Below are positions 1-46,215 of a stretch of DNA of 46,215 bases, piece after piece (positions within the stretch are counted from its first letter, which is position 1; each line of letters begins with the position of its first letter). The notes below the pieces were generated by a model, which was not told where the DNA came from, searched no databases, and worked only from the letters and a program-made list of their open reading frames with translations. The position numbers were made by a program, and so were the translations under genes. The stretch spans positions 62,001 to 108,215 of the forward strand of contig KE560523.1 in NCBI GenBank assembly GCA_000442015.1. The letters run 5' to 3'. Source of the stretch: Rozella allomycis CSF55. Lineage: Eukaryota.

Positions 1-2001
1 GGGCGTTTCGGAGTTTGGATGTATTTGAGCATATTTTGAGTAGCTTTCAGTCCATTTATTTTCTACTCTTGAAATTAACAAATCTTTGCTTAACGATATT
101 TCTATTTTATGCGCATATGATGGACCTACCGAAAGTCTCGCAGGCCGCCCAAAGTGAAAATAGCCTATACGAGGATTCCAGCAAGCCTAACTTTGAACAA
201 ATTAATTCGAATGCTCTTGCAACTGTCACATTCTCAGATACACATATTGTAACAATAGCGTCATCGCAACATTTTACATTGATTGCCTTATTTTCGAGCA
301 TTTTTGCCTATCCGATATTTTATATTATAGTAGCATACAAGTTTTCCCGTCTTCTTTATTAGTGTGTATTTCTGAAAGGCTTCTAATGTGCATAGCAGCG
401 GACATTCATCGTCGTCTAGAAATCTGATAATGTCGCCTAAAGTATATTAATCGGGTGCAACGTACCATCTTTAGCAATGCATAATGCGTATCTTGTATAC
501 TCTTCTACTGGAATTCGGTATTTTTTCAAGATTAATTTTATGACTTCTGATGTAATATGTTCATCGGTTATTCTGAGTGTTTTCATGGGTTCCGATGGCC
601 TTATTTTATCTGCATATACTAGAAACTATAATGCATTGATCATACTTTTTATTTCTCTTATCTTTTAAATTTGAACATTTCACTTACTGTAACTGGCGAT
701 TCCGGACATGGATTAAGGTTGTGAGCTGTGGATATCCTTTTTAGTTTGAATAATCCTTTCCCTTTGGGGTCAATACTACGAGAATTATGAGTAAAAGAAT
801 TTCTTCGTCTTGTAAGATCAACAAATGCATTAGGTTCTTTAGTTTCGGATGCACTTCTGTTTCGTGCTTTAGGTATCGAGTCACCATTATTTTGACTCAT
901 TGGAAATTGATTCCCTGTAAGCTTTACAACATTTGACGTACTATAATTTGGAAATCCTTCCGCGGACTTCTTAACCAACGTGCGATCTTGTCTCCCATCA
1001 GGTATAAAAAAGTCTTCATCAAGTGACTTTATTTTCGATTTCATCTTCCCTTTGACCGTATACGCTTCATAAAATTGATTTTCCTTAATAATATTTGATA
1101 ACTTGACTGTTTCATCATCATAAACATTCGAATTGTCATTTGTCGGTACTGCATCTTCACGCTCGCAAATTACATCTAACGCAAATGATTCCATAACTTC
1201 TGTTATTCGATCCTTGAAGTTAAATATTGAATATCTCTTATCGATTTCGCTAATGTAAGATTCTGAATAATGCAATGCCTGTAACCATTGTATCCACTCA
1301 ATGTCATTGGTGAAATAGAAAGTACAGTCGTTTATTACCATGCTTGGTAAAACGGTAGCTTTATTTTCAAAAATTATGTCTTCTCTGCATAGAATGTATT
1401 CTGCTATGCTTTGTTGCATAAATTCCTTGTGCAATGTCAGAATTCCTTCAGACAGTTCCATGAAGAATGTATACAACTTAAAAAGTATGAAATTTGATAT
1501 TACCTGGTTATTTTCTGAATAATAATATAGATAGCTCATATACTCACCATTGTCAATGTTTATGTACTCATCTCTTTGTTGTAAATAGTCATTAGTATTT
1601 AGGTGTTCCAATTTTTCTGCAATATAGTAATTATACAATGCCTTTGTTAAAGCTGTTTTCCATTCATAGACTTTGGCATCCGAGATGCATTTCAGATGAA
1701 CTTCGAAAACACCAGGGACAACGATCATGAATTCGTCAGAGTCAAGGCTTTCGTTGACCTCTTTAGCCAAAAATTTTGAATTAAAAGAAAGCTATTGTTC
1801 ACTTATTAGATCAACTTTACTTGGTAACATTCCATTTCAATTTCACTCTCATCAGATGTAAATCTCAACAAGCAATTGTCTCGCAGCCAGAATATATAAA
1901 GAAAGAAATTGTTACTTGAAATAACCATACTTATAATCTGATGTCTTGTTGAATTTGTATGCCAGATAGGTTTCTATTGAATATTTTTCTATTTCAACCA
2001 T
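1..2001 (-). CDS. Multi-domain signalling scaffold: PH-like domain(s) + Ras-association (RA)-like + start of FERM-like domain; runs off the window edge
   Basis: Manual splicing (6 introns) gives MVEIEKYSIETYLAYKF..KYGYFKLRDNCLLRF..VYEWKTAL (PH-like), IKIYADKIRPSEPMKTLRIT..VIKLILKKYRI..YALC..RFLDDDECPL (RA-like) and INVKCCDD..TVARAFELICSKLGL..LFSLW (FERM-N-like). Intron 1 (1888-1915) appears to be GT-TG. Confidence 0.6.
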
Positions 2002-2091
2002 TGTTTTTGTTATGAAACGGTCAAATTAAGATGGTAACCGATACCGCGCAAAAACAGGGCAAGGAGTATTAAAAATATTTTTTATATACAT

Positions 2092-2734
2092 TTAAATAAA
2101 TCCGTTTGGGGTAATAATATGATCCAATTTAACGTCGTGGCTCTCTGTGGGAACATTTTCGATAATTTGACTGTCAAAGCAAAGTGCTACTAAAATTTGC
2201 GAGGCTTTGATCTATATTACTTGTAGTGATATCTTTTTTTTGGCCCAGGAATCGGTCGTAATACCCCATTCCGTACCCGAGACGGTGTTTACTAGTGTCG
2301 AATGCTAATCCAGGGACCAACACCAAATCAATAAAATGATTAAATGCGGTAATTTTTTGAAGAGCTTCGTTAACCTCAAATGACTTGATTCCGAATCTAT
2401 CCCGACTCAATGCTTCATATTCCTCCATACTGTTTAATTGCACCATGTGAAGCCGTTTTTCATATATAAAAGGTATCATGCATGTTTTGTTTGAAAGAAA
2501 AATATTTTCCAATATTGAATAAGTATTTATCTCATGGGGAAGGCTCAAAAACGTAGATATTGTGCGCGCTTTTTGATAGATTTTCGAATTAACTAGATGA
2601 TTTTGCACCTTCAAACCTATTCCATAATTTAATTTTATTTTACTCTGAAAATGCCTATCTTCGTCCTTCATTTGATAAAGTAGTCGCTTCATTGTATCGC
2701 GAAGCTCTTTTTTTGCTACCTTTATGGAATCCAT
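2092..2734 (-). CDS. MTHFS: 5-formyltetrahydrofolate cyclo-ligase
   Basis: IDLVLVPGLAFD..RLGYGMGYYDRFL motif and C-terminal VPTESHDVKLDHIITP after splicing 2 introns. Confidence 0.93.
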
Positions 2735-2827
2735 TTATTATATAATGTATAAACTGTCTTGGATATTTTAAAAATGACATTACTACATATTTATAGTGCC
2801 ACTTTACAAGCAAAGACTCAGCCACTT

Positions 2828-4450
2828 ATGCAAAGTAACCAACAGAATAGTCTATCTTGTCCACACTGTAGTTCTGTTGATATTGAAATTAACGGAGCTG
2901 AAGGAATAGCCTTTTGCTCCAATTGTGGAACCGTAAGATAATGATAAAGCAACAAATCAGGTGTTGGAAGAAAATACTATTGTTTCGGAAGTTACGTTTC
3001 AAGAATTAGGAAACGGAGGAACAGCATTACAAGGGCAGTTTGTTTCTGCTGATGGTGGTTTAAGAATGATGAATAATCCATTTGGAAAAAGATTAAATGC
3101 ACAAGAATCAAGACAAGTAACTATAGGGATTGGAAGGAGGAGAATTCAAATGTTAGCCTCTGTTGTAAAGTTAAATGAGCATCACGTCGATATGGCACAC
3201 AGATGGTTTATATTAGCGTTAGAAAATAACTTTACTAGAGGCAGAAAGGCTCAAAATGTTGCGGCAGCCTGTTTATATATTGTTTGCAGGACTGAAAAAA
3301 CCTCTCGTAATTAGAAATTGTTTTTGTTAAAAGATTTATTGATAGATTTCGCTGAAGCTTTGAGAACAAATGTCTATTATTTAGGGAATACTTTTCTTAA
3401 ATTGACGCGTGTTTTAAGCGTTGAAATTCCTTTAATAGATCCATCATTGTATATTCCAAGGTTTGCTGCAAAATTGGATTTTGGTGAGAACACGCAAGTT
3501 GTGACAAATACAGCACTACGACTGGTTTCAAGAATGAAGAGAGATTGGCTGCAAGTTGGAAGGCGCCCAAATGGTCTTTGCGGAGCAAGTAATAAATAGT
3601 GATAAAATTGAAAGGTTTATTGATTGCAGCAAGAATGAATGAAATAACAAATCTTGATCCCAATGAAGTCGCCAAAGTCGTTAAAGTTTGTCTTGGAACA
3701 ATACGAAAACGCTTAAAAGAATTTCAACAAACCCCATCAGCGAAACTTACTGTGGAAGAATTTAATGATGTTTGGTTAGAACAGGAATCGAATCCACCTT
3801 GCTTTAAAACTGAAGAAATCACTAATAAAGTTATAGATTCATTAGATGGGGTAGATGAAGCTGTTGATGATGATCTAATAGTTCCAACAAAAATTCTTCA
3901 AATTAAAAACGAAAATTCACAAAATCTTTTGGCGCCATTGTCACAAAAACAAAAGGAAATCTTAGAAGTCCCTGATGATGAAGTAGAATGGTCAGATTTA
4001 GATGATGATGAAGTTTCCACATGTTTATTAAATCAATTCGAAATTGAGCTTCGTACAAATGTCTGGACTGATTTAAACAAAGATTATTTGGAGGAACAAA
4101 TGGAGAAGAGGAAATTAGAAACTGATACAAAAGATGTCGTAAAGGTTAAAAAGCCAAGGAAGAAAAGAGAGAAAAAAGAACCAATCGAGGCTGCGACTGC
4201 TGAAGAAGCCGCAAGGCAAACTTTAGCAAAGAAATTTTCCAAAAAGATAAATTACGACGCCCTCTCTGACATGTTCAAACCTGTTACACCTGATTCTGCA
4301 ATTAATTCACCAAATATCCAAAAAGCAAGTCCAAACGATGAAGCTCTTGAAGAGTCTGAAGTAGAAGATGAAATAGAAGATTCTGGCAATTATTCTTCTG
4401 CAAGAAAAGCTTTAGGTTATAACAACTTTGAAGATGAAGATTTTGATTAA
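2828..4450 (+). CDS. BRF1: TFIIIB subunit Brf1
   Basis: Zn ribbon CPHC..CSNCGTVLEENTIVSEVTF, cyclin folds (GRRPNGLCGA), C-terminal KKFSKKINYDAL; 3 introns. Alternative in-frame ATG at 2774. Confidence 0.95.
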
Positions 4451-4545
4451 AATTAATAAAGAATGCATTTCTATTTTATTGCTACATTTATTCACATTTT
4501 CACAATATTTATTTTATTCACAATATTTACTTTATTCATGACCTT

Positions 4546-5318
4546 CTATTCACGTTCTTCTTTTGGATAATATGATTGTTGTTCAAGCTCGTCTAGTTCA
4601 TCCCACCTGCTTTTAATCATTTTTCTTATTTGAACCGCCTTGGCAGCTGGGTATTCCTCCTCCAATAGTTTTCCAGTTATTTTCACAAAGTTTCTGTAGG
4701 ATTTTTGTTTCCAAAACTTAGGAACGCCTTCCAACAGGGTAGAATTATTACTTTTCGGTGCTGTTAGATTGAAGCTAGAAAGGTCTGATTCGACCTTTAA
4801 TGCTTCATAATCTGAGTCAATATCAATAAAATTGCCAATAAAGTCAGATTCTGAAGATACACCATCACTGTGACTTTCATGAGAATATTGGGATTCACTC
4901 ATTAATTTAAAGCTACTTTCGCTTAATTCATTTTCATTTATTTCATTTCCTTCCGAATTCAGCGGCAACGTTTGATCAAAATAATCAGAGTCCTCTTGCT
5001 CCAATATTTTTAAAACAAATTTATATTTTGAAGGCAACAATTCAATATACTCACCATTCTTGATAATATATCTCTTTCCCTTTTCCATAATTTGATCCAT
5101 AAAATGAGATGGATTCAAACCAAGTGTTTCAATATAACAAGATTCATTATTCCAAAATATGCACACTTTAATAAAGATCACGGCTAAAAATTACCTTGCT
5201 TTCGAGAAACGTTTGGATCAGATATTCCTAATAAGTTTGATCTTCCCAAAAAATACGGAGTTTCTTTAGGTATATCATAATCTTCATCTTTATAGGTTAC
5301 TTTGACTGTTGATAACAT
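4546..5318 (-). CDS. PNKP/aprataxin-type FHA domain protein with acidic linker and C-terminal HMG-box-like region
   Basis: Spliced N-terminus FLGRSNLLGISDPNVSRKQVCI..LGLNPS (FHA GR/SR/NP signature); C-terminus SYRNFVK..EEYP..IRKMIKSRWDELDELEQQSY. Confidence 0.65.
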
Positions 5319-5357
5319 TTCAAAGTGCAACCATGAAATTCCAAAAAAATATTTTGT

Positions 5358-5926
5358 ATGATAAGAATTGAATTTTCTGATAATCCTAATGAAGAATTAA
5401 AATCATGGATGATAAACTTGATCGAAGAAAATGCCAGAGGTGACTATGAAACCTCTGAAGAAGGCTGGGATCGGGACAAAAAACTGAGAGAAATAAGTCA
5501 CCCGGAAGCCAAATATTTATATGTTTACCATTCAGATAATGCCATATTACCGATTGGATTCTCACATTACAGAATTGAAGATGAGGAAAGGTTAAAAGGG
5601 GGGACAAGAAAGGTTTTGTACATGTAAATCATACCATCTTAACATCATATAGTTACGAAATTCATTTCATGGCGCAATATACAGGGAAAGGATTCGGGTC
5701 AACATTGATGGAGAATTTAGAACAACTGGGTAGCCAAAATGGAGTCTCCGATTTAATGCTAACAGTCTTTAAGAGAAATAATTATGCTCTATCATTTTAC
5801 AAAAAACGAGGGTAAGGATAATCAAATCATGAAATCAGATTTATTAAAGATGAGCTGTCACCTGAAGATAAATCATACATGATTTTATCCAAACCTATGC
5901 GAAGAAGAAGAATCAAATATATCTAA
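5358..5926 (+). CDS. NAA40: N-alpha-acetyltransferase 40 (NatD), GNAT family
   Basis: GWDRDKKLREI, GFSHYR, LYIYEIH..GKGFG, LMLTVFKRN..ALSFY; 2 introns. Confidence 0.85.
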
Positions 5927-5991
5927 ACATTGGTTGGCGTGATCGAAATAAATTTGGACATTAAACTTAGCCACTGTTTCAAAATTTCAAA

Positions 5992-6380
5992 ATGTAAAGA
6001 TATCTAGTTTCCCAAAGTAGGAACTCTTATCCCAACGGAAACACTTCAACTTCCAAAACAGAAACCGTTAAAGCCCAAATAAATGAAGTTGTTGGCATTA
6101 TGCAGCAAAATATACAAAAAGTAGCAGAAAGAGGAGAAAACTTGAGCTCACTCACCGCAAAAACAGGTTAGTTTTATGTGCTTGCATTATTCTAGATCAT
6201 TTACAAGCCAGCTCGCTACAATTTAATCGTACTGCAACACGGGTTCGAAAAAACCTTTGGTGGCAACAATTTAGACTAAAATTAATAATATCTGCAATTA
6301 TCTTCATTATAATTCTTGTGATTATAGCCACTTTGTTGCCAGCTAATCAAAATCATGAAGCCAAGGAAATTGGAGAATAG
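5992..6380 (+). CDS. Synaptobrevin/VAMP R-SNARE, paralogue 1 (not in ORF track)
   Basis: AT|intron 5994-6020|G gives MNSYPN..EVVGIMQQNIQKVAERGENLSSL..FNRTATRVRKNLWWQ plus a TM helix. Confidence 0.9.
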
Positions 6381-6499
6381 AAATTTGAAAAAGGAAATCG
6401 TTACTTTATTTATTATTTTACTCAAGACTCAATAAATTTTTTATTAAGCGTTAATTCATTTTTCTAACAATCATTCTTGTGGCTCAGTCAAAAAAAGAA

Positions 6500-7300
6500 A
6501 TGCCCAAGTCAAAACGTTCAAAGTCTGGTAATCACTTGCTTAAATCACTAAAAAGTTGTGTTAACCCAAACAAAGAAAAAAGGGAATGACAACAAGATAA
6601 ATCTTATAGAAGAAGTACGTTTAATCTTTGTTTTTGAAAAAGGTTCGCAAATGCATAGATGAATATCCTATAATCTATCTCATAAAAGTGAAAAATATGA
6701 GAAATCAATATTTGAAAGAAGTTAGAACCGACTGGAAAGGATCCAGGTAAATTTGACATTTATTATGGAAAGATTTTTCTTTGGCAAGAACAGGGTCATG
6801 GCCAAGGCTTTGGGAACTACAGAAGATGAAGCTATTCACGAAAATTTACATATTTTAGCGAATGTAATAACTTTTTATTTTATCAAGACTAGAAATTGAC
6901 TGGTGATGTTGGTCTATTATTTTCGTCCACTAAACCAGAAGAGGCGAAGAACTATTTTGAAGGCAAAACTGAAACTGATTATGCAAGAACTGGGCAGATC
7001 GCTACTGAAACTGTTGTTTTGCCATCAGGTCCAGTTTTGATAGCGGGTGATGCGTTCCCCCATTCGATGGAGCCTCAACTTAAGTCCCTTGGAGTTACAT
7101 CTTCCCTTAAAAATGGTATTTTAATTTCATTTTTTTAATTAGGTGTTGTTATTAATGAGTGCGATTATACAATTTGTAAGGAAGGAGATGTTTTGACCTC
7201 ATCTCAAGCTAGATTATTGAAAATGTTTTGTATTCCAATGTCTGAATTTCGTGTAGATGTTTTGGGTTACTATTCTGAAGGAAAATACTATGATTTATAA
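6500..7300 (+). CDS. MRT4: Ribosome assembly factor Mrt4
   Basis: [44 protein letters not shown]; 5 introns. Confidence 0.93.
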
Positions 7301-7375
7301 ATAAATGCATTTAAACATTTAAACGTTCTGGAGTTCTTTCCTGTTCTGTTTGGCCACTGCGCCTCGCTTTCAAAA

Positions 7376-7903
7376 ATGTCACAAGATCATACAAGAGCAC
7401 CATGGTAATTTAGTTTCCTCAATTGTTCATAATAGCCCATGGAGAATACTTGAAGATTTTGGAGGTGCATTTAGTATGGGTGTCGTTGGTAGTGGAATTT
7501 GGAATTTTGCAAGTGGTTTTATGAATGCCCCAAAAGTATTGCAAACTCTAAATAGTTTACAAAGGGAAAAAGATTAGCAGGGAGTCTAAATGCGATGAAA
7601 ACACATGCCCCAATTAGAGGGGGCCAGTTCGCCGCATGGGGAGGTCTTTATTCTGCCTTTGATTGTACATTAATGCAAATACGTGGAAAAGAAGATCCTT
7701 GGAACGCAATCATGAGCGGGGCTTTAGCAGGAGGCGTTATTCAAGCCAGAAAAGGTTGGTCTGCTATATTGGTTTCTGCTTTCGCTGGAGGCCTGATTTT
7801 GGGAGTTATCGAAGGGGTAGGAATAGCGATTAATCGGGCAATGTCTGGAATGCATGCGCCTGTTGCTCCAATGCTTCCAGAAACAGCCCACGCTACAGCA
7901 TAA
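7376..7903 (+). CDS. TIM17: Mitochondrial import translocase Tim17
   Basis: [45 protein letters not shown]; 2 introns. Confidence 0.95.
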
Positions 7904-8023
7904 AACATTGTGACGTCCTTTTTTCATATGTGTAATAAATAATTGTTCTTGATTTTTTTAATTACATTAAGCCCGCGCAGAATAGTAAACATTGGTAGTT
8001 AAGAGCTTAAGATATTTCCAAAA

Positions 8024-8444
8024 ATGTAATCATTTCAATTCGTTCACAAAAGGCCACCAACACCCGCAAAACAACAAGGAAATACAGAGAATGCCAAAAC
8101 TACGCAAGTCAAACAACAAGTCGATGAGGTGGTAGGAATAATGCAAAACAACATTCAACTTGTCATGGACAGAGGAGAGCAATTAGAATCCCTTCAAACA
8201 AAAACTGGTAATTAAATGGATGTTATCTTCAGAAGACAATCTACAACAAGGTGCGCTTCAATTTAAAAAGGGTGCCAATAACTTGAGGAAGCAAATGTGG
8301 TGGAAGAATATGAAGTTAAATTTAATAATTGCCACGATAGTTATTATAGTATTAGCATTAATAATATGTAACTGAATTAATTCTAGAAAATTAGTCTTTG
8401 CGATTCCCAAAGATAACACTAGTTCAGGAAATACTAATAAATAG
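8024..8444 (+). CDS. Synaptobrevin/VAMP R-SNARE, paralogue 2 (not in ORF track)
   Basis: AT|intron 8026-8052|G; QVDEVVGIMQNNIQLVMDRGEQLESL..FKKGANNLRKQMWWKNMK plus TM; 3 introns. Confidence 0.92.
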
Positions 8445-8535
8445 GAAATAAACATAGTTTTCATTTTTACGTCCAATTTCTCAAAGTTCCATTTATTGCG
8501 TTCGGTTTAAAGGGAAATATTTGGCCTACATTACT

Positions 8536-8769
8536 TTAATTATCGTTAATATTTTTCGAACCACGATGCTTCTAAATTTAAAGATTAGATTTATCTGTTA
8601 CTATACGATTAAATAAGAATTTTCGCCTAAAATGAAAATAGAGTGATAATTACCTTTCAGCTGCTTTTTTGTTCCTCAGTTGAGGCGTATCTAAAGAATT
8701 TAATGCTTTAAATCTATCCAAAAATAGGCCATCATTAGAAAACACATTTTTAACAGCTTCTTTCTTCAT
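8536..8769 (-). CDS. Small (~58 aa) protein with NxFxNDGxFL motif (TRIR/C19orf43-like)
   Basis: Two canonical introns give MKKEAVKNVFSNDGLFLDRFKAL..ERRKFLFNRIKHRGSK; family recalled from the motif only. Confidence 0.45.
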
Positions 8770-8865
8770 AAAAGGTTTAGCCACAATCGATGCTAAAAGC
8801 CTATCAAAAAGCTTGATATTCGACAAATATATAGTGGATGATAAAAAAGTCTAATTGTTTTTTCA

Positions 8866-9278
8866 ATGGTTAATTTGGAGGAAAAAAGAGTTGAATTCAT
8901 TCAAGATTTAATATCCGCCTGTTCGAAGGCTGCTGGTGCGTGTGCAGTAAGAATCATAAAATTTCATAGACATATGGTGTGTTCTCAAAGGGCTACAGAA
9001 CAGGGCATAGGATGCTGGGCACAGTGCAGGGCTTCAGCAGGTAATTGTGTCAACTGTGGACCATTTAGAATTGCTTAAATGCACAATGGAGTTAATAGCT
9101 GTTAAGGATCCCTTGCTAGATGAGTTAAGGCCTATAGTTTATAAGGCTTTGCAAAGATCGGCAGATTATTGTATTAAGGTACATGCAATCAATCATTTTA
9201 AAAAAGCACGACAATTGGCATTGTCAGCTATGCGCAAAAGAATCTCTTAATGCGATTAATTATTTGAAGCAGTTGTGA
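8866..9278 (+). CDS. Cys-rich four-helix-bundle protein, Csp3/YhjQ (DUF326) copper-storage-like, 108 aa
   Basis: After removing introns 8947-8976 (GT-TG), ~9041-9068 and 9179-9206: ..LISACSKAAGACAVC..GCWAQCRASAEL..DPLLDEL..YCIKHDNWHCQLCAKES. Confidence 0.65.
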
Positions 9279-9333
9279 TGAATAAATGATATTTTTTTCG
9301 ATTATGTAAGTTAAAATTCGAAATTTCCTTTGT

Positions 9334-9892
9334 ATGAGTTTTGTTCCACCGTTAAACTTTGCCCAAGTATTACCAGGTGTTTATAGATCTGGCTATCCCA
9401 ATAAGAGAAATCACGGGTTTTTAAAGAAGTTAAAACTAAAATCAATTTTGTATAATTTGCAAAGATAATTCATTCAGATATCTATGTCCAGATAGTTATA
9501 CCAAAGACAACGAAGTATTTGTTAATGAAGAGGGTATAAGATTTTTTCATTGCCAGTTAACTGGAAACAAGGTAAAGATGGTAAAAGATCCATTTGCGAG
9601 GAACCATTTGTTGAGATTGACAGAAATGATATAACAAAAGCGTTAAGCATAATTTTGGACACGGAAAACCTCCCCATCTTGGTTCATTGTAATAAGGGAA
9701 AGGTATCGTTTTCCATTTTGTGAAAAGTAGCACAGAGTTGGATGCGTCGTGGCAGCTCTTAGGAAAATTCATGGATGGTCTTTGACAAGTATATTTGATG
9801 AGTATGAACGATTTGCTGGTGCCAAAGTGAGAATTGCGGATCTTGAATTCATTGAACTTTTTGTGCCAAATCTAACGTCCTTAACGCATTAA
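9334..9892 (+). CDS. Siw14/Oca-family atypical dual-specificity phosphatase
   Basis: VPPLNFAQV..GVYRSGYP, HCNKGKHRVG catalytic loop, WSLTSIFDEYERFAG; 3 introns. Confidence 0.9.
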
Positions 9893-9990
9893 TAAAATAA
9901 ATGTAATTTAAAATTAAAACATGTTTAATTATTTTTTCTCTTTATTCGGTTAAAATAGTCGGTTGACCCTGGCCTTAAAACTAGAAAAAG

Positions 9991-11432
9991 ATGGCAGACA
10001 ACACAGACGAACAAAACATTGAAATGTGGAAAATTCGGAAGCTAATAAAAAATCTGAATGACGCTAAAGGGTAAGTCAAAGTTTTTAGGCAATAGGATAG
10101 TGCAGGAACTTCTATGATATCTTTGATATTACCACCCAAGGATCAAGTTTCTAGAGCTCAAAAGATGTTGACTGATGAATATGGGACAGCATCTAATATT
10201 AAAAGTAGAGTGAATAGACAGTCAGTGTTATCTGCCATTACATCTGTGCAACAGAGATTGAAATTGTACAAAAATGGTAATATTATGTATATGAAATAAG
10301 CAAAGTACCAACCAATGGCCTTGTTCTTTATTGTGGAACTGTTTTAACTGAGGACGGAAAAGAAAAGAAAGTTTCTATAGATTTTGAACCGTTCAAGCCC
10401 ATTAATACATCCTTGTATCTTTGCGACAATAAGTTTCACACTGAGCCATTAAGCGAGTTGTTAGAATCTGATGCTAAATTTGGGTTTATCGTCATGGACG
10501 GTAACGGTGTGTTGTTTGGAGCTCTGACTGGAAACACAAGAGAAGTTATTCACCGTTTACAAATTGATTTACCAAAAAAGCACGGTAAGAACATTTAATG
10601 AAATATAAAAGGTCGTGGTGGTCAATCTGCACTTCGTTTTGCACGTTTGAGAACAGAAAAGAGAGCCAACTACGTTAGAAAGGTTGCGGAATTAGCAACG
10701 CAATTTTTCATTACCAATGATCGACCAAATGTTGCAGGGTTAGTTCTTGCTGGTTCTGCAGATTTTAAAACCGACTTGAAAAAATCTGATTTGTTTGATC
10801 AAAGATTGCAACCAAAAGTTGTCGCAATAGTCGATGTTCAATATGGAGGTGAGGATGGATTCAACCAAGCCATTAATCTCTCTCAGGAAGTTCTCAGCAA
10901 TGTGAAATTTATCAAAGAAAAGAAATTATTGGAACAATTTTTTGAATTGATTTCTCAAGGACAACCATTGATTTCTTATGGGCTGAGCGATACTTATAAA
11001 GTAAAACATGTTTTTCCTTTTAAAAAGGCATTGGAAATGGGCGCAGTGGAAACTTTAATTGTTTGGGAAAATCTTGATATAATGCGCGTCACTTTAAGAA
11101 ATAGTCAACTTGGAACTGAAAAGGTTGTTCATTTAACGAAAGAACAAGAATTGGTTCGCGAGAACTTTATGGAAAATGGTCAAGAGTTGGATGTTGTTGA
11201 CCGTGTTTTGTTTGTTGAATGGTTGACCCAGTCGGAAGAAGGCCAACCTGCAAATTACAAACAATTCGGTGCTACTCTTCAATTCGTATCAGACAAATCT
11301 CAGTACGGTTCTCAGTTCGTCAAGGGCTTCTCTGGAGTCGGCGCCATTTTACGCTACAGTGTTGATTTTATGAATTTACAAGATCAAGGAGACTTTTTAG
11401 AAGATGATGATGATTATGATGATTACTACTAA
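9991..11432 (+). CDS. SUP45: Eukaryotic peptide chain release factor eRF1
   Basis: GTS, TASNIKS, YLCDNKF and GRGGQS motifs intact; 4 introns. Confidence 0.98.
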
Positions 11433-11480
11433 TTTATTTTAATAAATCTGCAATTCTTTTGTCTTTCTGCTTCGCCACAT

Positions 11481-12455
11481 ATGTCTTTTGTTTTGCCTTT
11501 CTCATCATATCGTTCTCTGATTGCGGATATTAAATTTTCTCTAGCACCTTCTGAATCTTTTCTTAAAAAATATTCACAGTAAATTTTATTCTGCCCTATC
11601 AAAGTATAAATACGGGCACTCTGAATGCAATTTTTAGTCAACAATTGCGAGCACATGTCTTAAAAACATTTCATTTACACAAAAGGAAAAGTCACCAATA
11701 TTATAACTTGTAAAAAAATACATTTAATATCTATTATGATGCTCAAATAATACACATAAGGAATATATCGTTTCACTTGCCGAGAAGATACAGTTACCGC
11801 CATGCGTCTTAGCTCGATTAATACTAGCAACTCATATTGATATAACAGAAGAAGCATTAACAGAAAAAGCTAAAAAGAAAAAGGTGACAAACTGGCTGCG
11901 TGAAATGTCTAATTTTGAGCCATTGTGGCTAAAAGAACAGATAATGCATTGTCTAAATGTAGACAAAATGTTTTCTCCAGATGGAGATCTTATTCGATCA
12001 AATGTTGGAGAACTTGGAGAAAACATTCTAACGAACATTTTAGAACACAAAGGAATACCTTTTCATAGTACAATTATCAACATTTCATTCATTTAGCGGA
12101 AGATGAATTAAGAGAACTAAATTTTCACAAAACTCCAGATGTTAGACTAGAAATTCCTATTGGTATGTATTTAATTTTAGACTAATAAAGCTGTAAAAGG
12201 CAGAATTGTACATTGGATTGAGAGTAAAGCACTGTTCGGTGACTATTATCATCATAAGAAATACGATGAAGCACAATACTCTAGTTATTACAACAGGTAT
12301 TTCACGTCAATTTAGAAATAAGCAGATATGGTCCAGGTTTAGTGATTTATTGGGCAGGTTACATTAAGGAGCTGGAAGAGTGCCAAGATTTCCTTGTCCT
12401 TCACGACTTTCCGCGAGACGAAGATATTGAAGTGATTAAATCACCTTTTCTATAA
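11481..12455 (+). CDS. CDIN1: CDAN1-interacting nuclease 1-like (C15orf41/TPD, PD-(D/E)XK fold)
   Basis: TLNAIFSQQ N-terminal region; KTPDVRL..WIESKALFGD..QYSSYYNRYGPGLVIYW; 5 introns, intron 2 (11710-11738) appears to be GT-TG. Confidence 0.85.
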
Positions 12456-12534
12456 ATTAAATAAATATAATGCGTGAATATTGTTTTAAAAACTATTCGA
12501 ATTGATTTTGAAATTGTCAAAATATTTTTATCGG

Positions 12535-15500
12535 ATGTTCCATCTTAAGAATATTCTAGGTGAGCCAAGTAAAGAGAAAATCGACATTGATATTGTAATA
12601 ATAATTAATAATATTAAAAGGCTGCTTTACTAGAGCTCGAAGAAGACAAACCACGTCCTGAAATTATGTTACCGGATTATGATTACAGCAGAATCCCGGA
12701 ATACCAACCAAACTTACCAGAGCTTTTTCAGTGTATTCCAGAGTTTATTGATTACGAGTTTGAGTTGCAGAGAAATATGAAAACGCTAAAGATAGAAGGC
12801 ATTGGAATAAAGAACAATCAAACGCTAGAAACAAGCAAGAATTCGACATTGATGACTAGAATACCCGATAGACTTGATTCAAGCACTATAAGAGGCAAAG
12901 CAACGAATGTACCATTTATGCCTGGCGGAATGGAAGATGATATTAAAGAGAGACAAAATGATGTGGATGAGGAAGAAAACTTTGATTGGGAAGAATTTAA
13001 GAAGGAGATTGAAAGAAGTGGATTAAAAACAATTGCACCTGGGCTTGATAGGGGATTGATGGTTGATGGGATTAAAAGGAAGAACGAGTTTGAGTTGTTT
13101 GACGAAATTGTTAATGAAGAATTTGATGAGAATAACAATGAGAAAGAAGGAGATTCCAATGTACAGGATGAGAATGAAACGAGTGAAGAGATTGACTCTT
13201 TTGTTCAGAATGTAGAGCTAATGCAGAGCAATAAAGAGAATAAGAATGAGAGACAGAATTGGGCGCACATGATTGATGTGACGACTGAGTTTATAAATTT
13301 TAATGAACTTGTACCTGAATTGGCCCATCAATTTCCATTTGAATTGGATACATTTCAAAAGCATGCTGTTTATCATTTAGAAAAGAATGAATCAGTGTTT
13401 GTAGCTGCGCATACTTCAGCTGGAAAGACGGTTGTTGCTGATTATGCGATAGCCCTGGCAATGAAGCATATGACAAAGTAAGCAAATTTCAGGAGATGAA
13501 ATAGATGTATTTACACGTCACCTATTAAAGCGTTGAGCAATCAAAAGTATAGAGATTTTAAAGAAACATTTGAAGATGTAGGACTGCTCACTGGGGATGT
13601 TCAAATTAAACCGGAGGCTGCATGTTTGGTGATGACTACAGAAATTCTAAGATCGATGCTTTACAGAGGTGCAGATTTGATAAGAGATGTAGAATTTGTG
13701 ATATTTGATGAAGTCCATTATGTGAATGATGCAGAAAGAGGCGTTGTGTGGGAAGAAGTTATAATTATGCTTCCATCTCATGTGAATTTAATTTTGTTGT
13801 CTGCAACTGTTCCAAATACATTTGAATTTGCCAATTGGGTTGGAAGAACAAAGCAGAAAGACATTTACGTGATTAGCACATTGAAGCGACCAGTTCCATT
13901 AGAGCATTACTTATACGCACAAGGCCAATTGCATAAAATAGTTGACAGCAATCGAACATTTCAACCAAGAGGATACAAAGAAGCGTCTGAAGTAAAGAAG
14001 AAGAAAGATGATCGCTTTGGAAAAGTTTCTTGGAATGGAATTTCAATGCTTTTAAAAAAGAAGAATTTGCTCCCTTGTGTCATGTTTACTTTTTCAAAGA
14101 AGAGATGCGAAGAGAATGCAGACTCTTTGGGAAACATGGATTTGAATACTTCAACTGAAAAATCAGCCGTTCACATTTTTGTTGAAAAATCATTTCAAAG
14201 ATTAAAAGGAACCGATAGGGAACTTCCTCAAATTCAAAGAATGAGAGATTTGCTTTCCAGAGGCATAGCTGTTCATCATGGTGGTCTTTTGCCAATTGTC
14301 AAGGAAGTAATTTTAAACTTAATCATTGAATAGTGCGTTGAGATTTTGTTTCAAAGAGGTCTTGTTAAGATTTTGTTTGCTACTGAAACATTTGCTATGG
14401 GAGTTAACATGCCGGCTAGAACGGTAGTTTACACTAGCATTAGAAAGCATGATGGAACAGGATTTCGTGATCTTTTGCCTGGAGAATATACTCAAATGAG
14501 TGGAAGAGCTGGAAGAAGAGGATTGGATGCCACCGGGACTGTTATAATTGCTTGCGGTGATCAAGTTCCCTTTGTAATAAAAATTGTCATTAAAAATAGG
14601 AAAATACACTTAGGCAAATGATTTTAGGTCTTCCAACGCGACTTGAGAGTCAGTTTAGGTTAACTTACAATATGATGCTTTGTCTATTACGAATAGAATC
14701 ATTGAGGGTTGAAGACATGATCAAGAAATCATTCTCTGAAAATTCTGCTCAACTAGCTCTACCAGAACAACATAATAAATTGAAAAAAGTATTTGATTTC
14801 TATCATTGTTAACTAGGGAGCTGAAAAGTTAGAAAATATGGATTCCCTGTCTTGTGGTATTTGTAACATTGATATTGAAACACTATATGAATATAATACG
14901 CTCGCTCTCAATAACATGCATGAAATTTTGGCTGCTCTTTTATCAAGAAAAGGAATAAATTGGTTCATTTCCACAGGAAGAGTGATCATCATAAATAATG
15001 CCCTCTTTAGAAATTGTCCAGCAGTTGTTTTTAAAATAAACTCCAAACAAGGCGCCAAAACTACTTTCACTTGTCTTGCTATCAAAGAATCCCGAGCTGA
15101 TAGATTATCTGGTGAGCTCTTGCCAGCTCCTATTTCATACATTTGCATTCCTGAACAATCAAAACTTACCTTTGAAGTGCTTAACGATGTCTCCTATATG
15201 GAAATTGTTCAAGTCACAAGTGAAAAATTGGCGGTATAATTTGTTTCACTTTGCTAAATTAAGATTGAATTCGATGTCAACTCGCCTAGAGTATCTCCAA
15301 GAGATTTGAATGAAACAGCAATTAATTTACTTACCCTTGTCAACAAAAATCGCTCAGGTATAAAATGTGGCAAAGTGTGACAGGTTTCAGGGATAATCAA
15401 ATTGATAAGACATTTATTGAAGTTAAAGAAAAGGACATGCAAAGAAAAGTTTTATTAAAGAAAATGAAAGATTTGAAATGTATGGCTTGTCCTGATTTAA

Positions 15501-16294
15501 ATGAACATGTAACAATCATTACCATGTTTAATCTAGTATGGGAAATTTCATGAACAGAAATCTTTGGCTGTTCAAGTTGCGGAACTACAAAATAAATTAA
15601 GTGAAAAGAATTTAACCCTGTTGCCTGATTTTGAATCTAGAATTAAAGTCTTGAAACATTTGCAGTACATTGACGATCAATCAACAGTCCAGTTAAAAGG
15701 AAAAGTTGCGTGTGAGGTAATTATATTGAAAAATCAAGATAGATTAATACCACTGATGAATTAATAACAACAGAGTTAATCTTTGATAATCTTTTAGGTG
15801 ATTACGAACCAGCAGAAATTATTGCTCTCTTGTCTTGCATGGTTTTTCAAGAAAAAAGTTCTGATGAACCTCCCAACTTGAATCCAAAATTATCAAATGT
15901 AATCTTATTTTGTAATTGTCATCAAGGGGAAGAAAATGATTGTGGAAACTGCCACTCGTCTAGTCAATTTACAAAACGATTTTGGAATCCCTATAGTGTT
16001 AGACGACGTATTGGCAAACTTGAATTTTGGTTTGGTAGAGGTTGTATACGAATGGGCTCGCGGAATGGTAAATGTTTTTTTCAATATCTTAAATAGTCAT
16101 TTAAGGATATCATGGGATTAACAAATGTTCTTGAAGGGTCAATTGTGAGGTGTATAGTGCGCTTGGACGAAACTTGTCGTGAATTGCGTTCAGCCGCTAG
16201 GATTGTTGGAGACACAAATTTATACAAGAAAATGGAAGAGGCTTCTATTGCCATCAAAAGAGATATTTGCTTTGCGGCAAGTTTATATTTTTAA
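12535..16294 (+). CDS. SKI2: Ski2 DExH RNA helicase
   Basis: [33 protein letters not shown] end [13 protein letters not shown]; ~11 canonical introns. Confidence 0.96.
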
Positions 16295-16342
16295 TAAACG
16301 GTATAAATTAAAGATTAAAATTTGATCTCGCAGCATCTTTAT

Positions 16343-16903
16343 TTAAAGATTTGCTAATACCGCGTCGGCTGACGATTTATCCAAGGGGCCTTCATCAACA
16401 CCAACGTACTTAACAACACCATTGTCTACAATCATCGCATACCTTTTGCTTCTGACACCCATATTTTTTGCTGTCAAATCGAATTCCATCCCTATTGCCT
16501 ATTATAAAATGAATTCAATGTGAAAGTACCTTGGCAAAAGAAACATTGCCATCAGCCAACATTCTTACTTTTCCATGAGCAGAATGTTGTTTAGCCCAGT
16601 AATATAATACAAATGCATCATTGCTCGCAGTAAACAAAATTGTGTCAATTCCCTTCTTTTTTAAATCTTCGTATTTGCTAACAAACCCAGGCAAGTGCTT
16701 TTCACTACACAATGGTGTAAACGCACCCGGTACAGCGACTAAAACAACCTTCTTTCCAGCAAACACTTTTAAAATTTCAATTGACTTTTACAGTCTTTGG
16801 TGGACATCGCATATGGTAGTCCGCAGACATTGGGGTTTTCTTTATTCTCATCAACTGTAATGAAAGTGGCCTCTGGGATTTTATCACCAACTTTAATCTG
16901 CAT
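16343..16903 (-). CDS. Type II peroxiredoxin (PRX5/Ahp1/PMP20-like)
   Basis: VPGAFTPLCSEKHLPGF, NDAFV, RSKRYAMIVDNG; ends -ANL (PTS1-like); 2 introns. Confidence 0.93.
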
Positions 16904-17002
16904 TATTAATTAAAGAATGACCTACGACCATTTAACTTGGAAAATTCAAGTTGTTTAATCAGATTAATCAAAAAACTATCTTTTGAATAGAAAACCCATT
17001 TA

Positions 17003-17741
17003 TTATTGTATATTAGCAAGATAATCTTTAATTTCAGCTTCAGTTAATTTCTTGAACTTTCCAGTACTGGATTGCACAATTCCAATCTCCAAATTACTTG
17101 CAGTCATATGTCCCTCAAAGCCTTCCTTTAATGTAAGAATAGCTGTATGGATTGCATCATCCAGTTCCATATCTTCAGCATATCTCTTTTCCAGAAAAGT
17201 TTTTGCATTCACCATATTCTTGCCAATCGCTGAAGCTTTCCAAGCCCAGTATGATCCAGAAGGATCGACTTGATAAAGAGTTGGTCCATGATGATCATCT
17301 ACTCCTGCGATCAATAAAGAAACACCAAATGGTCTAACACCACCAGATTGGGTGTATTCTTGCATAACAGCGGCGACTTCTCTCACCAACTGCAATGTAG
17401 GTGGATTTTCTTTATACACATTTAAATATTCTTGAGCGGATTTTCTTGATTTACGAACGAGAAGTCTGTAATCTGGACCCATACCAGAATAAACCATTCC
17501 TATGGAATCGCAGACAGTAGCTACTTTTTCAATAGTTGAATCTTCAATTAAAATAGAAGGGGTTTTCTTTTCTGTTGCAATAACTACTCCATTTGTCGCT
17601 AAATAAATGCCATAGTCTTCGGATACCTTTTATGCCTACACTGGTAACACCGGCGTTAACAGCATTTAAAGCGTATTCTATTTGCACTAGTTTGCCACTA
17701 GGTGAAAATGTGGTCAAGGAGAAGGAATATCGACTGGACAT
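17003..17741 (-). CDS. PRE8: 20S proteasome subunit alpha-2
   Basis: [35 protein letters not shown]; 1 intron. Confidence 0.97.
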
Positions 17742-17947
17742 TGCAAGGGTCTCTTCAATGAAGTGTATTTGTATATTTTAATAAATATATAATTTCACTT
17801 TTATAAAATAGGATAAAGAAATTATGTTATCACTCAAACAAACTCACTCATTACTCATTAGGACTATCAATTGAAATCAAATTTGTTAATAATCACCAAT
17901 TCATTTACTAAACCAATTGTATAATCGGAAAAACTATTCTTTTTCAA

Positions 17948-19030
17948 ATGCAAATGATTTACCCTCCAAAATTTCTACAAAGGTGTTTCCGAAATTCGGT
18001 TATGCCTTTAGACAAAATATCGAATGTTTTCGATATAAGTACATTCTTGACACATGAAACAAAAGCGACTCTAGAGAAGGCTTTTGAGAATGTAAAAGCA
18101 CAGAGAAAGGAAACTATGAAACTTGATTTTTTAATCAAAGTGTTACACGAGTTTTGCAAAGAAAATCCGGTAATCATATCAACATATAAACCAAAGCAAT
18201 TATTTAAAGTTGAAGAGCTTTTGAAACTTTATAGAGTTTCAAGATATGTTGATGANAAACTTTATAGAGTTTCGAGATATGTTGATGAAAAATCATTTAT
18301 GGGCATTGACACAATTGAATTAAATAGTGAAATTACGAAATTAGAGAATGAAATAAACGATAAGCAAATAGTTTCTAGAATATTGGCGCCTGCCATTGAA
18401 GAAAAGATCTTCGAAATAGCCTCCGCTTTAACGAATTTTGTATATGGTGATAACGAAGGGAGTAATGCTGGTATAATTTTATTTGCAATCTGTATAGAAT
18501 TAAGTTGGCAATTTTATGACATTCTAAAGTATGTAGAAGGAAAACAACGATCAATTAAAGAACTGTCTGAAGCTCAAATTGTTAACTCACATGAAATTCA
18601 AGTGTTAATAATTAAAACTTTTGATTTAATTGAATCTCTGATAGAAAACGTTTGTGAGTTGCTTCATGAAATAAAGGGTGTACACTGCATTGAAGTAAAC
18701 GCCTCTTTTAATCAACATTATTGTTCAGTTTTGCAAAATATTCACCTTAAACTCGAGTAATGAATTGCTTTAAGATTTATATCAAGATGCTTAAAATACG
18801 AAGCGCTTTTACAGGTTTACGATGAGCCTACTGTTCAAGCACTGCGGACGATTAGAGAGACATATCAAATGGAGCTAATAAGTGTACAAGAAAAATTGAA
18901 CTCAATAGAACATGAGCTAGACCAATATAAGATTCTCGGTGATGAATTCATAAGCCTCAGTACACGTTACAAGTCGGTCTTGGATCAAATAGCGATAATA
19001 CAGGACGATTTAAGTCGATTATCCGTATAG
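17948..19030 (+). CDS. Augmin/HAUS subunit 4-like coiled-coil protein
   Basis: Spliced C-terminus LKLECLKYEALLQVYDEPTVQALRTIR..LDQYKILGDEFISLSTRY resembles the HAUS4 C-terminus; 5' end uncertain; assembly duplication at N 18256. Confidence 0.6.
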
Positions 19031-19132
19031 ATAAGTTGATATTTTCAAATAAACTTAAAGTTATTGTAGTTGTAAATTTTCAAAATTTCCTTGTAATATT
19101 TTTTTTCGAGACCCTTGTTCGTCAAGTCTACT

Positions 19133-19995
19133 ATGGCTACTCAAATCAGCAAAAAGAGAAAGGTAAGACTTATTTCTTTGATTCTTCTTACAAAATGATG
19201 AGTGCTTTTTGCCAAATATTCTGACACCTCTTGTTTGAGTGTTCTTGGCCGAACACGATGCACGGAAAACTTTTCTGATACTTTCTATTTTTAATTTAAT
19301 TTAAATGAACAAATCTAACAATAGTTCGTTGCAGACGGTGTTTTCTTTGCGGAATTAAATGAATTTTTTTCACGTACTTTGGCTGCAGATGGTTATGCAG
19401 GATTAGAAATTCACGTCACTCCAGGTATAAAGCAATTATAACTTTTATATCAGCTCGTACTGAAGTCATTATCCGTGCTACTCGTTTACCAAGCATTGTC
19501 GGTGAAAAGGGACGTCGTTTGAATGAACTTACTTCCCTTGTTCAAAAGCGTTTCAACTTCCCAGATGGTTCTATTCAATTGTTCGCTGATAGTGTTAAAG
19601 AACGCGGTATTTGCGCTGCTGCTCAATGTGAATCTCTTCGCACTAAGCTTCTTAACGGTCTTGCTGTCCGTCGTGCCTGCTACTCAGTTGTCCGCAACGT
19701 TATGGAATCTGGTGCTAAAGGTGTCGAAGTTGTTGTTTCTGGTAAATTACGTGCTCAAAGAGCCAAGAGTATGAAGTTTGCTGATGGATTTATGATCCAC
19801 TCTGGTCAACCATCAAAAGATTTCATTGACTCTGCTGTCAGACATGTCCTCATGAGACAAGGTGTTTTGGGTGTCAAAGTCAAAATTATGCTTGGATATG
19901 ATCCTCAATCAAACAAAGGTCCAAAGAAACCTTTACCTGATACTGTCACAATTCTTGAACCAAAAGAAGATATTGTGCCTGAACTCAAGCACTAA
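19133..19995 (+). CDS. RPS3: 40S ribosomal protein S3 (uS3)
   Basis: [38 protein letters not shown]; long intron 1 (19163-19324). Confidence 0.98.
19192..19281 (+). ncRNA. Intronic box C/D snoRNA candidate
   Basis: Box C ATGATGA (19195-19201), D' CTGA (19221-24), GTGTTC/GAACAC hairpin and box D CTGA (19275-78), all inside the only long (162 nt) intron found. Confidence 0.75.
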
Positions 19996-20106
19996 AATAA
20001 AAACATGCAAATTTCTTCATAATTTATTTTTTTGATTTCTTTTGAATCATTGTCGTGTAAAAGTACTAAAGTGTTTCCATTCCGAAATTTACGAAACTAC
20101 TAAAAC

Positions 20107-21202
20107 ATGTTTTTAGACGATTACCTAGATAGTAAAATTGGTTCGTGACGGTCTTATAGCGGTTGAAGCGTTACCAGTAGATTTGCAAAAACATTTATCA
20201 GACATTAAGGCTCACGATGCGCAAGCGGCAAGTAATAATGATTATCTTCTTTCATATTGAAATATTTGAGAATATTAAAAAGAATACAGAACTATTACTC
20301 TCTGATCAAGGAGAAGAAAACCATCAATCACGTTTAAAAGAAATACATGAACTATTTACAGATATTTTGCAAAAGTCAAATGAAAAACTTGCTTTGGCAA
20401 CAAATGCGTATAATATTGTACAAAATCATTTTGTATTTAATAGGTTGATAAACATGTTATGCGTTTAGACAAGGACTTGGAGAAATTCGAGGAGGAAATG
20501 AACAGGAATGCCGCTCATATAGTCGCGAGAAGTGAAGAAACTAACGAGCAGCCTGCTAAAAGAAGTAATTTTCTTATTTGAATCTAATGTAGGGAGAAGG
20601 CAGGTCAATAAAGAGAAAGAAGTGAAAGAAAGAGCACCGTCTCCTGATAATTCAGTAACTAGTGAAACACAACCTGTTGCATCAAGAGCAAGACGTGCGG
20701 CAGCAAGATCACAGCGATTGCGCGAAGCCAGTTTATCAAAAGAATCGCACTCTAGAACCAGAAATACATCATCCGTCAGAAAGTAAAGGGTTTATGTAAA
20801 TTATAGTTCAGTGAAGATGATTCAGAACAATCTGAAAAGGAAGATCCTGCTGAAGACAAAGAAGAAGCTGAAGTAAAGGAGGAAAAGGTTGAAGAGCAGA
20901 TGCAAGTTGACGAACCAGCAGTTGAAGAAGACGAAAACAGTGAAAAGAAGGAAATGGATTCCTCGCCCCGCAAATTCAATGTTAACGACATGCCTGTTGA
21001 CCCAAATGAACCAGTTTATTGTTATTGCAAGCAAGTTTCATATGGTGAAATGATTGCATGTGACAATGATGATGTAAAGTTTGGTTTATTTTAAGATTAG
21101 TGTGATGTTGAGTGGTTTCATTACGACTGTGTTGGTCTTTCACAGCCACCAAAAGGAAAATGGTATTGCAAGGAATGCGTGGAGAAAAGAAAGTTAAAGT
21201 AG
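20107..21202 (+). CDS. ING-family PHD-finger chromatin protein
   Basis: [17 protein letters not shown]-terminal domain; [41 protein letters not shown]; 6 introns, intron 2 GT-TG candidate. Confidence 0.93.
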
Positions 21203-21291
21203 AGTAAAAATTAATAAATCTTTTTGCAGTCATTAACGACTTTTAAATCTCCATAGAAACCTTTTCATTTAATCTCCGCAAAAAATTAAGC

Positions 21292-21714
21292 ATGCCAGTC
21301 GATATGAATTTAACACAAGAAATAATAAAAGAACAAGAAGAAATGTCTGTAATCTTAGACAATGCAGAAAAGGACATGATAAAAGTGAGTGAAAGATTTG
21401 CTAACACCGTAATAGTAATTCAATTCTTAAAACAGATTAAAGAAATAAAAGAAGAGCTGATAAAATTGCAGAATAATCGAGTAACTCCTAATCCTACACC
21501 AAATTTCGACAAAGCAAAGTCATCAGAGTTTTCGAACAATAACCAAGGGACCCCAAGACTCGATCAGAAAAGGACCAAAATAGTTAAAAATTATAGAATT
21601 CGTTGGGATAGAGTTTTCTTTTGCGCATTCGGGACAATGTGTCTATCCGTAATGGGATCGTTTAATTGGGAGTCATTATTAATTGGTGAAGCCAATTTAA
21701 TATATCCGTACTAG
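21292..21714 (+). CDS. Small coiled-coil, C-terminally membrane-anchored protein, function unknown
   Basis: Open ORF with probable in-frame 27-nt intron; hydrophobic segment VFFCAFGTMCLSVMGSF near the C-terminus. Confidence 0.55.
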   Translation: MPVDMNLTQEIIKEQEEMSVILDNAEKDMIKVSERFANTVIVIQFLKQIKEIKEELIKLQNNRVTPNPTPNFDKAKSSEFSNNNQGTPRLDQKRTKIVKNYRIRWDRVFFCAFGTMCLSVMGSFNWESLLIGEANLIYPY

Positions 21715-21808
21715 GCGCTTTGTAAAGTTTCTCAATAAATTAGAAATATATTTTGATTTTTGATAATCTGCTTGGTTTGGAACTTCGCTCAGCCCCACAA
21801 AATATTTC

Positions 21809-23169
21809 ATGGAGGAACTTTGTCTTGTTTCTTCAAATAATGAAAGTTCAAATTTAATAGCATATAATATTCGAACCGGTGCTATTCTGGCATCCTTCAA
21901 GGGGGCATTTTGTGAAGTCCATGGTTTTGCCCACGGGAAAGATAAACTATATGTTGCACAAGCCAATAAAGCTCTTCTCCTTTCATACCACACCTCAAAA
22001 GTATAGGAAAACAGTTTCATAACATAATAGGAAAGCATACAAAGTCGCTCAGTATGTCCTGAAGTTTTGACAACATTAACTGTTGATCCAAGCGGATCCT
22101 ATTTAGTTGGCGGATCTATGAGCGGGAAAATCTACATATGGCTTATATCGTGTGGTTCTTTGTTAAAAGTTGTGGATGCACACTACAAAAAAGTTAACAA
22201 AATCATTTTCACTAATGATGCTTCGACAATTATTAGTTGTTCCGAAGATTCATTGATAAAAATATGGGATTTTCAAGAGTATCATCTTTTAATAATAATA
22301 ATAGATTCTTCATCATCGAAAGAAATCAGCCAAGTCACACTATTGTGGATCATTCTTTACCAGTAACTGACATGGCTATTTCAATCGGCACTAAATCAAA
22401 CTCAATTCTATTTTCATGTAGTCTTGATCAAACTTGTCATGTAATCTTAACACTGTTTCAAGAAAGATATTTGATGTTCTAACAGGAAAGAGAATTTCCA
22501 CCTTATACTTTTCATGCGGGCTGACTTCCATCGCAGTTAACTCAATAGGAAATAAGTTATTTGTGGGGTCTATTTACGGGAATATTTTTGGAGTAAATTT
22601 ATCAGAACGTGAAACGACTGATGTTTCCTTTGATGAGAACCTTCCATACTGTTTTACATTTAATTGTCACAAAAGACCAATTACATGTCTTGATGTATCT
22701 TTCGATGATACATTGCTTGTTTCTGGTTCTTCTGATGCAAAGTTAATTGTTTGGTCCATAGAAGGCCGTCATGTCACTCGTACTCTAGATAACATTGGTG
22801 GTAAGGATCGTTACTGTCCCAAATTTCAGGACCGATAACCCAATGCTCCTTGATTCTAAAATCTGAAGCATTTATTAATAAAGAACTTGGCGAGAATATC
22901 CAAATGCCGATATATAAAAGGACTTTAGAACATATCTCATCTCTTAGATGTCCAATAGAAATAGAACAAAGTTTTGATGATGAAGAAGATTCAGACATTG
23001 AAATTATTCCAGTAAAGTTATGCATATTTTAAAAAAGAAAATTGATGTCGATTCTGCGGTTAGGGAACAATTAAGACAAATGGAAGAAAAATATTCAAAG
23101 TTGTGCCAAAAACATGTAAAGTATCAAAATGCTTATGATCATCTTTATCAATATTTTGTTGATAAATAA
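21809..23169 (+). CDS. IPI3: WD40 pre-rRNA processing protein Ipi3/WDR18
   Basis: NIRTGAILASFK, GGSMSGKIYIW..SCGSLLKVVDAHYK, DHSLPVTD, C-terminal coiled coil; 5 introns. Confidence 0.85.
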
Positions 23170-23186
23170 ACATTAATTTATTACAC

Positions 23187-23502
23187 CTAATATTGCTCTC
23201 GATAGTTTTCAATGTTCTCAGCATAATCCAATAGATTCTCAAGTTTGTAAGCTTTACTAGTTTAAAAAAGTATTTACCCGTCTCTTTGTGAGTGTGATCA
23301 TTTTCAATTACAAATCTTGGTTCTTCTTCTGATGCATTAATGTTCCTATACTCTGATTCCTGTTTTTCAGTCAAAATCTTCTTAATGACTCCTGTTGATA
23401 TTTGCATAGCTTGTCCAACAGGCCTATATACTACGTGATCACCTCTATTCTTGTGATGAAAGTTTTACCCTCTTGGAATTCGACAGCAGGTTCTTTTGTC
23501 AT
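23187..23502 (-). CDS. Small Hva1/DUF2945 Tudor-like protein
   Basis: Two introns give EFQEGDHVVYRPVG..STGVIKKILT..ASEEEPRFVIENDHTHKETAYK. Confidence 0.65.
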
Positions 23503-23577
23503 AAAAGCGAAATAGCTTTGAGGTTTGTTAACTAAAGTAGAGAAAAATAAAGTTATCAGATTAAAGTTTATTTGTGA

Positions 23578-24302
23578 TCAAATGATACGTTTAACTTCAA
23601 AGAACTGCTTCAAATAATAAATCTGCCAATAGCAAACACCAATAAGCATCCCCAATTGGAATATTGACCACCAGAGAACTCTTGAATTTGTGCTTTCAGC
23701 GGCTATTTTAAATGATCAAATAAATTTACTATCACGATGTGCTCTTTCTCTTGCGACAATGTACATTTGCTCATCTTTAATTGTACGAAGACCATGAGTA
23801 AGTTCCCTGATTTCTCTATCTAAAGGATTTAGTAAATCTATTTGCAAAATAGAAATATTATTTACCGTCTTTGGAATCCTTCTTGTCTGGGTTGAGTTTT
23901 CCAAAATATGGAGCTCCGCTAACAGAAAAGCTCACCTATAAAAAAGGATGATGGTCTATACCCGTTTATCGCCATTTGATGCTTGTTCATTGAAGAAGCA
24001 ATAAGTATGCTTTCCATCATTCTCAGCGACAAAATGAAAACCAGCTGCATATTGTTTGTATTCCGCATGAATAAGCTCATCAAATGGGCCATTAATCTAT
24101 GGAATAAATCGTTTTGAATTACCTTCAAGTCGATATCCAAGTTTCCACCGTGTTCAACTTGAAAATTGACACCCATTTTGTCGCCCTTTTTCAAAGTTTC
24201 GAAAAAACAGGCTTTATCTCTTGCTTTAACTTCAGTAACAAAAGCTGATATTGAAATTATGAATAGAGTGAGAGAAAAGAGAATCTGTAAAGGTAGTTGC
24301 AT
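23578..24302 (-). CDS. EMP24: p24/GOLD cargo receptor, Emp24/TMED2-like
   Basis: Signal peptide, CFFE..GGNLDID, EQMYIVARERAHRDTAESTNSRVLWWS, FFEVKRII end; 4 introns. Confidence 0.9.
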
Positions 24303-24632
24303 CTATGTTGTGTCAAGTTACAAGGGTCATAAGCGAAAGACGGATGTATTGGGAGTGTCCAATGAAAAATTAATATAGAATATCGCCAACAAAAATTGAC
24401 TTTATAAAACAGAATTCTCCCAATTTATTGAGATATTTTGTTCGGCATAGAAAATTTGCCACGAGGCTGGTTAAAACTATGAGCTTGAAGTTTGATTTGA
24501 AATCATGATGTGTTTAGAAGAGAATCTCTGTTATTTTTTATTACAAATAAATAGAAAAGATACGAATTTAAATAAAAAGAAAATGAAGTTAATATTTTAA
24601 AAAAAATTCAATAGAATAATCGAATTTACTTT

Positions 24633-25831
24633 TTAAAGATAACTTTTAATGTCCATTAGCATTTCTTCGATTTGAGTGTTGCATAATTTTTCGATTTCTT
24701 TGAGTTGAGGAGCAGATTCAGTGGTAATCAAGCTGATAGCAACACCTTTACGACCGAAACGACCACCATGGTTAAGACGATGAATATAGTTATCTTTGTA
24801 ACGTGGAATGTCATAGTTAATAACCAAAGCGCCTTGTTGAACATCAATTCTACGAGCAAATAAATCAGTAGCAATCAAAATACGGCATTGCCCAGATATA
24901 AATTCTTGCAAATTAGTATCGCGACTATTTTGATCCATGTCTGAATGATATGCCGAAGCAGTGTAGTTCCGATCTTTAAGTATATCAGTCAAATAATCAA
25001 CCTTTTTGCGTGTATTACAGAAAACAACAGCTTGGGTAACTGAAATACTTTCACAAAAATCAGTAAAGGTTGGAAGTTTGTGTTCTTCTCTTTCAACGTT
25101 TATGTAGAATTGCTTAATATCTTCTAAAGTCAAATCATCCCCCTTAACTAAAATACGGATTGGATCACGCATAAATTGCTTGGTAACTTCCAAAACATCA
25201 GTTGGCATCGTGGCGGACAATAAAACAACTTGGACAGATTCAGGAAGACGTCGAAAGATTCCATGGGTTTGTCCAGTACACCCCTTATATAAAATTTCAT
25301 CGGCTTCATAAAGAACAAACATCTTTAAATTATCAGTTCTTAACGCCCCGCGCTTAATCATATCCAAACACGTCCCGGAGTCCCAACAACCGCATGAACT
25401 CCAGCTTCCAAGCGCTTCATATCATCCCTTGCTGAAGTACCACCTATACATGAATGACTTTCAACGTCTAAATAGCTTCCAAGAGATGCCAACACCTTTT
25501 CAATTTTTTGTGCCAATTCTCTTGTTGGTGCCAACAATAAAGCTTGGCAATGCTTAATAGATGTATCTATTCTTTCCAAAATCGATATACAAATGGCGGA
25601 CGTTCTGCCTTTTCCATATGGAGCTTGTGCAATAACATTGTGCCCACATGTAATTGGGACAATAGAACGTTGCTGAATAGGAGTAGGTCTTTCAAAGCCA
25701 TACCCATAAATGCCACGTAAAAGTTCTTCCTTAAGGTTCATGTTGACAAAGTCATCAACATTTTCTTTCCATTTCGTCTCTAATACATTCACTGCGACAT
25801 TATTATAATGTTCTCCAGAATCAAAAATCAT
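24633..25831 (-). pseudogene. Intronless, frameshifted and motif-degenerate eIF4A copy (probable processed pseudogene)
   Basis: Clear eIF4A homology ([34 protein letters not shown]). 1-nt frameshift near 25365; motif I reads APYGKGRT, DEAD reads YEAD, motif VI reads HRLNHGG. Confidence 0.75.
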
Positions 25832-26010
25832 GGTTGAAAAAGCCGGTAAGGCGCAGCAATCTGATCTAAGATTGTTCGATTTTAAAGTAGCTTTTTAAGA
25901 CTTCTGTCTGCTAGGCTTACCTTAAAATGGCTAATGAGTGTATTGTGTATTACCAATCATTATTAATATTATATGTTAGTTTAAATAAATAGTTTATTGA
26001 TAATTTTAAT

Positions 26011-29000
26011 CTACTTGTAAAATTTCTTATTGATGAGAAAAATGAGCAAATTGACATTAATTTTAGCGACATCAAATAAAGTCATTATATTTTCATTGTT
26101 AAATTGTCTTTGAAGGAGATCTTCTAGTCTTAATTCTTCCGATAAGATTTCTTTCAATCCCAACAATGAACCTTTGATGGTGAATATTCCAGGTTGATCT
26201 GAAGAAATTGTTAGAGTGATTTTCTTAAACCTAAATGAAATATTTCAAAGTTGGTTACTTTGATTCCGAAATATCTGAAATTGAAACCAGAACACCTTTC
26301 TTGTGTAGATGATCAGCAGTGTATTTGTAAGAACCAAATTTTGGAACTTTGCCATCTTTTCGAAGTTGTTTTAAATGAGAGTATTGTTTTGTAAAAGGAA
26401 GAATGATCTTGTTTGATTTTTTAGAATTTTTAGAATAGATTGAAAAGCAAGATTGAATGTAATCTAGATAGGATTCACATTGTTGGTCTAAGTATAAAGA
26501 TTTTTCATTTAAACTGTTTAAAGTTTTCCTTAGGCTTGATAATTCTTTTTGCCTTTGAAGTCTCTTTTTATTTTGCTGTCGAATATCTTTGGCGATTAAT
26601 TTCAAAATTTCATTGTGGTTTTTATCATCAGAAATAATATTTCTTTGTTTCAATTCTTTCAAGTTTATTTTTATTTTATTTTTTAAATCTTTCAAAGTTG
26701 TAAATTTCGTTAAATCAGTTGTACTTTTTTTGAACATATTTTCGTCAGATGCCATGATATCTTTATGTTTTCTAGTTGCTCTCATTTCTTCAAATAATTC
26801 TTCATCTTGATCTGTTGTTTCTTTGTCTAAAATCTCTTGCAGAGTTTTTCCATTCTCAACTCTTATGAGGGAAAGAATTTGCATTTTTGTTTCCAAGAGA
26901 AGATTTTTATTAAATTCTTCGCCAATTCCTTTAATGAATCCGCTTTTGAGTGACAAGGCTTTTTCATGGCGTTTCATTTCCTCTGTTGGTTCAGGACAAT
27001 TTCCAATTTCTTTTAAAAGATAATTTAAAGCTTCATCTGAGTCATTAATTATTTCATGTTGATGATCTAGAAGAAGTTTATGAGTGTAGAATATTTCAAA
27101 AGAAGATAAATAGATTATTGGCTTATGAGTGTTTGCCAAATCTTTAAATTCATCAATTTCAAAATATTCATTAATATCAACAATCTTAATAGCTTTTTCA
27201 ATGAATTCAAAAAAGATTTGACTCTTTTCAGCCACAAAGTCATTCAATGGAACTAGATAGTCTAATTCCTGAGTAAACATCTAAATTAAAGTAAATTTGC
27301 GTTAATTACTTTATTAGTTGAAATATGTTGTAAAACTTTTGAAACTTGGGCTAAATTTAATCTATCTACTTGACTAATCCCAGCCACATTTTCAATGACA
27401 TCAAAAGCTTCAGGAGAAACAATTGCAGGGTTTATGTAACGATAATAAATCAAATTTCCGATTATTTTTAATAAGGTTTGATTGTCTTGATTAGGAAATT
27501 TGTCTCTCAACTTTAGATATGCAATGGAAGCAATGTAGCGCATTCCAAAGGGCATTGAATCTAAAGAAGAAATTAAAGAGTTGAAAAATTGAAGCGAAAT
27601 ATTTTTTAAACGATCCACGTGCGAATCAAAAACATTTTTAACGTGTGGATGATTTATTGCTTCAGAGTGAGAAACTTCATAAGGGAGACAACTTTTTTCG
27701 CCTGTTCTGCTTTCTTCTTCTTTAATCATTTCTCTATAAAGAATAATTGGATCGGTTATTAAACTACAATCTCTATCATTTATTATCAATTTAACAAGGG
27801 GATTCAATAAATCTCTTAAATATTCTCGTTCTTTAGCCCCTCTAATGTGAATTAAAATCAATCTAATGAAAATTGGATTTCCTTTAATTATTTCTTGAAT
27901 ATCTTCAACACCCTGGATTTCTAAATCAAACATTTCCTTTATTTAATTAAATATACAAAGTTTACTTGAATTAATTTTAACAATAAATATTCTTCTCTAG
28001 AGTTTTGTGCATATCCAAACAGAGAAAGGCAAATTGATTCAATAAACGATTTAACTTTATTTTTATCCATTGAAATCATCAATCTTGATAAATATTTTGG
28101 CTCTGTTTGTAAAATATAAAATAATTCTGAATATTTGCAAATCAACTCATGATTCTCTTTATCAAACGTTTTCAAATTTGATCCACTTGGATTTTCACTA
28201 AATTTCTTCTTTTTCGTTGATTTCACAACTTCTTCTATCGTTATTCTATTTTTAACCAGCAATGCAATCTTTATATCTAAATCACTAATCTTTTCTTCCT
28301 TTTCTGAATTCTCTCTAATCATTCTCACGACTTGCTCCCTCAACGTTTCCAATTCCATTTCGTCATCCAAATCAGATCCATCTTTATCCAAAAGTTGTAC
28401 AAAATTCTGTACAACTTTAACAGTCGGTGCTTCTTCTTCTCTCAGCGCTTTATATGCTTGTCTTGCAAGCTGTGATTTCAAAAACGTTTGTATCTTTCTA
28501 CTAGCTAAATCTCTTTCTTTCATATACTTTTTCTCTTTTAAATATTTATTCCTGGCCAAATATTGTCTCGCTTTGCTCTGCAAAAGAAAAACATTAGGTT
28601 CGAAATTTCGTAAATCATTCTTGGTCACAATCTTGCTCTTGACCAACATTCTTCTAATGTGACACTGCATGGCAATTAATGCACTTTTAGTAAAGTCTTT
28701 TTCTGCCAGTTTGTTAATCTTTTCTTCCTCTGATTCAAGTGATTGCTGCAATGCCTGTCCAACTGTTGAAAACTCTGGCAATAAAGTTCCAGCTTCATCA
28801 AGTTGCCTTTGTTTCTCATCCAATTCATCACTCGTAAAATCTATCTTTCCTAACAGATTTCTCAATGCCGGCGCCTGGCCCTTGTCAAACAAATAATGTC
28901 TATTAATCATTTTACATCTCATTACCCTAATGCATGGATACAATATATCACCCTAGGCATATTCTTTGATTCATACAAATCAATAGTCTCAAAATAAAAC

Positions 29001-29516
29001 ACCTATTTCAAATTCAAAACTTTCATACCTCAGGCAATCCTATTTTCCTCAAAAATGCAAGAAAGAAATAAATATTATCTGTATGTCTATATTGCAAATT
29101 AGGAGCCTATCTAAAAGATCTTTAACTGGTACCTCAAATATTTTTTTCACAATATTAGGTTCAAATGATTTTGCCAATTTCGCTAAATAAACTCTTTCTT
29201 TAATTTCTAAACTATTTACCCATTCTTTAGTTCCGTTTCTACTTGCGTAGTGGGTCCCATATCTATTTCAAGAATGGCTTCTATCCATCTTTCAAATGAA
29301 ATGTTTAGATTTACTCCTTTGCTTCTTCTATATGACACAGGTATTCATACGCTTGAAGGGTTTCTCTTGTTTCATCCATCCACACAGGACTCGTTGGTTG
29401 ATCAGCATTTCTTTGCAACTTTTTTCTGCCCTTGAATCCTAGTAATTTTATAAAAATTGCATTAATTTACCAAGTGCGTCTGGTAAATCAGCAGTATGTT
29501 CGGCGGGTTCAATCAT
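26011..29516 (-). CDS. IQGAP (Iqg1/Rng2-like): CH, IQ, RasGAP-related and RasGAP_C domains
   Basis: AYEYLCHIEEAKEWIE, LKNGVYLAKLA, YYRYINPAIVSPE, KFGSYKYTADHLHKKGVL, KINVNLLIFLINKKFY; ~9 introns. Confidence 0.95.
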
Positions 29517-29746
29517 TACTCAATAACGTAATTATAGTGCGACAAGCCACGGTGTATAAAGTCAAATGAAAGAAATTAACACGTTTAGCTGACAATTATA
29601 ATATGAAAGAAATTAGAACATTTAGCTCAAATATTTGATTCTAATGTATAATACATAAATTTACTTGATTCTTCGTGTTTAAACATTTAGATTCATTGAC
29701 TTTTTGTCTTCATTGCCGATATTTGTATTAGTTAAATTTGAAAGTA

Positions 29747-30786
29747 TCATTTATTTTCAACATTATAGTCGTAAAATCCTCTGCCAGTCTTCTTCCCTAA
29801 CCATCCAGCCTCAACATATTGGACCAACAAAGGACAAGGTCTATATTTGGGATCACCTAACTGAGAGTGAAGGACCTTGCATATAGCAAGGCAAGTATCC
29901 AGTCCGACAAAGTCCGCCAAGGTAAGGGGGCCCATAGGAACATTAGTGCCCGATTTCATTGTGGTATCAATGTCTTCTTTTGTTGCGATTCCCTAAATTG
30001 AATCTCAAAGAATTTTACTTCGTACAACGCGAAAATAGCTTCATTAATATAGGGAATCAAAATCCTATTGGCAATGAATCCGGGAATATCTTTGGAGACT
30101 GTTGTCACTTTTCCCATTTTCTTGGCGATCTCTATAGTTTTATTGAGTGTTTCCTTGGAAGTACCCAAACCAGGTATAANAGAAGTACCCAAGCCAGGTA
30201 TAACTTCGACAAGTTTCATAACCGGGACATTCATTTAGTTAATTCTGTTATTACCTGGATTCATAAAGTGCATTCCAATAACTTTTTCAGGTCTTTTTGT
30301 GACGGAAGATATCTTTGTAATGCTTATTGATGAAGTGTTTGATGCTAAGATGCAGTTTTTATCTGTTATAGAATCTAGTGTCTTGAAAATGTTTTGCTTC
30401 AATTCAGTGTTTTCACTTACAGCCTATTACATGCGATTAAAATATATACTTCAATGATCATTTCGCAATCAGAAAGATCGCCAATGGTGTTCACAATTTT
30501 CCTTCTTGAGCGTATTTCATTCACCTCATCAACCCTTAGTTTACCCTTTTCAACATTCTTATTTAACAATTTGTCTATTCAAATTAAATAAAATAATTAC
30601 CCATAAATAAACATTGTTGATTGAGTTGCTGAGGATTTGCATCAAAAATTGACACTTGGAGCTTTGCATTTGCTAGAGCTACTTGGGCTATTCCTATGCC
30701 CATTTGACCAGCACCGACAATACCAAGTTTATGGATCTTTAACTATTCACATTAAAGTTAATTACAAAGCGCTTTTGGGTAAACAT
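29747..30786 (-). CDS. 3-hydroxybutyryl/3-hydroxyacyl-CoA dehydrogenase
   Basis: [44 protein letters not shown] (needs GT-TG intron 30228-30254), [31 protein letters not shown]. Confidence 0.95.
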
Positions 30787-30874
30787 TTTGAAAATTTCGA
30801 ATAATATTTCATAATGTTGTCCCTTTAGCAGTTTTGAGTACAGATATATTTTACACTTGTTGATATTTAACAAC

Positions 30875-30947
30875 GGCTAGTTGGCGCAACTGGTAGCGCA
30901 ATCGACTCCAGATCGATAGGTTACAAGTTCGAGTCTTGTACTGGTCA
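30875..30947 (+). tRNA. tRNA-Trp (CCA)
   Basis: Cloverleaf: GGCTAGT/ACTGGTC acceptor stem, GCGC D-arm with TGG, ATCGA-CTCCAGA-TCGAT anticodon arm, GTTCGAGT T-loop. Confidence 0.95.
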
Positions 30948-31210
30948 TTTATTTGATTTTGAAAAAAATTCTATTTGATGGTTATGTTAACGCCATTTTA
31001 AAATTTTAAGTGTTTAACTTCGAGTACAGTACAATTGAAGCGGTTTGTGGCCAACCGCCAACTGTTTTGTATACTGGTTCAGCCTTCTCAAATATATGGC
31101 ATGGGCATTCAATGGCAAAAAAATAGTTATAGGACAATACATAATTGTGCATACATATATACATTAAAGTAATTGTTTTCATTTAGATTTACGATTTTCG
31201 AAATTTCTAA

Positions 31211-34200
31211 ATGACCGTCACCCAAGATGATCTCGAAAAAGAATTATTCCCTGGTGTGAATTCTACGTATGGCACGAAAAATGAATATTTAATATGGTCA
31301 TCTACTGTTGTCGAAGATAATTCATCAATCGTAGGAGCAATGTTGATTTTATGAATAGACAGCGGAAACAAATCCTTTTGAGGCTACCAAATATAAAAGA
31401 AATTTATGTTTAACAAGTAATAATAACATATTAGTTTTTTAGCTATTAAAGAAACCAACACTATGAAGCTAAATAAAGTGAAACAATTGTCTGACAAGAC
31501 GTTGACAATTATGAAGTCTTGGAAAATAGATGAGTTGAAAGGAATCACTTTGTTACAGGTAATTGTTTAAATAATATTTAATAGTCCAACAAGATTTCGT
31601 TTGAATTTAACAAGCCAAGCGTGTTTTACACAGAAAGTTATGAGCAAACAATTAATATAATATTTACGTTCATTACAGTATTAAAATCATTAAAAGTTTT
31701 ATAAAGACTTTTCAGAATTACATGAAAAATACAAAGTTAGTTTTGAACAACATCACCGAAAAGGAAGTGATTGACATTGTAAAACAAAACGCCAAAGAAA
31801 AGGCGGGATCGAAGATTATTAAAGAAGAATCTAAAGAGATTAATAATTATTCCAAAGAAGAAGATAAGTTTGACATTCAAAAATTATTTGAATCCTTTAA
31901 TTGGGAGGTTAATGATCCAGCAGAATTAGAAGACATCCTTGAGAGTGAACTGAAAGCTTTAGAAGCTGCAAATGTTTACGCATTACTTGAAGGTGAGAGA
32001 AAAAATAAAGAAATAATGTCACACATTGATTCTGGCTTGGTAGAAATGGACACTATTGACTCCATGCTTAACACTTATGCTACACAGCTAAATGTAAGGC
32101 GAAATTATTAAAATTAAAAGTTAATTTCTGAAGAAATACAGCAAATAGAAACGTTGAATAAAGGACTTCAAATTCATATTGCTAATCAGCAAAAATTGGA
32201 CATGGTCTTGGATGACTTTTTGGTATAAATTAAATTTATATATTAAGAGTTAAAACTTTACATACCTGACGACATTCTTACTTCTTTGGAAAACGAATCG
32301 TTGGAAACCGATCAAGGGATCTTAAATTTAGAAGAAACGACGATCGTTCTACGTGACACGTTGAATACCACATTTGCTTCAGGTAACTAATGATGACCCA
32401 AATAATAGGACTCCAAGGTCTTGCAGCAGTCACAGAGCGCATGGAATTGTACAGAACATCTGCATTTCAATTCAGCAACAGATTGTTCGATTGTCTGAAG
32501 CGCCACATAAAAACATTAATTGATCAAGCGATGCAAGAGAAAAGGTTTTCCAAAAAGGGTCAGTTAAGAATGTTAGCTCATGATTTTGCATACGAGAAAT
32601 TTTCGAAATATCGCCGCCTGATTCTATGGCTAAGGGATATTGAACCGCGCAGACATTTAGATTTGCAAGTTGTAAAAATAAATCAAAAATTATTATCAAA
32701 GTTATATCAGAGTGAATTTAACACGCTTTACAAAAAAGAAGTACGCGATTTGTTGGAAGCATTACGTGTTTATCATTTGAGCAAAAGAGAAGATGACGAA
32801 GCATGTAAAATGCAATATTTCCTTTGATAGTTTTTTCAACAAATTCTCAACTTTTGACATTACCTTCACTGCCTTTTACTGGAACTAAAGGGATATTTGG
32901 ATCTATGAGTGCGCTAAGAAGTTCAACGCATTCTAAAGGAAGTAAGAAGCTGGAATTCAAATTCCTTCAACTCTGACCTTGGAGTTGAGAAGCCAATCGA
33001 AATTGGTCCCGAAGATAAAGTTCCACTCGACATAGTAATATCAATATTTGTCATTTAAAAGGCTCTAAAACTTGTTTTCAATTGTATTTTTCCAATTATT
33101 TTAAAGGAGAGAAACTTTTGCATCAATTTATTTCATGCGGAATCTGATAATAACATTGCGATTAGGAATGAAGAATTAAAGAGTATTAAGGTATCTAAAA
33201 GGGTGAATTCTCTGCTTGAAGGATTGTTCGAAGGAACCAAAGCAGATATTGATTCGTTTATTGATTCTTGTTTAAAAATAGATAACACGTAATTTGAATT
33301 ATTTGTGATATTTTAGATTTTGTATTTCAATGCTAGTTGAAGTTGAAAATGAAATCAAAAAGGAAAAAGGAGTCGATTTAATTACCGAAATTTTGGAATC
33401 TATAAAAGCTAAATTGATTTCTTCATATGATAAATTTTTGGATGAGCAAGTTTCTGCTATTGAAAATGTAAAGTTTGATGCAAAGAAGCGTTCTGGAATT
33501 CTCCACACTATAAGGGTGTTTCCATTATATGTTGATAGAATGGAGAGTATATTGGGCAAATCAAATGAATCAAGCAGAGAATTAGTTAATAAATCTTATG
33601 AACGTTTTGGCAAAGCCATTTTTGTACACTTGGAAGCAGTTGTCAAATCGATTGATTCATTTGAGGAGAAGGAACAATTAAATATACACATACTCAATAT
33701 TGGTAATTCTCTTATTCATAATTAATAGAAAATCATCATCATTTATTTACAAGATTAAGAGCATCTTCAAAGGCATATTCAATTGAGAAATTCGTTAAAG
33801 ATTCCAAAGCAATTTATGACCAGCATTTGTCCATTTATTGCAAAACATTAATAAAAAAGAATATTGGAAAGCTAATTGTAATTAATTTGTTTCCAAGTTA
33901 TGGTAGGAATTCTTTGATGGAGTGAATGATGTTGTTCGTTTAAACAGTGCTGAAGAAGTCACATTTCATGTTAATTACAATAAAGCAAATGCCAAGAAAG
34001 TTATTTCTCAATATCCCTTAAAGGTAAGTGTTTATCAATTTCACCAATTAGGAATTTAAAAAGCTATTAGAAAATCTATACAAGAAAGTAGATAAACACT
34101 TTAGCGACGATGAAGGATTGATTCCTGTTGTATGGAGACATATTCAAGATGAACTGTTAACTAAATATAAAACCATGTCAGATCTCATTAGCAGGTGTTA

Positions 34201-34276
34201 TCCTGATTCCGACCTCTCGCTTAATTTTTCAATTAGCGATATTTTGAATATTTTTACTGAATTGGCAACTAAATAA
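31211..34276 (+). CDS. SEC3: Exocyst subunit Sec3/EXOC1
   Basis: N-terminal PIP2-binding-like region (MKSWKIDELK), ELKALEAANVYAL, IETLNKGLQI..NQQKL, KKRSGIL, LYKKVDKHFS..VVWRHIQ; ~14 introns. Confidence 0.92.
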
Positions 34277-34317
34277 ATATAAAGTGTATTTTTTGTATAT
34301 TTTGGGGTGGCTAAACC

Positions 34318-37109
34318 ATGGAAGTCTCTGACTTGAGGGAACGTTGCATAGAGGGTTCAGAGGAACCAGATTTTGACTCTATAATGTCTAATTTTTTCAT
34401 GTTTTCAACAACAGATGTAAAGGAAAAGAACGAACTTTTTCGATTTATGCTCGACTATTTTTCTAAAAGACCAAGTAACTTTATTAGAAAATGAATACAG
34501 AAAATTATATCAAAGCACATGAGCCAGTTTCGTTTATTTTAACCAGAGAATTGGAAACGAACGAAGCATTTGTGATGAAAAATGTTTGCCTATTTTATCG
34601 GGAGCTTATACTTAAATTGGATGATTCAGGAATAGAAAGAGTTTTAAAGAAATGCTTTGAATTGTTAAAGCCTTGTCCTGCCAAGAAACATCAATCTTAT
34701 GTGATTACGATATTACGTGATTTGGTATTTCATGATGCTACGTATGTGAGCCCAATTCTGTCATTTATGAAACACCAGTTATCCTATTCAGTGTACAATG
34801 GATTGCTGAATGTTATATTTTTTATTTCGAGAGCGAAACCTAAAGTGCTCAGTGAAGTTGTTCCAGTCCTTTTGAATGCATTTGAGAATCCACCGACGTA
34901 TTTTAATGAGAAACAAACAGAATCAATCATTCATTTACTCTATTTACAATTGAGAGGGTTATTGAAATTACCTGAATGTTCTCTTTATGAGGCATTAATT
35001 AGTGATACTTTTCAAAGAAGAAAGAGAGAAAGAGATGATGATTGGGAAGAAGAAATGGAGGAAGAAGTTCCATTATTGAAGAAACGAAAGCCATTAGTTA
35101 ATTTTGAAATATTGAAAGATCTTCCAATAAATATTTTGATTCAAGTGATTTTGTCTGAAATAGAAACGTTGGATTTGACTCTAGTTAAATTAACTGAATT
35201 GGATGTTGATAAGGGAATGATCACTAATGAAGCTGTGATTAAAGAAACAATGACTATGATAGAAGATTATGTAATTTTTATAACAATTGTTAATAAAGAT
35301 GAAACCAGTTGAAGTTGATTTTCATTTGAAGGGTATGGATCCATTAGAGCCTGAAGAGTCTTGGAAACAAATGAAAATGGCACTTTCAAGAATTTTAGAT
35401 CAAGAATACCCAATGTCAGTCACTTATAAACAACGTGACTTTTGGATGAAACAAGTGTTGCAGTTGTTTTGCGTAATTGTTGAAATTGGTAATAATTTAT
35501 TCAAACTGTTTTATTTTAGAAAATATAAATATTAAAGAGTTAAATGAATTCATGTTAAACCATTTCCTTCAAGACCTTCGTGTTCGATGTGACTTGGTTT
35601 TGACGTGGCTTCATATCATAAATGTCCATTTTCCAAGTGAATATGAAGATTTGACAACCAAATTATTAATAAATGCTGCCACTACTCTGGATCCAAAAGA
35701 CAAAACAATTACAAGATTGTTGCTTGAACTACCCCGGTTCATGAATGACCCCTGTCTTTCGGTTACCTTTTATTTTTTGATTGACAATGCAAGGTAAGGA
35801 TTCCTTTTTAGACTCAATTAAAGACTTCCATTGGGATTAGCAACATTAAGAGAGCTATTTGTTAACAGACCAGTGTTGATTAAGACATTACTACCCTTGC
35901 TAGCAAATATTTGTTCATCTAATGATAAAATGAAAAGAACATCAGCGATTATTCTTGTAAAGAAATTTTTTCTGGAGAGCGATGAACTCTTTAATGAACT
36001 TTACAAGATATCGTTAGATTTCTTTGATTGCTTAAGACAACCTATTCCCCCAAAGATTAATAAAGAATTAAACTTTAAAATGTTATTGGAAGTGAAAGAT
36101 GAATCTGATAATTTACTAGAAGAGTGGACAGAATCTGAAGTTTTAAGATATTTGGAATTAAGTCTTGTTTTATGTATGAAAAAACATGAATTATTATTGG
36201 ATTTATTTAAATTATATTCTGACATTGATAATGAAGTTGTTCATAAAACTATTAGAACTCAAATGACTGTCGTTGTAAAGTCCATGGGAATGAATTTGCA
36301 ATCGCTGGAACTTTTATTATCTAAATTTCCTGAAGGTTCTGAATTAGTTGTTTTGCGAATGTTGGTTATTCTAACAGATAAAGAAAAAGCTTCAAAGGAA
36401 TTAGTGACCCTGGTCATTGATGCTATTCAAAATAGAAATTTGGATTCCAGATTTTTTGTCCCAATTTTATCTTCAATGAATAAAAATCAAATTTTGAAGA
36501 ATCTTTACAGAATAGTTAATGTGGAAACCAAAACATGCAAGGAATTATTGCAGCGTATTTTGGACTCTGGAATTCTTTCCCCAGCAGAGTTGATGGTTTC
36601 TTTACATGGAATCGAAAATGAACTTGGGTTAAGAAAGACAATGGAAGCTGTTGATGTTTGTTTTGAAATATCAGAATCTTTTCCTTCAGATATTTTGGCT
36701 GCTGTTTTGCAAAGAATTGCAGATCAAACAGATCTTCCAACTTTATTCTTCAGAACAGTAAATATTTTCATTATCTATTCTAGGCTATTCAAAGTGTTAC
36801 TCTTTTCAAAGATCTTAATGGATTCGTTGGAAATTTATTGGCTAGATTGATAACTAAAAAGGTTTGGACAAACCCAAGACTATGGGAAGGATTCATTAGA
36901 TTATCAAAAGTAAATCAAAATTTTTATTGTCATAGATTATTTCACATCATTCGTTGGTCGCAATATCTCAATTGCCAGCAGCTCAGCTAAAAGATCTTCT
37001 AGAAAGATCCCCAGAATTCAAAGATAAATTAAAAGTTTGGCTAGGAAAGAAGAATAGATCTTCCAGATTCAAAGCTATTTTGGATCTCATTGGTGATGAT
37101 GTAGAATAA
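34318..37109 (+). CDS. Symplekin/Pta1-like 3'-end processing scaffold
   Basis: LSPAELMVSLH, LPTLFFRTAIQS, LITKKVWTNPRLWEGFIR, QLPAAQL; 6 introns. Confidence 0.88.
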
Positions 37110-37147
37110 ATTCATTTTAATTAATCAAACTTTTTTATTTCACTCTC

Positions 37148-38183
37148 TTACTTTCTGGTAGCGTATGATATATATTCTGGTGTTGCGTAATCATAATTAG
37201 ATTCACTAAACCATGTCTTTGAATTCTTAAAAATGTAACTTGTAAATCTCATTAAACTCAAATTACTCTACAAAATCTTCCAAATAACTTTTAATCTTTT
37301 TTCCTTCAGCTTCCTCAACGTTAGCGGATGCCATCAGCATTGGGAATTTCACTATCTTCCCTTCAAACAAAGTTTTACCAATCAATCTCAATAAATGTTC
37401 TGGACCATAAATTTGTGACATTGGAAGGTTTGGATGCTTTTTAAATACTTCAAAATATTGTTGGCGCTCAAATCTGTACAGCAAAATTGTTCCAAGACAT
37501 TTATCAAAATATAAATGCAATCCTTTGATAAACTCAATGAATTCGTCCTTTTCCTTTCTTTATCAACAATGAAATTATATTCTACTCATTCATACTAGGC
37601 GTTTTTGATATTCTGTATTCATCTAAAATGTGTGAAACAGTTGGATTTCTTGGCAAAGATAACAATCTTTGCGTTTTGGTTATATATTCCCATTCATCAA
37701 CAAGTACAAGCTTCAAAGCTTCGGGTATATCAAACTTGAACACTGCGGTATTCATCCTAGGTGGTTCATCTTTATTTCCATCTTTCAATCACATACCCTT
37801 TTCCTTATCTGGTTGACTCTTCTGTGGTCCATCAGTAGCACCATTATTTTTTACAAAGTATGTCTGCTTCAAATTCTTTTGCTGAATAATATTTTCTTCA
37901 TTAAACTTCAAAAGTCTGTCTTCAGGTACCCATTCATCCCAACTTTTCACTTGAATTATTTCCTCTTACCTGCTTTTCCACCCCTTATAATGCACAAAGT
38001 AATAAACACCATCGTCCAACTCGGCATCGTCTACAGCCAGTTTTCTGTTCGAAATCTCTTTTGGTCAAAAATAGTCGTTACTTTGGCCTCATACATCAAA
38101 GGACCGTGAAAACACAACACCCTTTCATTAACTTCGTAATTGAAATCCACATCTTGTCCTGTACTACTTTCCTCCTTTCCCAT
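37148..38183 (-). CDS. EAF3: Chromo-barrel + MRG domain protein Eaf3/MRG15
   Basis: ERVLCFHGPLMYEAK, YFVHYKGWKSSWDEWV, LLYRFERQQY, YGPEHLLRL; 6 introns. Confidence 0.95.
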
Positions 38184-38235
38184 TACAGTCCTCTTTAAAG
38201 TCTTAAACTTAGCCACGAGTATCGACTTGAATTTA

Positions 38236-38758
38236 ATGAAAGTGAAAAGAATACCATCGCCAAATGAATTTGATTCTGTTATTTCAAGCAACTTGGACTC
38301 TCCGCATGTCTTTATCATCTTTTTTGGTAACGGCCAAATTCAAAATCTTTCTTATAGGGACTGAAGACCCGAATACTAATGAATCATGGTGTCCTGATTG
38401 TGTTATAGGTAACTTTAGTATTCACGCATGGAATAGCCGATCCAATAATACGACGTACTATTGCGACATATGCCCCATCTGAAACAATTTTGATTGAATG
38501 TCCTGTAAATCGCTCAGAGTAATAATAATGATAATAATTGATAGTTACAAAAATAATCCTGGCTATTTTTATAGAAAGCATCCCCTCATTCAACTTGAAA
38601 GAATACCCACCTTATTTTACTATTCCAAAGAACAGGTAATTATGTAAAAAATATTATAAATGAATAATTTAAATGCTAAATTAGTTGAAAATGAGTGTCA
38701 ATCGCCGGGTAAAGTAAGGTCCTTTGTGATGCAGGAGGTTTCTAAAAATAAACATTAG
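38236..38758 (+). CDS. TXNDC17: Thioredoxin-related protein TRP14 (DUF953)
   Basis: SWCPDC active site, IPTL, KLVENEC; 4 introns, last one (38636-38662) appears to be GT-TG. Confidence 0.88.
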
Positions 38759-38811
38759 TTTGTTCACGTTCATGTGATTAGAAATGCCACACTGAAACCT
38801 ATGAACAAATT

Positions 38812-39465
38812 ATGATATCTATGATTCGCAAATTCATATTCATTTTATTTTATTTTTCATGCGCTTGCCGCGCGTATATTTCTTATTCAGAAATGAAGCA
38901 TTTGTTACAGTTGACAAATGATCAGAGAGCATCAGTTGGCTCGAGGCCTCTCAAACTAAACCAAAAACTTATGAAAGGCGCGGAAAATTATTCAGTTACT
39001 CTAGCTGGTATGAGCCATATTCAGCACGTCAACTTTGAAGGTAGAATGGATCAGACTGGATTCAACGGGAACCGATTTGGTGAAAATATAGGAATGACAC
39101 AAGGAAATGGACCGGATATCGCTTACATGCATTCTCTTTGGGTCAATTCTCCTGGACACAGAAAAAATATTGAAGATCCTGAATTTACCCATATTGGATT
39201 TGGATTATATCATGACGGAAACAAGTTTTATTATACACAAATATTCGGTTCATCGAAAACTGAAACTAGCATTACGTTGACTCCAAAGAACAATAAATCT
39301 CATCACAAAAAATCTGATTCGCATAAAAACAAAAAAGATATGCACGGAAAATCGAAACGAGTGAAATCAAAATCACCAGAGTCCAGTGATGCAAGTTGTG
39401 ATGTTCCTTCTCTAGTTTTTATATCAACAATATTGGTGTTATGTTTCCATTTCACACTTGCTTGA
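38812..39465 (+). CDS. Secreted CAP/SCP-domain protein with possible GPI/TM tail
   Basis: Signal peptide, TNDQRASVG..L.LN, GENIG, WVNSPGHRKNI, FTHIGFG, YYTQIFG; hydrophobic C-terminus; intronless. Confidence 0.88.
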   Translation: MISMIRKFIFILFYFSCACRAYISYSEMKHLLQLTNDQRASVGSRPLKLNQKLMKGAENYSVTLAGMSHIQHVNFEGRMDQTGFNGNRFGENIGMTQGNGPDIAYMHSLWVNSPGHRKNIEDPEFTHIGFGLYHDGNKFYYTQIFGSSKTETSITLTPKNNKSHHKKSDSHKNKKDMHGKSKRVKSKSPESSDASCDVPSLVFISTILVLCFHFTLA

Positions 39466-39507
39466 TTCACTTGAAAATAAATATGATTTTGAAATGCCTT
39501 TTATTTA

Positions 39508-40203
39508 TCAATTATGTTTCAAGTAATGAATTTTTTCTAAATATGATAATGAAGAAGTAGACCTCTCAGAGAACATTTTTTCTATTTCATCTACACGTTC
39601 TTTCGTTAAATTCCTTGTTTGGGTACTTTCATCAACAATTTCTTTGGAGTCAATTGTTTCATTAGAGCCTTCGAAATGAAACATTTTTTTGGTTATCACA
39701 TCTTTTCCTTTTCTCGATTCACGCCAATTATTTAATGCTTCCTGAAATGACCTATGACTTTCAGCCTCATCATAAACCTCATCGTTAGTTCCCACCATAT
39801 CTTTGGTTGATTTAGGACGATAACTGTTTATCTCCTTAACTTTGGACTTTATTTCATTTTCTATAGGTTTTTCAAATTCATCACCGGCACCGCGCCCGAG
39901 ATTTGATTTAAAAGATGCTTGGGATTGGCTTGATTGACTTCGTTGCAAACTTTTCAAAGCAATTTTATGACTTTGCAATATTTGTTTTGCATGAGAATAT
40001 ATAGGGCCTTTTGTAGTCCAGTTTCTTGGCCTAATGTCCTAAATGGATAAAATTTACTTTGACAGCTGACGTTCCTTTTCAAGTAAGTCTTTAATTGAAC
40101 CTAGTCTGCTTTGCAAAAAATCAACCTCCAGTTCTAAATCTCCCGTTTTCTCCGACAAAAAGGAGTTGCCTTTAGGGAGTTTCGGCCTAGGTATAAATGA
40201 CAT
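39508..40203 (-). CDS. Hypothetical protein with ZBBX-like motifs
   Basis: One intron; N-terminal coiled coil; YDEAESHRSFQEALNNWR and SLSYLEKI motifs recalled from ZBBX-family proteins. Confidence 0.45.
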
Positions 40204-40266
40204 TAATAAGTAAACAAAAGCGTCCGCAAACAAAAGCCCGGCAGAAACATGAACATAACGTCAAAT

Positions 40267-41544
40267 TTATTTCAGTAATTGACCAATTAGGGCTGATCCA
40301 ACTATTAACGCAGAAATATAATTCATGTCATTTGTTTTATACTTTAGGAGAAAAAATAAAGAACCCAAGAAAATCAGTATTGTATTTAAGTCTTTTTGTA
40401 AGTTTAACGCTATGCATTTCACGGATTCTATACACATTAAGAAAATTATTGATATTGTTGCACCAACTTCAAAATTATTGCTCGGATTAGTATGTTTTAA
40501 TTTTGACAAAAATGCGAACGCTGGTAACAAAAGTAAACTCCAAGTTAAAATCCCCAGGGTTATTAAAATAGATCCTACATTGTTACCGGCAACAAACAAT
40601 GATATGAAAATTAATGGGGCCGGACTGCAATATATAAACTTCGTGCCAAACGTGTACTTCGACACCGCCATCCATTGATTGACAGAAACCACCTCGTTTT
40701 GATAAGCGTTCAAGATTGAGCTAAACCCACCGATGCAAATTAAGGCAGAAAGAAATCCAGATATATACAAATTCAAGTAAGCGTATTCTGATTGATAAAT
40801 GAATCCAGTTGGTGTCGGAGAGAGAATTGGTAATTCCACAACAAGTGACAAGAAGAAAAACCACATGTCAAAAATGAAAAACAAAAGTAGACAGAACTTT
40901 AACCAAAATGATTTGGTTTTTGAAAATAAATATTGATAAATTCCTCCTGAAATTATGATATAAGCAGGGTTGGTTTCAAATATAGCCTTCACCATTGACT
41001 GAATCGAAATGAACTTTGAAGTTCTTATGATTTCAATGTTATCGAAAAATATTTCCAATGACGACTTCAAGGCAAGTGCTGCAACAACTGCCATAATCGA
41101 GTCAAAGGCGTTCTGTACGAATTTACTATCCATCAGAAAGTTTTGATGGTTTAAAGAAATGTAGCTAAAAGTAGCCATTAATAATAAGCCAGGCAAAATG
41201 TATGCAAAGGCCGCGATAATGGCCCCCTTTTTACCCCTACGCAGGTATCCTAAATGTCCACATAAACCGATACTTTCACATCCAGGAAGCAATTGAAGAA
41301 AATTGAAGACCCTGTTAAACTGATTTTTGTCCATCCATTTTCTTTCTTTTACAAACTCGTTGTAAAGTAATCCAATTTGACCAACAGGACCTCCGTACGA
41401 ATTGAAACCTATTTTGAAAAACATAAGAAAGAGGCGAGAGATATCTATAAATTCAATTTGATTAAGATTTTCTTTGGTTAATTCATCATTTATCGGATCA
41501 TATGTGGAACCAGTTTCAAGGTCCTGGAAAAGGGACGAGCTCAT
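40267..41544 (-). CDS. Chromate ion transporter (CHR/ChrA family)
   Basis: FFKIGFNSYGGPVGQIG..EFVKERKWM..LLPG; duplicated degenerate second half; intronless ORF. Confidence 0.88.
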   Translation of the reverse strand: MSSSLFQDLETGSTYDPINDELTKENLNQIEFIDISRLFLMFFKIGFNSYGGPVGQIGLLYNEFVKERKWMDKNQFNRVFNFLQLLPGCESIGLCGHLGYLRRGKKGAIIAAFAYILPGLLLMATFSYISLNHQNFLMDSKFVQNAFDSIMAVVAALALKSSLEIFFDNIEIIRTSKFISIQSMVKAIFETNPAYIIISGGIYQYLFSKTKSFWLKFCLLLFFIFDMWFFFLSLVVELPILSPTPTGFIYQSEYAYLNLYISGFLSALICIGGFSSILNAYQNEVVSVNQWMAVSKYTFGTKFIYCSPAPLIFISLFVAGNNVGSILITLGILTWSLLLLPAFAFLSKLKHTNPSNNFEVGATISIIFLMCIESVKCIALNLQKDLNTILIFLGSLFFLLKYKTNDMNYISALIVGSALIGQLLK

Positions 41545-41614
41545 CTTGTTACCAGGAGACCAAACGCCAATCCATTAATTAAAAAGTCAAAGAATTGTAA
41601 GAAATAATTAATAT

Positions 41615-43132
41615 TTATTTCTTCTGGAAATGTAACACAACAGGTTTCAGTGGCCTTGAAATACCAACCATTTGAGTTTCATTGGCACATTCAGCATCAA
41701 ATTTAATATCCCAATGAGACATTATTAAAGATGTGACCAACTTAATTTGTAACATGGCAAACTTCATTCCAGTGCATGGGTGTCTTCCCGCACCGAATCC
41801 TAAAAATGTCCCTCTGTGGCTTGCGGTTATTGAACCGATGCATTTTCCATTTTCAATGAAACGCTCAGGATTGAAAATATCTGGATTCTTGTTGATGTTT
41901 CCATCCAAGTGCACCAATCCATGAGATGTAAAAACTATAGAATTCTTCGGAATGATTATATTTTCATGTTCAAACAATGGAACTTCGGTATCTTCTTCTA
42001 CCAATCTGGGCGCGAAACCAAACGAATTCATTCTAATCGTTTCCAAAACACCTGCTTCTAAAAGAGGAGTATTGTCTATAATATTCAACGGGAGTTGCTC
42101 AACATTGGCCAAGTCATTATCTTTCAGATAATTTATTAATGGTTCTAATTCATTTTCAATTCTGACCTTCCACTCAGGATATTGAGAAAGATTAATCAAA
42201 TACAGAGAAATGACTACATATTGATTTGAAACTGCTGCGAAAATAACACTGTGGATCATTCCAAAGACGATATCATAATCTACCCTTTCTGTTTTGGCAT
42301 CCAAGCACTACGAATTATAGCTTCAATCATGTCATGTTCATCGTATTCAGGGCCATTCAATATGTCTTTATGTTNAAAACATACTCGCCAGCAATTTCGA
42401 CTATTAATTTCCTGAGAGCAAGGTACTTTTCAGCACGTTTTTGCTTCAAAGGGGGATACCAAGGGGCGACTAAATGAAGAGGCGATTCACGTACCATATT
42501 TTCTAAATCAGTTTCCCTCATCCATTTAATTAACTGCTCTACCCATTCATCATGATCTTTACATGTGTATCCACCAAAAACCTTTATCGCGATTCTAGAA
42601 ATCAGGTTGTAAAAAGTATCGAGTGTATCTTCCAAAGTACCTGAATCAAAGTTGGATTCTGCTGACTTGATAAACCTTTGAGCTTCTGGCACAATTATCT
42701 TGGCGGCATATCCCGCCAATTTTTCAGCTTTCATCATTTTAGTAACCAGATGAATAAAGTCAGCTTCTACCATATTGTTAATGGCCTCATGCCTTAGTTT
42801 TCCAAGCATCCAAATGAACCCTTTGGCTAAACTGAATGTTTTTGATGAATGAAAGAATTTGGTGCCAACCGGATTTTTCAAGACATAGAGATCGCGAAAG
42901 ATAAATGTTTTAAGAATGACGACATTGTGCGGTATTGAGCGAAGCTTTTCATTGAGTATTTGGTAGTAATCAAATCGTTTTTGGGTGATCATTTGTGGGA
43001 CGATATCTAGCCATATGTTAATTGTAGGAATTTTAGATGATTTCTTGTTATTNTAGGAATTTTAGATGATTTCTTGGTATTCAAATAAAGAAATGTGATA
43101 ACTGCTATTAAAAATAGTGTGACATATATCAT
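41615..43132 (-). CDS. Cytochrome P450 (CYP51/CYP7/39-like); frame broken near 42305-42375
   Basis: N-terminal TM anchor, ETIR, FNPERF, FGAGRHPCTG; Ns at 42375 and 43053. Confidence 0.85.
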
Positions 43133-43836
43133 GACGTGTGAATTTGCAAATTGCAATTAAGAAATTACCCGTTCAAAAAATTGAAAAAGGAATCAAAAAG
43201 AAACAAAAATATGAATGGACCTTTAATCTTCTAATTTAGTTATACTCTATGTGCTTGAATTTGTAGTTGGAATTGAAAAGTCTGGACCCAATTTTATAGA
43301 CTTTTAAATTGACATTGATGACATATATGGCCATGTCAGTCCAATTGTCATTGGCAATAAATTAAAAATGATTAAACGCCCGCGTTTATTCAAAAATTGT
43401 TTACTCGTTCTATGTCATTTTTCCTTGTTTCTTGCAATGGCACGACTTTGTTTTCATTATTGTTTCTGAATGTGTAAATAATAAACTTTCTCTTTTTGGA
43501 ATATACAACCTGCCTTGTTATTTCTTGATGTTCTTTGCAATTGAGATGTGGACTCGTATTGATCATTAATCTAGATAGTGGCTTGAAGTATAATATATTG
43601 AGGAACGGGATCGAAGGTATTTGAAATTGAGCGTAAAACTGACGATTATTACTGGCACTTAGTTTTGGGGAGCTCGTAGCAAGTTAAACGAGTAAATTAA
43701 TCAAAGTTCAAATTTAATCGCAAACGAAAATTAATTCAACAATTCTCTAAAGAACTATCAATGATTATCAAGATAATTTGACTTTACGATATAATCTCTT
43801 GTTTGACAATTGCACAATTTTTCAGTAAATTTCAGG

Positions 43837-46215
43837 ATGACCGACGACTCGCATATCCGAGTGTGTATCCGTGTGCGACCATTAAACGATCGCGAAAGAA
43901 CACAGGAGCAAACAAATGCGTGGCAAATAGAGCAAAACAGTTTAATACAGAAGCGTAGCAGTGTGTTTGGCGATGCTTCCGGCCGAGTGAATAGTTTCCA
44001 GTTTGGTAAAATGTTAAGGGCTGCATGATAGATCGTGTGTTTTCCTTGGATGAGGATACTGAGAGGGTGTATAGGGAGGGAGTGTGGCACATTATACAGT
44101 CGTCGCTTGAGGGTGTGAATGGTAAGGAGATGGTGTGGGTGAGATAGGGACTGTTTTTGCGTATGGACAGACTGCTAGTGGAAAGAGTAAGGAGTTTTTT
44201 GGTGGTTGAGTAGCTTTTACGATGCAGGGAACAGAGTCGTGTCCGGGTGTGATACCGTTGGCAGTGAAGCATATATTTGATTTCATTAATGCGTCTCCTA
44301 GCAGAGAATATTTGCTGAGAGTTTCGTTTCTTGAAATATATAATGAGATTATATATGACTTGTTGAAGCCAACGAATAGCAATTTGAAGATTCATGAAAA
44401 TGTGAATGTAAGGTGAATTGATGGATGTGAATAAAGAAGGAAATATTTGTGGGGAATTTGAGTGAGGAGATTGTGTTGACTAGTGAAGATGTTTTGAAAT
44501 TTTTGAAAAAGGGGGAAGAGAATAGGAAGGTTGGCGAGACAGAGATGAATGAGAGGAGTAGTCGATCGCATACGATATTCAGGATGGTTATTGAGAGTAG
44601 AGATTGTAATGATTTGTCTGGGGCTGTTAGGGTTTCGTGTTTGGTAAGTTAAAGAATTTGATTTAAAAGAATTTGGTTGATCTGGCTGGTAGTGAAAGGG
44701 CTAGTCATACAGGAGCAGAAGGATGGAGATTGAAAGAGGGAGGACATATTAATAGAAGTTTGTTGGCATTAACTGGGGTGATACAAAGATTATCAGAAAA
44801 GTAAGGAAATGGAAATAATAGGAATAGAAATGCGCATGTTCCATATAGAGATAGTAAATTGACAAGAATATTGCAGCCATCTTTGGGAGGGAATGCCAAG
44901 ACTGCGATAATTTGTACCATAACACCAGCTAGTGGGTATTTGGAAGAAACAATGTCAACGTTGAAATTTGCGATGAGGGCCAAGTCAGTTGAGAATACTC
45001 CAGAGGTGAATGAAGTGATATCAGATGAAGCATTGTTGAAGAGATACAAGACCGAGATTAGCAATTTGAGACAGCAATTGGAGCAAAAGGAGAATGAAAA
45101 GGTGAATGAGAATATAAGGAGAGAGTTGGAGAAGAAGGAAGAAGAGAAGAAGGAATTGTTGGATAAAATAGACAAATTGAAAGCGATGATATTGAATGCA
45201 AACAAGGTGGAGAATGTGAGAGTGAAGCGAAGATTAACGTGGTTTCCCGGTGTGCAAGTGAAAAAGGTGAAAGAAGAAGAGGAAGTAGACAGGGGTGATA
45301 AGGGGATGATGGAAGAGTTGACAGAGCAATTAAAAGTTGAGCAAGAAAAGAAAAGAGAGATGAAGAAGGAATTGGAGAGATTGAAACAAGATAAGCAGAA
45401 TAATCAAGATGAAATTGAAGAAGAAAAAGGGTTTTTAGAGATTCAGAAATTAGCAAATGAAATGGAAATTTCAGAATTGAAAATAGAAAATTCAGAAATA
45501 AAAAAAGAAATTTTGAAATTTAAAAATGAAATTTCAGAAAAGAAGAATGAAATTTCAGAAATCAAGAAGAGTTTAATAAAGATTAAAGATGATTTTGTTA
45601 ATACTAAAAATAATGAGAAAATAATATTTAAACAATTGAAAGATCAACAAGAATTTTTAAATTTAGAAAACAATTCAATTTCTGTTAGTTTTAAGGAAAA
45701 AGAAAGAGAATTGAAAGAATTGAGAAAAGTTAAGGAAAGAGAATTGAAGGAAGAGAGAGAAAAGAATGAAGAATTGAATTTTACTATTAAAGAATATGAA
45801 AGAATTTATTTAGAAAAGAGAGAACAAATTCAAAGTCAGTTTGATGAATTTAATTTAAAATTGAAAGAGAAAGATTCAGAAATTGTTTTATTAAAAGAAG
45901 AAAATGAAAAAGAAAAAGTTGAAATAGAGAGATTAACTAGTGATATGCTTAAATTAAAAGAAGAAAGCGAGAGGGAAAATGTTGAAATAGAGAGATTAAA
46001 AGGTGAGATATTACTGTTGAAAGAAGAAAGTGAAAAGGAAATAGTTGAAAAGAATAAAGTAATTGAAGAGAAAGATATTGAAATCACAAGAATAAAAGAA
46101 GAAAGTGAAAAGGAAAAGGTTGAAAACAAGAGAGTGATTGAAGAAAAAGATAATGAGAATATATCATTGAAGGAAGCTTTGGAGAGGGAAATAGTGGAAA
46201 AGGAAAGAGTCGTTG
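43837..46215 (+). CDS. Kinesin-7 (CENP-E-like), runs off the window
   Basis: [59 protein letters not shown] motif, long coiled coil; 6 introns. Confidence 0.92.
45895..46215 (+). repeat. Imperfect coding tandem repeats (21-25 aa units, [10 protein letters not shown]..) in kinesin stalk
   Basis: Recurring aaagaagaaagtgaaaaggaa..gttgaaa units at ~63-75 nt spacing. Confidence 0.7.

Follow-up and report, generated by a model that had tools for sequence, protein, structure and literature searches.

Introduction

The terminal AG of introns is among the most invariant signals of eukaryotic gene expression. The closest described departures from it are human. In the part of the study of Szafranski et al. 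2007 available to us (PMC2374985), TG acceptors occur only as alternatives beside an AG within 28 nt, are never the sole acceptor and amount to about 0.01% of candidate motifs, and human AG>TG mutations activate neighbouring AGs and not the TG. GT-TG introns have also been reported from human RNA-seq, in GNAS and TSPYL2, in the available portion of another study (PMC4176328). For the very short introns of microsporidia, ciliates, myxobolids and dicyemids, the accessible sections of two reports describe AG acceptors (PMC13644364, PMC6349667), and the sole figure found in this material for the introns of Rozella is '~30 nt' (PMC6349667). The U12-type introns, with AT-AC or GT-AG ends, likewise include non-GT-AG ends. 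In this work, we have examined six short segments of the Rozella allomycis genome that begin as ordinary introns and end in TG, and we have compared them with these systems and with the canonical introns around them.

Results

The intron population of the window

The window is a stretch of 46,215 nt of R. allomycis CSF55 nuclear DNA (contig KE560523.1, positions 62,001 to 108,215), and its proteins are of the fungal type. The standard genetic code applies throughout: TAA, TAG and TGA alike terminate long open reading frames, and a ciliate code and ciliate origin were rejected on this ground and on that of the fungal-type proteins. A dicyemid or myxozoan origin was set aside in view of the name borne by a protein of 100% identity. 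A Blastocystis reading was also dropped, as the TGTTTGTT motif occurs in the window at chance level (5 observed versus 4.94 expected). A crude gene finder recovered 74 GT-AG introns, with a peak of lengths at 26 nt (21 introns), 27 nt (11), 28 nt (7) and 29 nt (13). In the gene models of the window all AG-ending introns carry a GTA donor, and just one exceeds 32 nt. When the conserved p24 and proteasome alpha genes were re-read by hand GT-AG introns sufficed in both, so that introns ending in TG would be a minority class and not the sign of a general sloppiness.

An eIF4A-like gene in the window carries a frameshift and has YEAD replacing DEAD, and is a probable pseudogene; N-flanked duplications are found among the assembly defects. 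Broken genes therefore do occur here. The window diverges from the run contigs by about 0.1–1% in places and differs from the public gene model P0003 by four residues, which indicates that more than one haplotype exists; the Logan contigs used for this comparison do not display minor alleles. RNA run X8 gave only matches of 30–45 nt at 90–95% identity, with no usable joints.

Features shared by the TG-ending segments

The initial annotation had proposed six introns ending in TG, which would yield a sensible protein only if the TG is used. All six segments are present in the sequence, starting with GTA and ending with TG: 1888-1915 on the minus strand (28 nt), 8947-8976 (30 nt), 11710-11738 (29 nt) and 20232-20259 (28 nt) on the plus strand, 30228-30254 on the minus strand (27 nt) and 38636-38662 on the plus strand (27 nt). 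They have the 5΄ GT of U2-type introns, as GTA, and their lengths of 27–30 nt fit the 26–29-nt peak of the 74 GT-AG introns. None of the six has a terminal AG, or any AG in its last 15 nt, and no obvious shared branch-point motif was seen in them by eye. Their effects on the reading frame are those described earlier: the frame is shifted at 1888-1915, 11710-11738 and 20232-20259, one in-frame TAA lies within 30228-30254 and two within 38636-38662, and 8947-8976 is in frame and free of stops.

Five of the six proposed introns seem real, but 8947-8976 need not be an intron. The assertion that only the TG gives a sensible product holds at 11710-11738, where there is no in-frame AG, but was overstated for four sites at which in-frame GT-AG alternatives can be drawn: at 1888-1915 one of 46 nt, which uses a GTT donor, and another of 52 nt, at 20232-20259 one of 58 nt, at 30228-30254 one of 51 nt and at 38636-38662 one of 60 nt. 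Public Rozella gene models adopt the 46-nt and 51-nt alternatives, with loss of conserved residues. The next AG downstream of the TG lies at +8 (1888-1915), +22 (11710-11738), +11 (20232-20259), +24 (30228-30254) and +22 (38636-38662); only the one at 30228-30254 is in frame, at the cost of conserved residues, and the other four are out of frame. Removal of the TG-ending segment restores homology at 30228-30254 and 11710-11738, and such a restoration is supported at 20232-20259.

The dehydrogenase and TPD/CDIN1-family genes

The strongest case of the six is the 27-nt GTA..ATG mini-intron at 30228..30254 (minus strand), in a 3-hydroxyacyl/butyryl-CoA dehydrogenase gene. The exons that flank it align with over 10 dehydrogenase chains of solved structure. 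In 6aa8_A, 4r1n_A and 1f0y_A the match to the upstream exon runs to residues 162, 142 and 162, and that to the downstream exon begins at residues 164, 144 and 164, leaving exactly one residue, which corresponds to the split codon. The alternative 51-nt in-frame GT-AG intron (30204..30254, minus strand), used in P0003, takes out a further 24 nt that encode eight conserved residues, VPVMKLVE, aligned residue for residue to the solved structures; the 3HCDH_N match of P0003 comprises 172 residues over 179 profile positions. Judged from these alignments, there is a strong case that the 27-nt segment needs to be excised.

A 29-nt GTA..ATG mini-intron (11710..11738, plus strand) separates exons 2 and 3 of a TPD/CDIN1-family gene. 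Exon 2 (11606-11707) aligns with residues 31–66 of the homologue P0133 (pairwise E 5e-05), and the alignment of exon 3 begins at about residue 72 of the homologue. The frames of the two exons differ and both are closed by stops, which bracket 11711-11739. There is no in-frame AG alternative, the only nearby AG (11759-11760) being out of frame, and the public model P0125 begins at an internal Met instead of crossing the segment. These frames and alignments argue strongly that excision would be needed here as well. A scan of metagenomes for relatives of this gene returned 137 pattern matches, none of which was confirmed.

This gene also bears on the earlier contention that the T at position −2 is genomic, which is borne out at the one site covered, the T at 11737, by an independent DNA contig of run X1. 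Record 4 of the X1 contigs (9776-12029) differs from the window only by substitutions at 10988 and 11234 and by 1-nt gaps at 11022 and 11712, and since the listed differences fall elsewhere, the same T is present in it. The gap at 11712 falls inside the intron, whose length is therefore 28 nt in the run contigs.

The ING and PH-like genes

In an ING (inhibitor of growth) gene, a 28-nt GTA..TTG mini-intron is placed at 20232..20259 (plus strand). Residues 5–31 of the upstream exon match positions 4–30 of the Pfam ING profile (fragment E 0.006) and residues 5–51 of the downstream exon match positions 37–86 (fragment E 0.003), profile coordinates that are contiguous with one split codon and therefore fit only the 28-nt excision. 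Splicing at the nearest AG (39 nt) leads to a stop, and the in-frame AG at 58 nt (20232-20289) costs 10 residues. The support for a required excision is moderate and comes from these profile fragments.

A 28-nt GTA..CTG mini-intron (1888..1915, minus strand) follows the first exon of a gene for a PH-like / Ras-association domain protein. A three-frame reading from the GTA donor runs into a stop if the nearest AG (+8) is used, and excision at the TG yields, in our own reading, the PH-like sequence ..YGYFK-LRDNCLLRF... The public gene model P0123 has at this place a 46-nt GTT..AG intron (1880..1925, minus strand) and reads ..SDYKYDNCLLRF..; comparison of the model with the DNA shows that this intron removes GYFKLR. 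A Pfam search with the tiny exons around the site returned nothing. We consider it moderately supported that the 28-nt segment would have to be removed. Over its first 100 residues P0123 resembles PH clusters (scores of 0.79–0.85), which we take as a lead only.

The thioredoxin-like and Cys-rich genes

The candidate at 38636..38662 (plus strand) is a 27-nt GTA..ATG segment in a TXD17-like thioredoxin gene. Exon 1 corresponds to positions 23–42 of the Pfam TXD17-like_Trx profile, and residues 5–29 of exon 3 to positions 75–99 of its 119. For the exon downstream of the segment, neither Pfam nor the PDB gave a match; translation across the segment raises the score of the TXD17 match by only 0.8 bits, and a protein search for the gene found nothing. 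The coding sequence could end at the TAA at 38645, in which case about 19 positions of the profile would be missing from the TXD17-like domain; the downstream exon presumably has a likeness to the C-terminal motif found in animal TXNDC17. Among the five sites this one has the weakest case, in which the logic of the reading frame faintly suggests an excision.

The 30-nt GTA..ATG segment at 8947..8976 (plus strand), in the gene of a small Cys-rich protein, translates through as VRIIKFHRHM. It is AT-rich, with a GC content of 0.23 versus 0.53–0.63 in its flanks, and starts with GTAAG. It may be simply coding, and was left out of the claim for TG introns. A sub-threshold Pfam match of the read-through product to Hus1 was discounted as probably spurious, because the gene, of only about 118 codons, is far too short. 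PDB searches with the short exons at 8947-8976, 20232-20259 and 38636-38662 found nothing.

Chance and the choice of dinucleotide

By a rough calculation from the composition of the window, TG is to be expected at a frequency of about 0.06. The boundary at 30228-30254 is fixed by homology, and at 11710-11738 the two nearest permissible in-frame ends, of 29 and 32 nt, are both TG. For these reasons the recurrence of TG appears unlikely to be due to chance. At 1888-1915, 20232-20259 and 38636-38662 homology leaves the boundary loose, and in-frame ends in TT, CT, AA, TA or AT are possible. When each non-AG acceptor was in turn allowed in a codon-score control, the gain was 28.3 for TG, 27.8 for TA, 25.2 for AA and 24.1 for TT; TG stands barely above TA and all the non-AG dinucleotides bring gains, so TG is not set apart by the codon scores. 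Many of the 'TG introns' of this control are gene boundaries, an N artefact, a frameshift patch or a mis-modelling of p24, a gene that is all GT-AG on inspection despite the TG calls. The earlier view that the pattern is not an artefact is sustained for at least two sites, and probably for four or five, as modal-length introns with GTA donors where the conserved protein is restored only by excision at the TG.

Discussion

The Rozella sites resemble the human TG-AG tandems in having a GT donor, a TG at the acceptor and, no more than 28 nt beyond it, an AG, with G(−1) kept and the −2 position changed. All five sites have such an AG, but we estimate that the same is true of about 80% of random positions, so that it says little in favour of the tandem type. 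In tandems of the human type the TG is an alternative to an AG that also gives a viable isoform; in Rozella the nearest AG breaks the frame at all but one of the five sites, and for this reason TG would be the sole productive acceptor. The share also differs: five TG introns against the 74 found here, or the roughly 130 counted earlier, are about 4–7% of introns in the window, whereas the human figure, of about 0.01%, refers to candidate motifs. The GT-TG introns of GNAS and TSPYL2 have the same ends and a U2-like consensus but, in the portion of the report available (PMC4176328), such human introns are isolated and often tissue-specific alternatives, and in Rozella they would form a recurrent class within 46 kb. 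The canonical GT-AG mini-introns of Rozella itself share with them the GTA donor, the length of 26–29 nt and the AT-rich body, lie in the same genes at the same density, and differ in the acceptor dinucleotide. A U12 origin was rejected, since the donors GTAACA, GTAAAA, GTAATA and GTAATT match those of the neighbouring GT-AG introns and are unlike what we take to be the U12 donor consensus, which, like the presumed U12 branch-site consensus, is absent from all five TG sites.

We propose, as a reading that is rather probable on the strength of the sequence, that UG is used as the acceptor in ordinary U2-type mini-introns and that productive mRNA is made at these sites. The introns concerned would have a consensus GUA donor, 27–29 nt, an AT-rich body and U for A at −2, and the productive mRNA would come from splicing at the UG. 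In the C* and P complexes seen by cryo-EM, A(−2) touches the branch adenosine and G(−1) touches the 5΄ G(+1). In an intron of 27 nt, the stretch past the branch point that is within reach of the second-step active site may be narrow, and in it G(−1) would be essential and U(−2) tolerated. The downstream AG, 8–24 nt off at all five sites, may aid early recognition, as has been proposed for the human TG-AG tandems, and TG use may depend on it, because an AG at this distance past each TG reproduces the geometry of those tandems. A broader version, which we rate at slightly below even odds, is that UG could be constitutive in about 1/20 of the 26–29-nt introns of Rozella, with a ruler-like distance fixing the acceptor and only G(−1) essential.

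That canonical introns are used instead, longer ones of 46–60 nt or ones that end at the nearest downstream AG, so that the protein segments between TG and AG are missing, seems unlikely to us. This would agree with the 51-nt GT-AG intron of P0003 and the 46-nt GTT..AG intron of P0123, with the in-frame AGs at 58 nt (20232-20259) and 60 nt (38636-38662), and with the activation of neighbouring AGs by human AG>TG mutations, as far as the source describes it (PMC2374985). However, 11710-11738 offers no in-frame AG solution of any kind, the 24 nt lost at 30228-30254 encode a conserved core segment, and, outside 30228-30254, the nearest AG breaks the frame at each of the other four sites. The TG introns have 27–29 nt and GTA donors; the canonical alternatives would rank among the longest introns of the window, where only one modelled AG intron exceeds 32 nt, and the one at 1888-1915 needs a GTT donor, not found in any modelled AG intron.

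It is quite improbable that the TGs are lesions, that is, acceptors recently inactivated in genes that a reduced parasite can dispense with, whose alleles are decaying or heterozygous, or residual sequence errors, with transcripts that are mis-spliced or degraded. The probable eIF4A-like pseudogene and its frameshift lie in the same window, and the divergence of the contigs in places and the four residues of P0003 speak for more than one haplotype; but the same single A to T change at −2 would have arisen in five genes whose frames are otherwise intact, no other kind of splice-site lesion was seen, and random decay should yield G>A transitions (AG to AA) no less often. The T of the 11710-11738 acceptor is also found in the independent X1 contigs, and the models of a second Rozella assembly (P0003, P0123 and P0125) avoid the modal-length intron at 30228-30254, 1888-1915 and 11710-11738, so that by inference no AG is present there either and the same state is implied at three sites. 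We give the least weight to the reading in which some of the six segments are not introns, 8947-8976 being plain coding sequence and 38636-38662 the end of a coding sequence, with its stop at 38645 and then a 3΄ UTR. The 30 nt of the former are indeed in frame and stop-free, and the unmatched exon and the negligible gain on read-through fit the latter; the sharp dip in GC and the GTAAG start at 8947-8976, and the truncated TXD17-like domain that a stop at 38645 would leave, point the other way.

What would UG acceptors mean for Rozella? In the broader version, R. allomycis would be the first case of an organism with a non-AG as the sole productive acceptor in a sizeable class of its U2-type introns. 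If the use of UG is confirmed, a fungus with 27-nt introns would be a natural system for the study of 3΄ splice site choice in the second catalytic step, in which the reading of position −2 could be attributed to the branch adenosine, to U2AF35-like factors or to Prp8/Slu7/Prp18, with length acting as a ruler. The dense introns of about 27 nt of this organism seem hardly described in the open literature searched. In the public Rozella models residues of the hydroxyacyl-CoA dehydrogenase and a probable strand of a PH domain are lost, and the N-terminus of the TPD/CDIN1-like protein is truncated. Gene finders insist on AG, which may bear on what is concluded about gene content and gene 'loss' in Rozella, a key lineage as the sister of microsporidia. 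If TG use holds, this parasitic fungus would possess an unusually tolerant splicing machine.

RESULTS

The initial annotation had described six mini-introns ending in TG, and segments with a GTA start and a TG end are indeed present at all six positions it gave (28, 30, 29, 28, 27 and 27 nt for sites 1 to 6); five of the six are plausible as GT-TG introns, two of them strong, the exception being site 2, which is in frame and stop-free. Judged from sequence comparison, the cleanest case is site 5 (30228-30254, minus strand, 27 nt), in a 3-hydroxyacyl/butyryl-CoA dehydrogenase gene. Against solved chains of this enzyme, the upstream exon (P0001) aligns through its last residue (6aa8_A 109-162, 4r1n_A 88-142, 1f0y_A 107-162) and the downstream exon (P0002) from its first (164, 144 and 164, respectively), leaving exactly one residue for the split codon, and therefore precisely these 27 nt must be removed. 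The same 27 nt shifted by one base also fits, the ends then being GG..AT. The segment contains TAA in frame. The public gene model P0003 (NCBI, Rozella allomycis CSF55), to which one exon of the gene is 100% identical, has a 14-residue reading at this junction, where it uses a 51-nt GT-AG intron (30204-30254) and so loses eight residues that are conserved. In P0003, 172 residues match 179 positions of the 3HCDH_N profile. The gene (29750-30730, minus strand) has four mini-introns, and a tRNA-Trp (CCA; 30875-30947, plus strand) lies directly upstream on the opposite strand. One exon is 70-80% identical to very many metagenomic proteins, the organism-named ones all bacterial, with much lower similarity to animal HADH; the gene may be an old transfer, or this may merely be a very conserved segment.

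Site 3 (11710-11738, plus strand, 29 nt) separates exons 2 and 3 of a TPD/CDIN1-family gene (Pfam TPD). Exon 3 is matched by sixteen library representatives, the full-length matches (262-280 aa) placing its start near their residue 65-72, and exon 2 (11606-11707) aligns with residues 31-66 of the homologue P0133 (pairwise E 5e-05; alignment A1). The flanking exons differ in frame, one frame being closed by a stop after the donor and the other by TGA at 11737-11739, and exon 3 has no possible start upstream of 11739. No AG occurs between 11710 and 11758, and the next one (11759-11760) does not keep the frame. Of the acceptors that do, the nearest two (11738 and 11741) each have TG as their end, and those farther downstream do not. 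The public model P0125 starts at an internal Met (query residue 56) and leaves the junction out, which its annotators were evidently unable to bridge. Compared with the window, an assembled DNA contig of sequencing run X1 (record 4, 9776-12029) has substitutions only at 10988 and 11234, and 1-nt gaps at 11022 and 11712. Since it does not differ at 11737, the T there is genomic, and the gap at 11712 makes this intron 28 nt in the run contigs. The difference at 11022 falls within a stop-free, in-frame segment of ~27 nt (KVKHVFPFK; ~11000-11030, plus strand) that splits a conserved motif of the eRF1 gene and is probably an intron.

At site 4 (20232-20259, plus strand, 28 nt), in an ING gene, residues 5-31 of the upstream exon correspond to positions 4-30 of the Pfam ING profile, and residues 5-51 of the downstream exon to 37-86 (weak fragment E-values, 0.006 and 0.003). 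By extrapolation, the exons would abut with one split codon only if 28 nt were excised, a one-residue indel being possible. The nearest AG (39 nt) leads to a stop, and an in-frame AG at 58 nt costs ten residues. Site 1 (1888-1915, minus strand, 28 nt) follows an exon 1 that begins at ATG 2001. Cutting at TG gives ..YGYFK-LRDNCLLRF.., which we read as a PH-domain strand pair; the tiny exons had no Pfam matches, and residues 1-100 of the public model P0123 returned PH clusters only in an ESM-Atlas look-up (scores 0.79-0.85), a resemblance that is a lead only. P0123 uses a 46-nt GTT..AG intron here and loses GYFKLR. Elsewhere, relative to a single exon found by ORF scanning (658-1791, minus strand), P0123 omits three in-frame pieces of 9, 10 and 42 residues, the last of which looks like real coding sequence; in this region it is difficult to tell stop-free in-frame mini-introns from over-splicing by the annotation.

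Site 6 (38636-38662, plus strand, 27 nt) lies in a TXD17-like thioredoxin gene and has two TAA codons in frame. The search tools applied found no homology for the downstream exon, which presumably resembles the C-terminus of animal TXNDC17; the coding sequence could stop inside the candidate intron. At site 2 (8947-8976, plus strand, 30 nt) GC falls to 0.23, and the segment may be part of the coding sequence.

The window has 34% GC and uses the standard code, ORFs of at least 120 codons ending on TAA, TGA and TAG alike, and Pfam identifies housekeeping genes of the usual eukaryotic kind (BRF1, Ski2, symplekin, IQGAP-type RasGAP, kinesin, chromate transporter). A crude, purpose-written exon-chain finder gave 74 GT-AG introns, with length peaks at 26 (21), 27 (11), 28 (7) and 29 (13) nt. 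All AG-ending introns of the refined models have a GTA donor. Just one exceeds 32 nt (32942-32984, plus strand; 43 nt, GTA..GAG), and its alternative end (34 nt, GTA..CTG, in frame) may make it a further TG case. On re-reading by hand, GT-AG introns suffice for two conserved genes, p24 (26, 26, 28 and 27 nt) and the proteasome alpha subunit (one intron of 28 nt at 17599-17626, minus strand), the latter with a GTATCC donor against the GTAA/GTAT(A) usual nearby. A size of '~30 nt' (PMC6349667) is the sole mention of Rozella intron size found in the sources consulted, and Rozella is absent from the main text of a 2026 survey of ultra-short introns (PMC13644364).

DISCUSSION

We lean, with some reserve, towards genuine GT-TG mini-introns spliced at the TG. 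The case rests on homology-fixed boundaries, on TG being the only G-ending option per site, and on modal length and consensus donors. That the introns are instead longer and canonical, as P0003 (51 nt) and P0123 (46 nt) have them, is unlikely. Lesions or alleles are less probable again: assembly errors are present in the window, yet the T at site 3 is borne out by the DNA of run X1, and gene models of a second assembly steer round an intron of modal length at three sites (1, 3 and 5), from which we infer that these have no AG there either. The errors include an N-flanked 33-nt duplication (18223-18257) that the contigs of all three DNA runs skip, so that such duplications are scaffolding artefacts. 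Others surround the N at 30180 and those at 42375 and 43053, an example in the dehydrogenase being IPGLGTS-X-IPGLGTS. Between 4809 and 7081 the window differs from contigs of runs X1, X2 and X6 at 22 positions in 2185 nt, against 2-3 per ~1.7 kb elsewhere, which suggests a second haplotype or divergent allele. An eIF4A-like DEAD-box gene (~24645-25894) has YEAD for the expected DEAD and a frameshift within the conserved GTPGRV..DMI segment (25250-25520, minus strand). Either the gene is a pseudogene or a paralogue that has diverged, or the assembly has a homopolymer error here. That some sites are not introns at all, site 2 being in frame and stop-free, we consider slightly more doubtful still.

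The relaxed AG recognition proposed in the initial annotation is supported in part. A dinucleotide control on acceptor alternatives did not set TG apart. A search of the open literature returned no published account of non-AG splicing in Rozella. Isolated GT-TG introns are catalogued (PMC4176328). In humans, use of TG acceptors has been verified, but in every case as an alternative site within 28 nt of an AG, and human AG>TG mutants splice at neighbouring AGs (PMC2374985). Like these, the Rozella TGs have an AG 8-24 nt downstream in every case. At four of the five sites, splicing to this AG would break the reading frame, and therefore, unlike the human alternative TGs, the Rozella TG would be the sole productive acceptor.

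What the first reader, a model, noticed from the sequence alone, without database searches (positions are those of the whole stretch)
8866..9278. Eukaryotic, intron-containing homologue of bacterial Csp3 copper-storage proteins
The spliced product (108 aa, 9 Cys) aligns by eye, colinearly, with Bacillus YhjQ/Csp3 as I recall it: LISACSKAAGACAVC vs CIEACIDCMKACNHC, and YCIKHDNWHCQLCAK vs ECGKHDHDHCQACAK. Csps are described as prokaryotic four-helix bundles with a Cys-lined core. A eukaryotic copy with about half the cysteines suggests horizontal acquisition and altered metal capacity or function (inference). It is invisible in the ORF track, and the CxxC spacing ACAVC is restored only by removing the 30-nt GT-TG intron 8947-8976.
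Basis: partly seen in the sequence, partly recalled or inferred. Interest (0 to 1): 0.7.

Follow-up and report, generated by a model that had tools for sequence, protein, structure and literature searches.

The report
Hollowed-out copper-storage gene in Rozella
A small four-exon gene of the fungus-like parasite Rozella allomycis, hidden inside a wrongly fused public gene model, looks like a distant relative of bacterial copper-storage proteins that has kept the metal-binding residues at the bundle's open end but lost most of those in its deep core, so it probably binds only a few copper ions instead of about twenty.

Summary
The gene model is real: four exons (8866-9278), 108 aa, 9 Cys. The public model EPZ36581.1 wrongly fuses exons 1-3 to the neighbouring SIW14 phosphatase. 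The spliced product matches a profile of 77 Csp proteins in one colinear piece (27.6 bits, one 5-residue gap; best of 20,000 decoys 21.0). The match is remote: HHalign gave 52%, and Pfam, PDB and fold searches on the parts gave nothing. Seven of 19 conserved Cys and two mouth His are kept, mostly at the bundle mouth; 11 of the 12 lost Cys became Ala/Ser/Val/Leu. Best reading: a low-capacity cytosolic Cu(I) binder, not a store. The GT-TG intron is plausible: a second haplotype has frameshifting deletions inside it, and another enzyme gene in this window needs a GT-TG intron. No RNA was available to prove it. Eukaryotic Csp3s are already mentioned in a review, and the tree names no donor. The scan had noted GT-TG introns in this genome before, but no look-alike of this gene.

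The parts
8866..8946 (+). Exon 1 (27 codons): start and most of predicted helix 1, with Cys19 and Cys26
8947..8976 (+). Intron 1, 30 nt, GTAAGA donor, TG acceptor; nearer AG at 8968-8969 would give 23 nt and a frameshift; open in frame if retained
   Evidence: second haplotype lacks one base at 8955 and one at 8972; removal raises the profile score from 23.5 to 27.6 bits; not shown by RNA
8977..9040 (+). Exon 2: end of helix 1 (Cys29), shortened loop, start of helix 2 (Cys40, Cys44)
9041..9068 (+). Intron 2, 28 nt, GT-AG
   Evidence: same boundaries in public model P0053
9069..9178 (+). Exon 3: rest of helix 2 (Cys53), helix 3 (Cys83); most core Cys replaced by Leu/Val/Ser
9179..9206 (+). Intron 3, 28 nt, GT-AG
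   Evidence: only frame-restoring GT-AG listed; donor also used by P0053, which joins it to a far acceptor
9207..9278 (+). Exon 4: His motif (His86, His90), Cys91, Cys94, helix 4, stop
9334..9892 (+). Separate SIW14-type phosphatase gene (4 exons) to which the public model fuses the Csp-like exons
   Evidence: PF03162 positions 2-36, 38-68, 70-102, 103-151 in four successive pieces; 158 codons, no internal stop

Best explanation
An independent, intron-containing gene descended from a classical (His-motif) bacterial Csp3. It encodes a cytosolic four-helix bundle whose deep copper-storing core has been turned into an ordinary hydrophobic core, while the Cys/His ligands at the open mouth remain. 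It would bind a small Cu(I)-thiolate cluster (a few ions per monomer, against 19 in MtCsp3) and act as a low-capacity copper buffer or hand-over protein beside the cell's Ctr, HMA-domain, Cox17 and Cox11 proteins. Shown: the reading frames, the remote sequence match, the residue pattern in the alignment. Inferred: splicing at the TG, the fold, the metal, the stoichiometry, the role, and a bacterial origin.
For: One colinear match with a single 5-residue loop gap, 27.6 bits against 77 non-redundant Csps; the score rose with a broader profile (23.3, 23.7, 27.6 bits). 7 of 9 Cys lie on the 19 conserved Cys columns and an eighth on a column that is Cys in 12 of 77 Csps. 11 of 12 lost Cys became A/S/V/L against 31% elsewhere in the protein (P 2e-5). 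Kept are the equivalents of MtCsp3 Cys38, Cys54, Cys101, Cys111, His104 and His110, named as mouth residues in PMC10155185 and PMC5519932. By my own grouping 6 of 9 mouth-side Cys against 1 of 9 deep Cys are kept (Fisher one-sided p 0.025). The tree places it in the 60-row group that holds the classical Csp3s (95/92). All 4 one-base gaps of a second haplotype in 8789-9164 fall outside the exons (P 0.017). A 27-nt GT-TG intron is needed in a 3-hydroxyacyl-CoA dehydrogenase gene of this window. Copper transport and assembly genes are present in G000.
Against: HHalign gives only 52% (P 1.5e-4) locally and 7% globally. Without exon 4 the signal is weak: residues 1-83 score 10.9 bits and 7 of 5000 shuffles do better; P0053 against the Csp3 alignment gives 0.3%. 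The exon-4 motif was used to fetch the first Csp3s, so part of the match is selected. No Pfam DUF326 hit in the pieces, in P0053 or in G000, and no Csp in PDB sequence searches of the parts. The mouth/deep grouping was made after seeing the data and rests on my mapping to MtCsp3 numbers. The second haplotype differs by 39 substitutions in 376 nt here, about twice the rate in SIW14 (8 in 192, 9 in 179), which could mean weak constraint. No close relative was found to confirm conservation.
Confidence: 0.5

Rival explanations
1. A true Csp3 descendant that now uses the remaining mouth Cys/His for something other than copper: Zn or Cd binding, an Fe-S cluster, or thiol redox chemistry.
For: Only 7 of 19 canonical Cys remain, two of the four Cys of the first-filled Cu11-14 cluster of MtCsp3 (Cys97, Cys118) are Ser here, and the branch is very long (3.28 changes per column). 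The genome has the usual copper genes, so a Csp is not needed for basic handling.
Against: The kept set matches the Cu(I) mouth ligands, including both coordinating His; no other family matched.
Confidence: 0.2
2. A decaying or unproductive gene: the TG is a mutated AG, transcripts use the AG at 8969 (frameshift) or keep intron 1, and little full bundle is made from this allele.
For: In human genes TG acceptors were found only as alternatives to a nearby AG, and AG>TG mutants activated other AGs (PMC2374985, section 12). High divergence between haplotypes here. The public model reads through intron 1.
Against: About 25-30% identity to the nearest Csp3 with an intact frame, three introns and conservative core replacements points to long selection. 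Intron lengths in the window peak at 26-31 nt (58 of 90 automatic calls; 3 at 23 nt). eRF1 intron 1 skips two nearer AGs to reach 30 nt. Another gene in the window needs a TG acceptor. A retained intron would be frameshifted in the second haplotype.
Confidence: 0.15
3. Chance likeness: an unrelated small helical protein whose few Cys and His happen to follow the 3-4 spacing of Csp helices.
For: Weak HHalign probability, weak signal without exon 4, one plain shuffle reached 21.0 bits, generic helical-bundle hits only for the partial model, and freedom in choosing intron 1.
Against: No decoy of 20,000 reached 27.6 bits, also with Cys positions fixed. The three exon ORFs rank 1-3 of 1843 and lie in the right order with 28-nt GT-AG introns between them. 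Length equals that of BsCsp3 (108 aa).
Confidence: 0.13

Closest known systems
Classical Csp3 cytosolic copper storage proteins (BsCsp3/YhjQ PDB 5fig, MtCsp3 5arm, SlCsp3/Ccsp 6q6b; Pfam PF03860)
   Same: Length about 108 aa, no export signal seen, colinear four-helix pattern, His motif between helices 3 and 4, mouth Cys kept.
   Different: 9 Cys against 18-19 (11-23 in my 77-member set); deep core Cys replaced by Leu/Val/Ala/Ser; helix 1-2 loop 5 residues shorter; three spliceosomal introns; below Pfam detection.
Non-classical Csp3 (RkCsp3 PDB 6zif, NmCsp3 3lmf)
   Same: A Csp3 variant with a reduced ligand set at one end of the bundle (PMC10155185, passages and section 7).
   Different: The opposite end: RkCsp3 keeps the core clusters and lacks three mouth Cys and the His motif; this protein keeps exactly those three Cys and two of the three His and lacks the core.
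[quoted passage not shown] 2018)
   Same: Eukaryotic occurrence of the family.
   Different: The passage gives no species, sequence or function; the cited review could not be read, so whether those proteins are related to this one, carry introns or have lost Cys is not known to me.
Cupriavidus Csp3 subgroup (cluster of P0057)
   Same: Trp before the last His of the motif (0 of 77 other Csps), and in several members Ala for the Cys at reference positions 15 and 49.
   Different: 16-19 Cys; found by a search for that Trp; no higher overall score than other Csp3s (65-94 against a maximum of 102) and not grouped with the window's protein in the tree.
TG-AG tandem 3' splice sites (Szafranski et al. 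2007, PMC2374985)
   Same: TG acceptor 7 nt downstream of an AG, within the 28-nt limit reported.
   Different: There TG is only an alternative site; here only the TG gives the best product.

Membership tests
Csp3 copper storage proteins | Sequence homology over the four helices | tested here: met
   27.6 bits, single colinear match, above 20,000 decoys; remote: HHalign 52%, weak without exon 4
Csp3 copper storage proteins | Cys-lined core along the whole bundle (16-19 Cys in the characterised Csp3s) | tested here: not met
   9 Cys; 7 of 19 conserved columns kept; lowest count among 77 Csps held was 11
Classical Csp3 | His motif between helices 3 and 4 with the mouth Cys (MtCsp3 Cys38, Cys54, Cys111) | tested here: met
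   His86, His90, Cys29, Cys40, Cys91 align to them; the middle His is Asn; MtCsp3 numbering mapped by me from residue numbers in the papers and Cys spacing
Csp3 copper storage proteins | Pfam PF03860 (DUF326) hit | tested here: inconclusive
   No hit in five pieces, P0053 or G000; the full spliced product could not be scanned and the 21-position model relies on Cys
Csp3 copper storage proteins | Four-helix bundle fold | tested here: inconclusive
Csp3 (versus Csp1) | No Tat or other export signal | tested here: met
   By inspection only: seven residues precede the start of the bundle match region and they are charged, not hydrophobic; no predictor was run
Csp3 copper storage proteins | Homotetramer binding about 19-20 Cu(I) per monomer | not testable with these tools
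   Needs the recombinant protein; the ligand count makes that capacity impossible if the alignment holds
SIW14-type phosphatase (name of public model EPZ36581.1) | PF03162 domain within the same gene | tested here: not met
   The whole PF03162 domain is encoded by a separate gene from ATG 9334; P0053 holds only positions 69-150 of it and two out-of-frame stretches

The most novel reading that the evidence does not exclude
A bacterial copper-storage bundle was domesticated in the earliest-branching fungal lineage, gained three tiny introns (one spliced at TG), and was rebuilt from a 19-copper store into a mouth-only cluster protein that senses or hands over Cu(I): a natural 'half-Csp' that is the mirror image of RkCsp3 and a copper-handling part not described in eukaryotes in the papers I could search.
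Probability: 0.3. Interest if true: 0.75.

Novelty: new variant of a known kind. Interest (0 to 1): 0.5.

Why it matters
No eukaryotic Csp with a tested function turned up in my searches, and the one mention found is a clause in a review. An intron-bearing copy among housekeeping genes cannot be bacterial contamination. The ligand pattern would be a natural test of what the mouth cluster of a Csp does without the core, a question so far approached with mutants and with RkCsp3. It also shows that the public Rozella annotation hides whole genes in chimeras where 27-30-nt introns, some ending in TG, are missed.

Tried and rejected
Pfam on five pieces: no DUF326; a Hus1 hit (E 0.0007, 19.2 bits, under the cut-off of 27) was not pursued. 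PF03860 and the Csp3 P0002 against G000: no candidate. PDB sequence searches with three parts: no Csp. ESM Atlas with the exon 1-2 frame: no usable hit; with a Csp3 and PF03860 clusters left out: one archaeal cluster at 0.79, a lead only. Plasmid tblastn: one chance hit. No RNA holder listed; four laid runs showed no joints and behave as DNA. MAFFT alignments of exon pieces with Csp3s put pieces on the wrong helices or out of register and were not used. Fold search of the partial model: generic helical bundles. Cupriavidus as donor: not supported by the tree. Copper-fist search in G000 was empty, but so was its control. The JBC 2018 review was not held. No supplementary files were read; Table 2 of PMC10155185 (ligands per Cu site) is not held as text, which limits my site-by-site mapping.

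Full report
Setting. The window lies on contig C175 of an 11.86-Mb assembly, and the gene is single-copy there. Its neighbours are eukaryotic housekeeping genes: a synaptobrevin-like gene upstream (recognised by eye), a SIW14-type phosphatase and eRF1 downstream. A public protein identical to the first 58 codons is EPZ36581.1 of Rozella allomycis (P0053). Coding GC is 0.41 and GC3 0.38, against 0.36-0.47 and 0.31-0.32 in three neighbours. This is not a bacterial contaminant.

Gene model. Introns 2 and 3 are 28-nt GT-AG introns. P0053 uses the same start, the same intron 2 and the same donor at 9179, but reads through intron 1, skips exon 4 and runs through two out-of-frame stretches into SIW14. 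SIW14 is a complete gene of its own from ATG 9334: four pieces cover PF03162 positions 2-36, 38-68, 70-102 and 103-151. The public model is therefore a chimera, and the Csp-like gene is hidden under a phosphatase name.

Intron 1. The donor GTAAGA at 8947 is followed by an AG at 23 nt, which shifts the frame, and a TG at 30 nt. Four things favour the TG intron. First, a second haplotype, seen as a contig in runs X2 and X6 (two samples, two studies; X2 may be a source of this assembly), lacks one base at 8955 and one at 8972, so a retained intron would be frameshifted; all 4 of its one-base gaps in 8789-9164 avoid the exons (P 0.017). Second, an automatic count in the window peaks at 26-31 nt (58 of 90 calls, 3 at 23 nt), and eRF1 intron 1 passes two nearer AGs to end at 30 nt. 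Third, a 3-hydroxyacyl-CoA dehydrogenase gene in this window needs a 27-nt GT-TG intron (30254-30228, minus strand): the flanking pieces cover Pfam positions 91-140 and 142-172, and retention gives a stop. I looked for this after earlier notes of the scan reported such introns elsewhere in the genome; it is 1 checked of 32 listed candidates, many of which are plainly spurious. Against: homology does not fix the boundary (rank 65 of 1402 in-frame deletions by pairwise score, 634 by a narrower HMM; a 36-nt GC-TG option scores higher). In human genes TG served only as an alternative to a nearby AG (PMC2374985, abstract and section 12). The substitutions of the second haplotype in this stretch were not listed, so its acceptor is unknown. 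No RNA could be laid on the gene, so splicing is untested.

Homology. Two bacterial Csp3s were fetched with a motif from the window and confirmed by PF03860 and PDB matches. The set was widened to 201 sequences, 77 after thinning at 70% identity. The spliced product matches this profile in one piece over residues 12-99 with one 5-residue gap (27.6 bits). The best of 10,000 shuffles scored 21.0 and the best of 10,000 Cys-fixed shuffles 14.5; the three exon-bearing ORFs rank first to third of 1843 in the window. The match is nevertheless remote. HHalign gave 52%; residues 1-83 alone scored 10.9 bits, beaten by 7 of 5000 shuffles; P0053, which lacks exon 4, gave 0.3%; Pfam, PDB and Atlas searches on parts were blank. 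The exon-4 motif also seeded the first fetch, although BsCsp3 carries the same motif. I put homology at about 0.85.

What was kept. Of 19 conserved Cys columns, 7 are Cys here; an eighth Cys falls on the column of MtCsp3 Asn58, which is Cys in 12 of 77 Csps. Of the 12 lost, 11 are Ala, Ser, Val or Leu (31% elsewhere; P 2e-5), as expected for buried positions of a bundle that still folds. Mapped to MtCsp3 numbers (from residue numbers in PMC10155185 section 7 and passages, and PMC5519932 part 1 of 3; the remaining numbers inferred from Cys spacing), the kept residues are Cys28, 35, 38, 54, 101, 111, 114 and His104, 110. Those papers place Cys38, 54, 101, 111 and the two His at the five-copper mouth cluster, Cys97, 101, 114, 118 and Asn58 at the adjacent cluster, and Cys24 at the closed end. 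By my grouping, made after seeing the alignment, 6 of 9 mouth-side and 1 of 9 deep Cys survive (p 0.025). RkCsp3 shows the reverse: core kept, mouth reduced.

Mechanism. The best reading is a cytosolic bundle with a closed hydrophobic half and a small Cu(I)-thiolate/His cluster at the mouth: a buffer or donor of a few ions, not a store. G000 encodes Ctr, HMA-domain, Cu/Zn-SOD-family, Cox17 and Cox11 proteins, so there are copper clients; BsCsp3 is reported to supply copper to a target enzyme (PMC9484137, passages). Metal, stoichiometry and role are inference. Rivals are another metal or redox role (0.2), a decaying or unproductive gene (0.15) and chance likeness (0.13).

Origin. Trees put the protein on a very long branch inside the group that holds classical Csp3s (95/92) with no resolved neighbour. 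A Cupriavidus subgroup shares a rare Trp and, in part, two Cys losses, but it was found by searching for that Trp and does not group with it. No other eukaryotic member was reached; these searches find close relatives only. Transfer from bacteria is likely from the family's range but not shown, and its age is open.

Known or new. Eukaryotic Csp3s are mentioned in one review clause (PMC7558416, passages); its source could not be read. My searches (listings only) showed no paper on a eukaryotic Csp or on this gene; most subscription papers are outside the library. The scan holds no look-alike of this DNA. Verdict: a new, uncharacterised variant of a known family that fails the family's Cys-core criterion; interest 0.5.

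Noticed in passing
window 30228-30254 (-): 27-nt GT-TG intron just after the catalytic-His motif of a 3-hydroxyacyl-CoA dehydrogenase gene; retention gives a stop and no GT-AG option restores the frame.
   Followed up: yes
window 8866-9892; P0053: Public model EPZ36581.1 is a chimera of the Csp-like exons 1-3 and SIW14; the real SIW14 gene starts at ATG 9334 with introns of 28, 29 and 28 nt.
   Followed up: yes
window 10071-10100: eRF1 intron 1 (30 nt) passes two nearer AGs at 18 and 25 nt, which fits acceptor choice by distance.
   Followed up: yes
window 9472-9481: The second haplotype in runs X2 and X6 lacks 10 bases across the acceptor of SIW14 intron 1, although 10 of its 13 listed exonic changes in SIW14 are synonymous (read by hand); possibly a recent null allele or a shifted acceptor.
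   Followed up: partly
window 8789-9164: The two haplotypes differ by about 10% here against about 2% in 8010-8818 (17 in 800) and 4-5% in SIW14; depth ratio about 2:1 in X2.
   Followed up: no
window 40267-41574 (-): A 435-codon uninterrupted frame that looks like a chromate transporter (family recalled, not tested), unusual in an intron-rich window.
   Followed up: no
window about 18250 and 30190: Short peptide duplications on both sides of an N, probably gap-closing artefacts of the assembly.
   Followed up: no
window 20232 (+) and 36758 (+): Further candidate tiny introns ending in TG (28 nt) and GG (27 nt) in coding genes; not checked by homology.
   Followed up: no
L236, L243, L247, L256, L264: A Cupriavidus Csp3 subgroup with a Trp in the His motif, in which two otherwise near-invariant core Cys are often Ala.
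   Followed up: partly

Follow-up and report, generated by a model that had tools for sequence, protein, structure and literature searches.

A 27-nt GT..TG interruption in the catalytic motif of a Rozella allomycis 3-hydroxyacyl-CoA dehydrogenase gene, possibly a heterozygous splice-acceptor variant

The window, a 46,215-nt stretch of DNA from Rozella allomycis CSF55, which belongs to the Rozellomycota, carries a dehydrogenase gene whose putative fourth intron ends in TG, and this TG is genuine in the DNA of at least one haplotype. The reading to which a probability of about one half is assigned is that the TG allele mis-splices and that other copies of the gene supply the enzyme, i.e., that the junction represents a heterozygous splice-acceptor variant and not an organism-wide property of splicing.

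The dehydrogenase gene and its fourth intron

The DNA of the window is eukaryotic and nuclear, with ∼33% G+C and standard stop codons, and its genes are split by very short introns. A gene for a 3-hydroxyacyl/3-hydroxybutyryl-CoA dehydrogenase, itself with tiny introns, occupies the minus strand at 30786–29747; six exons and five introns are listed in Table 1 (an exon total of seven has also been given). Similarity to solved members of the family was found at E = 1.3e-15 for exon 4 and at E = 1.7e-10 to 3e-10 for exon 5. When the 27 nt of intron 4 are excised and a 24-nt assembly duplicate is omitted, the gene gives a full ATG-to-TGA frame of 295 codons, which is colinear with other fungal enzymes at 61–65% identity.

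Table 1. Exons, introns and assembly artefact of the dehydrogenase gene (window positions).
Feature	Position	Strand	Basis or remark
Exon 1 with ATG	30766..30786	-	N-terminus same as in ROZALSC1DRAFT_22891
Intron 1, 23 nt, GT..AG	30743..30765	-	Junction MFTQKRF/LKIHK, shared with ROZALSC1DRAFT_22891
Exon 2, NAD-binding motif GAGQMG	30601..30742	-	Frame and homologue alignment
Intron 2, 26 nt, GT..AG	30575..30600	-	Junction search and homologue alignment
Exon 3	30450..30574	-	Frame and homologue alignment
Intron 3, 26 nt, GT..AG	30424..30449	-	Junction search and homologue alignment
Exon 4, catalytic His, ends with first base of Val codon	30255..30423	-	6aa8_A match, E = 1.3e-15
Putative intron 4, 27 nt, GTAATA...AATG (GT..TG)	30228..30254	-	Sequence, PDB contiguity, X2 contig, comparison with 46 introns
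Alternative intron 4, 51 nt, GT..AG	30204..30254	-	Sole canonical solution; drops 8 codons including Glu
Exon 5, begins (G)TC CCG = VPVMKLVE	30019..30227	-	1f0y_A alignment from residue 163
Assembly artefact within exon 5	30157..30180	.	23-nt overlap of contig ends and a single N
Intron 5, 26 nt, GT..AG	29993..30018	-	Junction search; colinear with homologues
Last exon with TGA stop	29747..29992	-	95% identity to ROZALSC1DRAFT_22891

The minus strand at 30254–30228 reads AAT CCA G/GTAATAACAGAATTAACTAAATGAATG/TC CCG GTT ATG AAA, and the sequence and coordinates of the 27-nt interruption given in the original prediction were reproduced. The read-through into TAA described there was likewise seen, an 11-residue stretch of the unspliced frame being followed by the stop. 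Excision of the 27 nt fuses HFMNP with VPVMKLVE, gapless against solved structures. The exon 4 frame (30238–30423) aligns to residues 109–163 of 6aa8_A and 107–162 of 1f0y_A, and that of exon 5 starts from residue 163 in both chains; as exon 4 thus ends at 162–163 and exon 5 begins at 163, the removal leaves neither gap nor overlap. This contiguity on 6aa8_A and 1f0y_A bears out the claim that the 27-nt removal restores the His/Glu motif of 3-hydroxyacyl-CoA dehydrogenases. The His and Glu then correspond to residues 158 and 170 of human HAD (1f0y_A), in which the proton is taken by His158, anchored by Glu170 (PMC10988713). A His with Glu 12 residues later is present only when the 27 nt are removed, Glu being lost with the 51-nt intron. 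The His-x11-Glu motif is kept in 105 of the 120 best database homologues, and the 13-residue motif of the gene is found unchanged in 54 of the same 120, which makes it the commonest version. That the 27-nt excision, and no other, gives exact contiguity with homologues argues for a GT-TG intron that works as it stands, in which the exons would be joined at the TG, 27 nt beyond the donor, and the full-length His/Glu enzyme would be made. Judged from sequence, use of intron 4 in this way is possible and is entertained tentatively; its call from DNA and protein homology counts against it.

The only GT..AG pair found to link both frames, in a search within 90 nt, is 30254–30204 (51 nt), which ends at an in-frame AG 24 nt downstream of the TG. 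As had been predicted for the next AG, its use excises the eight residues VPVMKLVE, Glu included. It was also confirmed that the junction cannot be moved to a canonical pair: a slide of one base is all that is possible, and it gives GG..AT. A U12-type intron, for which the donor consensus is ATATCC-like, was rejected since the donor read from the sequence is not of this kind.

The best database match is ROZALSC1DRAFT_22891 (P0001) of Rozella allomycis CSF55, which bears both Pfam domains, PF02737 and PF00725. It matches the 27-nt model at 283 of 287 aligned residues, is 100% identical over exon 4 and shares the other four junctions; it represents the same gene. It differs from the 27-nt model in reading HFMNP/VIPGLG, which implies the 51-nt GT..AG intron and the absence of the eight residues with Glu; among the 120 listed homologues, no other full-length protein has a clean deletion at the motif. 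The only public model of the gene thus uses the in-frame AG 24 nt on, which argues for the heterozygous variant. In its last exon, ROZALSC1DRAFT_22891 agrees with the alternative alleles found among the reads; that it has the other last-exon allele and yet the 51-nt intron argues against the heterozygous variant, and hints that the assembly behind this model had no AG at the right place either. The lack of a canonical short solution in ROZALSC1DRAFT_22891 is likewise a point in favor of a working TG acceptor. No second R. allomycis protein over these exons, and none derived from a transcript, was found among the protein-database matches listed, and no contig of the RNA run X8 could be aligned.

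Three homologues from other organisms look, close to this point, as though an intron had been retained or wrongly modelled. In P0084, the ORF runs into ...VPVMKLVE; P0111 has MNPG, unrelated residues and then PMMKLVE; and P0086 shows a break after PIMK. From these sequences, other eukaryotes may have an intron at or near the same position. When exon 4 was used to scan metagenome contigs, 80 loci were obtained, and every one of them continues through the site without an intron. No orthologous intron in which conservation of the TG and its flanks could be followed was found among these 80 loci, of which the five aligned (L001–L004 and L006) are single unbroken matches with a full-length identity of only 52–58%; the aligned loci look bacterial.

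Comparison with the other introns of the window

For a census of introns, well-scoring reading frames were chained on both strands and a GT..AG solution was sought for each junction. Forty-six other strong ORF junctions in the window were found to be GTA..AG introns of 25–32 nt, and intron 4 of the dehydrogenase was the sole strong junction with a GTA donor and without an AG (1 of 47). The introns of the set begin with GTA, usually as GTAAT, GTAAA or GTAAG, and have a length mode of 26–29 nt and a mean A+T content of 77%. With 27 nt, 78% A+T, a start in GTAAT (the commonest pentamer, 15/46) and a branch-like TTAAC 11 nt before its end, intron 4 is otherwise typical of the set, which argues for a working TG. 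It departs from the set at the 3′ end, which is AG in 46/46 of the others and TG here.

That intron 4 is 1 of 47 junctions, which gives no hint that the acceptor rule is relaxed, weighs against a working TG, and the contrast of 46 GTA..AG introns with one TG argues for a heterozygous variant. Introns of the window end most often in AAAG (14/46), which a T-to-A change at position −2 of intron 4 would yield; that a single A-to-T change would suffice to derive the observed end from the commonest one also argues for the heterozygous variant. Against it, the 51-nt alternative intron falls outside the 25–32 nt range of the 46 introns.

Under looser thresholds, two further GTA..TG candidates were obtained on the minus strand. 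The candidate at 11678–11652 was dismissed as it sits at a probable start codon, and that at 32731–32708 as it is antisense to a plus-strand gene; the remaining flagged junctions without AG were traced to a start codon, to ORFs on the antisense strand or to genes lying next to each other. The original prediction had implied a series of GT-TG introns, and within the window, no other convincing case was found to join the one in the dehydrogenase. A GT..TG end is not a habit of this genome.

The 46 introns of 25–32 nt are strikingly short and uniform, being mostly of the form GTAA...(A/T)AG without a pyrimidine tract. A search of the literature, supplements aside, turned up nothing published on acceptor sites or tiny introns in Rozella.

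The terminal base, haplotypes and selection on the gene

An assembly or sequencing artefact, with a true base at 30229 that gives AG, would account for the TG, and this is extremely unlikely. The scaffold is a draft, with a single-N join and its duplicated 23-nt overlap 48 nt away and three more such Ns in the window, and both DNA sequencing runs considered, X1 and X2, disagree with the window at 30465 at full depth; these points speak for an artefact. Against it stands a DNA contig from run X2, of a second study, which matches 30094–30272 with 0 mismatches at a depth of 245, omitting 24 letters at 30157–30180. Runs X1 and X2 come from different studies, and the support for TG comes from X2, the X1 contigs being without coverage of 30199–30242. 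Also against an artefact, no alternative letter at 30228–30229 was listed among the contig variants of X1 and X2, with X1 uncovered there and contigs being able to drop variants. The reads at the intron end, which the original prediction had named as the place to distinguish AG from TG, thus gave TG, through the X2 contig, for at least one haplotype. At 245, the depth of this contig is roughly one half of the totals nearby (407–545), as expected for one allele, and the exact match at about half depth argues for a heterozygous variant.

All four Ns of the window (18256, 30180, 42375 and 43053) are single-N scaffold joins. Those at 18256, 30180 and 43053 are bordered by a direct repeat (about 23 nt or longer) with one or two differences between its copies, and these repeat-flanked joins fit butted contig ends from different haplotypes; in the flanks inspected at 42375, there was no such repeat. 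At 30180, the copies of the 23-nt overlap differ at two sites, the X2 contig omits the 24 nt, and the join adds a false IPGLGTS repeat to the dehydrogenase. A long minus-strand ORF at 42360–43061 contains the joins at 42375 and 43053.

In both X1 and X2, paired contigs diverge at 3–6% of positions, and the minor contig accounts for about 35–40% of the depth in X1 and 42–54% in X2. The genome is non-haploid, with two haplotypes in the reads, and R. allomycis has been described as non-haploid, “triploid,” in the part of the published account consulted (PMC6784888). The paired contigs and this description argue for a heterozygous variant and, together with the human AG>TG mutants described below, put a defective allele at least on a par with a working GT-TG intron; we would expect allele-specific lesions to be far commoner in a heterozygous polyploid than GT-TG introns. 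At 30465, X1 and X2 read A at full depth where the window has G. At 30442 and 30481, X2 alone differs, also at full depth, and the change at 30481 would turn Gly86 into Asp. The choice of allele in intron 3 and exon 3 thus differs between the window and the runs X1 and X2.

Contigs built from 31-letter words stop 30 letters past a heterozygous site. From the contig ends at 30272 and 30243, we infer a heterozygous site at 30242, within intron 4, and more variable sites between 30193 and 30242. The haplotype read at intron 4 is the TG one, contigs having been placed at an 85% likeness cut, and this reading from the TG haplotype alone argues against the heterozygous variant. Our guess is that the second haplotype was perhaps lost at intron 4 because the 24-nt artefact lowers its likeness below 85%. 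Exon-sized ORFs of the other allele, in which an AG would give MK- in place of MN- before VPVM, were sought among 119 protein-database hits, in which none from R. allomycis was found and the best identity was 67%. If all alleles carried TG, a working TG acceptor would become the better reading. It is unlikely that all genome copies carry TG and are constitutively ligated there, with the acceptor fixed by distance from the donor and branch point and not by AG; were this so, intron 4 would be the first known sole-acceptor GT-TG intron, and one within the catalytic motif of an enzyme that is under purifying selection.

The allelic coding differences comprise 15 synonymous and 4 non-synonymous changes, ten further differences being intronic. 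This ratio indicates purifying selection for most of the time since the alleles separated, which excludes an old dead allele; any lesion must be recent, and the ratio argues against the heterozygous variant unless it is recent. The eight codons that would be intronic with the 51-nt intron are intact, in frame and in the commonest version of the motif (54/120), which argues against the heterozygous variant as well. The intact state of these codons, in a gene under purifying selection, favors a working TG. A second unusual change was seen at codon 229 (29948–29950, minus strand), in a D-x2-M-x-L-G motif, where the window has Ser and 117 of 119 homologues, as well as ROZALSC1DRAFT_22891, have Leu; no alternative letter at these positions was listed in the DNA contigs. 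Ser229, which may lie on the TG allele, argues for the heterozygous variant.

The lost acceptor and the Ser in place of a near-invariant Leu would also fit a gene that is decaying in all copies, its enzyme being no longer needed, as would the reduced metabolism of Rozella allomycis, an obligate intracellular parasite. Such a pseudogene is nevertheless very unlikely, given the complete 295-codon frame obtained with the 27-nt excision, the full-length identity of 61–65% to other fungal enzymes, the allelic differences of 15 synonymous to 4 non-synonymous, and the canonical state of the other four introns.

Known TG acceptors and the predicted fate of the transcript

GT-TG introns, although rare, have been documented, and the Rozella case is a single instance and not a new splicing rule. 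Among 2.3 million annotated splice-site combinations from 130 fungal genome sequences, 98.7% were GT-AG (PMC7072748). Of about 92,000 introns with RNA support in Ganoderma lingzhi, 22 were GT-TG (PMC11590231), a rare class there, with which the Rozella junction shares its GT..TG ends and its place in a fungal nuclear gene. The existence of these RNA-supported introns in a fungus supports a working TG acceptor, and their frequency, about 0.02% of introns where measured, counts against it. The Ganoderma calls come from transcripts, whereas the Rozella call comes from protein homology, and the introns of Rozella are far shorter (25–32 nt).

In the sections consulted of the human survey of Szafranski et al. 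(2007; PMC2374985), 36 genes were found to use a TG acceptor, always with an AG within 28 nt and in no case as the only acceptor; GNAS and TSPYL2 are among the genes named (PMC4176328). The Rozella junction resembles these TG-AG tandems (GNAS and 35 others) in its U2-type GT donor, its TG end and its close AG, and the TG-AG gap of 24 nt lies inside the 28-nt limit, which is in favor of a working TG. In the human tandems, the TG is an alternative acceptor only, as shown by RT-PCR, whereas the Rozella TG would be the productive site and is known from DNA alone. The Rozella intron also differs from the human tandems in that its AG isoform deletes a catalytic residue and in that it is of 27 nt and without a polypyrimidine tract. 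Were the TG used, the acceptor might be set by branch-point distance, or the site might act as a TG-AG tandem in which the AG aids early recognition, and the 51-nt isoform may be co-produced. It would follow from such use that a minimal-intron spliceosome can ligate productively at a non-AG acceptor, and the gene would offer a simple natural substrate for second-step site choice in very short introns.

Human AG>TG acceptor mutants described in the same sections of that survey activated nearby AGs, and the TG was not used (PMC2374985). This behavior, together with the finding that the human TG is never a sole acceptor, weighs against a working TG in Rozella; the switch to neighbouring AGs argues for a heterozygous variant and makes a defective allele at least as likely. 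The human disease alleles are likewise single changes at −2 in an otherwise normal acceptor with a nearby activatable AG. They are proven loss-of-function alleles with known transcripts, whereas in Rozella the transcript outcome is a prediction and the carrier is a non-haploid fungus.

The heterozygous variant would stem from the replacement of a single A by T at position −2 of the acceptor in one of the alleles, giving ...GAATG/ in place of ...GAAAG/. The spliceosome would most likely be unable to complete exon ligation at the TG efficiently, and would instead turn to the first AG beyond the branch region, which lies 24 nt inside the exon, or leave the intron in place. Use of this AG would give an in-frame mRNA without VPVMKLVE, in which the Glu anchoring the catalytic His is gone and whose product is predicted to be inactive. 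The enzyme would be supplied by the other genome copy or copies, and the allele would thereby be tolerated. If the TG is unused, the junction would mark a loss-of-function allele of an ordinary kind, heterozygous in a parasite that is polyploid, and its value would lie in annotation: the only public model of the gene omits the residue that anchors the catalytic His, and the assembly around the dehydrogenase gene has haplotype-join artefacts.

Stop-codon reassignment was rejected on the basis of long ORFs (e.g., one of 337 aa) without TAA or TAG and of a tRNA-Trp with anticodon CCA. The tRNA-Trp(CCA) gene, the sole tRNA gene found in the window, is located at 30875–30947 on the plus strand, upstream of the dehydrogenase gene, 89 nt from its start codon and on the opposite strand. 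Its depth in the DNA contigs is 5–15 times that of its surroundings, and run X6 matched the window nowhere else, so that this gene is probably present in several copies or conserved.
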